From Macrostomum lignano (taxonomy: Eukaryota): a stretch of 64,000 nucleotides of DNA. A program made the position numbers and the translations under genes. The notes under the pieces are model-generated. The model did not search any database, was not told the DNA's origin, and saw only the letters and a program-made list of their open reading frames with translations. The stretch is taken from assembly GCA_002269645.1 (NCBI GenBank), contig NIVC01001661.1, forward strand, positions 62,001-126,000, in the 5' to 3' direction. Below are positions 1 to 64,000 of the stretch, piece by piece (positions within the stretch are counted from its first letter, which is position 1; every line of letters begins with the position of its first letter).

Positions 1-18845: not shown

Positions 18846-19219
18846 AGGACTTTAAAATAGTAATTTAAGCGAATCAAATTAGATGCTAATAACAATAGGT
18901 ACGCATACATGTAAAACCCAGAGATGAAGTTAAAAAATAAAAAGCAACTGATTTAACAGATGCAGGAGCTATTTTTCTAAATTGCTAACACCACTTCAAG
19001 TTCAGACTGGGGCTACGAGCAAATGTCTAGCACTTATTATTGTGGCACCCGAGGGCAGCTGACTCTCGCAGAGATTCGGTGTATGCATTGTAACAGATGC
19101 TTCTATATTGAAGCAGCATGGGGCTGCAGCGCCTTTTCTATCGCTTATTTCACTGTCCTTGTAAATGTGCACACTGTACTATCTACATGTACAAGTGCCA
19201 GACTAAAATGGTTGGGGGA

Positions 19220-21079
19220 CATTCTAGAATGATGAGGGCGATTCTCGAATGATAGGATGGCGATTCTAGAATGATAGGAGGGAGATTCTCGAATGATAGG
19301 ATGGCGATTCTAGAATGATAGGAGGGAGATTCTAGACTGATAGGAGGGAGATTCTAGAATGATAGGAGGGCGATTCTAGAATGATAGGAGGGCGATTCTA
19401 GAATGATAGGAGGGCGATTCTATAATGATAGGAGGGCGATTCTAGAATGATAGGAGGGCGATTCTAGAATGATAGGAGGGAGATTCTAGAAGGATAGGAG
19501 GGCGATTCTAGAATGATAGGAGGGAGATTCTAGACTGATAGGAGGGCGATTCTAGAATGATAGGAGGGAGATTCTAGAAGGATAGGAGGGCGATTCTAGA
19601 ATGATAGGAGGGAGATTCTAGACTGATAGGAGGGCGATTCTAGAATGATAGGAGGGAGATTCTAGACTGATAGGAGGGCGATTCTAGAATGATAGGAGGG
19701 AGATTCTAGAAGGATAGGAGGGCGATTCTATAATGATAGGAGGGCGATTCTAGAATGATAGGAGGGCGATTCTAGAATGATAGGAGGGAGATTCTAGACT
19801 GATAGGAGGGAGATTCTAGACTGATAGGAGGGAGATTCTAGAAGGATAGGAGGGCGATTCTAGAATGATAGGAGGGAGATTCTAGACTGATAGGAGGGCG
19901 ATTCTAGAATGATAGGAGGGAGATTCTAGACTGATAGGAGGGAGATTCTAGACTGATAGGAGGGAGATTCTAGACTGATAGGAGGGCGATTCAAGAATGA
20001 TAGGACGGTGATTCTAGAATGATAGGAGGGAGATTCTAGACTGATAGGAGGGCGATTCTATAATGATAGGAGGGAGATTCTAGACTGATAGGAGGGAGAT
20101 TCTAGACTGATAGGAGGGAGATTCTAGACTGATAGGACGGTGATTCTAGAATGATAGGACGGTGATTCTAGAATGATAGGACGGTGATTCTAGAATGATA
20201 GGAGGGCGATTCTAGAATGATAGTATGGCGATTCTAGAATGATAGGAGGGTGATTCTAGAATGATAGGACGGTGATTCTAGAATGATAGGACGGTGATTC
20301 TAGAATGATAGGAGGGCGATTCTAGAATGATAGGATGGCGATTCTAGAATGATAGGAGGGTGATTCTAGAATGATAGGAGGGCGATTCTAGAATGATAGG
20401 AGGGCGATTCTAGAATGATAGGACGGTGATTCTAGAATGATAGGACGGTGATTCTAGAATGATAGGACGGTGATTCTAGAATGATAGGAGGGCGACTCTA
20501 GAATGATAGGACGGTGATTCTAGAATGATAGGAGGGCAATTCTAGAATGATAGGACGGTGATTCTAGAATGATAGGAGGGAGATTCTAGAATGATAGGAT
20601 GGCGATTCTAGAATGATAGGAGGGCGATTCTAGAATGATAGGACGGTGATTCTAGAATGATAGGACGGTGATTCTAGAATGATAGGAGGGCGATTCTAGA
20701 ATGATAGGATGGCGATTCTAGAATGATAGGAGGGTGATTCTAGAATGATAGGACGGTGATTCTAGAATGATAGGAGGGCGATTCTAGAATGATAGGACGG
20801 TGATTCTAGAATGATAGGAGGGAGATTCTAGAATGATAGGACGGTGATTCTAGAATGATAGGAGGGCAATTCTAGAATGATAGGATGGCGATTCTAGAAT
20901 GATAGGAGGGTGATTCTAGAATGATAGGACGGTGATTCTAGAATGATAGGACGGTGATTCTAGAATGATAGGAGGGCGATTCTAGAATGATAGGATGGCG
21001 ATTCTAGAATGATAGGAGGGCGATTCTAGAATCATAGGAGGGAGATTCTAGAATGATAGGAGGGCCATTCTAGAATGAT
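19220..21079. repeat. 22-bp minisatellite
   Basis: Unit gattctagaatgataggagggc, containing the palindrome ttctagaa. Confidence 0.96.
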
Positions 21080-21821
21080 TCCAAATGATTGTGGGTACTA
21101 ATCATATAAATAGAAAGGACATATAAATATCGACTTGCTACTTCGCTACTATGCTATAAGTAGTAATACTAGGTTTTCAAAAGTATGAAACTTTTACAGA
21201 CAAAAAATGAACAATAAGACAAATGAAAAATCTTGATAATTTTTTATCCAAGATCTAGGCTGGACAATAGACCCAGTTTAGAGACGCAGGCAATTCGAAG
21301 AAAGGCCTCAAAATAATAATAATAATAATATCTGCCACCAAACTTAATTTATTTTTTAATGCGATAATTATACTTATCGGGTTTAAGCAATTCGGCTTTA
21401 TTACAAACGAATAACTATAACTATAATCAAGTTGAGCTAGGCTATACTTTCAAAAAAAACTCCCGACTGTGTTTTGACAGGTTAGTCACTAATTCGCATT
21501 GCTTTACATACAATAGAGATAGATATACAGTAAAATATAAGATGCTACCCACAGCGCGACGCAACGGTAGTGATACTCAGTAATCTGGAGCAAATTAACT
21601 ATTGCAATACGAAATGCTATTAATAGAAGACTTGCTGGAGCAGAGAGAATGTTAATGGGCAGCAACTGTACACGACTCGCGTGAACTAGCGAAAGTTGTG
21701 CCTATAAATAAACAGGACTGTTACAAGACAAGCCGCAGATATCAGATACTACTTTAAGATACTACTTAGGAAGAAGCGAAGCTGAAAATCAACTGCCACA
21801 CTAATCATCAACCAGGAATGA

Positions 21822-22440
21822 TACAGGAAGCATCAACCGGGGATGCCACAGGGATCATCAACCGGGGTACCACAGGGAGCATCAACCGGGGATGCCACAG
21901 GGAGCATCAACCGGGGATGTCACAGGGATCATCAACCGGGGATGTCACAGGGATCATCAACCGGGGTGGCATAGGGATCATTAACCGGCGTGATACATGG
22001 ATCAATCGGGAATGCCACAGGGAGCATCAACCGGGGATGCTACAGGGAGCATCAACAAAAGGGGATGCCACACTAATTATCAACCGGGGATGCCACAGGG
22101 AGCATCAACCGGGGATGCTACAGGGAGCATCAACCAGGGTGGCACAAGGATCATCAACCGGGGTAGCACAGGGAGCATCAACAAAAAGGGATGCTACACT
22201 AATCATCAACCGGGGATGCCACAGGGAGCATCAACCGGGGATGCTACAGGGAGCATCAACCGGGGTGGCACAGGGATCATCAATCGGGAATGCCACAGGG
22301 AGCATCAACAAAAGGGGATGCCACACTAATTATCAACCGGGGATGCCACACTAATTATCAACCGGGGTACCACAGGGAGCATCAACCGGGGATGCCACAG
22401 GGATCATCAACCGGGGGATGCCACAGGGATCATCAACCAT
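21822..22440. repeat. 25-bp minisatellite
   Basis: Unit atcaaccggggatgccacagggagc. Confidence 0.92.
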
Positions 22441-22611
22441 CAATAAATCATCAAATTAAAGCTAGAAGTGAACTTAAGCTTCCATAAATTTTCAATTGAA
22501 TTGGAAGTGAATTTATAGTTAACAAACAGTTCCTTGGCAAGCAGAGAGCCAATACAAAGCAAAGCGGAATCTTAGTAGTACTGTTGACAGTAGCCAATCG
22601 ACATCAGGCGA

Positions 22612-23322
22612 TCAGGACAGGCTGAACATGAACTCCTTGTTACCAGACCGGCAGACAACCTGATCCGCCAAGAAGCCGACGCCGCCAGACGAGGCCAGGT
22701 CTCCGCTGATGTCATCTAGCAGTCGTTGAACCGACCGGTCCTGACTGCGATCGCCCAGAGTCCACAGCAGTGACACGTGCAACTGCGGCTGGTCGTAATA
22801 AACAGGCAGGCCAAACAGCGACATGGCCGAGTCCACCCGAGCCACCAGCTGTTCGCAAGCCGGCGCGCTGTGCTCGGCCAGGCGCAGAGCAAAAAATGTC
22901 CTTGTACAGTCGTCATTGGGCAGCGCGATGAGCTTGTCGGCTACTACCGGACAGCAGGCTGAGTCGGCCAGCTTAGAGCGGAGTGCATCGGTGTAGGCGG
23001 CAATCTGGTGGTGTCGGAGGATCACGGTGCGGGAGAGAGACAAATGCGGCGAGTCCACCGGGTGCACCTCGGCTCCGTGACACGCGGCGGACAGGGCGGA
23101 GCGCCAGGACTCGACGCGGTGTTCGCCGAGTTCGTCTAGCAGCTCGCCAGCCGGACAGTGCACGCTGGTTGCCCACTGGCCGCGTTCGGCCGGGAAACTG
23201 CGCGTCCGGCCCTGATGCGCCAAGGGATCGTCCGCTGCCGCCGAGGCGCCTCCGACGCCGCCAGGCATCGCCAGCAGGTCCTGCGGCACGGGAAGGCGGC
23301 CGGAAGAAGACGAGAAGGACAT
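22612..23322 (-). CDS. USB1: U6 snRNA phosphodiesterase USB1/Mpn1 (2H phosphoesterase), single exon, 236 aa
   Basis: ATG start. Motifs LPVP, GRTRSFPAERGQWAT, two catalytic HxS motifs (HLSLSRTVILRHH and HVSLLW), TRTF, and C-terminal CRSGNK match the USB1 family pattern. Confidence 0.93.
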   Translation of the reverse strand: MSFSSSSGRLPVPQDLLAMPGGVGGASAAADDPLAHQGRTRSFPAERGQWATSVHCPAGELLDELGEHRVESWRSALSAACHGAEVHPVDSPHLSLSRTVILRHHQIAAYTDALRSKLADSACCPVVADKLIALPNDDCTRTFFALRLAEHSAPACEQLVARVDSAMSLFGLPVYYDQPQLHVSLLWTLGDRSQDRSVQRLLDDISGDLASSGGVGFLADQVVCRSGNKEFMFSLS

Positions 23323-23456
23323 CCGGCGCGGGGGGAGGGGAGGCTGATGATTTTGGATTGCCGGATTGGCTACAGCAGCCGCTGTGGCTGAGAAAATGTG
23401 TCAGTCCTGGGGCTGGCCTGCAATCGGACAGGTTGGCGGGCGAAATATAATGGCAG

Positions 23457-24117
23457 CCCAGCAACTGGGGCTCTGGGAGGCTGGCATCCCAGCAACTGGG
23501 GCTCTGGGAGGCTGGCAGCCCAGCAACTGGGGCTCTGGGAGGCTGGCGGTAGCTTAAAAACTCAGGATCTGGGAGGCTGGCAGTAGCTCAGAAACTGAGG
23601 ATCTGGGAGGCCCGTGGTAGCTCAGAACCTGAGGATCTGGGAGGCCCGTGGTAGCTCAGAACCTGAGGATCTGGGAGGCCCGTGGTAGCTCAGAAACTGA
23701 GGATCTGGGAGGCCCGTGGTAGCTCAGAACCTGAGGATCTGGGAGGCTGGCAGTAGCTCAGAACCTGAGGATCTGGGAGGCCCGTGGTAGCTCAGAACCT
23801 GAGGATCTGGGAGGCCCGTGGTAGCTCAGAACCTGAGGATCTGGGAGGCTGGCAGTAGCTCAGAAACTGAGGATCTGGGAGGCTGGCAGTAGCTCAGAAC
23901 CTGAGGATCTGGGAGGCTGGCAGTAGCTCAGAACCTGAGGATCTGGGAGGCTGGCAGTAGCTCAGAACCTGAGGATCTGGAAGGCTGGCAGTAGCTCAGA
24001 ACCTGAGGATCTGGAGGGCTGGCAGTAGCTCAGAAACTGAGGATCTGGGAGGCTGGCAGTAGCTCAGAACCTGAGGATCTGGGAGGCTGGCAGTAGCTCA
24101 GAACCTGAGGATTTAGG
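23457..24117. repeat. ~29-34-bp minisatellite immediately upstream of USB1
   Basis: Unit gaggatctgggaggctggcagtagctcagaacct; starts with cccagcaactggggctctgggaggctggc units. Confidence 0.92.
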
Positions 24118-24279
24118 AGGACAGCATCTACTCGTCTTTCTGAGGGTGTAGATGTCTAGTTTCTACAGGCTAAAAAACTGCAATAAACGAACTAAAACAA
24201 TTCAAGCCGCCCACTCATGCACAATTCGCCATAATAAAACGTGTTTTTAAAAAGATTAAAACGCGCAATTATTTATGTC

Positions 24280-24390
24280 GCAGTAGTATATTTTAGCCTC
24301 TAAGGTCTGAGGCAATGCAAACTGAAGTCCCAGGTTCGATTCCAGCGACTGCTGCTTTTGAACAATAATAATGATAATAATAATAATAAA
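24280..24390 (+). mobile_element. Possible tRNA-derived SINE head
   Basis: B-box-like ggttcgattcc at 24333-24343, weak A-box-like tagcctctaagg upstream, followed by an (AAT)n tract; no full cloverleaf. Confidence 0.3.
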
Positions 24391-24789
24391 CATCAATTAT
24401 CATTATAACAAGACAGTAGAAGGAAAGTAAAGTGAAACAAACAAATTGAATCTGTCATTTTGATTAAATAACTCCGTCAAAAAACACAAACAGCGAAGTG
24501 ACAACTGACAAGTAGTTATTCATAAATTAATTATGGAGCAACTGTTCAGTGTTTCTAGTGTAAACTGAATATGAATTTCTATTTAGAGTAGCATAACGTG
24601 TACAATATTTCCATCAATAGTAATTCGTACAAGTTGACTTTAGAAATAACGCAGTAATCCAGGTTCTACTCCGAGACAAGAAAAAATGTAACAAAGGAAA
24701 ATTTTCCAGCTGTACACCACACCGCATTCTCTACTAAGGTCACCGATTGGGTCTTTTTTATTGCTGCAGCTGCTTGGTCCGCGCATTCG

Positions 24790-24824
24790 CTAACTCTGGT
24801 GAGACCCCAGGGAGCCGCTGCCGC
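24790..24824 (-). CDS. CSNK2A1: CK2 alpha putative terminal exon 6 (GGSGSLGSHQS*)
   Basis: Acceptor ttttccattcaagcag, phase-1 compatible with exon 5, TAG at 24790-24792, AATAAA about 30 nt downstream. Confidence 0.55.
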
Positions 24825-24920
24825 CTGCTTGAATGGAAAAAGTGCATGGCTTCACAAGTTATACTAAGGATAGATCAAAGAGTACATAGTGTAGCAGTCA
24901 TCAGGCTGGTAGAAATTCTC

Positions 24921-25640
24921 TGAGGACTGGGAGGCTGGCCCAGTAACTGAGGATCTGGGAGGCTGGCCCAGCAACTGAGGATCTGGGAGGCTGGCCCAGC
25001 AACTGAGGATCTGGGAGGCTGGCCTAGCAACTGAGAATCTGGGAGGCTGGCCCAGCAACTGAGAATCTGGGAGGCTGGCCCAGCAACTGAGGATATGGAA
25101 GGCTGAATCAGCAACTGAGGATCTGGGAGGCTGGCCCAGCAACTGAGAATCTGGGAGGCTGGCCCAGCAACTGAGAATCTGGGAGGCTGGCCCAGCAACT
25201 GAGGATCTGGAAGGCTGAATCAGCAACTGAGGATCTGGAAGGCTGAATCAGCAACTGAGGATCTGGGAGGCTGGCCCAGCAACTGAGGATATGGAAGGCT
25301 GAATCAGCAACTGAGGATCTGGGAGGCTGGTCCAGCAACTGAGGATCTGGAAGGCTGAATCAGCAACTGAGGATCTGGAAGGCTGAATCAGCAACTGAGG
25401 ATCTGGAAGGCTGAATCAGCAACTGAGGATCTGGGAGGCTGGCCCAGCAACTGAGGATCTGGAAGGCTGGCCCAGCAACTGAGGATCTGGAAGGCTGGCC
25501 CAGCAACTGAGGATCTGGGAGGCTGGCCCAGCAACTGAGGATCTGGAAGGCTGAATCAGCAACTGAGGATCTGGGAAGCTGGCGCAGCCACTGAAGACCT
25601 GGGACTGGGAGGGTGGCTTCTTTATCTGAGGATCTGGGGC
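24921..25640. repeat. 28-bp minisatellite in CK2 alpha intron 5
   Basis: Unit gaggatctgggaggctggcccagcaact; shares its core with the 23457-24117 array. Confidence 0.93.
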
Positions 25641-25763
25641 TTTCGATCATTTATATAAATGTTCATATTAAAAACCGCTTCTCTTTTAAGACTTATGCAG
25701 CTACTAGTAGTAGGCAAGCAGGAATCCTGTAAAATAAAGAAATCAGCGGACTGCGCCACTCAC

Positions 25764-25841
25764 CGGCTGCAGTGGGATTGAACGGCGACTTTGGACTGGC
25801 GGCAGCCTGCTGAATTCCGCCCTGGTCGCGGACGATGGGCG
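25764..25841 (-). CDS. CSNK2A1: CK2 alpha exon 5 (T-PIVRDQGGIQQAAASPKSPFNPTAA)
   Basis: cgcag acceptor is phase-1 compatible with exon 4; PIVRDQ follows HPYF as in CK2 alpha; GTGAGT donor at 25763. Confidence 0.75.
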
Positions 25842-25890
25842 CTGCGATAGGGAGTCGGTGGCGTTGAGTGTTCCGTTGCGAATGTTCCAG

Positions 25891-26330
25891 AATATCAGAA
25901 TGGGGGATATGATTCTTCGATATGGGATCAGAATGGGGATTCTTCGATATGGGATCAGAATGGGGATTCTTCGATATGGGATCAGAATGTGGATTCTTCA
26001 CTCGGGGATCAGAATGGGGATTCTTCGATATGGGATCGGAATGGGGATTCTTCGATATGGGATCAGAATGGGGATTCTTCGATATGGGATCAGAATGGGG
26101 ATTCTTCGATATGGGATCAGAATGGGGATTCTTCGATATGGGATCAGAATGGGGATTCTTCGATATGGGATCAGAATGGGGGATTCTTCAATATGGGATC
26201 AGAATGGGGATTCTTCAATATGGGATCAGAATGGAGATTTTTCAATATGGGATCAGAATGGGGGATTCTTCACTCGGGGATCAGAATGGGGATTCTTCGA
26301 TATGAGATCAGAATGGGGATTCTTCACTTG
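25891..26330. repeat. 27-bp minisatellite in CK2 alpha intron 4
   Basis: Unit gatatgggatcagaatggggattcttc. Confidence 0.95.
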
Positions 26331-26403
26331 GGGATTAAAGTAGGAGTTCTGGGGATTTCGGGATCTTAAGGTGCGGACTCGCAGCCTCTTAAAGCGGACT
26401 CAC

Positions 26404-26755
26404 TAAAGTACGGATGCTCCATAGCTTCCCTAGCGGTGAGCCGGTCATTGTGATCGTAGCGGAGCAGCCGATCAAGAAAGTCCAGAGCTTCGGCGCTCAC
26501 TAAATGCTGATTCTCGCTGTGCACAAATCGCTCCCAACGCTTGCGACTGTGCCTGGCTAAGATCTCGTTGAACCTCCGGTCCAAGTCAATCTGGTACTTG
26601 CTGATGTAGGCGTACAGCTCGTCAGTGCCCAGCACCTTGGCGATGCGCACCAGCTGGTCGTAGTTGTCGTGACCGTGAAAGAACGGCTCCTTCTTGAAGA
26701 TCATCGAGGCGAACATGCAGCCGAGGCTCCACATGTCCAAGGAGTAGTCGTACAT
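26404..26755 (-). CDS. CSNK2A1: CK2 alpha exon 4
   Basis: [44 protein letters not shown]...[13 protein letters not shown]; cag acceptor, GTGAGT donor. Confidence 0.95.
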
Positions 26756-26830
26756 CTGGGGAGGTCGCCAGGTCGCCAGAATTGCAATTAAAACTTGCTT
26801 AGAATGTACTGCCATTTCAAATACCGACTA

Positions 26831-27091
<261 letters not shown>

Positions 27092-27102
27092 CTAAAAAGC
27101 AA

Positions 27103-27690
27103 ACGCTTTGGCGCTAAACTCAATCACTTTGGCGCTAAATGCACCCAGCCACTTTGGCGCTAAATTCAACCACCTTGGCTCTAAATGCACCCAGACACTT
27201 TGGCGCTAAATGCAACCCTTGGTGCTAAATGCAACCACTTTGGCGTTAAACCCGACACTTTGGTAAACCCAACCACTTTGGCGCTACATCCAACCACATT
27301 GGCGCTAAACCCAACCACTTTGGCGTTAAACCCAACCACATTGGCGCTAAACCCAGCCACTTTGGCGCTACATCCAACCCCTTTGGTGCTACATACAACC
27401 ACTTTGGAGCTAAATGCAACCCTTGGCGCCAAATTAGACCACTTTGGCGCTAAATCCAATCACTTTGGCGCCAAATTCAACCACTTTGGCTCTAAATGCA
27501 CCCAGCCACTTTGGCGCTAAATGCAACCCTTGGCGCCAAATTCAAACACTTTGGCCCTAAATGTACCCAGCCACTTTGGCGCTAAAATGCAACCCTTGGC
27601 GCCAAATTCAACCACTTTGGCGCTAAATGCAACCACTTTGGGGCTAAACCCAATCACTTTGGCGCTACATCCAATTGGCGCTAAAAGCAC
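27103..27690. repeat. Degenerate ~21-22-bp minisatellite in CK2 alpha intron 2
   Basis: Core ccactttggcgctaaa repeated. Confidence 0.9.
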
Positions 27691-27763
27691 ATTTTATTTA
27701 AATTTCAGATGTTTAATCATACACTAACACATCTAAATGCTAACTAGAATTACAGACACTCAC

Positions 27764-28081
27764 CTTCCGATGCTCGTGATCAATCATAACGTTATGCGGC
27801 TTAACATCCCTATGCATAATGCCCATACTGTGACAGAAATCTAACGCTTTCAATAGTTCGAATATATAATAACGGATATCATAGTCGGATAGGCCAGAGT
27901 ACAGCAGTTTGAAGTCCGTGTTGTTCACGTATTCGAAGATAAGCGCCGGGGTTCTCGACACCGGATCCTTCACTATGCTCTGCATAGTAATAATATTAAT
28001 GCCGCCTTTTAGATTGTCCAGAATCTTTATTTCTCGCTTGATCTTCTTCTTTTTCACCGGCTTCAGCACCTTGATGACAAC
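27764..28081 (-). CDS. CSNK2A1: CK2 alpha exon 2
   Basis: [21 protein letters not shown]...[17 protein letters not shown]; 318 nt between cag and GTGAGT. Confidence 0.96.
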
Positions 28082-28565
28082 CTGGTGATGCAAATTAAAG
28101 CAATGGTTAGGGTTAGCTGGGGTCCGTCATGATAGCCTCTCGAGGCTTGTCGAGAAATTCACGAGGACCAACTACCTCAACTATATCAAGGATGTTTGCA
28201 TATATAAAACTATAAAATATATTCACAGGGGAGTTGCTGGCACCCTATCGCAAGGCAAATCTGCATGTAATCCGCAAATCCGGTTAAAGGGTAGCTTTGA
28301 CCTGTCCAAACCCTTGCACTCTTGACTTTACCCTTGACTTTTTCTTGCACTCTCAAGAGGCGACTGCAGAATCTTTTGTGATGGCGACTTTTCGATATTG
28401 CTGAGCATATATATACAACTATTTAGTAAACTATTTTTAGTATATGGATCTAGTAAACGGCTAGAGTAACTATGACTGTCGTGAGATACACAAATGCCTC
28501 GTCACCTAGTAGCGAGTTGCTATGTGGAAACTTTTACAACACATCTATTGCTTCAGAATGCTTAC

Positions 28566-28751
28566 TTTCTCCTGATTAGTAACGTTAACACCTTCAAACA
28601 CTTCGGAGTATTTGCCGCGGCCGAGTTTTCGAACCACCTGATAATCGTCCTGATTGCCCCATTCTACTACGTGAGCCTCGTAGTCCCAGTATTCGCGGCT
28701 GCGCAACGAATTCGCGTCAGGATAGGCGCGCGCTTTGCTTGGCAACGGCAT
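28566..28751 (-). CDS. CSNK2A1: CK2 alpha (casein kinase II catalytic subunit) first coding exon
   Basis: [10 protein letters not shown]...[34 protein letters not shown]...EK; 186 nt ending at a GTAAG donor. Confidence 0.96.
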
Positions 28752-31399
28752 AGCAACGCAGACAGTGGTGTTAATTAATCGAATCGATGATAAAGAATAA
28801 CAGAAAGCGAGCCTGGAAGCAAACAAAGCCCGATTAGACGCGGCAGCAGCGCGCACAGCCTCAGCTGCAAGCCTGCCGAAAATGCGAATGCCTAATCTTC
28901 AAGCTGGGCCGTCAACAAACGGCTGGGCGTTGACGGCAGAAGTAGTATAGGAATTCTTGTGAGTAGTTTAAATGCATTTTAATGTTGTTTTTTATATAGA
29001 AGTATTTAACGTGTTCCTCTGTTAAACCCCCTTTGACATCGCTGGCTTTAGTTAAGAATAGATAAAATAAGAAAGAATAGAAATTTAGTAAGATGATCAA
29101 TGCCACTCAAAATGCTCATGCTAGTTGTACTGGTACCACAGGTCTTCTGCCTTCTGACAGCACTGAGTATAGACATTTCACTTGTTAGCTAACTACTGTT
29201 GACCACCTGACTAACTATTGAGCATTGTTAATTGTTTTTTGTTGCACTTGATTCATTAAAGGTGTATTGATATGTCAATGCCTTGAATTTAATCCAGTCA
29301 TAGTAAACTGCATAGTCATTATCTCATCATTAGCTAGGCCTATTACTTGCATTTCCCAATTATAAATGCTAATTGTTATATTATTACTAATATAAAATAG
29401 CTAGGCCTACTATTTTACCACACTTCATACTCTATAGAAGTAAAAAGTAATAAAAAATTCACAATAGCATAATATATAGACTATATTATATTGCTAATAC
29501 TAATATAAGTAGTCAATAGTATACATATATAAATTTGGCAAATCAGTGTTAAACAACTTATTCAACAAAGTACTTTCTATTTGCAATAAACTAACTTCTG
29601 ATACTATAAAAAGTAACTTTTGAAACCCATTATCTTATCCAGGTCAATTAATCAAGAGTAACTTTTTCCATGAAAAAAATAATGCTTTCAATCACTTTTA
29701 TACATTACTTTCATACTTATTTTCATATTGTAGTAAGCCACTAGATTAGCTGTTTGGTCAGCAGCATCTCCACCCTTGCTCTTAACTATTGGGCACAGCT
29801 CCCCCCTTTTAACCTACCTGCTCAGCCACCCTAGTGCCACACTGTTTGCTCCCTGCCCACCCTGTCTATGCTTTGTTCTGTTTGCAGCCACTAGGCTTCT
29901 CTGCCATAGCTACCCCTGTCTAGTGGTCACTGGTGGTTTCACTAGTGACTCATCTTGCTTTCTTTATTGTAAATTGTAAGTGGCTGCAATAGTGTTAATT
30001 ATTTCAACAACATTTAAAACATGGTCTATTATTATTATATCATGTCATTATTATAACATATACCCTACTATATTGCAAAAATAGCATTTGAAAAACTTGT
30101 GATCATGTTTTTATGAAGCAATGATAACAGTGGCTACTTGTGCAAAATACCTTTGTAAAATTGAAATCCAAATAAGTGCTAATATCATAAATGTAGTTTC
30201 TGAGAAAAATTAAAGTAAGTATAAACAAATTAACTTCTAGTTTTTAGATGCAGTAATTATATTTGATTGATTTTAGGAAATTTGCTAATGCAAATTTCAT
30301 TAATGAAGTTGATTCTCCATTTGAATTCCTAATGTATGATATTCATGCTTGAATGTCCTATTGAACCTTGCCTAATTAGTAGTATGTCAAAAGTAGCAAT
30401 TATTCAATATATGGCTAGGTGTCAATGATTTCTAAAACTAAAGCGTTTGAAACAATAGAAAAAATGTCAGTTAGAAAATTAAAAAAATTGTCAAATTATT
30501 AGTATAGACCAAGAGCCTACTAAGTACTAGTAAAACCTAATAGACTTAGCTTTTATCCTAGCAATATTGGAAATAAAGTAGATCAATAGGCTATTGCAGT
30601 ACAAAATGATATATCTAATAGTTCAAATTTTCTTTTGATTTGATAGATCAAATTTAAAGCTTAATAACTTTGTTGACTAAAAAATAATTTTGCATAGAAT
30701 TTAAAATAAAGTTGAAAAGAAAATGCATTTTGTTTAGTCAATTTTTTATACAAGAGATATAATATTCCTAATAGCAGAGCTACAAGGTTGGCATTAGAAA
30801 TAAAGAATTTTGGGCTATCTTTTTCAGTTTGGCACATCAGTGGATGCCCTTGCTAAATGTCTATGCCACTTGCTCTGGTGGCTTAACCAGAGTGCATTAC
30901 TATTTGCTAGGAGCAGCCAGGCTACCACTTACCTTTTCAATCCACAATGCCTAGTGGCCATATAAGCAGACACCTTTGAGGACTACTAGACCAAGATGCA
31001 AATTTTGAATTCAGTTATTCAAACCAAATGGACTATCACTGCTATTCTAGTATTATATAATGGCCTTCCTGGCACTTAATCTAAAACATGACTACCAGAC
31101 TGAAAATGTTCTTGAAACAGTTGAGATTTTTTGCAGCTGCAAAAACCAAAAACCAAAGAAAGTGATAATAAAAAACCTAGTTTGCATTTTGCTACTCTGA
31201 AGACAATTTTTGTCAAGAAAGTTCTTGGCAATTCTTAAATATTCTATAGCATTGTTTATTAGAATTTTCCAAAAACCTGGCATATGTGGGTATATATAGG
31301 GGGTATGAGTGCATACTTCCTAGCTTTTTACTCCTTTAGCAACTGTTAGCATGGCAGCAAATAAGTCACTGCAAAAATCCTCTATTTGCATTTGCTATT

Positions 31400-31770
31400 A
31401 TATGACTAAATCTAGCCTAAGCAGCTCCAAATCTAATGGCTATATTGATGCTGCATTTGGTGAAGGTTACCATGTCTGTGTCAATAGGATAATGATGAAT
31501 TAATCAGGATAAATGACTAGTTTCAATGGTTCCATGCTAGTAATAAATCCATCAAAGATCAGCCACAATCAGGAAGGCCTTCCAAAGTTGATATCTAAGA
31601 AATTGGTGCTATGGTAGAAGCTGACCTGCATCTGACAACATATGAAATAGTAACTACCCTTTGGGTGGCTCATATAACCATATTTAACAAACTGTATGCC
31701 ATTGGCAAATTGTCAAAACACAACAAGTGGGTACCCTACCAACTCAGCAACTTGAATGTTAGCAAAAATC
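31400..31770 (+). pseudogene. Mariner (Tc1/mariner) transposase N-terminal relic
   Basis: Reads WF..KSIKDQPQSGRPSKVDI*EIGAMVEAD..TT.EI...L.AIGKLSK..KWVPYQL, matching the mariner HTH region through the WVPHxL motif; in-frame stop at 31596. Confidence 0.75.
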
Positions 31771-34700
31771 TAGCTAGTTTATTTTCCATTATTTTCAAAT
31801 ATGATATTTTAGACTATCAAATTTTAATAGCCTTTTATCAATACCTAGTGCACTTTTAGAATTTTCTAAAGTGCAGTGCATGTGCTACCCTTTCCTGCTG
31901 GCTGCTGCTATGAGTATATATGAATAGCTAGGTGGATGCAGGAATGTACTGGACAAAGGCATAGGTACAATTAGGACAAAGATGTCAAAAAGCAATGGGA
32001 ATAACAAGGATCTAGGAAATTTACACTTGACTTAATTGGTAAGTTAAAGTTAATTTATTGATTGGATACATTACAATGATGTACATATTGAATTAATAAT
32101 TCAGTAGATATAATTTTTTATATAATAACTAAAACATAACTTGATAATTTAATACTAACATAACTCTACTTATGCTATATTGATCTTGATTTTGAACAAA
32201 TGAAAGTTTTATCAACTAAGTCAACATTAAAGAAGTTAATTGTCAAAAAATGTATTGACAATGTAAACATATATTTACTTGAAAAATAAGTCAATAATTT
32301 GTCCTCATATTGTGTCTCAACTTTTTTACTTAACTTTGACAACTTGTGTCTAATTTGATAGGTTTATTCTTCTAATCTTTGAAAATTTATTTTATGTAGC
32401 TTTTTTCTAAGAACTCTCTATTTTATAATTGACATTGTATTGTGCTGGGCCTAAAGGGCAGTTTGCATCATATAATAGGAGTTGCTTATTTCTTCAAGTT
32501 ATTTTTTGCAGTGTAGTTAATGATAGTTGTAGTTGTAGTTTAAACTATATTGCAAAGTGAACTCATTGAAAAAAAGAAACACAATTGAAAACATCAAAGG
32601 CCAAAGCTTATAAAAAGTATTGCATAAAAGGAAATGTCACAAAAAGAAGCTGTTACATATTTTAAATATAGAGTTAAAGTGGGGCACTAGCCCTACCACT
32701 TATTGCTTCTAGAAAGCAGCTCTTGAGCCCATGACTACTCTTACTAACTAAATGTCTTGTTGAGTCTGTTGAGCTCAAGTTGCTATTAAGTATTGATGAT
32801 CATACAGACATTTTCTAGCTTGAATTTGGAATAAGAACCAGTATATAGAACTTTTGCATCAACAAGCTAAGGTTTGTCACTGCAGTTATATTGTTGTTTT
32901 TCAGATCTCTTCCTAAGGGGGGCAATTGCCTTACTCCCTTGGTTGAGCCACTGACAAGGAGCACTCTAGTTAGATGAAACCCTTGAACTAAGAAACCACT
33001 TAGCATGGTGCCTGCCTCTATTGGTTTTTTCTATGCCAGAAACAGTAAAGCAAATTTCTAAAAATTGCTTTGCTGCCAGATAAAAATGGCTCTAAAAATG
33101 GCACAACTGCCTTTGCTCTAATTGAACTGCTAGCAAAATCATGGGCTCTCTGCACTCTAAGCTTTCTGCTGCTTTGGAGATATGAAACCAATTGAAGAGT
33201 AGGCCTATATAAGGCTGGCTTAATTTGTCTTAAAACTTAATATTTTAATTGAAGTGATCTATTTTATTACTTGCTAAATATTATATTATAATAGTATAGC
33301 TAGCATATTCAACTATTGGATGACTCCAATGGGAGGGGATAAATGAAAAAAATATTTTAATGGAAAAAAGTTGATTTTTTTTCTAGAAGGAGAATGACAT
33401 TTTAGTAGTTCAATTATTTTAAAATTCAAATTAGCTTTACCATTATATTCCTTATTTTTGGATTTGGCCATATGTTTATATAAAAACTATAGGTAAGGTA
33501 AAGATCATTCCTGGGAACTAAGTTCTATTCTGTGTTTAGTTTATTAGCAATGTCTGTGAGTAAGTTTGCATCTGCACAGTATACTATATTAGTTTTTTAT
33601 TTTTATTGCAACAGTTGCCTATTATTTTGCCTATTTGCCTATTTTTGTCTATTTTGTCTATTGATTTCATGTAAAATACAACTATTTTTCTAAAAATTAC
33701 AAGAAATTATCTGTGCCTACATAAATAAATATTTTATATTGTTAGTAGTAATTATTTGTTTCAATTAGCAGTCTACAGTATAATCTAGTGCTTTATTAGT
33801 TTAAATGTGTCCGCCATTTTGTTAACAAATCCTATATAAGCAAGAAAATATATTGAGAAAGAAAAGAACCTGCTTCATCCGCTAAGACCTCTGCTAGTCT
33901 AGTTATTCAGTGGTTGTAACTGAACATTGTTCTAAAAATAGCCCAGTCTTAATCATTTAAAGGCACCCTGCCTCCCCTCTCTAGCGAAGCTTGTATGGCC
34001 AGAAGCGTTCAACCCGTCCTTTCCCCCTCATTCCCTGCTCCCCAGGATGTTTGGTCCTACCCCCGAGTTTTGCTTCTTCCCCTTTCTCCCAGTAGAACTG
34101 GCACCCGCCACTTCTGCCCTTCCCTCCTGTTAGTGGACAGTCTGTCTGCTTAGGTGTACAGCCTTATTCCCTCAGACGTGCAGTCTGCCCCAGCATCCCC
34201 GCTCCTAACCATTCCTTGTAGAAATCTCCCATATTCATTAGGCGGACTGCTTTCTTACCTAATGCTATATTAGATGGTCAGTCTACTTATGCCAGCATTC
34301 CCTGTTAGTTTAAAAATTCCCCATTAGTGCACTTTCCCAGGTAACTCCAATCCATCGCGTAGCCCTTAATTCCCCTCCCTCATCTACATTCCCCGGACTG
34401 AGAAGAAAATTGTGTCTTGCCGCTCAGACACACCATGCCACCAGGAGCAACCTAAGGCTTAATCCTGTTAGTAGTAGTAATAGCATATTTCTTCCCAAAT
34501 ACTAAGAAATTCCTGAAAATCCCTAGCAACCACCCGATCCCTCTTATAGCAAATTAACAAATTTGGTTACAGCAGTATAATTATTAACAAAGAGCCAAGA
34601 GGTCTATCACATTATATACATGTATACTCTTTATTGAAATAGATATATACTTGCATAATAAAGTTAGTTATTAAATTATTATTTGAGTGTATTCTATTGC

Positions 34701-36333
34701 TATTTAGCCAAAAAACAATATCCAAACATAATGTTTATTATTTATATACTGCAGCAATAAGAATTGTTTATCACTAATTAGCTAGCAAAAAAACTTTAGC
34801 TACTATGCAATATCTATATATTTATAGGCAATTATAACTTTAAAAAAGAAAATAATTGATAGTAGGAAAATAAATGTCAACAAAAACATACGCATATACG
34901 CATTGGCTAGAATTAAACAAAGTTTACTTTTTATGTTTTTGTTGATGTTTATTTTCCTATTTGTTAGACAAGCTACACTTCCACAAAAATAATTGAATAT
35001 GACTAACATTCTAGATTTTGAAAGAAACTACTTTTTGCGATTTAAAAATCTTTGTATATATATTGTATATAGGCTTAAAATGAAAACTTTTTGATTTAAA
35101 AAAATAAATATATTATTTTTTACTTTTGTCACTTTTTGTAGAGAGTCAACATGTTAATTTGGTATACAATTGGCAAGAAGTATATACATTTGATTTGACC
35201 AAGATTGGTAGGCCGCTAGGTCCTACATGGTTTACAATAAGAATGCAAACAAAAATTCCTCTATATGCATTCCAACATACACTTAATTGGCCTATTATAT
35301 TATGATCAAGATCAAAGTATAGGACACCTATATTCTATACTATAGCATACAAAATATTTCAGCTGATTTAATAAATTCATTATTATATATCATACCATAG
35401 ATAGGGCCTAAGTGATAGGCAATATCATTGATCTAATCACTTATAAATAAGTGATAAGTAATATGACTGATAGCCTAATACAATATTGGTAGGCTATCTT
35501 TAAAATCTAAAGATCAAAACAAAAACTGAACATTGCCCTTGGTTGATAAAAATGTAACACTAACAGTATCTTAAAAATTAAATTAAAGGCCAAGGCCCAT
35601 GGCCATGGGCAAAGGGAACAGTTATGTCTGAGTCTACCTGGTTAAGTCATGTAGAATTGTTAATTAACATTGCTTTTGCAACCTGTGACAATTAATATAA
35701 TGAAAATATGGGTTGCTTTGTACATATTTTAGAACAAAGGCTCTTGAATAAGTTTCGTTTAGGTTTAATGTATGGTCTTTTCTATGAACTTTTCTAAGAA
35801 AAGTTTCCAAATCACGTACTGCCTGGACTGAGATACACTACACATCAGCTTAACTAGTTGTTAACATCATCAAGTTGTTGTTGACAAAATATCTGGTTTG
35901 ACTTACTTCTACTTTAATGTTGATATTTAAAGCAGTGTTAATTTTAATGCTATTGTCTGTTTCTGTTCTTTAATTACTTTCGCAATTTTTTAATCTACAA
36001 AGTTCTAATTCAATTTATTTGTTTGTGTCGTGCCGTGTAGTTGTCAATAAAAGAACTTAAGGTTTATTTCTAATTTGCAAGTTAGCCTATTTTATTAGTG
36101 ACATGAGCAGCGGGCTAAGAGAACACCGAAATAGAGTCACGTGATTACAATAAACAACGAATATATGGAAACTTAGGGGTAGCTATGGCCAGTCAGAGCG
36201 AGGGGAGTTATGCATAATAAAAGTTAGTTAGCTAGTGCGTGCACACTAGAGCTCAGGCTCAGCTATTCAGCACCACAGTTTGTTTGCGTGCGCACGCACG
36301 CTGGGCCAGTATATGGTTATCGTCCTTGGTCCT

Positions 36334-36459
36334 GAGGCGCAGCTGCTGCGCAAGGCCTACGCGTGGACCAACTGGCCCGACTCATCAAAAACCGGGCGCG
36401 GATTAATTACTTAGTAGACCAATGGCCTACGTTAGAGGAATTAATCTCTAAAGAACAGA
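36334..36459 (-). pseudogene. U2: Degenerate U2 snRNA 3' half joined to ~18 nt of retrotransposon 3' terminus
   Basis: Matches the 45438-45589 copy but with deletions in stems III/IV; followed on + by gcgaagaaggccctgccc. Confidence 0.85.
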
Positions 36460-36495
36460 GCGAAGAAGGCCCTGCCCAGTTGATAGAATTAGTTT

Positions 36496-37478
36496 GATGC
36501 CAGCCCTGAGTCTGAGCCCCAGGTTGAGGGTTCAGGTGCTTCTCCCATTTTTTATTCCTTTGTATTTTAGCTTTGTGCTTTTATCCCCGGCCTCGAAGCC
36601 ATCCAATCTTTGGAGTAATGAGCTCTGCCCTCCCTGCCTGGTTCATCTTGCTTGCCTTGGTCCATCTGCTGGCTCCTCTGGTAGTCTCCCTGCTTATTGT
36701 GTCTTGGCTCTCATCACTGACTGTTGGATTGGAGTCCTGGGGAATAAGTTCGTCCCGAATCGCGGAATACCGGCTGAGTCCGGGTTCCTCTTGCCCCTGG
36801 TGCCCCTCTCCGACCCCTTGGCCTGGCCCTTATTGAGCTGGATAGCGAAAAAGCCTTGAGGCTCGCAGCACTGTAGGTAGACGGTCTTCCTGCTTGACAG
36901 GAGACTCGCCCTTGGCAATAAGCTTCTAGACTCGCTCCAATAGATAAGCCCTATTCCACAGACTTAGGATATTCCCTCTCTCGGACCGCTTACATTCTCC
37001 AATACTGTTTAAAGCTGGGTAGTGAAAAAGCCCTGTGGTTCGCAGCCCTATAGGAGGTCTTGCAATAATCTACTCTTGATAATCTACTCTTAATCTACTC
37101 TGCCTTAGTAAATAAGCTGCCCAGACTCTCCAATCTAAAGCACTACTTCCGTAGACTTTGTGGTTTCCCCACTCTCGGACCACGCTTTCTAAACTCCAAT
37201 CTTTTTGCGCGCACTCCCGGGTCTTGTCGTTGGGGGGTGGCTTGGGTGGACTCGGTCTTAGCACCGTCCCTGATTCCACCTTGGGTTGGCGGTGTCTTAG
37301 TCCATAGGCTTGAGCTAGTAGCCCCAATTAGGTATGTCCAGGCCTTTAGGCCCTGGTCCCAATCGTGGCCTCTCGGGCTATATGCCCCTGGCAGTATGGC
37401 CCACTGGTAGATCCCAGCGGCAGAGCCCTACTTGGGCTGATCCGCGGGGCCCCTGGCTTCCCACCCTCGATTAACAAC
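36496..37478. repeat. ~1-kb dispersed repeat, copy 1 (diverged partner at 38911-39870)
   Basis: Shared blocks such as ggttcctcttgc..gctggatagcgaaaaagccttgaggctcgcagc, with internal subrepeats. Confidence 0.85.
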
Positions 37479-37642
37479 AACAAAGACGGTATCTGACTGT
37501 TTTTACCTGTAGAGTATTCTGCCTCCCTCAAAAATCCGTAAAAAAGGTTAACATACTACTTATACATTTTTATTCAGTAGTAAGACAAGTAGCATGTATA
37601 AAATTAAGTACTGAATCACAAGTATATTCTAGTCAGCCAACC

Positions 37643-38660
37643 ACAAGAGAGTAAAGTCGAACATGTTATTTTTTGCAACCGACCAATCATGCGTGACATA
37701 CAATTGTCAAGTTAAACCCCATATGCGATTCATCATTGGTCACGTGCGACCTACATTTGTCAGTTCAAACCCCACCTACGATTCATCATTTGGCTTGCAC
37801 CCGGATGAACCAATCAAAGGCTACCAGGTACGATAACCAATCATGCGCTTTTACAGTAGACTAGTTGCGCAATTTTCTGTCCTGCCATGCTTGACAGCCA
37901 CCAAAATATGACCAGTTGACATTTACGAAAAAGGTGATGGACGACCTCGAGAGAGGTCCATTTGCCTATAAATACAAGTGGTCCGAAGCGGACCCAGAGC
38001 CAAGAAATCCTCCGGAAGGAGAAGAGCTCCGAAGAGGAAGCCTCAACAGGACTTCCTGAAGCCCAAGTCAAACGAGACTCGGCTGAATTCTTGCGGTAAG
38101 CCTTACTCATTTGCGCCTGTTGTTGAGACGTCTCATTTGAGTTTAGTTTGAGTCTGTTGAGACTCTTGGGTCTATTTAGACTCCATTGGTTGCAGTCTCC
38201 AGAAGGACTGCTCTGATAGATCTTAGAAGACTATCAGTGATTACCGGAGCATTACCTAGAGTGCATTAAGTCACTGCTAGAAGGAGAAGGCTTATTTGAT
38301 ACCGCAGTTTGGCGCAGGGATCCCATTGTTAATTGGAAGCTTCCTATCGGTCTACACGACAGATACCGGCTAACGAGAAATTCAGCAGCAACCGTTGTTC
38401 AGGAATCAACGCTAAGGATCCGGATCCAGATCGAAAAGACTGTAAGAGTCTAATCCAGAGAAACCAAGCTCAAGAAAGAGATCTACTCAAGGACGAGATT
38501 TACTGACCAGGAGTCAAGGTAATAAATACCTTCATTTGAATACTGGGTTGCCTAGCTAAGTGCTAGAAGTGATTGTTCCTTGATTACAGAGAAAGTCTGG
38601 TCATAAGGAACACATCATACCCCGGCTGCCTCTCTGGCGGCATTTCTCGGGTTGTGGACA
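37643..38660 (+). other. LTR-like / promoter-like segment
   Basis: Several ccaatca boxes, TATAAATA near 37966, GGTAAG near 38095, AATAAA at 38521, possible TG...CA ends; no TSD or PBS found. Confidence 0.3.
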
Positions 38661-38910
38661 ATCCAATTGGCCTATTGTTCAATAGCCCAATTAATCAGAG
38701 TCCTCACCGGAGGTGATGTACTCATCTAAAAATAACCCTTTCTTTCAAAATAGATTTTTCGGCCCTCGGCCTTGGTTTAGGGGGGGGGGGTGTACCTGGA
38801 GTGAGTTGGAATTCTGGACTACAGTATGGCTAGAACAGGACTTGAGCCCCCTGGTCGCATCCGCCCTGCAGGAAAGACGACCATTCACAAAAGTGTACGG
38901 TAGAGCCCAG

Positions 38911-39870
38911 TTATGCCAGCCCCGAGGCTGAGCCCCTGAGGTTGTGTGATCCTCCCCAGCTTTATCTCCCCATGTTTTAGCCCTTGGTTTTATCTTGTCA
39001 CTGGAGCCACCCAAAATTCGGAGTTGAAGGTCTCGCCTCGGTGAGCGCGCTCCACAGCCTCGGTCCACCTGCTGTCTCTTCTGGAAGTTCCCTGCCTTTG
39101 TGTCTTGGCTCTCATCTCTGACAGTGGACTAGAGTCCCGGGGAAGAGTTCGTCCGGCTGAGTCCGGGTTCCTCTTGCTCCTTGTGCCCCTCTCCAACCCC
39201 TTGGCCTGGCCTTTATACTGAGCTGGATAGCGAAAAAGCCTTGAGGCTCGCAGCCCTATAGGTAGTTTTGGTCACCTGCCTGATAGGAGACTCGCCCATC
39301 GCAATAATCTTCCCGACTCGCTCCAATAGATAAGCCTTTTCCGTAGACTAGGATATTTCCTCTCTCGGACCGCTTAAGCATTCTCCAATTGTTTAGAGCT
39401 GGTTAGTGAAAAAGCCTTGAGGCTCGCAGCCCCATAGGAGGAGCTTTGTGCAATTCGGCCTTCTGATAGGAGACTCGCCCTTGGTAAATAAGCTGCCCAG
39501 ATTCGCTCCAATCTAAAGCCTTTTCCGTAGACTTCGGGGTTTTCCCCACTCTCAGACCGCTTTTCCAAAATTTGGGAAAATTTTTGCGCGCACACTTGGG
39601 TTTTGTCGTTGGGGGGGGGGGATGGCTTGAGTGGACTCGGTCCTAGCACCGTCCCTGATTCCACTATGGGTTGGCGGTGTCTTAGTCCATAGGCTTGGGC
39701 TAGTAGCACCAATTAAGATGTTTTTCCAGGCCATGAGTCCTGGTCTCAACCTGGGCCGCTCGGGCTTTATGCCCCTGGTAGATAGGCCCCTGTAATCCAG
39801 CGGCAGAGCCCCTCCCCGGGCTGATTCGCGGGCAGCACACAGCACTGCTTCCTACCCTCGTTTCACAACA
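38911..39870. repeat. ~1-kb dispersed repeat, copy 2
   Basis: Colinear with 36496-37478; abuts the ORF end of the subfamily C element. Confidence 0.85.
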
Positions 39871-42690
39871 AGCTTGGAGACTGCGGGCGACCAGCCGAAG
39901 GCATAGGAAGGTCGGGTGCGTAAGAAAGTTTGCGGTGCACCCGTACAGTGCTCTCACCCACGTATTGCGGCTCCAGTGGATGCAATGGAGCGCAAGCTGA
40001 CGCTGAAGGCTGCGGATGACGCTCTCGGCGAGCCCGACAGCACGCAGGATAGTGTTGTTGTGCGGTGACAAAGAGCCAAGCGCACGACACACACCCTCCA
40101 AGAAGGGACTCCCACTGACATGAGCAACCAGTCAGAGCCCCGGGGGCCCCTGGACTCAGGCCTTAAATGGGAACGACCAATGGTCCGCACAAGCACAGAC
40201 CTTCCGAAGATACGCCGCCCGCCCAGCCAGACAACCTCGTTCGTGTCCTGCGCCTCCGCGGCCAGCGGGGAAGACAAGGACATCACAAGACACAGACGCG
40301 GCAAATGTAAGGGCCGTAGGTGTGTCTGCGGCAAGCGTAATTCTCGAGATGGCGCGGTATTTTCGCGAGTAGGTAGCCGGGCCGGTCTCCGTGTTTTGAC
40401 TTCGATCAGCATGTGCCGTCTTCGGGCCGGGTCATCCATGCTGATTTTGGGACGTAGGCCAGAGCCAGCAGCACATCTTGGTCGCTGAGCAACGTCGCAG
40501 TCGCGCACGCCTTTTGAATGGCGCCCGCGATCGCGCTGACGACGCCGACGTGGTGATCCCTCCGTGGTGCACACGACAGGCGCCAAGGACGTGGCCGAGA
40601 GTCTCCGACTCCGTGCCGCATCGCCTGCAGCGGGCGTCGGCTGTCGGGTCAGCAAGCCGCCGCATCGCATTTTTCGGAATGAGGTTGAGGCGGGTTCGTT
40701 GTACAAAGCGCCAATCACATACGCGCATCCCGGTGCTATTGAACAGCCAAGTGTGTCGGTCGATGTGCATCACCGTCGTCGCGAAGCAGCCCTTGGAGCG
40801 GCATTGGCGCCATGCGGCCGTGTGCGCCGATCGGACAACCTCGTGCAGCTTGCACGTAGCCGCGCTGATCCGGTGGAGCTGCTCGACCGCCCCAGACAGC
40901 GGGTGCCGCCACTCCAAACGCAGAGTCCAGTTTTGTTCGATGGGGAGCTTCAGGTCGAGCGGCTGCAGGACCTCTCGGACAGCGTGGCGCACTTGAAACC
41001 ACCAGATGGATGTCTCACCGCTTGGTGGTAGCGTCGCGCCATTCAGGAAGTCGGTGACGTCACGGTAGCTCGGTCGAGGCAATGTCGCGCAGTATCTCGT
41101 CGCTGCCTTCTGGATGGCGGCTTCCTCTTTGAGCAGCGGCAGCCCAAGGCCACCATGGAGCTTGTCGGCGTAAAGGTAGTCGACCGTCGACTCCGCTGAC
41201 AGGTAGGCGACGCGCCGGATGATCTGGCGTGCCCTCTCGTCATAGCCCTACTCCACGCGCTGTCGGCCTTGCAACTTGCGTCGCTGGTTGCCCAGCAGCG
41301 TCCAGTCGGCGTCGCGTAGCCTGAGATGAAAAGGCAGGCGGGAGACCACAAAGGTGCGGTAAGCGTTCAGCTTTTGCCATTGCAGGAGGTCACAGTTCGC
41401 CACCGCTGTGAGCTCTCGGAGCGCCCGCTCGAGTAAGGCGCCAACAGACGCAGAACGTCGTTCACCTGCCGGGACGCCCAGGTACTCGTAAGTCTCGTCC
41501 TCGGTAAGGTTCCGGATGGGGCCCGCAGCGACCTGTAGATCCGCCTCCTCGGCCGGGCCGCCGTTGATGGTAACGCGGCCGCACTTGCCCGGGTTGATGG
41601 TGAGGCCTGCCCAGTCTGCTGCCTTGTCAACCGCCGCGACCACGCGCCGAAGAGCGGCCCCGCTGCTCGTGACGAACGCCGCGTCATCAGCGTACGCAAG
41701 GCTGAGCTGATGGTGTCCATGCAGTAGGTAGCCGTCGACAGGATCCGGCGCACGAAGGAGGGGCTCCATGCATAACGCGAAAAGGACTCCCGAGAGGGGG
41801 CAGCCCTGGCGCACTCCGCTTTCAACCGGAATATCGGGGGTGACGCGGTCTTCGCCGGCATGTATAGCGGTCACGTTCTCCGCGGAAATGTCCCAAAAGA
41901 GCGCTAAGGTGTCTCCGTCCATTTCCGCCCGCTCCAGGGATCCAAATAGCAGGTCGTGAGGCACACTGGTGAAGGCGTCACGGAGGTCTAGGAAGGCAGC
42001 GTCCAGCGTCACCTTGCGGCGTCATGCGTCGTCGCGGCAGGCGCGCAGCACGTAGTTGTGGTCGGCGAAACCTTCATAGTGGAGGCCTCCGCGCTGCCTC
42101 GGGCTGATGAGCTCCGCCAAAGTCGCCCATTGTAGAACACGCTCGATTAGAACCGCCGCAAAGATTTTATTGATGGTGTCCAGCAGAGTTATTGGGCGCC
42201 ATTTGGATAGGTCAGATTCCTGCCCGGCCTCATACCTGTCCGGCTTTTTGAATAGTAACACCGTGCGGTACCGTTTTCAGGTTGACATCTGCTGGAGTAA
42301 TTGGCTCCGCCGTAAAGGTGTCGCGGCAAGCAGGAGCGGGCCGGTGGGCGGTCGGGCAGTCTTGTAGCCCACGATCTGCATAGCGTTGTCGAAAGTCGGT
42401 GTCGATGTCCGCAATGGGCACAGCGCATTCAATGCGCAATGTTCCGCATCGCGCGCTTTCGATTTTTTTGCGTAGCGAGCCGCCAGACTGGTATTGGGAG
42501 AACCACACCGTCCGTGAGGCCCTCCACAACCGCGGCGCTCATCCGGGACAGCGGTGGCAACGAGGGAGTCGCAGGCCGTGCAAAACTCAGGCCATGCTCG
42601 CTCGTCGTCCTCAGGCAGGTCGTTGAGGGCAGCGCAGCAGAGTTCGGCTGGCGTCAAGCCGGCTGCCGACGACTCATCAAAGCCGACGAC
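39871..42690 (-). mobile_element. Utopia-like RLE non-LTR retrotransposon, diverged subfamily C, frameshifted and 5'-truncated
   Basis: Fragmented ORFs with WRPITLLD, DLRDAF, GVRQGCPLSG, YADD, CRRCG..ETLGHV and IEVK motifs. Confidence 0.9.
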
Positions 42691-42699
42691 GAACCAAAT

Positions 42700-43006
42700 C
42701 TTGTAGCTCCGTCCAGGCAATGTCGCGCAAGATCTCATCGCTGCCTCCAAGACGCTTTAGCGCCTCGACAACCTTCTGAATGGCGGCTTCTTCTTTAAGC
42801 AGGGGCAGTCCGAGACCACTGTGACGCTTGTCGGCGTAAAGGTAGTCAATCGTCGACTCTGCTGGCAGGTGGCAGGTGGGCCCTCTCATCAAAGCCCAGC
42901 TCCGCACGCTGCCGTTCTTGCAACTTGCACCGCTGATTGCCCAGTAGCGTTCAATCGGCGTCGCGTAGTCTGAGATGGAAGGGCAGGCAGGAGACAACAA
43001 GTTAAA
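42700..43006 (-). mobile_element. Internal Utopia-like fragment (post-RT region)
   Basis: STIDYLYADKRHSGLGLPLLKEEAAIQKV..., fused to a subfamily A 3' UTR. Confidence 0.8.
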
Positions 43007-45322
43007 CAAAATGCAGAGTGGAAGATAAGTAAAAGAGGTAAAAGTAAAGGTAACAGGGTGGGCTGAGATGAGCAGAGTTTGGCAGAGTTCGGCACAAAAT
43101 CAGTGGATTTGAGGTGCGCCGGTGCAGTGCTCCACCCACGTGTTGCGGCTCCAGTGGATGCAGTGCAGCGCCAGTCGTCGCTGGAGGTGCCGGATGTCGC
43201 GCTCGCGCAGGCCTGCAGCGCGCAGGATGGCGTTGTTGAAGGGCGACCAGGCGCCCAGCGAGCCGATGCAGAAAGTGGCCAGGGCCGTTGGTGCCTCTGC
43301 GCTGAGCTGCTGCGTGATGCCGGCGTACTTCTGGCATACGGCTCGGTGCTTGCGTGGGAACGTGGCCGGCCCGACCTCGAACGGCGACTTGACTTCGATC
43401 AGGAGGCGGCGGCCTCTGTCTGGATCCATGATGCTGATGTCAGGTCGCAGTTCAGAGCCGGGAAGGACCTCCTGGTCGGTGGTGATGGTCGCGTTTGGAC
43501 GGGCCTCGCTGATGGCGGTGGCGACGGCGTTGACGATGCCGTCGTGGCGGTCTCTCTACCTGGCCGCGTGCACCGGGCAGCTGTTGATGACGTGGCCGAG
43601 CGTCTCGAAGCCGGCTCCGCAGCGGCGGCATCGCGGGTCGGATGTCGGGTCGGCCAGTCTCCGGAGTGCGTTGGTGGGCACCAGGTTGAGCCGCGCTCGG
43701 TGGATGAAGCGCCAGTCGCAGGCGCGCATGCCGGTGCTGCTGAACAGCCAGGTGTGGCTGCCGATGTGCGTGGCAGTCGTGGCGAATCGGCCTTGGGAGT
43801 GGCACCCGCGCCAGGCCGCCGTGTGCGCTGCCCTGACCGCCTGGTGAAGCCTCCGGGTGATTGCTGCCGCTCTGTCGCATCGCTGGATAGTTCCGGACAG
43901 CGGGTCGCGCCACTCCAGGCTGGCCGTCCAGTCGTTGCTGATGGTGAAGCGCAGCCCGGTCGCGTGGAGCACTTCGCGGGTGGCGTGGCGGACTTGGAAC
44001 CACCAGCTGGCCGTTTCTCCGCTGGGTGGCAGTGCTGCGCCATTGAGGAAGTCGGCGACGTCGCGAGGTCAAACAGGTGCAGCCCGGAGCCGTAGGCGGC
44101 GTTGGACCAGGCCGCGCAGTTCGGCCCAGGCTAGCTCTCTGAGCGCGGTTTCGGTGACCTTCTGGACGGCTGCCTCCTCCTTCGCTAGGGACAGGCCAAG
44201 GCCGCGGTGGCATCTGTCGGCGTAGAGGTAGTCTGTCGACGACCGCGTCGGAAGGTAGACGATGCGGTGGAGGATTTGACGTGCGCGCTCGTCGTAGCCC
44301 AGCTCCGCTCTCTGATGGCCTTGCAGTTTGCGCCTTGGGTTGCCGAGCTTCGTCCAGTCGGCGTCGCGCAGGCGGAGGTGGAATGGCAGGCGCGACGCAA
44401 TGAAGGTGTTGTAGGCGTCGAGCTTCTGCCACGGTAGCAGGTCGCTGTTCGCCACGGCCGTCAGGTCGTTGAGCGCGCGTTCCAGCAGCGCCGCCACAGA
44501 TGCAGAGCGGCGTTTGCCAGCCGGCACGCCCAGGTACTCGTAGAATTCGTCCTCTGCGAGCGCCCGGATCGCGCCTGCCTGTACGCGCAGCTGGAAGTCC
44601 TCCCCGTGCCCGCCGTTGATGGTGGGGCGGCCACACTTGTCGGGGTTGATCTCTAGGCCGGCCCAGGCTGCAGCGCGGTCGATCGCTGTCACCCTGCGCT
44701 GCAGGGCCTCGCCGCCGTTGGTTAGGAGCGCAGCGTCGTCCGCGTAGGCAAGGCTGAGTTGCCTGTGCCCAGGAGGTTGTAGCCGTCGGCCTGGTTTGGC
44801 GCACGCAGTAGCGGCTCCATGCAGAGGGCGAACAGCACTCCGGACAGCGGGCAACCTTGCCGAACACCGCTCTCAACGGGGATGTCGGCAGTCGCCTGAT
44901 CAGGGCCGGTGTACACCGCAGTAACGTTGTCGGCGTAGATGTCTTGGATGAGGGCCTGTGTGACTGCGTCTAGGCTGCCTCGCTCGAGCTGGCCGAACAT
45001 GAGGTCATGCAGGACGCTTGTGAAGGCGTCGCGGAGGTCCACGAAGGCGGCGTCGAGGACGGCTTTGCGGCGGCGCGCGTCGTCGCGGCAAGCTCTCAGA
45101 ACATAATTGTGGTCGGCGCAGCCTTCGTACTGGAGTCCGCCACGTTGTTCTGGGCTGATCAGGTCGGCGTCGGACGCCCACCGCGTGACCCGCTCCGCCA
45201 GGATGGCTGCCAGGATCTTGTAGCACGTGTCCAGCAGGGTGATGGGCCGCCATTTGGACAGGTCGGATTCTTGGCCGGCGATGTACCGGTCCGGCTTCTT
45301 GAACAGCAGGATGGTGCGGTAT
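43007..45322 (-). mobile_element. Utopia-like subfamily A copy, truncated at both ends
   Basis: RT through RLE (LRPDI..IEVK) with frameshifts; near-identical to the corresponding part of 45590-49840. Confidence 0.92.
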
Positions 45323-45437
45323 TCTAAGGTATTCTACCTTCTTCCTACCACCCAAAGGACCACTGTACATAGCTATGTACATGTACACTACTACTTGATA
45401 CTACTATGGCTCCGCCTTCAATATTTTAGATATCTTA

Positions 45438-45589
45438 GATGCGCAGATCCTTGCTGTACTGCAGCGCAAGGCCTACGCGTGGACCAGGTCGTGTGAACAC
45501 GAAGCACTGGTCCGACTCATCAAAAACCGGATTAATTACTTAGTAGACCAATGGCCTACGTTAGAGGAATTAATCTCTAAAGAACAGAT
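45438..45589 (-). ncRNA. U2: U2 snRNA 3' half (target site downstream of the element), with 110-nt 3' flank at 45328-45437
   Basis: Begins ATCTGTTCTT; folds as stems IIa, IIb, III and IV, with loop IV GCTGCAGTACA. Confidence 0.9.
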
Positions 45590-46001
45590 CGAAAGGCCCT
45601 GCCCGTCGGCCGAGTATCCGACGGTCGGGCAATATATTTAAGCATTTAAACGATGCGATATAAGCGGAAATATTTGGCCAAGAGCCGATGATGCTACTGA
45701 AAGTAGCTAAAAACGGGTTCGCAGGATGCGTAAAACAGTAAAACATTGGAGTAAATGCAATTAAAACAGTGGGAAAAAGTGAAGGCGCAGGAGACGGGAT
45801 GGCGGCGGGGATAAGCGCGAGAGGCGGAATCGCAGCGAAAAATGCTTACAGAGTGCGTGTACTACGAGATAGTAAAAAGTAAAATATTAAAGAAAAACAA
45901 AGTAAAACAAAAATGCAGAGTGGAAGATAAATAAAAGAGGTAAAAGTAAAGGTAACAGGGTGGGCTGAGATGAGCAGAGTTTGGCAGAGTTCGGCACAAA
46001 A

Positions 46002-49000
46002 TCAGTGGATTTGAGGTGCGCCGGTGCAGTGCTCCACCCACGTGTTGCGGCTCCAGTGGATGCAGTGCAGCGCCAGTCGTCGTTGGAGGTGCCGGATGTC
46101 GCGCTCGCGCAGGCCTGCAGCGCGCAGGATGGCGTTGTTGAAGGGCGACCAGGCGCCCAGCGAGCCGATGCAGAACGTGGCCAGGGCCGTTGGCGCCTCT
46201 GCGCTGAGCTGCTGCGTGATGCCGGCGTACTTCTGGCATACGGCTCGGTGCTTGCGTGGGAACGTGGCCGGCCCGACCTCGAACGGCGACTTGACTTCGA
46301 TCAGGAGACGGCGGCCTCTGTCTGGATCCATGATGCTGATGTCAGGTCGCAGATCAGAGCCGGGAAGGACCTCCTGGTCGGTGGTGATGGTCGCGTTTGG
46401 GCGGGCCTCGCTGATAGCGGTGGCGACGGCGTTGACGATGCCGTCGTGGCGGTCTCTCCACCTGGCCGCGTGCACCGGGCAGCTGTTGATCACGTGGCCG
46501 AGCGTCTCAACGCCGGCTCCGCAGCGGCGGCATCGCGGGTCGGATGTCGGTTCGGCCAGTCTCCGGAGTGCGTTGGTGGGCACCAGGTTGAGCCGCGCTC
46601 GGTGGATGAAGCGCCAGTCGCAGGCGCGCATGCCGGTGCTGCTGAACAGCCAGGTGTGGCTGCCGATGTGCGTGGCGGTCGTGGCGAATCGGCCTTGGGA
46701 GTGGCACCCGCGCCAGGCCGCCGTGTGCGCTGCCCTGACCGCCTGGTGAAGCCTCCGGGTGATTGCTGCCGCTCTGTCGCATCGCTGGATGTTTCCGGAC
46801 AGCGGGTCGCGCCACTCCAGGCTGGCCGTCCAGTCGTTGCTGATGGTGAAGCGCAGCCCGGTCGCATGGAGCACTTTGCGGGTGGCGTGGCGGACTTGGA
46901 ACCACCAGCTGGCCGTTTCTCCGCTGGGTGGGAGTGCTGCGCCATTGAGGAAATCGGCGACGTCGCGAGGTCGGACAGGTGCAGCGCGGAGCCGTAGGCG
47001 GCGTTGGACCAGGCCGCGCAGTTCGGCCCAGGCTAGCTCTCTGAGCGCGGCGTCTGTGCAGCAGAGTCGCCTGACGGCCTCGGTGACCTTCTGGACGGCT
47101 GCCTCCTCCTTCGCTAGGGACAGGCCAAGGCCGCGGTGGCATCTGTCGGCGTAGAGGTAGTCTGTCGAGGACTGCGTCGGAAGGTAGACGATGCGGCGGA
47201 GGATTTGACGTGCGCGCTCGTCGTAGCCCAGCTCCGCTCTCTGATGCCCTTGCAGTTTGCGCCTTGGGTTGCCGAGCTTCGTCCAGTCGGCGTCGCGCAG
47301 GCGGAGGTGGAATGGCAGGCGCGACGCAATGAAGGTTTGTAGGCGTCGAGCTTCTGCCACGGTAGCAGGTCGCTGTTCGCCACGGCCGTCAGGTCGTTGA
47401 GCGCGCGTTCCAGCAGCGCCGCCACAGATGCAGAGCGGCGTTCGCCGGCCGGCACGCCCAGGTACTCGTAGAATTCGTCCTCTGCGAGCGCCCGGATCGC
47501 GCCTGCCTGTACGCGCAGCTGGAAGTCCTCCCCGGGCCCGCCGTTGATGGTGAGGCGGCCACACTTGTCGGGGTTGATCTCAAGTCGGCCCAGGCTGCAG
47601 CGCGGTCGATCGCTGTCACCCTGCGCTGCAGGGCCTCGCCGCTGTTGGCTAAGAGCGCAGCGTCGTCGGCGTAGGCGAGGCTGAGTTGCCTGCTGTGCCC
47701 CAGGAGGTTGTAGCCGTCAGCCTGGTTTGGCGCACGCAGTAGCGGCTCCATGCAGAGGGCGAACAGCACTCCGGACAGCGGGCACCCTTGCCGGACACCG
47801 CTCTCGACGGGGATGTCGGCAGTCGCCTGATCAGGGCCGGTGTACACCGCAGTGACGTTGTCGGCGTAGATGTCCTCGATGAGGGCCTGCGTGACTGCGT
47901 CCAGGCCGCCTCGCTCGAGCTGGCCGAACAGGAGGTCATGCGGGACGCTTGTGAAGGCGTCGCGGAGGTCCACGAAGGCGGCGTCGAGGACGGCTTTGCG
48001 GCGGCGCGCGTCGTCGCGGCATGCTCTCAGGACGTAGTTGTAGTCGGCGCAGCCTTCGTACTGGAGTCCGCCCCGTTGTCCTGGGCTGATCAGGTCGGCG
48101 TCGGACGCCCACCGCGTGACCCGCTCCGCCAGGATGGCTGCCAGGATCTTGTAGCACGTGTCCAGCAGGGTGATGGGCCGCCATTTGGACAGGTCGGATT
48201 CTTGGCCGGCGATGTACCGGTCCGGCTTCTTGAACAGCAGGATGGTGCGGTAGCTCTTCCAGCTGGGCGGGACGCGGTGGAATCGGCGCAGGCAGAGGTC
48301 GAAGATTGCGGCCAGTGCTTGTCCGGACGGGTCGGCCTTGGTCAGGTCGGAGTACCGTAGGCCGTCGTTGCCGGGCGCAGAGTCCGTCCGACCCTTGAGG
48401 GCGCGCCGTACGTCCGCTGCCGTTATCGGTTCCGCTGTGCTGAGGTCTGCGGTGGTCGCCTTTGGGATGTATGCCGCATCACTGTCCCAGTCGCGGGGTC
48501 CTCTGTCGGCGTACCTCCGGCGAAAGTCGGCTTCGACGTCAGCGAGGGGGACCGCGCATTCGACTCGGGCTTCGCCTAGGGTCTCGCGCATGGCTTCGCG
48601 ACGGTTTCTCGCGTACCGTGCGGCAAGGTTGTCGTTGTGCCTTGGTCCGCCCCTCCCTCTGCGGTTGTTCTCGGGCTGTGCGGCGATGATGAAGCTGTCG
48701 CAGGCGGTGCAGAACTCTGGCCAGGCTGTTGCGTCGTCCTCTGGTAGGTTGGCGATCGCTTGGAGGCATGCTGCCGCCGCGGCTGTGGTTGGTGCTTCTG
48801 GAGCCAAAGCCGCGGGTGCTGCTGGAGCCGCGGTTGCCGCTGGAGCCGCCGCCGATGCTGCTGCCGCCGGTGCTGCTGCTGTCGCCGCTGCCGCTGCCGC
48901 CGGTGCTGCTGCCGCCGGAGCTGCTGCTGTCGCCGCTGCCGCTGCCGCCGGTGCTGCTGCCGCCGCTGCTGCTGCTGTCGCCGCTGCTGCTTCTGCCGGT

Positions 49001-49733
49001 GCTGCTGCCGCCGGTGCTGCTGCTGTCGCCGTTGCCGCTGCCGCCGGTGCTGCTGCCGCCGGTGCTGCTGCTGTCGCCGCTGCCGCTGCCGCCGGTGCTG
49101 CTGCTGTCTCCACCACTGATGCTACTGGAGCCGCGGGAACTGCTGGTGCCGCCGACGTTACCACCGGAGCTGCTGGCGCCGCTACGGCTGCCGGTGCCGC
49201 TGGTTCGACTGCTGGTGCCGTGGCGCCCCGTCTCGTGGCGCAGAGGGCCGCGTGGCGTGCCCACCTAGCAGTGGAGAAAATCGTGTGGCAGTGCCGGCAT
49301 GCGACTGCGTTCTCCAGCTTGGCGTCAGTCCTTGGTCTGCACCTGGCGGCGTGGATGTTGCGGGCGCGTGCTGTGGCGAATTGTGCGCCGCATCTGTACG
49401 TGCACCGATGCCGCGCGTCCGTTGCTGCTTTTGCCTTGGCCGCAGCCTCGTAGTTACCGGCCGCGCGTTGCCTCTCTGCGCAGGTGTTTAAGTGCCGAGA
49501 CATGCCTTTGGCTGTCAGTGTCTTACGGCAGGCCGGGCAAACCTCCCTCGGCAGCGCTGCTCCAGACTGTCGTCTGCTGCTGGTAGCCGCTGCCTCAGTC
49601 GCTTGATTCGACGCTGTTGGGGTCGATCGAGGCTGCTGCCGCTGGGCGAGGTAGCCGAGTTCTTGCAGATGCCGGCATGGGCGTAAAGGTTGCGCTCGGA
49701 CCTAAATTGACGGCCGCACTTGCATGTGTACAT
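46002..49733 (-). CDS. Retrotransposon polyprotein (~1240 aa once three apparent 1-nt deletions are repaired): 4 CCHC fingers, Ala-rich linker, RT, CCHC knuckle, restriction-like endonuclease
   Basis: Motifs PGNDG, WRPITLLD, DLRDAFTSVPH, GVRQGCPLSG, LAYADD, YEYLG, CRRCG-ETLGHVINSC, RHD..RPDI..IEVK. Frame breaks near 49620 (inferred site), 47580 and 47340. Confidence 0.85.
48770..49220 (-). repeat. Coding gct/gcc-rich repeat giving a PAAAA-type Ala-rich linker
   Basis: Tandem gctgctgccgccggt-like units within the element ORF. Confidence 0.9.
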
Positions 49734-49840
49734 ATTCCGCCACTATAGTCGAGCAGTGGATCCAAAGGCCGAGACGGCGATGTTACTGTGAAGTGGAGCA
49801 CCCGAGGCGAAGCATGACGAGCCGAACCGAGCCGAGCCGA

Positions 49841-49865
49841 ACTACAGATCTTAGCCAATAAGGCC
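49841..49865 (-). ncRNA. U2: U2 5' fragment (nt 11-39 with AAAG deleted) at the 5' junction of the full-length element
   Basis: Minus strand GGCCTTATTGGCTAAGATC-TGTAGT versus the intact 5' half at 56476-56514. Confidence 0.85.
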
Positions 49866-50320
49866 TCTCGGACGGCGTGGCGCACTTGAAACCACTAGCT
49901 GGATGTCCCGCCGCTTGATGGTAGCGTCGCGCCATTCAGGAAGTCGGCGACGTCACGGTGTCGCACGGGGGCGGCGATTGTTAAAGCAATTTGAAGCAAA
50001 AAAGAAGGCGGGAGCGCATTTCAAAAAGATTTTAGAGGAAAAAGAATATCTGGGGATAAAAACGAGAGAGTAGAAGTAAGATAAGAGCGAAAACGAAAGG
50101 ATAGAATAGAAAAGTGAGTCGAAATGATTAAAAAGGTAAAGGAGGATGAAATAAATGATAAATAGATACATAAAATGTAAAATGTATAAGATGTAGACGG
50201 GTGAAAACAGGAGCAAAAGTCAAAGGGGAAGCAAATGGCAACGAGAGAGAAGGGCGCGTGGATACCGCGGGCGACCAGGCGAAGGCACAGGGAGGTCGGC
50301 CGCGTCAGTTTTGCATCTGA
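49866..50320 (-). mobile_element. Fused Utopia-like fragments (subfamily C-like ORF piece plus B/C-like 3' UTR)
   Basis: 49866-49958 resembles ~40970-41065; 49960-50310 resembles 52930-53250 and 39880-39920. Confidence 0.75.
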
Positions 50321-50434
50321 CGTCGGTATTCTACGTTCTTCCTACCACCCAAAGGACCACCGTACATAGCTATATACATGTACAGTACTCCTTGATACTG
50401 CCATGACTCCGCCTTCGCTATTTTAGATTTCTTA

Positions 50435-50585
50435 GATGCGCAGATCCTTGCTGTACTGCAGCGCAAGGCCTACGCGTGGACCAGGTCGTGTGAACACGAA
50501 GCACTGGTCCGACTCATCAAAAACAGGATTAATTACTTAGTAGACCAATGGCCTACGTTAGAGGAATTAATCTCTAAAGAACAGA
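50435..50585 (-). ncRNA. U2: U2 snRNA 3' half with 110-nt 3' flank (50325-50434)
   Basis: Same sequence as 45438-45589 apart from a substitution next to the Sm site and the missing junction A. Confidence 0.9.
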
Positions 50586-52158
50586 GCGAAAGGCCCTGCC
50601 CGTCGGCCGAGTATCCGACGGTCGGGCAATATATTTAAGTATTAAACACAATAAGCGATATAAGCAGAAATATTTGGCCAAGAGCCTGATGATGCTACTG
50701 AGAGTAGCTAAAAACGGGTTCGCAGGATGCGTAAAACAGTAAAACAATGAAATGCAATTAAAACAGTGGGGAAAAGTGATGGCGCAGGAGATGGGATGGC
50801 GGCAGGGATGAGCGCGAGAGGCGGAATCGCAGCGAAAATAGCTTACAGAGTGCGTGTACTACGAGATAGTAAAAAGTAAAATATTACAGAAAAACAAAGT
50901 AAAACAAAAATGCAGAGTGAAAGATGAATAAAACAGGTAAAGTCGTAAAGGTAACAGAGCGGACTGAGATGAGCAGAGTTTGGCAGAGTTCGGCACAAAA
51001 TCAGTGGATTTGAGGTGCGCCGGTGCAGTGCTCCACCCACGTGTTGCGGCTCCAGTGGATGCAGTGCAGCGCTAGTCGTCGTTGGAGGTGCCGGATGTCG
51101 CGCTCGCGCAGGCCTGCAGCGCGCAGGATGGCGTTGTTGAAGGGCGACCAGGCGCCCAGCGAGCCGATGCAGAAAGTCGCCAGGGCCGTTGGCGCCTCTG
51201 CGCTGAGCTGCTGCGTGATGCCGGCGTACTTCTGGCATACGGCTCGGTGCTTGCGTGGGAACGTGGCCGGCCCGACCTCGAACGGCGACTTGACTTCGAT
51301 CAGGAGACGGCGGCCTCTGTCTGGATCCATGATGCTGATGTCAGGTCGCAGATCAGAGCCGGGAAGGACCTCCTGGTCGGTGGTGATGGTCGCGTTTGGG
51401 CGGGCCTCGCTGATGGCGGTGGCGACGGCGTTGACGATGCCGTCGTGGCGGTCCCTCCACCTGGCCGCGTGCACCGGGCAGCTGTTGATCACGTGGCCGA
51501 GCGTCTCGACGCCGGCTCCGCAGCGGCGGCATCGCGGGTCGGATGTCGGGTCGGCCAGTCTCCGGAGCGCGTTGGTGGGCACCAGGTTGAGCCGCGCTCG
51601 GTGGATGAAGCGCCAGTCGTGGCGAATCGGCCTTGGGAGTGGCACCCGCGCCAGGCCGCCGTGTGCGCTGCCCTGACCACCTGGTGAAGCCTCCGGGTGA
51701 TTGCTGCCGCTCTGTCACAGCGCTGGATAGTTCTGGACAGCGGGTCGCGCCACTCCAGGCTGGCCGTCCAGTCGTTGCTGATGGTGAAGCGCAGCCCGGT
51801 CGCGTGGAGCACCTCGCGGGTGGCGTGGCGGACTTGGAACCACCAGCTGGCCGTTTCTCCGCTGGGTGGCAGTGCTGCGCCATTGAGGAAGTCGGCGACG
51901 TCGCGAGGTCAAACAGGTGCAGCCCGGAGCCGTAGGCGGCGTTGGACCAGGCCGCGCAGTTCGGCCCAGGCTAGCTCTCTGAGCGCGGCGTCGGTGCAGC
52001 AGAGTCGCCTGATGGCCTCGGTGACCTTCTGGACGGCTGCCTCCTCCTTCGCTAGGGACAGGCCAAGGCCGCCGTGGCATCTGTCGGCGTAGAGGTAGTC
52101 TGTCGAGGACTGCGTCGGAAGGTAGACGATGCGGCGGAGGATTTGACGTGCGCGCTCG
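50586..52158 (-). mobile_element. Utopia-like subfamily A, 5'-truncated, with a ~61-bp internal deletion near 51618
   Basis: Complete 3' UTR and RLE; the deletion is bounded by repeated cagtcg. Confidence 0.92.
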
Positions 52159-52614
52159 AAGTAGCTAAAAACGGGTTCGCAGGATGCGTAAAACAGTAAA
52201 ACATTGGAGTAAATGCAATTAAAACAGTGAGAAAAAGTGAAGGCGCAGGAGACGGGATGGCGGCGGGGATGAGCGCGAGAGGCGGAATCACAGCGAAAAA
52301 TGCTTACAGAGTGCATGAACTTCGAGACAGTAAAAAAGTAAAATATTAAAGAAAAACAAAGTAAAACAAAAATGCAGAGTGGAAGATAAATAAAACAGGT
52401 AAAAGTAAAGGTAACAGGGTGGGCCAGAGTTTGGCAAATGACAAATGCTCATGGCAAATGAGCAGAGTTTGGCAGAGTTCGGCACAAAATCAGTGGATTT
52501 GAGGTGCGCCGGTGCAGTGCTCCACCCACGTGTTGCGGCTCCAGTGGATGCAGTGCAGCGCCAGTCGTCGTTGGAGGTGCCGGATGTCGCGCTCGCGCAG
52601 GCCTGCAGCGCGCA
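52159..52614 (-). mobile_element. Short subfamily A fragment (ORF end plus partial 3' UTR)
   Basis: Matches ~45680-46110; carries a small extra insertion near 52430-52460. Confidence 0.85.
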
Positions 52615-52661
52615 CTCCTTGATACTGCCATGACTCCGCCTTCGCTATTTTAGATTTCTTA

Positions 52662-52812
52662 GATGCGCAGATCCTTGCTGTACTGCAGCGCAAGGCCTAC
52701 GCGTGGATCAGGTCGTGTGAACACGAAGCACTGGTCCGACTCATCAAAAACCGGATTAATTACTTAGTAGACCAATGGCCTACGTTAGAGGAATTAATCT
52801 CTAAAGAACAGA
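52662..52812 (-). ncRNA. U2: U2 snRNA 3' half with 48-nt flank
   Basis: Matches the other copies; one mismatch in stem III. Confidence 0.9.
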
Positions 52813-54140
52813 GCGAAAGGCCCTGCCCCTCGGACGAGCTACCGAGAGTGGGGGCAATATATTTAAGTATTAAAGGAAATTAGTAGGCGAGGACAGATGA
52901 TTGTAAAGGCGACGGCGAGCGAGGGCTCATGCAAAAGAAATAGAGCGGCGAAAGTTAAAGCAAATTGAGCAGAATAAAGCGTTTCAAAAGACTTTTAGAA
53001 GACAACGGGAAGCGGGATAAAAAGGGGAGTGGCAGTAAAAGCAGACGAAAACAAAAGGATGAAATAAAAAAGAAATAAAATAAAATAGACCAAAATGGAT
53101 AAAAAAAGGATGGGTGAGAGAGTATTAAATGCAAAATAGATAAATGAGATATAAAGGTGGTGAAAACAGGCGCGGACGTCCCAAAAGGAGCAACGGGCAA
53201 TAATTGGGGTCAGAAAGCGCGGAGACCCAAAACGGTCAGGCGAAGGCACAGGCACAGGTGCATCAGAAAGTTTGCGGGGCGCCCGTGCAGTGCTCCACCC
53301 ACGAATTGCGGCTCCAGTGGATGCAGTGGAGCGCAAGCTGGCGCTGGAGGCTGCGAATGACGCGCTCGGCGAGCCCGGCCGCACGCAGGATGGTGTTGTT
53401 GTGCGGCGACCAGGAGCCAAGCGCTCCGACACAAAGAGTCGCCAGGGCCGTAGGTGCGTCCTCCTTCAGCCGCTGGGTCAGGCCAGCGTATTTCTCGCAG
53501 ACGGCCCGGTGCTTACGCGAATAGGTAGTCGGGCCGGCCTCCATCGGTGTCTTGACTTCGATCAGCAGGCGCCGTCCTCGAGCCGGGTCCTCGACGCTGA
53601 TGTCGGGACGGAGGCCAGAACCAGGCAGCACCTCCTGATCGTTGAGCACCGTCGCAGTCGGACAGGCCTTCTGGATGGCACCGGCGATCGCGCTGACGAC
53701 GCCGTCGTGGCGGTCTCTCCATCGTCCCGCATGCACAGGGCAGGCGCTAAGGACATGACCGAGGGTCTCCGCCTCAGCGCCGCATCGCCTGCAGCGGGCG
53801 TCGGCTGTCGGGTCAGCGAGCCGCCGCGTCGCATTCGTTGGAATGAGGTTGAGGCGGGCGCGATGTACGAAGCGCCAGTCACACACGCGCATCCCGGTGC
53901 TGTTGAACAGCCAGGTGTGCCCGCCGATGTGTGTCGCCGTCGTCGCGAAGCGGCCCTGGGAGCGGCATTGCCGCCACGCCGATGTGTGCGCCGATCTGAC
54001 GACCTCGTGCAGCTTGCGCGTGGCCGCGCTGATCCGTTGGAGCTGCTCGACCGCCCCAGACAGCGGGTGCCGCCACTCCAGACGCACAGTCCAGTCCTGC
54101 TCAATGCGGAACTTCAGGTCGAGCGGTTGCAGCACTTCTC
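52813..54140 (-). mobile_element. Utopia-like subfamily B, 5'-truncated
   Basis: Distinct 3' UTR; ORF CRRCGAEAETLGHVLSAC..LRPDISVEDP..IEVKTP..HCTGAPQTF*; same U2 junction as subfamily A. Confidence 0.92.
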
Positions 54141-54160
54141 GAGCGGTCGAGCGGTTGCAG

Positions 54161-55249
54161 CGCCACTCCAGGCTGGCCGTCCAGTCGTTGCTGATGGTGA
54201 AGCGCAGCCCGGTCGCGTGGAGCACCTCGCGGGTGGCGTGGCGGACTTGGAACCACCAGCTGGCCGTTTCTCCGCTGGGTGGCAGTGCTGCGCCATTGAG
54301 GAAGTCGGCGACGTCGCGAGGTCAAACAGGTGCAGCCCGGAGCCGTAGGCGGCGTTGGACCAGGCCGCGCAGTTCGGCCCAGGCTAGCTCTCTGAGCGCG
54401 GCGTCGGTGCAGCAGAGTCGCCTGATGGCCTCGGTGACCTTCTGGACGGCTGCCTCCTCCTTCGCTAGGGACAGGCCAAGGCCGCCGTGGCATCTGTCGG
54501 CGTAGAGGTAGTCTGTCGAGGACTGCGTCGGAAGGTAGACGATGCGGCGGAGGATTTGACGTGCGCGCTCGAAGTAGCTAAAAACGGGTTCGCAGGATGC
54601 GTAAAACAGTAAAACATTGGAGTAAGCAATTAAAACAGTGAGAAAAAGTGAAGGCGCAGGAGACGGGATGGCGGCGGGGATGAGCGCGAGAGGCGGAATC
54701 ACAGCGAAAAATGCTTACAGAGTGCATGAACTTCGAGACAGTAAAAAAGTAAAATATTAAAGAAAAACAAAGTAAAACAAAAATGCAGAGTGGAAGATAA
54801 ATAAAACAGGTAAAAGTAAAGGTAACAGGGTGGGCCAGAGTTTGGCAAATGACAAATGCTCATGGCAAATGAGCAGAGTTTGGCAGAGTTCGGCACAAAA
54901 TCAGTGGATTTGAGGTGCGCCGGTGCAGTGCTCCACCCACGTGTTGCGGCTCCAGTGGATGCAGTGCAGCGCCAGTCGTCGTTGGAGGTGCCGGATGTCG
55001 CGCTCGCGCAGGCCTGCAGCGCGCACTCCTTGATACTGCCATGACTCCGCCTTCGCTATTTTAGATTTCTTAGATGCGCAGATCCTTGCTGTACTGCAGC
55101 GCAAGGCCTACGCGTGGATCAGGTCGTGTGAACACGAAGCACTGGTCCGACTCATCAAAAACCGGATTAATTACTTAGTAGACCAATGGCCTACGTTAGA
55201 GGAATTAATCTCTAAAGAACAGAGCGAAAGGCCCTGCCCCTCGGACGAG
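54161..55249. repeat. Near-identical duplicate of 51748-52838
   Basis: Same chimeric junctions and same private insertion; offset 2413 bp, then 2411 bp after a 2-nt indel. Confidence 0.92.
55073..55223 (-). ncRNA. U2: U2 snRNA 3' half (inside the duplicated block)
   Basis: Matches 52662-52812. Confidence 0.9.
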
Positions 55250-56472
55250 TATCCGACGGTCGGGCAATATATTTAAGTATTTAAACGATGCGATATAAGC
55301 GGAAATATTTGGCCAAGAGCCGATGATGCTACTGAGAGTAGCTAAAAACAGGTTCGCAGGATGCGTAAAACAGTAAAACAATGAAATAAATGCAATTAAA
55401 ACAGTGGGAAAAAGTGAAGGCGCAGGAGACGGGATGGTGGCAGGGATGAGCGCGAGAGGCGGAATCGCAGCGAGAATAGCTAACAGAGTGCATGAACTTC
55501 GAGACAGTAAAAAGTAAAATATTAAAGAAAAACAAAGTAAAACAAAAATGCAGAGTGAAAGATGAATAAAACAGGTAAAAGTAAAGGTAACAGGGTGGGC
55601 TGAGATGAGCAGAGTTTGGCAGAGTTCGGCACTAAATCAGTGGATTTGAGGTGCGCCGGTGCAGTGCTCCACCCACGTGTTGCGGCTCCAGTGGATGCAG
55701 TGCAGCGCCAGTCGTCGTTGGAGGTGCCGGATGTCGCGCTCGCGCAGGCCTGCAGCGCGCAGGATGGCGTTGTTGAAGGGCGACCAGGCACCCAGCGAGC
55801 CGATGCAGAAAGTCGCCAGGGCCGTTGGTGCCTCTGCGCTGAGCTGCTGCGTGATGCCGGCGTACTTCTGGCATACGGCTCGGTGCTTGCGTGGGAACGT
55901 GGCCGGCCCGACCTCGAACGGCGACTTGACTTCGATCAGGAGACGGCGGCCTCTGTCTGGATCCATGATGCTGATGTCAGGTCGCAGATCAGAGCCGGGA
56001 AGGACCTCCTGGTCGGTGGTGATGGTCGCGTTTGGGCGGGCCTCGCTGATGGCGGTGGCGACGGCGTTGACGATGCCGTCGTGGCGGTCCCTCCACCTGG
56101 CCGCGTGCACCGGGCAGCTGTTGATCACGTGGCCGAGCGTCTCGACGCCGGCTCCGCAGCGGCGGCATCGCGGGTCGGATGTCGGGTCGGCCAGTCTCCG
56201 GAGTGCGTTGGTGGGCACCAGGTTGAGCCGCGCTCGGTGGATGAAGCGCCAGTCGCAGGCGCGCATGCCGGTGCTGCTGAACAGCCAGGTGTGGCTGCCG
56301 ATGTGCGTGGCAGTCGTGGCGAATCGGCCCTGGGAGTGGCACCCGCGCCAGGCCGCCGTGTGCGCTGCCCTGACCACCTGGTGAAGCCTCCGGGTGATTG
56401 CTGCCGCTCTGTCACAGCGCTGGATAGTTCTGGACAGCGGGTCGCGCCACTCCAGGCTGGCCGTCCAGTCGT
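55224..56472 (-). mobile_element. Utopia-like subfamily A, 5'-truncated, directly joined to the U2 5' half
   Basis: 3' UTR plus knuckle/RLE ORF (55637-56377); three extra bases (ttg) separate it from U2 nt 39. Confidence 0.93.
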
Positions 56473-56475
56473 CAA

Positions 56476-56514
56476 ACTACACTTTGATCTTAGCCAATAA
56501 GGCCGAGAAGCGAT
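56476..56514 (-). ncRNA. U2: U2 snRNA 5' end (39 nt), with unique AT-rich upstream DNA
   Basis: ATCGCTTCTCGGCCTTATTGGCTAAGATCAAAGTGTAGT: the conserved metazoan U2 5' end including stem I and most of the GUAGUA branch-point recognition sequence. Confidence 0.96.
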
Positions 56515-57459
56515 AAAAAAATTATATAAATTAAATATTTTTAATAAGAAAACTGAATCATATACAAAGCAAAAGCCCTTGTTTTCGTAGCATCTACTGT
56601 CTAGACATACAAATTTCGCTCAATCTGGAAAATTCGTTCAGAAACACGGTAAATTGCCTGTCTAAAAGGCGTCTTATAATAAAAGAACCTAAAACCTAAA
56701 TATTTTTCTGTAAAATAATCTATATATTTTGTACTAAAGTTACAAAATACAGTTTTACGATTTAATAGACGGAATGTGCAAATAGCTCTACTGAAAGTAG
56801 GAGCACGCAACTTTCTTTTTACCTTGATTTGCGTCTCAATGACTCACAACTCGATGCCAGTATTAAAACGTAACGACCTATATATTTTTTCTTTGTTAAT
56901 TTAAAAAGAATCTCTCTATAGCAGAACTAATCTGGCTAGTTAAGTGCTGTCGCGGCAGCCGTATGCAAGACCACGTTGCAGTTCGTTGCCACATCATGAT
57001 GTACGCATAGCCTGAAGTCAAAGTTTGCGGGGCCAATATAACAAGGACCACTCGAAACACTTCGTTATATAGGACGTAACTGCCGTAACACTCTCGATTC
57101 GTGTAAAAATAGTTGAAGGCCGATTTTCGAAGGTCTCGGTACAACTATATTTGCTTGCAAAATTCTGCTGCCACTCGCAAGCCACTTCGATCAATTTACA
57201 GGTTATAAATTGTCAACAATCTCAACAATCTGGCGAAAAAATTAACCTTCTACATGCAACCGATTCGGAGATACAGCAGACATTTTAATAATCGGCCTTC
57301 AACTATTTTTGCACGATTTGCAAGTGTTGCGTTCTTCAAGTCTAGTAGTCCTTGGTATATAAATGTCTTTCAGCGTGCCGCCACTCCGATCAAATGCTCC
57401 TCAGAATCCCGTGGGAAAAAAGCATTGCGGGAAACTCGGCAGGCAATTCATTCTCGTGC

Positions 57460-57644
57460 CAATGGCGGATTTAGAGGGGGGCGCACAGGGCACGCCCCCC
57501 CCCGTTGAGTTCGATTTTTTTATAGGCCTATGGAAAATACACATTATCATGTAACATATACTTGTACATGATATGCATATTATATATGAGCCTTAATTTA
57601 GTAGTCTGCGCCCCCCCGTTCAAAATTTTCTGGATCCGCTTCTG
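57460..57644. mobile_element. 185-bp hAT-like MITE
   Basis: Imperfect TIRs caatggcggat / atccgcttctg; 8-bp TSD tctcgtgc versus tctagtgc (one mismatch). Confidence 0.75.
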
Positions 57645-58674
57645 TCTAGTGCTCCCGTATGTCAAGGTGACTCAGGGTATACTTTAATTTTTGCCAATTT
57701 TTGCATTGGAACCAGATCGAGGACGACACTAGCGCGGATCCAAGGGGAGTCAATTTGCTCAAGGGATCGGCTGACCTTATACTCTCCACCAGAGAAAAAA
57801 GGACAAAAGACAAATTTTTGGTCAGTTTCACTAGTTCGAAAACTACAAATCGTCGAAAAGTATTCTTCATACTTTTCACGACGATAGCAAAATTTGACTT
57901 CATATGCGCATAAGCTCTAAATTTCACATGATCCATCAAATTCGTTTAAGTTGTTACATAAGCGTCGGAACGTTTTAAAAAGTGAGGGGATGGGGTAGAC
58001 AACAATTCTGTTGACGACCGGGGGGTAGCGCAATAGGCATAGATAAAGTCAGAGATGTAAAGTGTAATTAAAAAATATCATATATCTAATCGATCAGGCA
58101 TATGAAAATGCGTCAAGGGTCGCTTTAAAAGTGGGGGTGCATATATGGCAAACTTGCTGCGCGCATGACCAAAATTTAAAAAGTTAGGGGGGTGGGGGGC
58201 ACGACCCACCACCATCTTCCATTCCGAACGTCTGAGTTGTTATACATGTATGTAGCTGGTGCAGAAGCAAGAGTTTTTGACATGATATGAAAATTCGAGC
58301 TTCCGAAAGATTCCGTCTTTCAGCGATACGGAATTTAGGTTTTGAACCCCCCCCCCCGATATAGTAGGATCATGATCTACGGTAACGATTTTGAAGAGGC
58401 TAAGATAGTTTGCCTCACGTCAAAAATTATCTTGATCTACCGATCACGATTAATCACGATTAACCTCCTCGTGACAGCCTAGTTAGCATAGCTTTCTAGA
58501 TGGCTATCTAGAGAAGTTTTTTGTACTAAGTGAGACGTCGCTACAGTAAAATAAAAAATAAAAGAAATTTGCCATCTAATAGAGTAGCTTGTAATACAAA
58601 TAATATTATTTTACCCATGGCGTACAGTTGATAGTTTATTGTTATACTAATATTTTAAATATTGTTTAAAATAC

Positions 58675-59370
58675 CAAGGACGACTTAAGTAGAAGGACGG
58701 GAAACCTCGTTTCTTAGAAAATTTTTGAAGGCACTTTTTCCCGAAAAAATACACTGCGGAGATAGGAAATTTTCATTTTTTCAGCACAAAAATTGCTATA
58801 ACTTTTGATAGGAGGCAGATCCAGTGTTGATCTTTTGATATGTTGTGCCTTTTTATTGCTCTATCGATATTATAAAGCTTTCCGTTCAGAAAATTAGGAT
58901 TCTATGTTAATTTTTTATTCTACGTATATTTCCTGTATCTAAAAATCACAAAAATGCATGACACAGCTCTAATATTTGGTTTTATGAATCTATTTTATCA
59001 TCTATGTTACGACTATTTGCTATACAGTCAGGTAAGAAGGATAAAATAGACTCATAAAATCAAAGAGCCAAGCCGTGGCATTCTAATGTATTTCAAGCAC
59101 AAGACACATGAAAATATACGTAGAATAAAAAATTAACATAGAATCCTAATTTTCTGAACGGAAAGCTTTATAAATATCGATAGAGCAATAAAAAAGGCAC
59201 AACATATCAAAAGATCAACACTGGATCTGCCTCCTATCAAAAGTTATAGCAATTTTTGTGCTGAAAAAATGAAAATTTCCTATCTCCTCAGTGTATTTTT
59301 TCGGGAAAAAGTGGCTTCAAAAAATTTCTAAGAAACGAGGTTTCCCGTCCTTCTACTTAAGTCGTCCTTG
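58675..59370. mobile_element. Foldback / MITE-like element with ~265-bp inverted arms
   Basis: 58675-58940 is a near-perfect reverse complement of 59101-59370; weaker inverted similarity continues inside. Confidence 0.85.
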
Positions 59371-60382
59371 ATTTTAAAATGCTCATTTTTTAGAATAGAC
59401 TTTAAATGCTGCACAACACAGCACCAGCTCTCGTTATTGAATGATTATTTAAGTTATTAAAAGGCTGAAGCCATCTAATTCGTTCGATATCTTGACCTTG
59501 TTGCGTCTTATTTTTCTTAGACAAAGACAGTGCACGTCAAGCTTGTTAAACTAACTAATTTCAGAATTCAGATTCGCAATGTTTTTGCTTTGTAAACGAT
59601 TTAATAATTTTTTTTTCAAATTCCATTTATATAATATACCAGCGCCATTACTACACCAATTTGCATTGTAAAATATACCTAAATTATAATGATTTACGTT
59701 TACCTACTTTTATACGCCAATATATTATACGCCAATATGTTTTGCCTATTGTTATTGTAAATATGCAGTCTAATAGCCATGACATAGTACACTGTTCTTT
59801 ATTGTATTAACCAGGATTTTTTTTCTCCAAAGACAAAGAAGTTGGGTACAGGTACAGTACAGGGTGCAATTTTAAGGCTCAGGGTGCAATTTCTCTTACT
59901 TTAGAAACTGGGAACATCTAGACATGTCATGTCTATACATCATTTCTTGTAGCCTATCCAAATAAATGCCTTAACCTCTTTTATCATTTTATATATTAAA
60001 ACTTCCTGCTATGATAAATATTAAAAAGGAAAAATAGGTAATGAGACTACACCTAAAATGCACCTAGGTCTACTTTTAGTTTTAGGATGCAATTTCAAAA
60101 TTCAAGCGAAATCTGCATACTTTTCATATGAGTTTAGGTGACATACATATGCATACACTGGGGTACTTGCCATTTTTTGGTGTACATTAGCATATAAGTG
60201 ATATAACCTAGTTACCTAGTATACGATACATGACACAGTGGAAACATTAAGTCTATGGTCTATATCAATGACATATTTTTTAGATTTAATAGACAAACAA
60301 AGTCTTATAATGTTGTTGTCTTATAATACTAAGTCTCTAGAATTAGACCTGGTATATACTAATATATGATCCAAATAGCTTG

Positions 60383-61715
60383 CAGTTAATTAGGCAACAA
60401 CCAATTTGGCAACAAGTCAATTTGGCAACAGCCAATTCGGTGAATGCTAAAGTATATAGAAAGCTTAAGTATACTGAAGTAATCAATATAATGTTATATA
60501 TAGAAAGCTATATATGACACTAGTTAAAGTTTAAAATATTGCTATTATAGTCCTTGCCATTTAAGTAAGGTAATTTTGTTTTAATCATGCTAAATAACAC
60601 ATTTTCAAAGAGATACATATACACACCCTTGGACTCAGAAGAGTCTTGGACTCAGAGTAAGTGCATTTTTCATACTTCTCTTTGCTGCCTGTATTTGTTG
60701 ATTGCATTGTTTGCACTTCCAGTAAAATGAAGCAACAGACTCTAAGATGAGTATATTGTTTTTTGGAGATGCTTGCACATAGAATTAAATTGTCGTATAG
60801 TACTTGTATCATTGTACATCATGTACCATGTGTTGCCACTAAGCATTGGGACAAAGAATGCTGATAGAAAAAAAAACACAGGGCATTTTCATCAGATATT
60901 ATTAATATATTGTAACACCAATGATAAATGCCAACAATAACAGTTGGAAACCAATCCCACCTAGAAATACCAAAGTGATAAATAGTAAAGAGACTGAAAA
61001 ATAATCAGAATGACAACTTTTCAATGTTCAATGTTCAATAGCATAGTAGTCATAGTACAAGTGTAGTGAGTTGTCATTTTTTTCTTTTTTTGGAACATTG
61101 AGAAGATGAACAAGCAAAGCATACTCTGTCTGTTGTTTCAATCTGGCAGCTTTCTTGGCTGTGTGTTGGATGACATTGTCTATGGCATACTCTTCAATTA
61201 CCAGCCAATCCGAAGCAAATTGTCTTGCGCCTTGTGCAACCTTTCAATCACTAGCTGAACTTCTATTTTAGCCTCAAGGCACTGGGCAGCTGTCAATGTC
61301 AATATTGATGTCACGATTATTAGGCAAGAGGAGCCCACCACTTTTGGTTTGCAGATTCAGTAGCCTGACCTCATTGTGTATCTTCTTGCATACAATGCAA
61401 TGGTCCCTTTGTCTCAATTACATGTAAAATTGAGCATTGAATTAAATTAACTGAATGCAATTTCAATTTCAACCTTTTTCTACCATTCTATGGCACATTT
61501 TTTACATTAGCAGGTGTGATTTACTCTGGGAAAAACATATATGGTGGTATGTGAGACTTACCATTTTGTCTTATTCTGGAATCAGAGTAAATATGCAAAC
61601 TCAACGTAATGGATGACAAATTACTGCCCTGTTTCAACCCCCCCCCTCATATGTTGCCGAACTGACTGTTGCCAAATTGACTTGTCGCCAAATTGGTTGT
61701 TGCCAAGTCAACCTG
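60383..61715. mobile_element. Non-autonomous DNA transposon-like element with ~55-60-bp TIRs built from 16-bp subrepeats
   Basis: ggcaacaaccaatttggcaacaagtcaatttggcaacag at 60393 is mirrored at 61652-61705; no TSD found. Confidence 0.65.
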
Positions 61716-62024
61716 TCATCAAATAACTAGTTCCCATCCAAACTATGCATCCAAGCATATAAAAAACCCAGGTATCAACCTAATATCATAATCATATATA
61801 ATATTAGAGACTAGGCCTAAAGTAAAAGGCAAGTTTATATATATAACTTTTTCAAATGCATCAGCCAAATAATTATACTTAAAGGCCTAGGCAAAATCTA
61901 TCAATTTGATTAAATAAATTAACTTAATCTTAGGTTCACTTTAAAAGTCTTAAGCCTAATAATAATTGGTTTTAATATAATATAAAGCTTCATCAACTCA
62001 GAATTCTCTCCATGAAATAGATAT

Positions 62025-62420
62025 TCATCAATATTTTTTTGTGAAACCTAAATCCATCAAAATCCTCTCCGTAAAACTGATACTCACCAAAATTCACTCC
62101 GTGAAACTGATATTCATTAAAATCCTTTCTGTGAAACTTAAATCCATCAAAATCCTCTCCGTGAAACTGATATTCATCAAAATTCATTCTGTGAAACAGA
62201 TATTCATCAAAATCCTCTCTGTGAAACTTAAATCCATCAAAATCCTTTCTGTAAAGTTTAAATCCATCAAAATCCTCTTCGTGAAATATAAATCCATCAA
62301 AATCCTCTCTATGAAACTTAAATCTATCAAAATTCTCTCTGTGAAACTTAAATCCATCAAATCCTCTCTATGAAACTTAAATATATCAAAATCCTTTCCA
62401 TGAAATGCAATATTTATCAA
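62025..62420. repeat. 30-bp minisatellite
   Basis: Unit gtgaaacttaaatccatcaaaatcctctcc. Confidence 0.92.
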
Positions 62421-64000
62421 AATTCACTCCATTAAACAAAAATCTATCAATATTATCTCCTTCAAGCAGAAATCCATCAATTTAATCAACAATTGGAGTG
62501 TATTAAAAAGGTTTTTAATTGTCTGTCTTAAATATATATATACAAAAAAGGATTCAGTGGTTAGGGTTAGAGCTACACTGTGCTGCCCATTAAAAGGTGC
62601 CGATAATAAAAAAATTGAACCAATTGAATCAATTGATTGCAAAAATGATTTTTTAGTCAGTATGAGTCTCAGTTAAAGTTAACAAATTGATTGCAAAATC
62701 TAAATCAACCCTCTAATACACAGTGGCAGTTGAAGCCTCCAAATTTATCTATTGCATCTTGCAAAAATAAGTACAATCTTTGCAGAAAGTTATAAGTATA
62801 GAAATCGTTTTTGAATGCTGTGCTTTTAGTTTTCATACTTAAAGCAAACAACTTATATCCCCAAACTCAGCATTGAAAGATCTTTCCAGCAATATAAGTC
62901 TTTTCTCTCAAAGTTCAAAACTCGAGGAACAGTTTGTGTTTGAAATTTCCCAGTTTAAAGCATTGTATTTTTTAGTGTACATTCACTGCCTGCTACAGTG
63001 AGAGGCTCGCAAGTTTACGCATTGAATTTCACTGCCTGCCAGTTAGCAAGGGTCCAAGTGTACACATGCAGCCACTTAGAATGCCCTATCCACCCCACTG
63101 GAGAGAAAATACACTGCCAAGATAGGAAAAAGTTGTGGCGCAATCACTCAAAATTGATGCAAATTTTCAGTTTGATGCTCTGAATTTTTAGTTCAAAGCA
63201 GAAAAAGTGGCCAAAGAAGGTTAAGAAAACAGTTTTCTGTTTTTTTAACAGACTTAATTTTGAAAATTTCAACATTTAAATAGCCTATTGTTGCATAAGA
63301 AAATTCTGCATTGATATATATAAGTCCTGCATTTGAGTTGGCAGCTGTCTAGGAGGATATACATGTTAAACCCAGTCAGTCGATTGATCCACTCAGCTTT
63401 AGATATAAGATTGTAAGAAATATATTATTGCTTAAGTTTTATATTTCTCCAAGTCATTAGAATGAGAATGAGAGATATAATGCAAAGTAATACTATTTGG
63501 GACAGTTTTAACCCAAATTAGCAAAGGAACTTTTGACAAAAAATATTTTGCAGTGACCATTTTGACTAAAGCTTGCCATTTTGGCAAATGATTTGTTAAG
63601 AGTAGTCCAAGCTTTGGCAAAGAATTTTTGTTATTGTAGGAAAAGTTAAGATCATTAGAGATTATAAATATACACTGCCTATATATAGACTACTATATAT
63701 ATATATATTTAAATATATATATGCATAACCTTTGAAATTATATTAGCCATACAACTTAGCTTTGCATTTTACTTTAATAAAAAGTAAGAAAAATCTAAAT
63801 GATAATTTAAAAAAAATATTAAGATTTCATCAATTTTTCAATTTACCCTTGACCTTAGCAATTATTTTTATTGCATTAAAATTTTTTGTTTTTATAGATC
63901 TTATTATCAATTGTCTTAAAATTTAAATATTTTATTCATTTAAAATGGTGATAAACTAAGTTTCACCAAATCAATTTGCCCATTGCAGCAATGAGCATAT

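What the first reader, a model, noticed from the sequence alone, without database searches (positions are those of the whole stretch)
36334..56514. ~20-kb array of U2-targeting retrotransposons with five U2 3' halves and no intact U2 gene
Seen: all elements lie on the minus strand, and every intact element 3' end joins U2 at (A)TCTGTTCTT, just after the branch-point recognition sequence. There are five U2 3' halves (36334, 45438, 50435, 52662, 55073) but only one complete 5' half (56476) and one partial one (49841). Known: RT+RLE elements that target this U2 site are the Utopia family. Inference: this is not an array of singly interrupted U2 genes, because the internal units have no U2 promoter region or complete 5' half. 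It looks like one U2 locus that grew by repeated additions.
Basis: partly seen in the sequence, partly recalled or inferred. Interest (0 to 1): 0.85.

Follow-up and report, generated by a model that had tools for sequence, protein, structure and literature searches.

The report
Dead U2 gene cluster filled by Utopia retrotransposons
A 20-kb stretch of an animal genome is a decayed cluster of U2 snRNA genes that was invaded many times by Utopia-type site-specific retrotransposons. It is a clear new example, in a new host, of a pattern already described in oomycetes and wasps.

Summary
Window 36343-56514, minus strand, holds four near-identical U2 3' halves, one variant 3' half, one U2 5' half with upstream DNA, and one partial 5' half. 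Between them lie at least 12 same-strand pieces of RT plus restriction-like-endonuclease (RLE) elements. Every intact element 3' end abuts U2 at TCTGTTCTT.

The elements belong to the Utopia lineage. They have zinc fingers, RT, a CCHC motif and an RLE. Their closest proteins (31-37% identity) include Nasonia and Ladona proteins, and four relatives sit at the same U2 nucleotide. There are at least three lineages (A, B, and C, which has no RT homology). Every copy is truncated or broken.

The A copies differ mainly at third codon positions, so they are independent retrotranspositions. The U2 3' halves are 99-100% identical while their shared downstream flank is only 84-90% identical. The targets were therefore distinct paralogous U2 genes, not one gene that grew. 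The 5' halves and promoters were lost at or after insertion. One 1.1-kb segmental duplication is also present.

Kojima and Jurka (2015) described the same pattern in Phytophthora and Nasonia. This is a new member of a known kind, of modest interest.

The parts
56476..56514 (-). U2 snRNA nt 1-39. This is the only complete 5' half. AT-rich upstream DNA starts at 56515.
55225..56475 (-). Family A copy 'Ua' (A nt 3004-4251), 5'-truncated, with 3 extra nt (TTG) at its 5' junction. The ORF remnant is open. The last 61 nt are B2-type, because they lie inside the duplicated tract.
55069..55223 (-). U2 3' half (nt 41-195), unit Ua.
55025..55068 (-). U2 downstream flank FL nt 1-44.
54572..55025 (-). A' fragment (A nt 3715-4140), truncated at both ends. 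It is 99.4% identical to A2 over 157 nt.
54150..54578 (-). A'' piece (A nt 2614-3032). It is the end of the 1140-bp duplicated tract (54150-55285 matches 51739-52874 at 98.9%).
52814..54149 (-). Family B copy B2, equivalent to A nt about 2958-4251. It is 5'-truncated with an intact 3' end, and is joined in frame to the A'' piece with a 30-aa overlap.
52658..52812 (-). U2 3' half, unit Ub.
52614..52657 (-). Flank FL nt 1-44.
52159..52614 (-). A' fragment (A nt 3715-4140), the second copy.
50587..52165 (-). A'' copy 'Uc' (A nt 2614-4251). It has a stop codon, a 58-nt deletion and a frameshift.
50431..50585 (-). U2 3' half, unit Uc.
50325..50430 (-). Flank FL nt 1-106.
49977..50324 (-). B-type piece covering the last codons plus the 3' UTR. 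It lacks roughly the last 150 nt.
49867..49976 (-). B-type ORF fragment (equivalent to A nt 2855-2966), 92% identical to B1.
49841..49866 (-). Partial U2 5' half (nt 11-39, with a 4-nt deletion).
45589..49840 (-). Full-length family A element, 4252 nt. It has a 107-nt 5' UTR and one ORF of about 1245 aa (four zinc-finger-like C/H motifs, an Ala-rich repeat, RT, CCHC, RLE), broken by at least 3 frameshifts. The 3' UTR is 416 nt and ends in a hairpin followed by the tail GGGCAGGGCCTTTCG.
45434..45588 (-). U2 3' half, unit Ud.
45322..45433 (-). Flank FL nt 1-106 plus a 10-nt repeat whose last 4 nt (TACC) overlap the start of A2. It is a divergent flank variant.
42999..45321 (-). A2 (A nt 1589-3945), truncated at both ends. 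It has its own frameshift and two stop codons.
42690..42998 (-). B' fragment (equivalent to A aa 803-896), 78% identical to B1.
39872..42689 (-). B1, a family B copy covering A aa about 310-1240 in one frame. It is 51% identical to A in the tblastn alignment, has 6 stop codons, and is cut about 60 nt after its ORF.
36460..39871 (-). Region C, 3.4 kb with no RT homology. It contains two 0.82-kb direct repeats (80% identical) and ends in the family 3' tail GGGCAGGGCCTTCTTCGC. It may be a non-autonomous or foreign insert.
36343..36459 (-). Variant U2 3' half (nt 41 to about 170, with indels) and an unrelated downstream flank.

Best explanation
This is a dead cluster of paralogous U2 snRNA genes, colonised repeatedly by at least two coding lineages (A and B) of Utopia. 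Utopia is a group of NeSL-clade non-LTR retrotransposons that carry a restriction-like endonuclease.

Inferred from the family: each element's endonuclease nicks U2 between nt 39/40 and TCTGTTCTT. Reverse transcription is then primed from that nick on the element's 3' end (target-primed reverse transcription). This gives a precise 3' junction and a variable, usually truncated, 5' end.

Shown here:
- The A copies are separate retrotransposition events from slightly different active sources.
- The U2 3' halves come from distinct U2 genes that share a homologous downstream flank.
- One 1.1-kb segment was later duplicated or converted at the DNA level.
- Every copy is now defective, and no functional U2 gene remains in the window.

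Inferred: the missing U2 5' halves, promoters and spacers were removed at the 5' junction of successive insertions, or soon afterwards. The cause was either upstream target deletion or template switching by the reverse transcriptase. This left stacks of 3'-truncated pieces upstream of each element that still abuts U2.
For: Identity:
- The ORF has zinc fingers, RVT_1 (E 2e-22), a CCHC motif and RPD...E.K, and no AP endonuclease.
- The best solved-structure matches are R2 proteins (7e-47), against 1e-12 for L1.
- The closest proteins are 31-37% identical over about 95% of the query. They include Nasonia and Ladona proteins, both listed as Utopia hosts in PMC4640811.
- Four relatives sit at the same U2 nucleotide.
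- The published Utopia 3' junctions read ...|TCTGTTCTTATCAG.
- In a neighbour-joining tree, A+B1 group together (100%) with U2-adjacent P0001 (83%), inside the U2-associated clade (72%) and apart from a 28S-inserted R2-like element.

Independent insertions:
- Mismatches by codon position are 13/9/36, 1/2/13 and 0/0/8 (P 7e-6 to 2e-4).
- The 3' UTR differs by 5-6% while the ORF differs by 1-2%.
- The 5' truncation points all differ.
- The inactivating lesions are private to each copy.

Separate U2 targets:
- Between units Ud and Uc, the U2 part has 1 mismatch in 155 nt and the flank has 11 in 106 (P 3e-4).
- Between Ua and Uc, U2 plus flank has 2 mismatches in 199 nt and the adjacent A 3' UTR has 24 in 414 (P 0.005).
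- Ua is a classic interrupted gene with its promoter side present. Ud keeps U2 nt 11-39.

Precedent:
- Phytophthora arrays lack the U2 5' fragment, and Nasonia has Utopia-Utopia junctions.
- A sea-spider locus has two tandem [element - U2 3' half] units and no 5' half.
Against: - No spacer or promoter remnant survives between units, so the ancestral tandem arrangement is inferred and not seen.
- The flank ends at exactly the same nucleotide (FL nt 106) in two units, yet is followed by different element pieces. Random deletions would not predict this.
- Gene conversion from intact U2 genes elsewhere could keep the U2 3' halves identical without separate functional ancestors.
- The window cannot separate upstream deletion from template switching.
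- No Repbase references for NeSL, YURE or R5 were available, so placement inside Utopia rests on proxies.
- The assembly could not be checked against reads.
Confidence: 0.65

Rival explanations
1. A single U2 gene grew by RT-mediated additions. Element RNAs co-transcribed from the U2 promoter read through the U2 3' half into the flank. During target-primed reverse transcription, the RT jumped from one template onto the 3' end of such read-through RNAs. This copied promoter-less [element - U2 3' half - flank] units into the same locus.
For: - The flank stops at the same nucleotide (nt 106) in two units, each with a TAC(C) microhomology junction, as if it were a fixed RNA 3' end.
- All pieces are co-oriented, and only the piece next to U2 keeps its 3' end.
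- Internal units have no promoter.
- Template jumping is an established property of the related R2 reverse transcriptase (my own knowledge, not tested here).
Against: - The flank is far more diverged than the U2 part copied with it (P about 1e-4 to 3e-4).
- U2 plus flank is more alike between Ua and Uc than the element 3' UTRs attached to them. Neither result is expected if element, U2 half and flank were copied together from one locus.
- The third flank boundary is at nt 44, not 106.
- No terminator or poly(A) signal is evident at nt 106.
Confidence: 0.12
2. One interrupted U2 gene was amplified purely at the DNA level, by unequal crossing-over or segmental duplication, and then decayed.
For: A 1140-bp tract (51739-52874 matching 54150-55285) is 98.9% identical and shares a premature stop codon, so DNA-level duplication or conversion did occur here.
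Against: - The other A copies differ mainly at third codon positions and in the UTR. They therefore diverged as functional elements, not as neutral duplicates.
- The 5' breakpoints differ between units.
- Several distinct lineages are interleaved: B is 51% identical to A at the protein level in the tblastn alignment, and B' is 78% identical to B1.
Confidence: 0.08
3. The array is an assembly artefact in which reads from several dispersed Utopia-interrupted U2 loci were stitched together.
For: - Repeats of 96-99% identity and 1-4 kb length are hard to assemble.
- Many junctions between pieces are non-homologous.
Against: - Every junction is unique, and units differ by 1-6%. That divergence is enough for long reads to resolve.
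- Both outer flanks are unique AT-rich DNA.
- Similar arrays exist in independent assemblies of a sea spider and a barnacle and in the published Phytophthora data.
Confidence: 0.07

Closest known systems
Utopia (U2-targeting NeSL-clade non-LTR retrotransposons; Kojima & Jurka 2015, PMC4640811), especially the Phytophthora U2/Utopia arrays
   Same: - The domain plan is the same: N-terminal zinc fingers, RT, CCHC, RLE.
- The U2 3' junction is the same (TCTGTTCT...).
- Several families share one array.
- Disrupted U2 genes lack the first 38-40 nt, and there is no 5' fragment upstream of most elements.
   Different: - There is no RNase H domain, which is specific to the oomycete families.
- The host is an animal with AT-rich DNA. 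Its CK2 alpha is closest to a flatworm's, and Platyhelminthes is not among the published Utopia host phyla.
- The proteins are at most 37% identical to anything in the databases searched.
- No intact U2 genes are interspersed in this window.
Utopia-1_NVit of Nasonia (tandem Utopia insertions in U2 genes)
   Same: - Target specificity for U2 is strict.
- Element-element junctions occur inside U2 loci.
- Disrupted U2 genes outnumber intact ones.
- A Nasonia protein (P0014) is among the closest relatives, and its locus starts with a U2 5' half ending GTGTAGTA|.
   Different: - Here the upstream pieces at element-element junctions lack their 3' ends. These are not simple head-to-tail re-insertions.
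- Protein identity is only about 35%.
R2 in 28S rDNA arrays
   Same: - It is an RLE-type, site-specific element that uses target-primed reverse transcription.
- It has precise 3' junctions and variable 5' junctions, with truncations and upstream target deletions.
- It lives in a tandem multigene family.
- R2 proteins are the best structural-database match.
   Different: - The target is different (U2, not 28S).
- No Myb domain was detected.
- Identity to a 28S-inserted R2-like element is only 21%.
- No HDV-like ribozyme was found at the 5' end.
Keno (AP-endonuclease LINE that targets the same U2 site)
   Same: It has the same 3' flanking U2 sequence, according to PMC4640811.
   Different: Keno encodes an AP endonuclease. 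The elements here have a C-terminal CCHC plus PD-(D/E)xK endonuclease and no AP-endonuclease domain.

Membership tests
Utopia | One ORF with an RT domain followed by a CCHC zinc finger and a PD-(D/E)xK restriction-like endonuclease, and no AP endonuclease. | tested here: met
   - RVT_1 scores E 2e-22.
- The ORF contains CRRCGAGVETLGHVINSC followed by RPDISI...IEVK.
- C747, C750, H759, C764, R808 and D810 are nearly invariant (90% or more) among 14 relatives.
- R2 proteins are the top match among solved structures.
Utopia | One to three N-terminal zinc fingers. | tested here: met
   Four zinc-finger-like C/H motifs are read in the full-length copy between 49733 and about 49230. One of them lies upstream of a frameshift.
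Utopia | The 3' end is joined to U2 snRNA at ...|TCTGTTCT (U2 nt 39-41). | tested here: met
   Five of five intact 3' ends have this junction. The published junctions read the same (S1 Fig of PMC4640811).
Utopia | The RT groups with Utopia families inside the NeSL clade. | tested here: inconclusive
   - A and B1 group with U2-adjacent relatives, including Nasonia, barnacle and sea-spider proteins. Support is 72% against a 28S-inserted R2-like element, and 89% for RLE elements against AP-endonuclease LINEs.
- No named Repbase sequences for Utopia, NeSL, YURE or R5 were available to include.
Utopia (arthropod type) | No target-site duplication. | tested here: met
   - The full-length copy reads U2...TGTAGT|element|ATCTGTTC, so nothing is duplicated and nothing is lost.
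- Ua reads GTGTAGT + TTG + element ...CGC|TCTG, with at most 1 nt lost.
Utopia (oomycete type) | An RNase H domain upstream of the RT. | tested here: not met
   Pfam finds only RVT_1 in the 704-aa N-terminal ORF.
Keno | An AP-like endonuclease at the N-terminus. | tested here: not met
   There is no PF03372 hit, and the endonuclease is a C-terminal RLE.
R2 | Insertion in 28S rDNA, and a Myb DNA-binding motif. | tested here: not met
   - The target here is U2.
- No rRNA is present in the window.
- No Myb domain was reported by Pfam.
NeSL-1 | A spliced-leader gene as target, and an Ulp1-like protease domain. | tested here: not met
   The target is U2, and Pfam reports no protease domain.

The most novel reading that the evidence does not exclude
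Utopia itself manufactures promoter-less U2 3' halves. In this reading, read-through co-transcripts (element, then U2 3' half, then about 106 nt of flank) serve as acceptor templates for RT template jumps. A single U2 locus can then expand into an array, and the stacked, 3'-truncated pieces and the shared flank end point are signatures of multi-template cDNAs.
Probability: 0.1. Interest if true: 0.6.

Novelty: new member of a known kind. Interest (0 to 1): 0.3.

Why it matters
- It adds Utopia lineages that are deeply diverged (at most 37% identity to anything in the databases searched). The host is an animal outside the published host list and may be a flatworm.
- It gives an unusually readable record of how a site-specific retrotransposon can consume a small multigene family. 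Several lineages coexist in one cluster, every insertion is independent, and no working U2 gene is left at the locus.
- This bears on the open question raised by Kojima and Jurka: how do several Utopia lineages persist on a low-copy target?
- The junction catalogue is raw material for deciding whether 5'-junction damage comes from target deletion or from template switching. It includes the shared flank end point, the stacked 3'-truncated pieces, and a breakpoint cluster at A nt 2958-3032.
- It does not reveal a new kind of element or mechanism.

Tried and rejected
- Self-cleaving ribozyme at the 5' junction. I looked for an HDV-like ribozyme, as in R2. Rfam with a permissive threshold on 49300-50000 gave nothing relevant.
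- RNA structure at the breakpoint cluster (A nt about 2958-3032). Fold z-scores were -0.24 for A and -1.58 for B1, so there is no support.
- Host identification:
  - No gene with exactly the product of the 704-aa window ORF is on record.
  - The metagenome scan returned no relative above 34% identity, and no same-species U2 locus.
  - CK2 alpha exons point only to a metazoan, closest to Macrostomum at 85%.
- U2 in the flanks of two more full-length metagenome relatives (L006, L007). None was found within the short contigs, so this is uninformative.
- Region C as an LTR element. The 0.82-kb direct repeats lack TG...CA ends and flanking duplications. It has no tRNA or other RNA family and no RT homology.
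- Keno, R2 and NeSL-1 membership. All were rejected on the endonuclease type or the target (see the membership test).
- The element's last 26 nt align to U2 stem-loop I in the Rfam hits. I treated this as an alignment by-product. An alternative, larger 3' hairpin is predicted, and it shows one compensatory pair between A and B2.


Full report
**Observation**

An Rfam scan of the window finds U2 snRNA four times on the minus strand, at 45434, 50431, 52658 and 55069, with 78-86 bits. In each alignment only model positions about 39-192 are real U2. The first 26 nt of each hit is foreign sequence.

The U2 20-mer that begins TCTGTTCTT occurs five times on the minus strand against none expected. The fifth copy (36343-36459) is a variant with indels. 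It scores 32 bits over model positions 39-84 only.

A complete U2 5' half (nt 1-39), with AT-rich upstream DNA, lies at 56476-56514. A partial 5' half (nt 11-39, with a 4-nt deletion) lies at 49841-49866. There is no intact U2 gene in the 64 kb.

All protein-homologous pieces are on the minus strand. All five intact element 3' ends join U2 at ...CG(C/A)|TCTGTTCTT.

**What the elements are**

The one full-length copy (49840-45589, 4252 nt, called 'A') encodes a single ORF of about 1245 aa. Its parts, in order, are:
- four zinc-finger-like C/H motifs;
- a 0.5-kb Ala-rich repeat;
- an RT domain (Pfam RVT_1, E 2e-22);
- a CCHC finger;
- an RPD...E.K restriction-like endonuclease (RLE).

The ORF is broken by at least three frameshifts. 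It has no AP endonuclease. The best matches among solved structures are R2 proteins (E 7e-47), far ahead of L1 ORF2 (1e-12).

In a search of 5.8 billion proteins, the only strong hits are 16 proteins at 30-38% identity (E 1e-144 to 3e-65). After these, scores drop to generic AP-endonuclease LINEs. The named hits come from a barnacle, a sea spider, the dragonfly Ladona fulva and the wasp Nasonia vitripennis. The last two are listed as Utopia hosts by Kojima and Jurka (2015, PMC4640811).

I fetched the loci of five relatives. Four of them abut U2 at the same nucleotide:
- L001 and the sea spider L004 read element|TCTGTTCTT.
- The barnacle L003 sits inside a 1.84-kb tandem U2 array.
- Nasonia L002 starts with ...GTGTAGTA|element.

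The published Utopia 3' junctions read ...|TCTGTTCTTATCAG.

A neighbour-joining tree on 864 columns groups A with B1 (100%) and with the U2-adjacent P0001 (83%). These fall inside the U2-associated clade (72%), separate from an R2-like element flanked by 28S rRNA.

I therefore file the elements under Utopia. One caveat applies: named Repbase references for NeSL, YURE and R5 were not available.

**Anatomy of the array** (minus strand, 5' to 3')

1. U2 nt 1-39 | A 3004-4251 | U2 3' half | flank FL 1-44.
2. A' 3715-4140 | A'' 2614-3032 | B2 (about 2958-4251) | U2 3' half | FL 1-44.
3. A' 3715-4140 | A'' 2614-4251 | U2 3' half | FL 1-106.
4. B-type 3' UTR piece | B-type ORF fragment | U2 nt 11-39 | full-length A | U2 3' half | FL 1-106 plus a 10-nt repeat.
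5. A2 1589-3945 | B' fragment | B1 (aa about 310-1240) | 3.4-kb region C | variant U2 3' half.

Family B is 51% identical to A at the protein level in the tblastn alignment. B1 and B2 are 84-87% identical in DNA, and B' is 78% identical to B1. Region C has no RT homology but ends in the same 3' tail (GGGCAGGGCCTT..CGC).

Every copy is truncated or carries stops or frameshifts.

A 1140-bp tract (51739-52874 and 54150-55285) is 98.9% identical, and both copies share a premature stop codon. This is a DNA-level duplication or conversion event.

**How the array arose: independent insertions**

Differences between A copies fall overwhelmingly at third codon positions. The counts are 13/9/36, 1/2/13 and 0/0/8, with P from 7e-6 to 2e-4. 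The 3' UTRs differ by 5-6% while the ORFs differ by 1-2%.

The copies therefore diverged while they were still coding. They come from separate retrotransposition events from related active sources, not from in-place duplication followed by neutral decay. Inactivating lesions are private to each copy.

**How the array arose: separate U2 targets**

Each internal U2 3' half is followed by a copy of the same downstream flank. Between unit Ud and the other units the flank is 84-90% identical, while the adjoining U2 part is 99-100% identical (1/155 against 11/106 mismatches, P 3e-4). Between Ua and Uc, U2 plus flank is more alike (2/199) than the element 3' UTRs attached to them (24/414, P 0.005).

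This is what separate, once-constrained paralogous U2 genes hit by different element variants would show. It is not what one locus copying itself would show.

Unit Ua is a classic interrupted gene with its upstream side intact, and Ud keeps nt 11-39. The most economical reading is a former cluster of U2 genes in which promoters, 5' halves and spacers were lost at the 5' junction of insertions or soon afterwards.

Kojima and Jurka inferred the same for Phytophthora: no U2 5' fragment upstream of Utopia, and disrupted genes that all lack the first 38 nt. They also reported Utopia-Utopia junctions in Nasonia. The sea-spider locus L004 shows two tandem [element - U2 3' half] units with no 5' half.

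**What remains unexplained**

- The flank ends at exactly the same nucleotide (...GTAGAATACC, nt 106) in two units but is followed by different element pieces. Each junction has TAC(C) microhomology.
- In every interval only the piece touching U2 keeps its 3' end. The pieces stacked upstream of it are 3'-truncated.
- Four breakpoints cluster within A nt 2958-3032. No unusual RNA structure is predicted there.

These features keep an RT-mediated alternative alive: template switching, possibly onto read-through co-transcripts. The divergence pattern argues against that alternative as the main source of the extra U2 halves. I give it about 0.1.

**Context**

The flanks are 30-34% GC, while the elements are 56-68% GC in 2-kb windows. 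Exons of casein kinase II alpha lie at 26453-28856 on the minus strand. Their best match is the flatworm Macrostomum at 85%. The host is therefore an animal, possibly a platyhelminth, a phylum not on the published Utopia host list. Its identity is not established.

**Verdict**

The finding is real, and the family assignment is correct. The 'single locus that grew' inference is only partly right, and the phenomenon is already in the literature. It is a new member of a known kind, with interest of about 0.3.

Noticed in passing
window 677-27674: More than 15 different micro- and minisatellite arrays lie almost back to back. Examples are (AGTT)x270 at 677-1757 and (GATA)x681 at 7665-10403; the other arrays have units of 7-34 bp, most of them 19-34 bp. 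Several arrays have extreme strand skew.
   Followed up: no
window 26453-28856, minus strand: Three exons of a casein kinase II alpha gene lie at 28856-28545, 28093-27740 and 26758-26453. A 21-bp minisatellite sits in one intron. The best database match is Macrostomum lignano at 85%, with no near-identical protein, so the host proteome is not in the database.
   Followed up: partly
L003 (Amphibalanus amphitrite JAHNUP010000053.1), 1-16974: This locus holds a 1.84-kb tandem U2 array. Five units carry the same insert of about 100 nt at the Utopia site (...GTAGTATCTG|insert|TCTGTTCTT). One U2 is intact (190 bits), and one unit carries the full-length element P0007. The short insert could be a miniature or non-autonomous Utopia derivative spread by array homogenisation.
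   Followed up: partly
L004 (Pycnogonum litorale OZ207704.1), 5300-14775: Two tandem [Utopia-like element - U2 3' half] units lie 4.4 kb apart, sharing about 44 nt of flank. No U2 5' half is present. The locus also has an inverted U2 fragment and an inverted element fragment.
   Followed up: partly
window 36460-39871: This 3.4-kb non-coding block lies between B1 and the variant U2 half. It contains two 0.82-kb direct repeats (36654-37480 and 39057-39871, 80% identical) and ends in the Utopia-type 3' tail. It may be a non-autonomous element that uses the Utopia machinery.
   Followed up: partly
window 45589-45625, 52814-52850: The 3'-terminal hairpin upstream of the shared tail GGGCAGGGCCTTTCG differs between A (CCGTCGG/CCGACGG) and B2 (CTCTCGG/CCGAGGG) by one compensatory pair and one wobble change. 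It is probably the RT recognition element.
   Followed up: partly
window 48722-49225: The family A ORF contains an in-frame Ala-rich (GCN) repeat of about 0.5 kb, with 15/48-nt periodicity, between the zinc fingers and the RT. B1 is truncated just downstream of the equivalent position.
   Followed up: no
window 54100-54200, 49867-49880, 56465-56475, 51739: Four independent breakpoints fall within about 75 nt of element coordinates (A nt 2958-3032): the B2 5' end, the B-fragment 3' end, the Ua 5' end, and the end of the duplicated tract. No strong RNA structure is predicted there.
   Followed up: partly
L022 (metagenome contig Ga0099364_10057930): An R2-like RLE element is flanked on both sides by eukaryotic 28S rRNA. 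I used it as an outgroup.
   Followed up: no
window 61998-62450: A 30/60/90-bp minisatellite lies in the AT-rich DNA upstream of the U2 promoter side.
   Followed up: no

What the first reader, a model, noticed from the sequence alone, without database searches (positions are those of the whole stretch)
45318..50434. 3' transduction of U2 plus an identical 110-nt flank: a sign of read-through RNA and template jumping
Seen: two U2 3' halves carry a downstream flank that ends at the same point (ggtattctac at 45328 and 50325, both 110 nt from the U2 end). The two flanks differ at many positions and are fused to unrelated element fragments (the subfamily A RT region and a B/C-like ORF end). Known: R2-type RTs can jump from the 5' end of one template to the 3' end of another RNA. 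Inference: element-U2-flank transcripts with a defined 3' end were copied in series during integration, adding new U2 3' halves to the array.
Basis: partly seen in the sequence, partly recalled or inferred. Interest (0 to 1): 0.8.

Follow-up and report, generated by a model that had tools for sequence, protein, structure and literature searches.

The report
Utopia retrotransposons carrying U2 tails
A single U2 snRNA gene has been filled with about 20 kb of U2-specific Utopia retrotransposon copies, and some copies brought along the back part of a U2 gene plus about 106 bases of flank from another locus, which suggests the element is copied from a read-through RNA.

Summary
Two U2 3' parts (minus strand, 45588->45434 and 50585->50431) are each followed by the same ~106-nt flank. 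Both flanks end at ...GTAGAATACC (45328, 50325). Each is then fused, through 6-10 nt of filler, to an unrelated 5'-truncated element piece.

The elements are Utopia, a known U2-specific non-LTR retrotransposon that inserts at U2 nt 38/39. The whole cluster (36.3-56.5 kb) sits inside one U2 gene. Its 5' part is at 56514->56476 and a decayed 3' part is at 36459, with a different flank.

The internal U2 3' parts and flanks are therefore imported:
- They show no similarity to the local flanks.
- They are contiguous with an element 3' end.
- The full-length copy also carries a U2 leader fragment (nt 13-39).
- No promoter sequence and nothing beyond +106 is found next to any imported U2 part.

The A copies differ mostly at synonymous sites (dN/dS 0.07-0.30), so they are separate retrotransposition products rather than local DNA duplicates.

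This supports 3' transduction from U2-Utopia co-transcripts. A fixed RNA 3' end is only suggested: two of three independent flank ends coincide. Template jumping cannot be separated from repeated priming at the retained upstream half of the target. I rate it a new variant of a known kind, of moderate interest.

The parts
56476..56514 (-). Native U2 snRNA 5' part (nt 1-39, ATCGCTTCTCGGCCTTATTGGCTAAGATCAAAGTGTAGT). It is the upstream edge of the whole cluster, with AT-rich native DNA beyond it.
   Evidence: Read directly; pattern match.
55224..56472 (-). Subfamily A Utopia copy 'u4', 5'-truncated (equivalent to 46837 in the full copy), joined to U2 nt 39 through TTG.
   Evidence: Self-BLAST 55025-56472 vs 45390-46837, 96.7%; tblastn; junction.
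55025..55223 (-). Imported U2 3' part (55223->55069) plus 44 nt of flank (55068->55025), fused to an A' fragment.
52813..55024 (-). A' fragment (ORF end and part of the 3'UTR), an A piece (47227->46801 equivalents), then a colinear switch at 54150/54141 into a C-type copy that runs to its 3' end.
   Evidence: (a continuous protein alignment A_C 112-518 crosses the A/C join).
52614..52812 (-). Imported U2 3' part (52812->52658) plus 44 nt of flank. Duplicate of the 55 kb copy (51739-52874 vs 54150-55285, 98.9%).
50586..52613 (-). A' fragment, then A copy 'u2', 5'-truncated at the 47227 equivalent, with a 57-nt deletion and one stop codon; its 3' end is intact.
50431..50585 (-). Imported U2 3' part (nt 39-end) following copy u2.
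   Evidence: Rfam 82.6 bits.
50325..50430 (-). Flank copy 2 (106 nt), ending ...GTAGAATACC at 50325.
49977..50324 (-). Junction J2: 10-nt filler GACGTCAGAT (50324->50315), then fragment D, which is the stop-codon region and upstream 3'UTR of a B/C-like subfamily, truncated at both ends.
49866..49976 (-). About 110-nt internal ORF fragment of a B-like element (92% identical to 40967-41066).
49841..49865 (-). Internal U2 5' fragment (nt 13-39, GGCCTTATTGGCTAAGATC-TGTAGT, with a 4-nt deletion) directly upstream of the full-length copy. Read as the leader of a U2-promoter co-transcript.
45590..49840 (-). Full-length subfamily A Utopia copy 'u1' (~4.25 kb) with zinc-finger motifs, a Gly/Ser-rich repeat, RT, a CCHC motif and a PD..ExK endonuclease motif. 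The ORF is broken by a frameshift near 47.4-47.6 kb.
   Evidence: Pfam RVT_1, E=1.9e-22; translations; frames.
45434..45589 (-). Imported U2 3' part following the full-length copy (junction ...GGGCCTTTCG|ATCTGTTCTT).
   Evidence: Rfam 85.9 bits.
45328..45433 (-). Flank copy 1 (106 nt), ending ...GTAGAATACC at 45328.
45318..45327 (-). Junction J1: TTAGAATACC, a 9/10 tandem near-copy of the flank's last 10 nt. Its last 4 nt (TACC) are shared with the A RT sequence (microhomology).
42996..45321 (-). A copy 'a0', 5'-truncated in the RT region (48252 equivalent) and ending inside the 3'UTR (45896 equivalent); two stop codons and a 27-nt deletion.
38908..43001 (-). A B-like ORF piece (43001->42701), then the older B subfamily copy (42639->38908; its ORF is ~45% identical to A in the C-terminal part and ~71% in the RT region), with a long 3'UTR that stops 14 nt short of its end.
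36330..37470 (-). Copy E (3'UTR only), then the decayed U2 3' part 'u0' (36459->36330) with its own, different downstream flank. Probably the original 3' part of the resident U2 gene.

Best explanation
The interval lies inside a 20-kb pile-up of Utopia elements within one U2 snRNA gene. Utopia is a restriction-like-endonuclease non-LTR retrotransposon that inserts at U2 nt 38/39.

The two U2 3' parts with the 106-nt flank are not resident genes. They are reverse-transcribed tails of donor RNAs made at another U2 locus. Such an RNA would have this order: U2 leader (from the U2 start site), Utopia subfamily A, U2 nt 39-end, then ~106 nt of that locus's flank.

At a normal target, the nicked DNA can pair with the U2 part of the RNA, and copying starts exactly at the element's end. 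Here the site keeps only the upstream U2 half, with old element DNA downstream. Copying therefore started at, or jumped to, the very 3' end of the read-through RNA, and the U2 tail and flank were carried in. This is 3' transduction.

I favour repeated, separate insertions at the retained U2 5' half-site. Each would push older copies downstream. Occasional template jumps would explain the short fragments between modules.

Shown: the anatomy, the foreign origin of the flank, and the retrotranspositional origin of the copies. Inferred: the co-transcript, its 3' end at about +106, and the way copying was primed.
For: 1. Family and site. The U2 pieces start at TCTGTTCTT (nt 39) right after an element 3' end, five times. 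This is the Utopia site described in PMC4640811. The ORF has an RT domain and CCHC and PD..ExK motifs. A ~30%-identical relative on another contig has the same U2 junction.
2. One gene. The U2 5' part lies at 56514->56476 next to native AT-rich DNA. The decayed U2 3' part at 36459 has a different flank.
3. The flank is foreign. It has no similarity to either local flank; alignment scores equal those of shuffled sequence.
4. Element, U2 and flank form one homology block (96-97%).
5. The imported U2-related material stays within a transcription unit. It comprises a U2 leader of nt 13-39 before the full-length copy and a flank never longer than 106 nt. No promoter or longer flank accompanies any imported U2 part.
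6. The copies are retrotransposition products. dN/dS is 0.07-0.30. Variable sites by codon position are 12/8/34, p=6e-4 even against a GC-weighted expectation. The u1-u2 ORF differs by 2.9%, the 3'UTR by 5.8% and the flank by 10.4%.
7. Flank variants track the element sublineages {u1, a0} and {u2, u4}.
8. Same end twice, plus a tandem near-copy of the last 10 nt at J1.
9. Precedents.
- R2 RT needs no homology to start and can jump end to end; A-clade R2 binds only upstream of its site (PMC12203849).
- R1 arrays grow by re-insertion at the upstream target remnant (PMC2718515).
- About a fifth of Nasonia Utopia 3' ends abut another Utopia.
- From my own knowledge, not checked here: lengthening an snRNA gene weakens 3'-box processing (Ramamurthy et al. 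1996).
Against: - Only two junctions define the +106 end. A third independent flank end is at +44.
- There is no poly(A), ribozyme, terminator-like fold or other end-forming signal at +106.
- No donor locus or native U2 gene with this flank could be examined.
- Several fragments end at internal element positions (45896, 45701 and 52945 equivalents). Priming, or later deletion, was therefore often not at a defined RNA end.
- DNA-level duplication has acted in the cluster.
- A 1.43-kb segment (37475-38905) is unexplained.
- The very low divergence of the U2 3' parts (0.6-1.3%) needs an extra assumption.
Confidence: 0.6

Rival explanations
1. One or a few integration events in which the RT, on reaching the 5' end or a break of one template, jumped onto the exact 3' end of an element-U2-flank RNA and continued. 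Modules were thereby chained in a single cDNA.
For: - All pieces have the same orientation.
- The downstream partner at J1 and J2 is 5'-truncated and the upstream partner ends at the same nucleotide.
- There is 4-nt microhomology at J1.
- Short internal fragments (about 110-450 nt) lie between modules, which look more like jump products than like insertions of their own.
- R2 RT jumps end to end without homology (PMC12203849).
- L1-U6 and tripartite chimeras show the same architecture (PMC4476161 and PMC2104539).
Against: - Many acceptor fragments start at internal positions, not at RNA 3' ends, so many broken RNAs would be needed.
- Private changes are highest in a0, the most downstream A copy (a0 12, u1 6, u2 6, u4 3). 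This fits staggered insertion, although the counts are small.
- The decayed u0 and the old B and E copies downstream also suggest insertions spread over time.
- Part of the chain is a DNA duplication.
Confidence: 0.3
2. The locus was a native tandem array of U2 genes that shared this flank as spacer. Each gene was hit by Utopia, and each insertion deleted the rest of the spacer plus U2 nt 1-38, as proposed for Phytophthora arrays.
For: - In Phytophthora arrays the U2 nt 1-38 fragment expected upstream of each Utopia insertion is missing, and the authors interpret this as deletion of the U2 5' fragment upon integration.
- The model would explain well-conserved U2 3' parts (recently functional) next to diverged spacers.
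Against: - No promoter or spacer sequence beyond +106 survives anywhere in the cluster.
- The two deletions would begin at exactly the same base but end at different ones (U2 nt 12 and nt 39).
- The space between flank 2 and the internal U2 leader is filled by two 3'-truncated element fragments that are not at a target site.
- The terminal U2 3' part has an unrelated flank, and the sequence upstream of the first U2 is also unrelated to the flank.
- The two 5' junctions that retain U2 sequence, at the full-length copy and at the cluster's upstream edge, keep it through nt 39, so those insertions deleted nothing.
Confidence: 0.1
3. DNA-level events only. Segmental duplication, unequal exchange and deletions within the cluster copied an element-U2-flank block, and the shared end is a coincidence or a fragile site.
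For: There is a clear 1.1-kb duplication at 98.9% identity (51739-52874 vs 54150-55285) and a colinear A/C hybrid join.
Against: - The divergence between modules has a strong synonymous bias and is graded ORF < UTR < flank. That is not what decay after local duplication would give.
- The flank still has to be brought in from another locus.
- Homologous exchange does not create junctions at non-homologous points.
Confidence: 0.07
4. The flank end is a weak pseudo-target (CGTAGAATA resembles U2 GTGTAGTA) that Utopia cut twice, inserting truncated copies there.
For: - GTAG.AT is shared with the U2 site (direct reading).
- Crocodilian Utopia copies insert at short U2-like sequences.
Against: - Neither inserted piece has an intact 3' end.
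- Neither is followed by the remainder of the flank.
- The motif is short and expected by chance (3 matches found, 3.1 expected).
Confidence: 0.04

Closest known systems
Utopia (U2 snRNA gene-specific non-LTR retrotransposons, NeSL clade; Kojima & Jurka 2015, PMC4640811)
   Same: Same insertion point: U2 resumes at nt 39, TCTGTTCT. The ORF has N-terminal zinc fingers, RT, and a C-terminal CCHC motif plus a PD..ExK endonuclease motif. There is no poly(A). Insertion is clean with no target duplication, as in arthropod families. Several subfamilies occur together, and disrupted U2 parts outnumber intact ones. Tandem Utopia-Utopia junctions are reported in Nasonia.
   Different: Here successive elements are separated by an imported U2 3' part plus a short flank from another locus, and one copy has an internal U2 leader. 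The paper does not mention read-through RNA, transduction or template switching. It read similar Phytophthora arrays as native U2 arrays with deletions. The nearest database proteins are only ~30% identical.
LINE-1 3' transduction
   Same: Flanking DNA downstream of a donor element is copied with it through a read-through transcript and lands at a new locus.
   Different: There is no poly(A) signal or A-tail. The transduced piece is the rest of the target gene plus its flank. The element is site-specific, and the copies pile up at one site.
Template-jump chimeras: R2 RT end-to-end jumping in vitro; L1-U6 and multipartite chimeric retrocopies (PMC12203849, PMC4476161, PMC2104539)
   Same: The exact 3' end of one RNA is fused to a 5'-truncated copy of another in the same orientation, with little or no homology.
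   Different: Here the acceptor would be the element's own co-transcript rather than a cellular small RNA. A single-event origin is not shown. RNA ligation before reverse transcription (PMC6789731) is a further route that cannot be excluded.
Tandem R1 arrays in Drosophila 28S genes (Stage & Eickbush 2009, PMC2718515)
   Same: Arrays grow by new insertions at the target remnant upstream of an element already in place. R1 transcripts can carry short upstream target tags.
   Different: R1 units are separated by a 14-bp target duplication, not by a ~260-bp imported gene tail and flank. R1 uses an AP-type endonuclease.

Membership tests
Utopia | 3' end of the element abuts U2 at nt 38/39 (U2 resumes with TCTGTTCT) | tested here: met
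   Five junctions ...GGGCAGGGCCTT(C)TTCG(C/A)|TCTGTTCTTTAGAG, matching the site in PMC4640811.
Utopia | Single ORF with N-terminal zinc finger(s), RT, and a C-terminal zinc finger plus PD..(D/E)xK restriction-like endonuclease | tested here: met
   Pfam RVT_1 E=1.9e-22; zf-RVT weak, below cut-off. Motifs read in the translations: EVCPACRKTLTAKGMSRHLNTC; CRRCGAGVETLGHVINSC and RPDISIMD...LLIEVK. The endonuclease is identified by motif only, not by a profile hit.
Utopia | RT groups with Utopia families in a phylogeny | not tested
   No Repbase Utopia sequences were available. Indirect support: the relative P0002 (30% identity) on contig L001 is followed by U2 from nt 39.
Utopia | 5' junction with the U2 5' part (arthropod type: no duplication or deletion) | tested here: met
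   ...AAAGTGTAGT|TTG|A copy at 56476, and ...TGTAGT|TCGGCTCGG for the full-length copy, whose 3' side resumes with ATCTGTTC.
3' transduction (LINE-1 type) | Transduced segment is contiguous with the element's 3' end and shared between copies | tested here: met
   Unbroken 96-97% homology across element, U2 and flank in three modules.
3' transduction (LINE-1 type) | Segment is foreign to the insertion locus | tested here: met
   No similarity to sequence downstream of u0 or upstream of the native U2 5' part; scores are within the shuffle range.
3' transduction (LINE-1 type) | A donor locus exists in which the flank continues beyond the transduced end | not testable with these tools
   The organism is absent from the searchable collections.
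3' transduction (LINE-1 type) | Transduced segment ends in a poly(A) tail after a downstream poly(A) signal | tested here: not met
   No AATAAA and no A-run at either flank end. Utopia has no poly(A) tail anyway, so this is a difference of kind and not evidence against read-through.
Template-jump chimera | Acceptor copy ends at the true 3' end of its RNA | tested here: inconclusive
   Same end twice, plus a tandem near-copy of the last 10 nt. One other flank end is at +44, and there are no RNA data.
Template-jump chimera | Donor copy is 5'-truncated at the junction, in the same orientation, with short or no homology | tested here: met
   J1: RT region with 4-nt TACC overlap. J2: stop-codon region with 10-nt filler. 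All pieces are on the minus strand.
Template-jump chimera | The whole chimera arose in one integration event | not testable with these tools
   This needs empty or intermediate alleles, or orthologous loci. Singleton counts are too few to date the modules.
R1-type tandem array by upstream re-insertion | An intact upstream target half is retained at the 5' edge of the array | tested here: met
   U2 nt 1-39 at 56514->56476.

The most novel reading that the evidence does not exclude
The U2 3' part and its ~106-nt tail are not an occasional passenger. They would be a heritable, selected 3' module of subfamily A RNA. The Sm site and the terminal U2 stem-loops would give the element RNA an snRNP-like, protected 3' end, and the conserved last ~40 nt would specify where the RNA ends. 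The module would then be copied at every round.

The evidence for this is thin:
- The flank has diverged about as much as the element's neutral sites (10% vs dS 0.07 and UTR 5.8%) and tracks the element sublineages.
- The U2 part between them is almost invariant (0.6-1.3%).
- The flank's last 40 nt show 1 difference against 10 in the first 66.
Probability: 0.15. Interest if true: 0.75.

Novelty: new variant of a known kind. Interest (0 to 1): 0.5.

Why it matters
Utopia is the most widely distributed target-specific retrotransposon lineage, yet how it is transcribed and how its copying is primed are not known. This locus gives sequence-level evidence on three points:
- Its template appears to be a co-transcript driven from the U2 gene, with a U2 leader in front and a U2 tail and flank behind.
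- Copying can apparently start from the end of that read-through RNA.
- A target that keeps only its upstream half can seemingly be hit again and again.

If this is right, arrays of 'disrupted U2 genes', such as those counted in Phytophthora and Nasonia, may partly be cDNA copies rather than former genes. That would change estimates of how many U2 genes the element has destroyed. It also yields a concrete, testable RNA 3' end.

Tried and rejected
1. Trivial end of pairwise homology. I first suspected that the 348 nt after flank 2 was simply the native flank continuing. Sensitive BLAST showed it is a B/C-like 3'UTR and ORF end, so I rejected this.
2. A search for native U2 5' parts with the canonical sequence found none at up to 3 mismatches. 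Direct reading and a species-specific pattern then found two.
3. Finding the organism or sister loci led nowhere.
   - Two protein searches gave only ~30% relatives.
   - Exact scans of the metagenome and viral collections for the species-specific U2 stem gave 0 hits.
   - The bacterial/archaeal genome collection and the phage, plasmid and E. coli collections were not tried because they are irrelevant here.
4. End-forming signals. No consistent fold was found in the two flanks (z = +0.33 and -2.30, with different structures). There was no ribozyme or other Rfam hit at E<=1, and no poly(A) signal.
5. The pseudo-target idea for GTAGAATA was rejected because the motif is at chance frequency and no flank remainder follows the inserts.
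6. Dating modules by private substitutions did not work. The counts (12/6/6/3) are too small, and most are synonymous, so they predate insertion.
7. The related contig L001 confirmed the family's target site but has no imported U2 tails.


Full report
**What is at the coordinates**

Rfam finds four U2 snRNA matches on the minus strand: 45434-45614, 50431-50611, 52658-52838 and 55069-55249. The alignments show that only model positions ~38-192 are true U2. Each piece starts at (A/C)TCTGTTCTT, and the 26 nt upstream align poorly. A fifth, decayed piece starts at 36459.

Two pieces are followed by the same flank, 45433->45328 and 50430->50325. The two copies differ at 11 of 106 positions, and both end in GTAGAATACC.

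**Is the shared end trivial?**

Any two homologous sequences stop being homologous at the same point in both. The observation therefore only matters if both partners beyond that point are foreign.

- At J1 (45328) the flank is followed by TTAGAA and then TACCGCACCATCC. This is the RT region of subfamily A, equivalent to 48252 in the full-length copy.
- At J2 (50325) it is followed by GACGTCAGAT and then 338 nt that looked anonymous. A sensitive search shows these are the stop-codon region and upstream 3'UTR of a B/C-like element: 83% identical to 39872-39924 and 67% identical over 332 nt to 52945-53252, E=8e-27.

Both junctions are thus with element pieces that are unrelated to each other.

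**What the elements are**

The long copy (49840->45590) encodes an RT (Pfam RVT_1, E=1.9e-22). It also has zinc-finger motifs, a CCHC motif and a PD..ExK endonuclease motif. Every intact element 3' end abuts U2 at nt 39.

This is the definition of Utopia, whose 3' flank 'started at nucleotide 39' of U2 (PMC4640811). A ~30%-identical relative on an unrelated public contig has the same junction.

At least three subfamilies (A, B and C-like) are present, all on the minus strand. The full-length A copy has a frameshift near 47.4-47.6 kb.

**The wider anatomy changes the picture**

At the upstream edge of the cluster lies a clean U2 5' part. It reads ATCGCTTCTCGGCCTTATTGGCTAAGATCAAAGTGTAGT (56514->56476). 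AT-rich native DNA precedes it, and it is fused to a 5'-truncated A copy. At the other edge is the decayed U2 3' part, with a downstream flank unrelated to the 106-nt flank.

The whole 20 kb therefore sits inside one U2 gene. In sense order it reads:

1. U2 5' part
2. A copy (u4)
3. U2 3' part + 44-nt flank
4. A' fragment
5. A/C hybrid copy
6. U2 3' part + 44-nt flank
7. A' fragment
8. A copy (u2)
9. U2 3' part + 106-nt flank
10. Filler, fragment D, B fragment
11. U2 leader nt 13-39
12. Full-length A copy (u1)
13. U2 3' part + 106-nt flank
14. Filler
15. A copy (a0)
16. B piece, then B copy
17. 1.43 kb of unknown sequence
18. E copy (3'UTR only)
19. Decayed U2 3' part
20. Native flank

The two 44-nt junctions are one event, because they lie in a 1.1-kb duplication at 98.9% identity.

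**Evidence that the internal U2 tails came in through RNA**

1. The flank has no similarity to either native flank of this locus. It is also found only at the four known sites in the window.
2. Homology runs unbroken across element 3' end, U2 and flank.
3. The full-length copy is preceded by a U2 leader fragment (nt 13-39) and followed by U2 from nt 40. That is the content of a transcript starting at the U2 start site.
4. No promoter or spacer sequence, and nothing past +106, accompanies any imported U2 part. The exception in the cluster is the unexplained 1.43-kb segment far from the finding.
5. The A copies differ mainly at synonymous sites. dN/dS is 0.07-0.30, and variable sites by codon position are 12/8/34 (p=6e-4 against a GC-weighted expectation). 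Between u1 and u2 the ORF differs by 2.9%, the 3'UTR by 5.8% and the flank by 10.4%. Local DNA duplicates decaying in place would not show this pattern, so the modules descend from diverging active lineages.
6. The flank variant follows the element sublineage, {u1, a0} against {u2, u4}.

**How it most likely works**

A Utopia inside a U2 gene would be transcribed from the U2 promoter. From my own knowledge, not checked here, lengthening an snRNA gene weakens 3'-box processing (Ramamurthy et al. 1996), so read-through into the flank is expected.

At an intact target the nicked bottom strand can pair with the U2 tail of the RNA, and copying starts exactly at the element's end. R2 behaves this way with downstream 28S sequence, and R2 RT does not need homology to start (PMC12203849).

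At this locus the site keeps only the upstream U2 half. The primer is old element DNA that cannot pair with the RNA. Copying would therefore begin at the RNA's very end and import the U2 tail and flank.

Three observations make re-use of an upstream half-site plausible:
- A-clade R2 proteins bind only upstream of their site.
- R1 arrays grow by re-insertion at the upstream target remnant (PMC2718515).
- About a fifth of Nasonia Utopia 3' ends abut another Utopia.

**Template jumping versus serial insertion**

It explains the short internal fragments between modules better. It has good precedents in R2 in vitro and in L1-U6 and tripartite chimeras.

Against a single event:
- Old, decayed copies lie at the downstream end.
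- Private changes are highest in the most downstream A copy, a0 (12, against 6, 6 and 3). The counts are small.
- Part of the chain is a DNA duplication.

I cannot separate the two versions with this window.

**How firm is a defined RNA end at +106?**

In favour:
- Two independent junctions fall at the same base.
- J1 has a 9/10 tandem near-copy of the last 10 nt, which could be a re-start on the same RNA end or a templated filler from repair.
- The last 40 nt of the flank have 1 difference against 10 in the first 66 (p=0.05).

Against:
- A third flank end is at +44.
- Several fragments end at internal positions.
- No end-forming signal was found.

With about nine independent ends spread over ~1.5 kb, one exact coincidence has a rough probability of 0.02-0.1 (my estimate). 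This is suggestive, not proven.

**Rivals**

- A native tandem U2 array with deletions, which is the reading given to Phytophthora arrays. It fails on four points: no spacer or promoter remnants survive; the two deletions would start at the same base but end at different ones; 3'-truncated element fragments fill the space upstream of the internal U2 leader; and the terminal flanks are unrelated.
- DNA rearrangement alone does not explain the substitution pattern or the foreign flank.
- A pseudo-target at the flank end is not supported.

**Novelty**

The Utopia family, its site and its tandem copies are known. L1 3' transduction and RT template jumping are also known. What has not been described, as far as the Utopia paper and my searches show, is co-mobilisation of the target gene's 3' part and flank by a site-specific endonuclease-type element. 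It builds arrays of false 'disrupted U2 genes' inside one gene. That makes it a new variant of a known kind.

**Limits**

- The organism could not be identified.
- No native U2 locus with this flank could be inspected.
- The assembly could not be checked.

Noticed in passing
window 37475-38905: A 1.43-kb segment inside the cluster with no similarity to any element, U2 or flank. It has no long ORF and only a 51-nt direct repeat pair (37687-37790). It lies between the B copy, whose 3'UTR stops 14 nt short of its end, and the 3'UTR-only copy E. It could be another mobile element or sequence carried in with B.
   Followed up: partly
window 54141-54150: Colinear, in-frame switch from subfamily A to subfamily C sequence within one copy (the protein alignment runs through the join), with a small local duplication (TGCAACCGCTCGACC, twice). 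It is a recombinant element, made either by copy-choice during reverse transcription or by DNA exchange.
   Followed up: partly
window 51739-52874 and 54150-55285: A 1.1-kb tandem-type duplication at 98.9% identity spanning an A piece, an A' piece, the 44-nt flank, a U2 3' part and the end of a 3'UTR. It shows that DNA-level duplication also shapes the cluster.
   Followed up: yes
window 45434-45588, 50431-50585, 52658-52812, 55069-55223: The imported U2 3' parts differ from one another by only 0.6-1.3%, while the adjoining 3'UTR differs by 5.8% and the flank by 10% (p=0.005 and p=0.0003). Possible causes are constraint on the U2 tail in the element RNA, resetting from functional U2 genes, or gene conversion.
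   Followed up: partly
window 48800-49110: An internally repeated Gly/Ser-rich coding stretch (imperfect tandem repeats of ~48-54 nt) in the N-terminal part of the subfamily A ORF, between the zinc fingers and the RT.
   Followed up: no
window 49670-49740: The first zinc-finger-like motif of the full-length copy (MYTCKCGRQFRSERNLYAHAGIC) is in a different frame from the main ORF that begins near 49701. The copy therefore probably has a second frameshift near its 5' end.
   Followed up: no
window 677-1757, 3539-3958, 4724-5789, 7660-10407, 19221-21079, 21794-22438, 23451-25617, 25911-26335, 27090-27689, 61983-62484: The rest of the window is AT-rich (30-50% GC) and packed with at least ten different tandem-repeat arrays. 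The GC-rich (55-67%) Utopia cluster stands out sharply against this background.
   Followed up: no
L001 364-527, 12386-12574, 15473-15636: On the unrelated public contig that carries the ~30% relative, the Utopia-like ORF is followed by U2 from nt 39. Two complete U1 snRNA genes and several other RT-encoding ORFs lie within 12 kb, so this is an snRNA gene neighbourhood rich in retroelements.
   Followed up: partly
window 56476-56514 and 45569-45588: This organism's U2 has two extra bases in its first 39 nt (CTTATTGG, CAAAGT) and an unusual stem-loop IIa (TCTTTAGAGATTAATTCCTCTAA). An exact 23-nt pattern that includes the start of this stem-loop found nothing in the metagenome or viral collections.
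   Followed up: partly

What the first reader, a model, noticed from the sequence alone, without database searches (positions are those of the whole stretch)
45328..49865. Unit shaped like a retrocopy of a whole U2::element chimeric transcript
Seen: on the minus strand the unit reads U2 nt 11-39 (AAAG deleted), full element, U2 3' half, 110-nt flank. Upstream is another element fragment, not U2 promoter DNA. Inference: the element is transcribed from the U2 promoter as a U2-element-U2 RNA, and nearly all of that RNA was copied, so the host snRNA pieces travel as cargo.
Basis: partly seen in the sequence, partly recalled or inferred. Interest (0 to 1): 0.7.

Follow-up and report, generated by a model that had tools for sequence, protein, structure and literature searches.

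The report
U2-gene retrotransposon copy carrying U2 pieces
The unit is a full-length but broken copy of a retrotransposon that inserts only into U2 snRNA genes, and it sits in a 20-kb pile of such copies in a way best (not conclusively) explained if element RNA that still carried U2 sequence at both ends was copied back into DNA.

Summary
On the minus strand the order is: U2 nt 11-39 lacking AAAG (49865-49841), a 4.25-kb element (49840-45590), U2 nt 40 to its end (45589-45434), and a 106-nt U2 downstream flank (45433-45328). Upstream lies a fragment of a second element family, not promoter DNA.

The element is an R2-like non-LTR retrotransposon with RT, a CCHC finger and a restriction-like endonuclease. 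It sits at the U2 site used by the known Utopia family. This copy has frameshifts.

The unit is one block of a head-to-tail pile at 56.5-36.3 kb. Every piece has the same orientation. The pile lies between a single promoter-bearing U2 5' end (56514-56476) and a degenerate U2 3' half (about 36459-36334). Four further "element + U2 3' half + short flank" blocks lie inside it, and their flanks stop at +44 or +106. Two unrelated junctions use the very same +106 base.

A clock test shows that the unit's flank is not a local duplicate of its neighbour's flank.

Best reading (confidence about 0.45): the blocks are cDNAs of read-through co-transcripts re-inserted into an occupied U2 site, with template switching. 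Rival readings are a local U2 paralog cluster with deletions, DNA-level duplication (shown for one 1.1-kb part), and a long target-site duplication.

The parts
56476..56514 (-). The only promoter-bearing U2 5' end in the window: U2 nt 1-39, with AT-rich native DNA upstream. It is the 5' edge of the whole pile.
   Evidence: It is followed by a TTG filler (56475-56473) and a 5'-truncated family-A copy.
55025..56472 (-). Block I: family-A copy truncated at its 5' end (homologous to 46837-45590), then C, then the U2 3' half (55223-55069), then the first 44 nt of flank (55068-55025).
52614..55024 (-). Block II: A 3'-UTR piece (55024-54573), A internal piece (54578-54160), a 15-nt stutter, the family-B 3' part with its full 3' UTR (54141-52813), the U2 3' half (52812-52658), and 44 nt of flank.
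   Evidence: The stretch 55284-54160 equals 52874-51747 at 99.1% identity.
50325..52613 (-). Block III: the same A 3'-UTR piece, then an A copy from the position homologous to 47227 to its 3' end (with a 61-nt deletion), the U2 3' half (50585-50431), and 106 nt of flank (50430-50325).
49866..50324 (-). Mosaic directly upstream of the unit: a 10-nt filler GACGTCAGAT; then a B-like piece running from about 20 nt before the stop codon through the 3' UTR but lacking the last ~120 nt (to about 49983); then a ~117-nt internal B fragment (49982-49866).
49841..49865 (-). U2 leader: U2 nt 11(-13) to 39 with AAAG deleted, joined precisely to the first base of the element.
45590..49840 (-). Full-length family-A element. 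In order: 5' UTR; C-x2-C-x12-H-x4-C zinc fingers; an Ala/Pro-rich repeat; RT; a CCHC finger plus PD..ExK restriction-like endonuclease; a T-rich 3' UTR (about 410 nt) with a terminal hairpin. The reading frame is broken by frameshifts.
   Evidence: Pfam RVT_1, E 1.9e-22. R2 proteins in PDB: RT E 2e-32, C-terminal part E 1.5e-8 with RPD...EVK aligned. Frames. Hairpin.
45434..45589 (-). U2 3' part, nt 40 to the end, including the Sm site and the 3' stem-loops.
   Evidence: Rfam RF00004, 85.9 bits. One difference in 155 nt from the other copies.
45328..45433 (-). 106-nt U2 downstream flank, a variant that differs at 11/106 positions from the flank at 50430-50325.
36461..45327 (-). Block V: TTAGAA stutter; an A copy homologous to 48252-45900 (45321-42999); B-like fragments (42988-39892); then a different GC-moderate element, 'C' (39871-36461), that ends in the same terminus GGGCAGGGCCTTCTTCG.
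36334..36460 (-). Degenerate U2 3' half (80% identity, internal deletions and an insertion). AT-rich native DNA follows within about 150 nt. It is the 3' edge of the pile.

Best explanation
What the element is. It is a U2-snRNA-gene-specific, R2-like non-LTR retrotransposon of the Utopia kind. Its protein nicks U2 DNA between nt 39 and 40 and reverse-transcribes the element RNA directly onto the nick (target-primed reverse transcription).

Proposed mechanism.
1. As with R2 in rRNA genes, I infer that the element has no promoter of its own. It would then be expressed as part of a longer transcript that begins in or upstream of the U2 5' part. That transcript runs through the element, the U2 3' half and a short way into the downstream flank, ending about 44 or 106 nt past the gene.
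2. At an intact U2 gene, the U2 tail of such an RNA would pair with the target, and only the element would be copied.
3. In this locus the U2 gene was already occupied. New cDNAs were therefore started at the very 3' end of read-through RNAs and stacked one after another into the same site.
4. Each event added a block of the form 'element (often 5'-truncated or chimeric) + U2 3' half + flank'.
5. For the reported unit, reverse transcription ran through the whole element and on into the U2 leader. At about nt 11-13 it switched, at a GG microhomology, to fragments of family-B RNA.
6. The U2 pieces flanking the unit are therefore cargo, that is, 5' and 3' transduction of the host gene.

Shown directly: the anatomy, the junction sequences, the single promoter, the uniform orientation, the shared +106 end, and the separate origin of the unit's flank.

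Inferred: that the copying went through RNA, where the RNA starts, and whether re-insertion used the upstream U2 half-site or template jumps.
For: 1. Identity of the element. RVT_1. RT and CCHC/RLE match R2 proteins. Five 3' junctions read ...GGGCAGGGCCTT(C)T(T)CG + A/C + TCTGTTCTT, at the published Utopia site (PMC4640811). A 41%-identical relative on an unrelated contig also abuts a U2 3' part.

2. One U2 gene only. There is a single U2 5' end with native AT-rich DNA. No other copy of that upstream DNA exists in the window. The GC-rich pile runs without any AT-rich spacer down to a degenerate U2 3' half, after which AT-rich DNA resumes.

3. Orientation. All fragments over 20 kb share one orientation; no inverted match was found.

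4. Discrete flank ends. The flank ends at +106 in two blocks that continue into unrelated sequence (50325: GACGTCAGAT + B'; 45328: T+TAGAA+TACC... A copy). At 45328 the last 9 nt are used twice, as expected for repeated initiation at an RNA 3' end. A third junction lies at +44.

5. Junction style. The junctions carry fillers (TTG, 10 nt), 1-5-nt microhomologies and stutters, as at R2 5' junctions and R2 RT template jumps (PMC3774820).

6. Clock test. The unit's flank differs from its neighbour's at 11/106 positions. If the two were a pair made when the unit inserted, about 5% substitution per lineage is needed. Under that rate the unit's 770- and 525-codon open frames stay stop-free with P about 0.004. 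At an age of 2% or less, P(11 or more differences) is at most 0.004. The flank therefore came from elsewhere.

7. Precedent for the leader. Processed R2 RNAs retain up to 36 nt (most often 28 nt) of upstream 28S sequence. Copies with duplicated leaders joined by microhomology are known, and junction deletions are inherited through the RNA (PMC3774820).
Against: - There is no RNA data. The RNA 3' ends at +44 and +106 and the start at the U2 promoter are inferred.
- The +106 coincidence rests on only two junctions.
- The U2 3' half is much better conserved than its surroundings: 1/155 differences, against 11/106 in the flank (p = 3e-4) and 24/413 in the 3' UTR (p = 0.005). This is what one expects if each U2 3' half was part of a functional gene until it was hit, i.e. 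target-derived. A cargo model has to add a recent donor or gene conversion to explain it.
- Part of the pile was certainly duplicated after its junctions were made: 1.13 kb at 99.1% identity spans two junctions. So DNA-level processes, or copying of composite RNA, also shaped the locus.
- Many fragments are truncated at their 3' ends, which simple target-primed insertion does not produce.
- No ribozyme or other processing signal was found at U2 nt 11.
- No second full-length copy was available to check whether the leader recurs.
- The relative locus L001 shows stacked fragments but no duplicated U2 3' halves.
Confidence: 0.45

Rival explanations
1. A local cluster of U2 paralogs, altered only at the DNA level. 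Each U2 3' half plus flank is the remnant of its own U2 gene. Elements inserted canonically, and the unit is a normal full-length insertion. Upstream target DNA (promoter, U2 5' part, spacer) was then lost, either at integration of 5'-truncated copies or later by deletion and unequal crossing-over. This is how Kojima and Jurka read the Phytophthora arrays.
For: - The unit has a perfect nt 39 | element | nt 40 structure.
- The U2 3' halves are far better conserved than the flank or 3' UTR, as expected for genes that were functional until hit.
- The unit's flank is a distinct variant, as expected for a paralog.
- Disrupted U2 genes without 5' parts are reported for Utopia in Phytophthora and Nasonia (PMC4640811).
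- DNA-level duplication is demonstrable here (99.1% over 1.13 kb).
Against: - Not one base of AT-rich spacer, and no second promoter copy, survives between five U2 3' halves.
- Two independent losses would have had to stop at the same flank base, +106.
- Family-B fragments sit exactly where the promoter and U2 nt 1-10 of the supposed gene should be. That is not a target site for these elements.
- The pile is bracketed by one U2 5' end and one degenerate U2 3' half.
Confidence: 0.25
2. Exceptionally long target-site duplication. The top strand is cut 199 or 261 bp downstream of the bottom-strand nick, at flank +44 or +106. Each insertion then duplicates U2 nt 40 to its end plus the flank and rebuilds an intact U2 gene upstream, which is hit again. 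In this model the U2 leader in the unit is still RNA-derived, but the U2 3' half and flank are target DNA.
For: - The flank ends are discrete.
- U2+flank divergence rises in ladder fashion with distance from the promoter: c55 = c52; 2/199 to c50; 12/261 to c45; c36 very diverged.
- Phytophthora Utopia copies have intact U2 genes upstream (PMC4640811).
- From my own knowledge: the rDNA element R9 makes a 126-bp duplication.
- The +44 site GGAGT|ACTGT resembles the U2 nick site GTAGT|ATCTGT.
Against: - The clock test rejects the unit's flank and its upstream neighbour's flank as a pair made at the unit's insertion.
- The flank of the terminal U2 3' half is not significantly similar to flank types 1 or 2 (p = 0.59 and 0.08).
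- Two 5' junctions in the same pile lie at U2 nt 39 with no duplication at all.
Confidence: 0.08
3. Break repair by replicative DNA template switching. Double-strand breaks made by the element's endonuclease at this U2 site would be repaired by copying from element/U2 loci elsewhere, with several microhomology-mediated switches. This gives a same-orientation mosaic without an RNA intermediate. Unequal sister-chromatid exchange would then expand it.
For: Microhomologies and stutters at the junctions; imported flank variants; a tandem 2.2-2.4-kb periodicity; and a 99.1% duplicate.
Against: It gives no reason for the repeated +106 end or for uniform orientation over about 15 junctions. A reverse transcriptase of the R2 type, known for end-to-end template jumps, is encoded on the spot. 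The U2 nt 39 | element junction inside the mosaic is most simply explained by a transcript.
Confidence: 0.1
4. Assembly artefact. A collapsed or mis-joined assembly of several U2/element loci could have produced chimeric junctions.
For: The region is highly repetitive, with near-identical 1.1-kb segments. Read support could not be inspected.
Against: The junctions show biologically typical fillers and microhomologies. Copies differ by 2-10% in a consistent way. The pile has clean native borders.
Confidence: 0.04

Closest known systems
Utopia (U2 snRNA gene-targeting non-LTR retrotransposons of the NeSL clade; Kojima & Jurka 2015, PMC4640811)
   Same: - Single ORF with N-terminal zinc fingers, RT, and a C-terminal zinc finger plus restriction-like endonuclease.
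- Insertion at the same U2 position, with downstream U2 starting at (A)TCTGTTCTT.
- Precise 3' junctions and variable 5' junctions.
- Several diverged families co-resident in U2 DNA.
- Many more U2 3' halves than 5' halves.
- Tandem and stacked copies.
   Different: - The 3' terminus was not found among the published junction sequences.
- No RNase H domain, unlike oomycete Utopia.
- The best protein relative is only 41% identical.
- Here the extra U2 3' halves carry a flank with a discrete end and lie inside a single U2 gene. One full-length copy carries a U2 leader next to non-U2 DNA. The paper read such halves as destroyed genes with deleted 5' parts; it did not consider retro-copied U2 pieces.
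R2 (28S rDNA-specific RLE retrotransposon)
   Same: - Protein architecture and sequence similarity.
- No promoter of its own; co-transcribed with the host gene.
- Processed RNA in many species keeps up to 36 nt (most often 28 nt) of upstream host sequence. The leader here is 27-29 nt.
- 5' junctions formed by microhomology, with fillers, deletions and duplicated leaders.
- Junction deletions propagated through the RNA (PMC3774820).
- From my own knowledge: the R2 RT makes end-to-end template jumps.
   Different: - The target is U2, not 28S.
- No Myb domain was detected.
- No HDV-like ribozyme was found at the leader start.
- As far as I know, R2 copies do not carry the downstream 28S sequence plus flank as repeated cargo.
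LINE-1 5' and 3' transduction
   Same: Read-through or upstream-initiated transcripts carry flanking host DNA to the new site, so the cargo reveals the donor locus.
   Different: L1 uses an AP-type endonuclease and poly(A) tails, and inserts at dispersed sites with short duplications. Here there is no poly(A). The cargo is the target gene itself, and the landing site is the same, already occupied, specific site.
Keno (U2-specific, AP-endonuclease non-LTR element)
   Same: The same U2 insertion point (PMC4640811).
   Different: Keno has an AP-like endonuclease. This element has a restriction-like endonuclease.

Membership tests
Utopia | 3' end abuts U2 snRNA gene sequence at the specific site, with downstream U2 beginning about nt 39-41 ((A)TCTGTTCTT) | tested here: met
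   Five 3' junctions in the window and one in the 41%-identical relative on L001. Compared with the text of PMC4640811.
Utopia | Restriction-like (PD..D/ExK) endonuclease with a preceding zinc finger, C-terminal to RT; not an AP endonuclease | tested here: met
   CRRCGAGVETLGHVINSC followed by RPD...IEVK aligns to the R2 RLE region, E 1.5e-8. No Exo_endo_phos hit.
Utopia | Non-LTR RT domain in a single ORF with one to three N-terminal zinc fingers | tested here: met
   RVT_1, E 1.9e-22. R2 RT, E 2e-32. Four C-x2-C-x12-H-x4-C motifs are visible in the translations. The ORF is frameshifted in this copy.
Utopia | No Myb domain (the criterion used to separate Utopia from R2 in PMC13188248) | tested here: inconclusive
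   No Myb hit in Pfam at E <= 0.01. However, the N-terminal region is frameshifted and low-complexity, so a weak domain could be missed.
Utopia | RT groups with Utopia/NeSL in a phylogeny | not testable with these tools
   No Repbase Utopia protein sequences were available. The paper's supplements hold only junction DNA.
Utopia, oomycete lineage | Archaeal-type RNase H domain upstream of RT | tested here: not met
   No RNase H family was found in the 704-aa ORF. The region upstream of RT holds zinc fingers and an Ala/Pro repeat.
R2 | Insertion at the conserved 28S rDNA site | tested here: not met
   All junctions are with U2. No rRNA hit in the window.
R2 | HDV-like self-cleaving ribozyme spanning the 5' junction | tested here: inconclusive
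   No Rfam ribozyme hit at E <= 10 in 49300-50000. The fold is not unusually stable (z = +1.9). My own P1/P3/L3/P1.1 descriptor search found no candidate cleaving at U2 nt 8-16. Divergent ribozymes could escape these searches.
Keno | AP-like endonuclease N-terminal to RT | tested here: not met
   No AP endonuclease domain. An RLE is present instead.

The most novel reading that the evidence does not exclude
A U2-specific retrotransposon keeps re-entering one already sacrificed U2 gene. To do so it uses the surviving upstream half-site and cDNAs primed at the end of read-through co-transcripts. Each event then adds a retro-copied U2 3' half (Sm site and 3' stem-loops) plus about 100 nt of flank, and sometimes a roughly 28-nt U2 leader.

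If so, most 'disrupted U2 genes' counted in genomes that carry Utopia would be cargo copies rather than destroyed genes. That would explain how several families persist on a handful of target genes.

A further possibility is that the well-conserved U2 3' tail is a working part of the element RNA, serving in target pairing or in snRNP-type stabilisation or import.
Probability: 0.35. Interest if true: 0.7.

Novelty: new variant of a known kind. Interest (0 to 1): 0.55.

Why it matters
Utopia elements are known, but how they are expressed is not. It is also unknown how several families survive on roughly ten U2 genes, and the 2015 description called this "not well understood". That paper could not explain why only U2 3' halves, never 5' halves, flank the copies.

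This locus offers a concrete and testable answer. The elements would be co-transcribed with U2, as R2 is with rRNA. Read-through RNAs would be copied together with their U2 tail into an already dead U2 gene, so the host loses one gene rather than many.

The locus also supplies natural examples of multi-template cDNAs for an R2-type reverse transcriptase. This enzyme class is now being engineered for site-specific gene insertion, where tail design and template jumping matter.

If the DNA-only explanation is right, the locus is an ordinary decayed Utopia nest.

Tried and rejected
1. Ribozyme that would set the leader's start at nt 11. An Rfam scan of 49300-50000 at E <= 10 gave only a chance viral stem-loop hit. 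The minimum-free-energy fold is not unusual. Two descriptor searches for P1/P3/L3/P1.1 found nothing credible. Not supported, but not excluded.

2. More copies from the same organism. A full-ORF protein search was swamped by the Ala-rich repeat. The RT-only search gave a best hit of 41%. An exact U2 pattern found nothing in the metagenome collection. A protein-guided scan gave only about 25%-identical elements.

3. More distant RT relatives (L002-L005). They have no U2 nearby, and some carry AP endonucleases. They were dropped as uninformative.

4. Long target-site duplication. Attractive at first, but rejected for this unit by the clock test and by the lack of similarity to the terminal flank.

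5. An older U2 remnant inside the element's 5' UTR (TCTCGGCCTT at 49774-49765). The local alignment gives p about 0.013 only. Kept as a note, not used as evidence.

6. Published Utopia 3' ends. No match to this terminus.

7. Full historical reconstruction of all roughly 15 junctions. Abandoned, because several orders of events fit the data.

Full report
**What is there**

Rfam finds four U2 snRNA matches on the minus strand: 45434-45614, 50431-50611, 52658-52838 and 55069-55249. In each, only the part from about nt 40 onward is truly U2. The first ~25 aligned bases are a shared non-U2 sequence...GGGCAGGGCCTTTCG. A fifth, degenerate copy lies at about 36459-36334.

Reading the minus strand from 49865 gives, in order:
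- GGCCTTATTGGCTAAGATCTGTAGT (49865-49841);
- a 4251-nt GC-rich element (49840-45590);
- U2 from nt 40 to its end (45589-45434);
- 106 nt of flank (45433-45328).

The window's only native U2 5' end is at 56514-56476, ATCGCTTCTCGGCCTTATTGGCTAAGATCAAAGTGTAGT, preceded by AT-rich DNA. Against it, the piece in front of the element is U2 nt 11-39 lacking AAAG. U2 is split precisely between nt 39 and 40. Only these two U2 5' pieces exist in the window.

**What the element is**

The long frames encode the following:
- an RT (Pfam RVT_1, E 1.9e-22), which matches solved R2 proteins at E 2e-32;
- a C-terminal CCHC finger and a PD..ExK restriction-like endonuclease, which align to the same region of R2 at E 1.5e-8;
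- upstream, four C-x2-C-x12-H-x4-C fingers and an Ala/Pro-rich tandem repeat.

No AP endonuclease, RNase H or Myb domain was detected. The copy is full-length but not coding-competent, because its domains lie in three different frames.

The 3' UTR ends in a hairpin that is conserved between two families through a compensatory change.

The architecture, together with the insertion point, matches the Utopia family described by Kojima and Jurka (PMC4640811). The terminus is not among their published junctions. The closest protein found is only 41% identical. That relative, on an unrelated 1.2-Mb contig, also abuts a U2 3' part that starts at CTGTTCTT. U2 specificity is therefore a property of the lineage. 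More distant RT hits are not next to U2.

**The surroundings change the picture**

A self-comparison of 35.5-57.5 kb shows that the unit is one block in a 20-kb pile of fragments. The fragments come from two diverged families, A and B (about 70-75% identical to each other), plus a third element, C. All have the same orientation, and no inverted match exists.

The pile begins at the promoter-bearing U2 nt 1-39 (56514-56476). It ends at the degenerate U2 3' half (about 36459-36334), after which AT-rich DNA resumes. No AT-rich spacer and no second copy of the U2 upstream region occur inside it.

Read 5' to 3' on the minus strand, the blocks are:
- **Block I:** U2 nt 39 | TTG | A, 5'-truncated, to its 3' end | U2 3' half | flank +44.
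- **Block II:** A 3'-UTR piece | A internal piece | stutter | B 3' part | U2 3' half | flank +44.
- **Block III:** the same two A pieces, continuing to the A 3' end | U2 3' half | flank +106.
- **Block IV:** 10-nt filler | B-like 3'-UTR piece | B internal fragment | U2 nt 11-39 (minus AAAG) | full A | U2 3' half | flank +106.
- **Block V:** stutter | A, 5'- and 3'-truncated | B fragments | C | degenerate U2 3' half.

**Junctions**
- The left edge of the unit is GAGAGG|CCTTATT, with GG shared between family B and U2 nt 11-12.
- The right edge is ...GGTAGAATACC, then T + TAGAA, then TACC-GCACC... TACC is shared between the flank end and the A copy, and the last 9 nt of the flank are in effect used twice.
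- The flank of block III stops at the very same base (...GTAGAATACC) but continues GACGTCAGAT + B'.
- Other junctions have a 3-nt filler, 1-5-nt microhomologies or a 15-nt stutter.

These features are typical of R2 5' junctions and of template switching (PMC3774820).

**Divergence**

Differences between the unit and the copies c50 and c55:

| Region | Differences | Per cent |
|---|---|---|
| ORF, 3' part | 16/836 | 1.9% |
| 3' UTR | 24/413 | 5.9% |
| U2 3' half | 1/155 | 0.6% |
| Flank | 11/106 | 10% |

Seven of the 11 flank differences fall in its first 44 nt. By Fisher's exact test, U2 versus flank gives p = 3e-4 and U2 versus UTR gives p = 0.005. The flanks of c50, c52 and c55 are identical over their first 44 nt.

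**Weighing the mechanisms**

*(a) A local cluster of U2 paralogs whose promoters, 5' parts and spacers were deleted.* This is the published reading for Phytophthora. It explains the perfect nt 39/40 split, the well-kept U2 3' halves and the distinct flank variant. It does not explain three things: why no spacer or promoter remnant survives four times over; why two independent losses stop at the same base; and why family-B fragments sit where the promoter and nt 1-10 should be.

*(b) A very long target-site duplication, with the top strand cut at +44 or +106.* This explains the discrete ends and would rebuild the U2 gene each time. It also fits the rising U2+flank divergence with distance from the promoter. 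However, 11/106 differences between the unit's flank and its neighbour's would need about 5% substitution per lineage since the unit inserted. The unit's 770- and 525-codon frames would then remain stop-free with P about 0.004. At an age of 2% or less, P(11 or more differences) is at most 0.004. In addition, the flank of the terminal U2 3' half is not significantly similar to the others. Two 5' junctions also lie at nt 39 with no duplication.

*(c) cDNA of read-through co-transcripts.* This accounts for the imported flank variant, for the shared and twice-used +106 end (an RNA 3' end), and for the uniform orientation. It also explains the single promoter, the excess of U2 3' halves, the mosaic of same-sense fragments (template jumps), and a U2 leader fused precisely to the element yet joined to non-U2 DNA.
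- The leader has a direct precedent. Processed R2 RNAs keep up to 36 nt (most often 28 nt) of upstream 28S sequence. Leader duplications joined by microhomology occur, and junction deletions are inherited through the RNA. The leader here is 27-29 nt and carries a 4-nt deletion.
- Re-use of an occupied site is plausible, because R2 proteins position themselves on DNA upstream of the nick (PMC13188248; otherwise from my own knowledge of R2 biochemistry).
- Weak points: there is no RNA evidence; only two junctions define +106; the U2 part is better conserved than a neutral cargo should be; and no ribozyme or other signal was found at nt 11.

*(d) DNA-level processes certainly contributed.* The segment 55284-54160 equals 52874-51747 at 99.1% identity and spans two illegitimate junctions. 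These junctions were therefore copied together, either by tandem duplication and unequal exchange or by copying of a composite transcript.

**Verdict**

The thing is real, and it is a new member of the Utopia kind.
- The U2 leader travelling with the element RNA holds in every cDNA-based model. I put it at about 0.6-0.7.
- The claim that the whole unit, including the U2 3' half and flank, is one retro-copied transcript I put at about 0.4-0.45.

The unit is not a clean, isolated retrocopy. It has no target-site duplication, its two sides are unrelated, and its 5' side continues into further switched fragments. Transcription from the U2 promoter is plausible by analogy with R2 but is untested.

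**What could not be done**

No other genomic copies from this organism were reachable. The decisive survey of leaders and flank ends, and any RNA evidence, therefore remain open.

Noticed in passing
window 677-27674: The first 28 kb is a chain of at least 15 different micro- and minisatellite arrays. Examples: (AGTT) about 270 copies at 677-1757; (GATA) about 680 copies at 7665-10403; and 19- to 34-nt units in arrays of 0.4-1.9 kb at 4724-5663, 11749-13139, 14398-15104, 16595-17433, 17995-18849, 19221-21079, 21806-22438, 23465-24120, 24920-25604, 25911-26325 and 27106-27674. So many unrelated arrays side by side is unusual.
   Followed up: no
window 36461-39871 (minus strand): A third element, 'C', has about 50% GC, no recognisable ORF, and an internal 815-nt repeat (39871-39057 versus 37480-36654, 79% identity). 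It ends in GGGCAGGGCCTTCTTCG directly on a U2 3' half. Only its last ~17 nt are shared with families A and B. It may be a non-autonomous passenger of the same machinery.
   Followed up: partly
window 45590-45630, 50587-50627, 52814-52855, 55225-55265 (minus strand): A conserved 3'-terminal hairpin lies just before the terminus. Family A has CCGUCGG/CCGACGG; family B has CUCUCGG/CCGAGGG, with a compensatory G-C to C-G change. Fold z-scores are -2.5 to -3.0. The copy at 55.2 kb has an A-type 5' arm with a B-type 3' arm, i.e. a recombinant within the loop. This is probably the RNA handle that the RT recognises.
   Followed up: partly
window 49765-49774 (minus strand): The element's own 5' UTR contains TCTCGGCCTT, identical to U2 nt 7-16, inside ATCGCCGTCTCGGCCTTTGGATC, which loosely resembles U2 nt 1-29. 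It may be the remnant of an older captured U2 leader, but the shuffle test gives only p about 0.013.
   Followed up: partly
window 45589 vs 50586, 52813, 55224, 36460: The base between the element terminus and TCTGTTC is A (the native U2 nt 40) only in the reported unit. It is C in the four other copies. Either the nick position or an added base differs between events.
   Followed up: no
window 48836-49106: A 48-nt (also 15/33-nt) tandem repeat encodes an Ala/Pro/Thr-rich tract between the zinc fingers and the RT. It swamped the first protein search.
   Followed up: no
L001:3187-12148: In the unrelated contig that carries the 41%-identical relative, several diverged, same-orientation RT/RLE fragments are stacked upstream of a single U2 3' part. 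Stacking in one U2 site therefore recurs elsewhere, but there without duplicated U2 3' halves.
   Followed up: partly
window 50383-50361 and 45386-45364 (flank +48 to +70, minus strand): The U2 downstream flank contains an inverted repeat, GTACAT...ATGTAC. A similar motif (TAGTGTGCACGCACTAGCTA) lies about 100 nt downstream of the degenerate U2 3' half at about 36249-36230. It may be a conserved 3'-end or termination signal of U2 genes in this organism.
   Followed up: no
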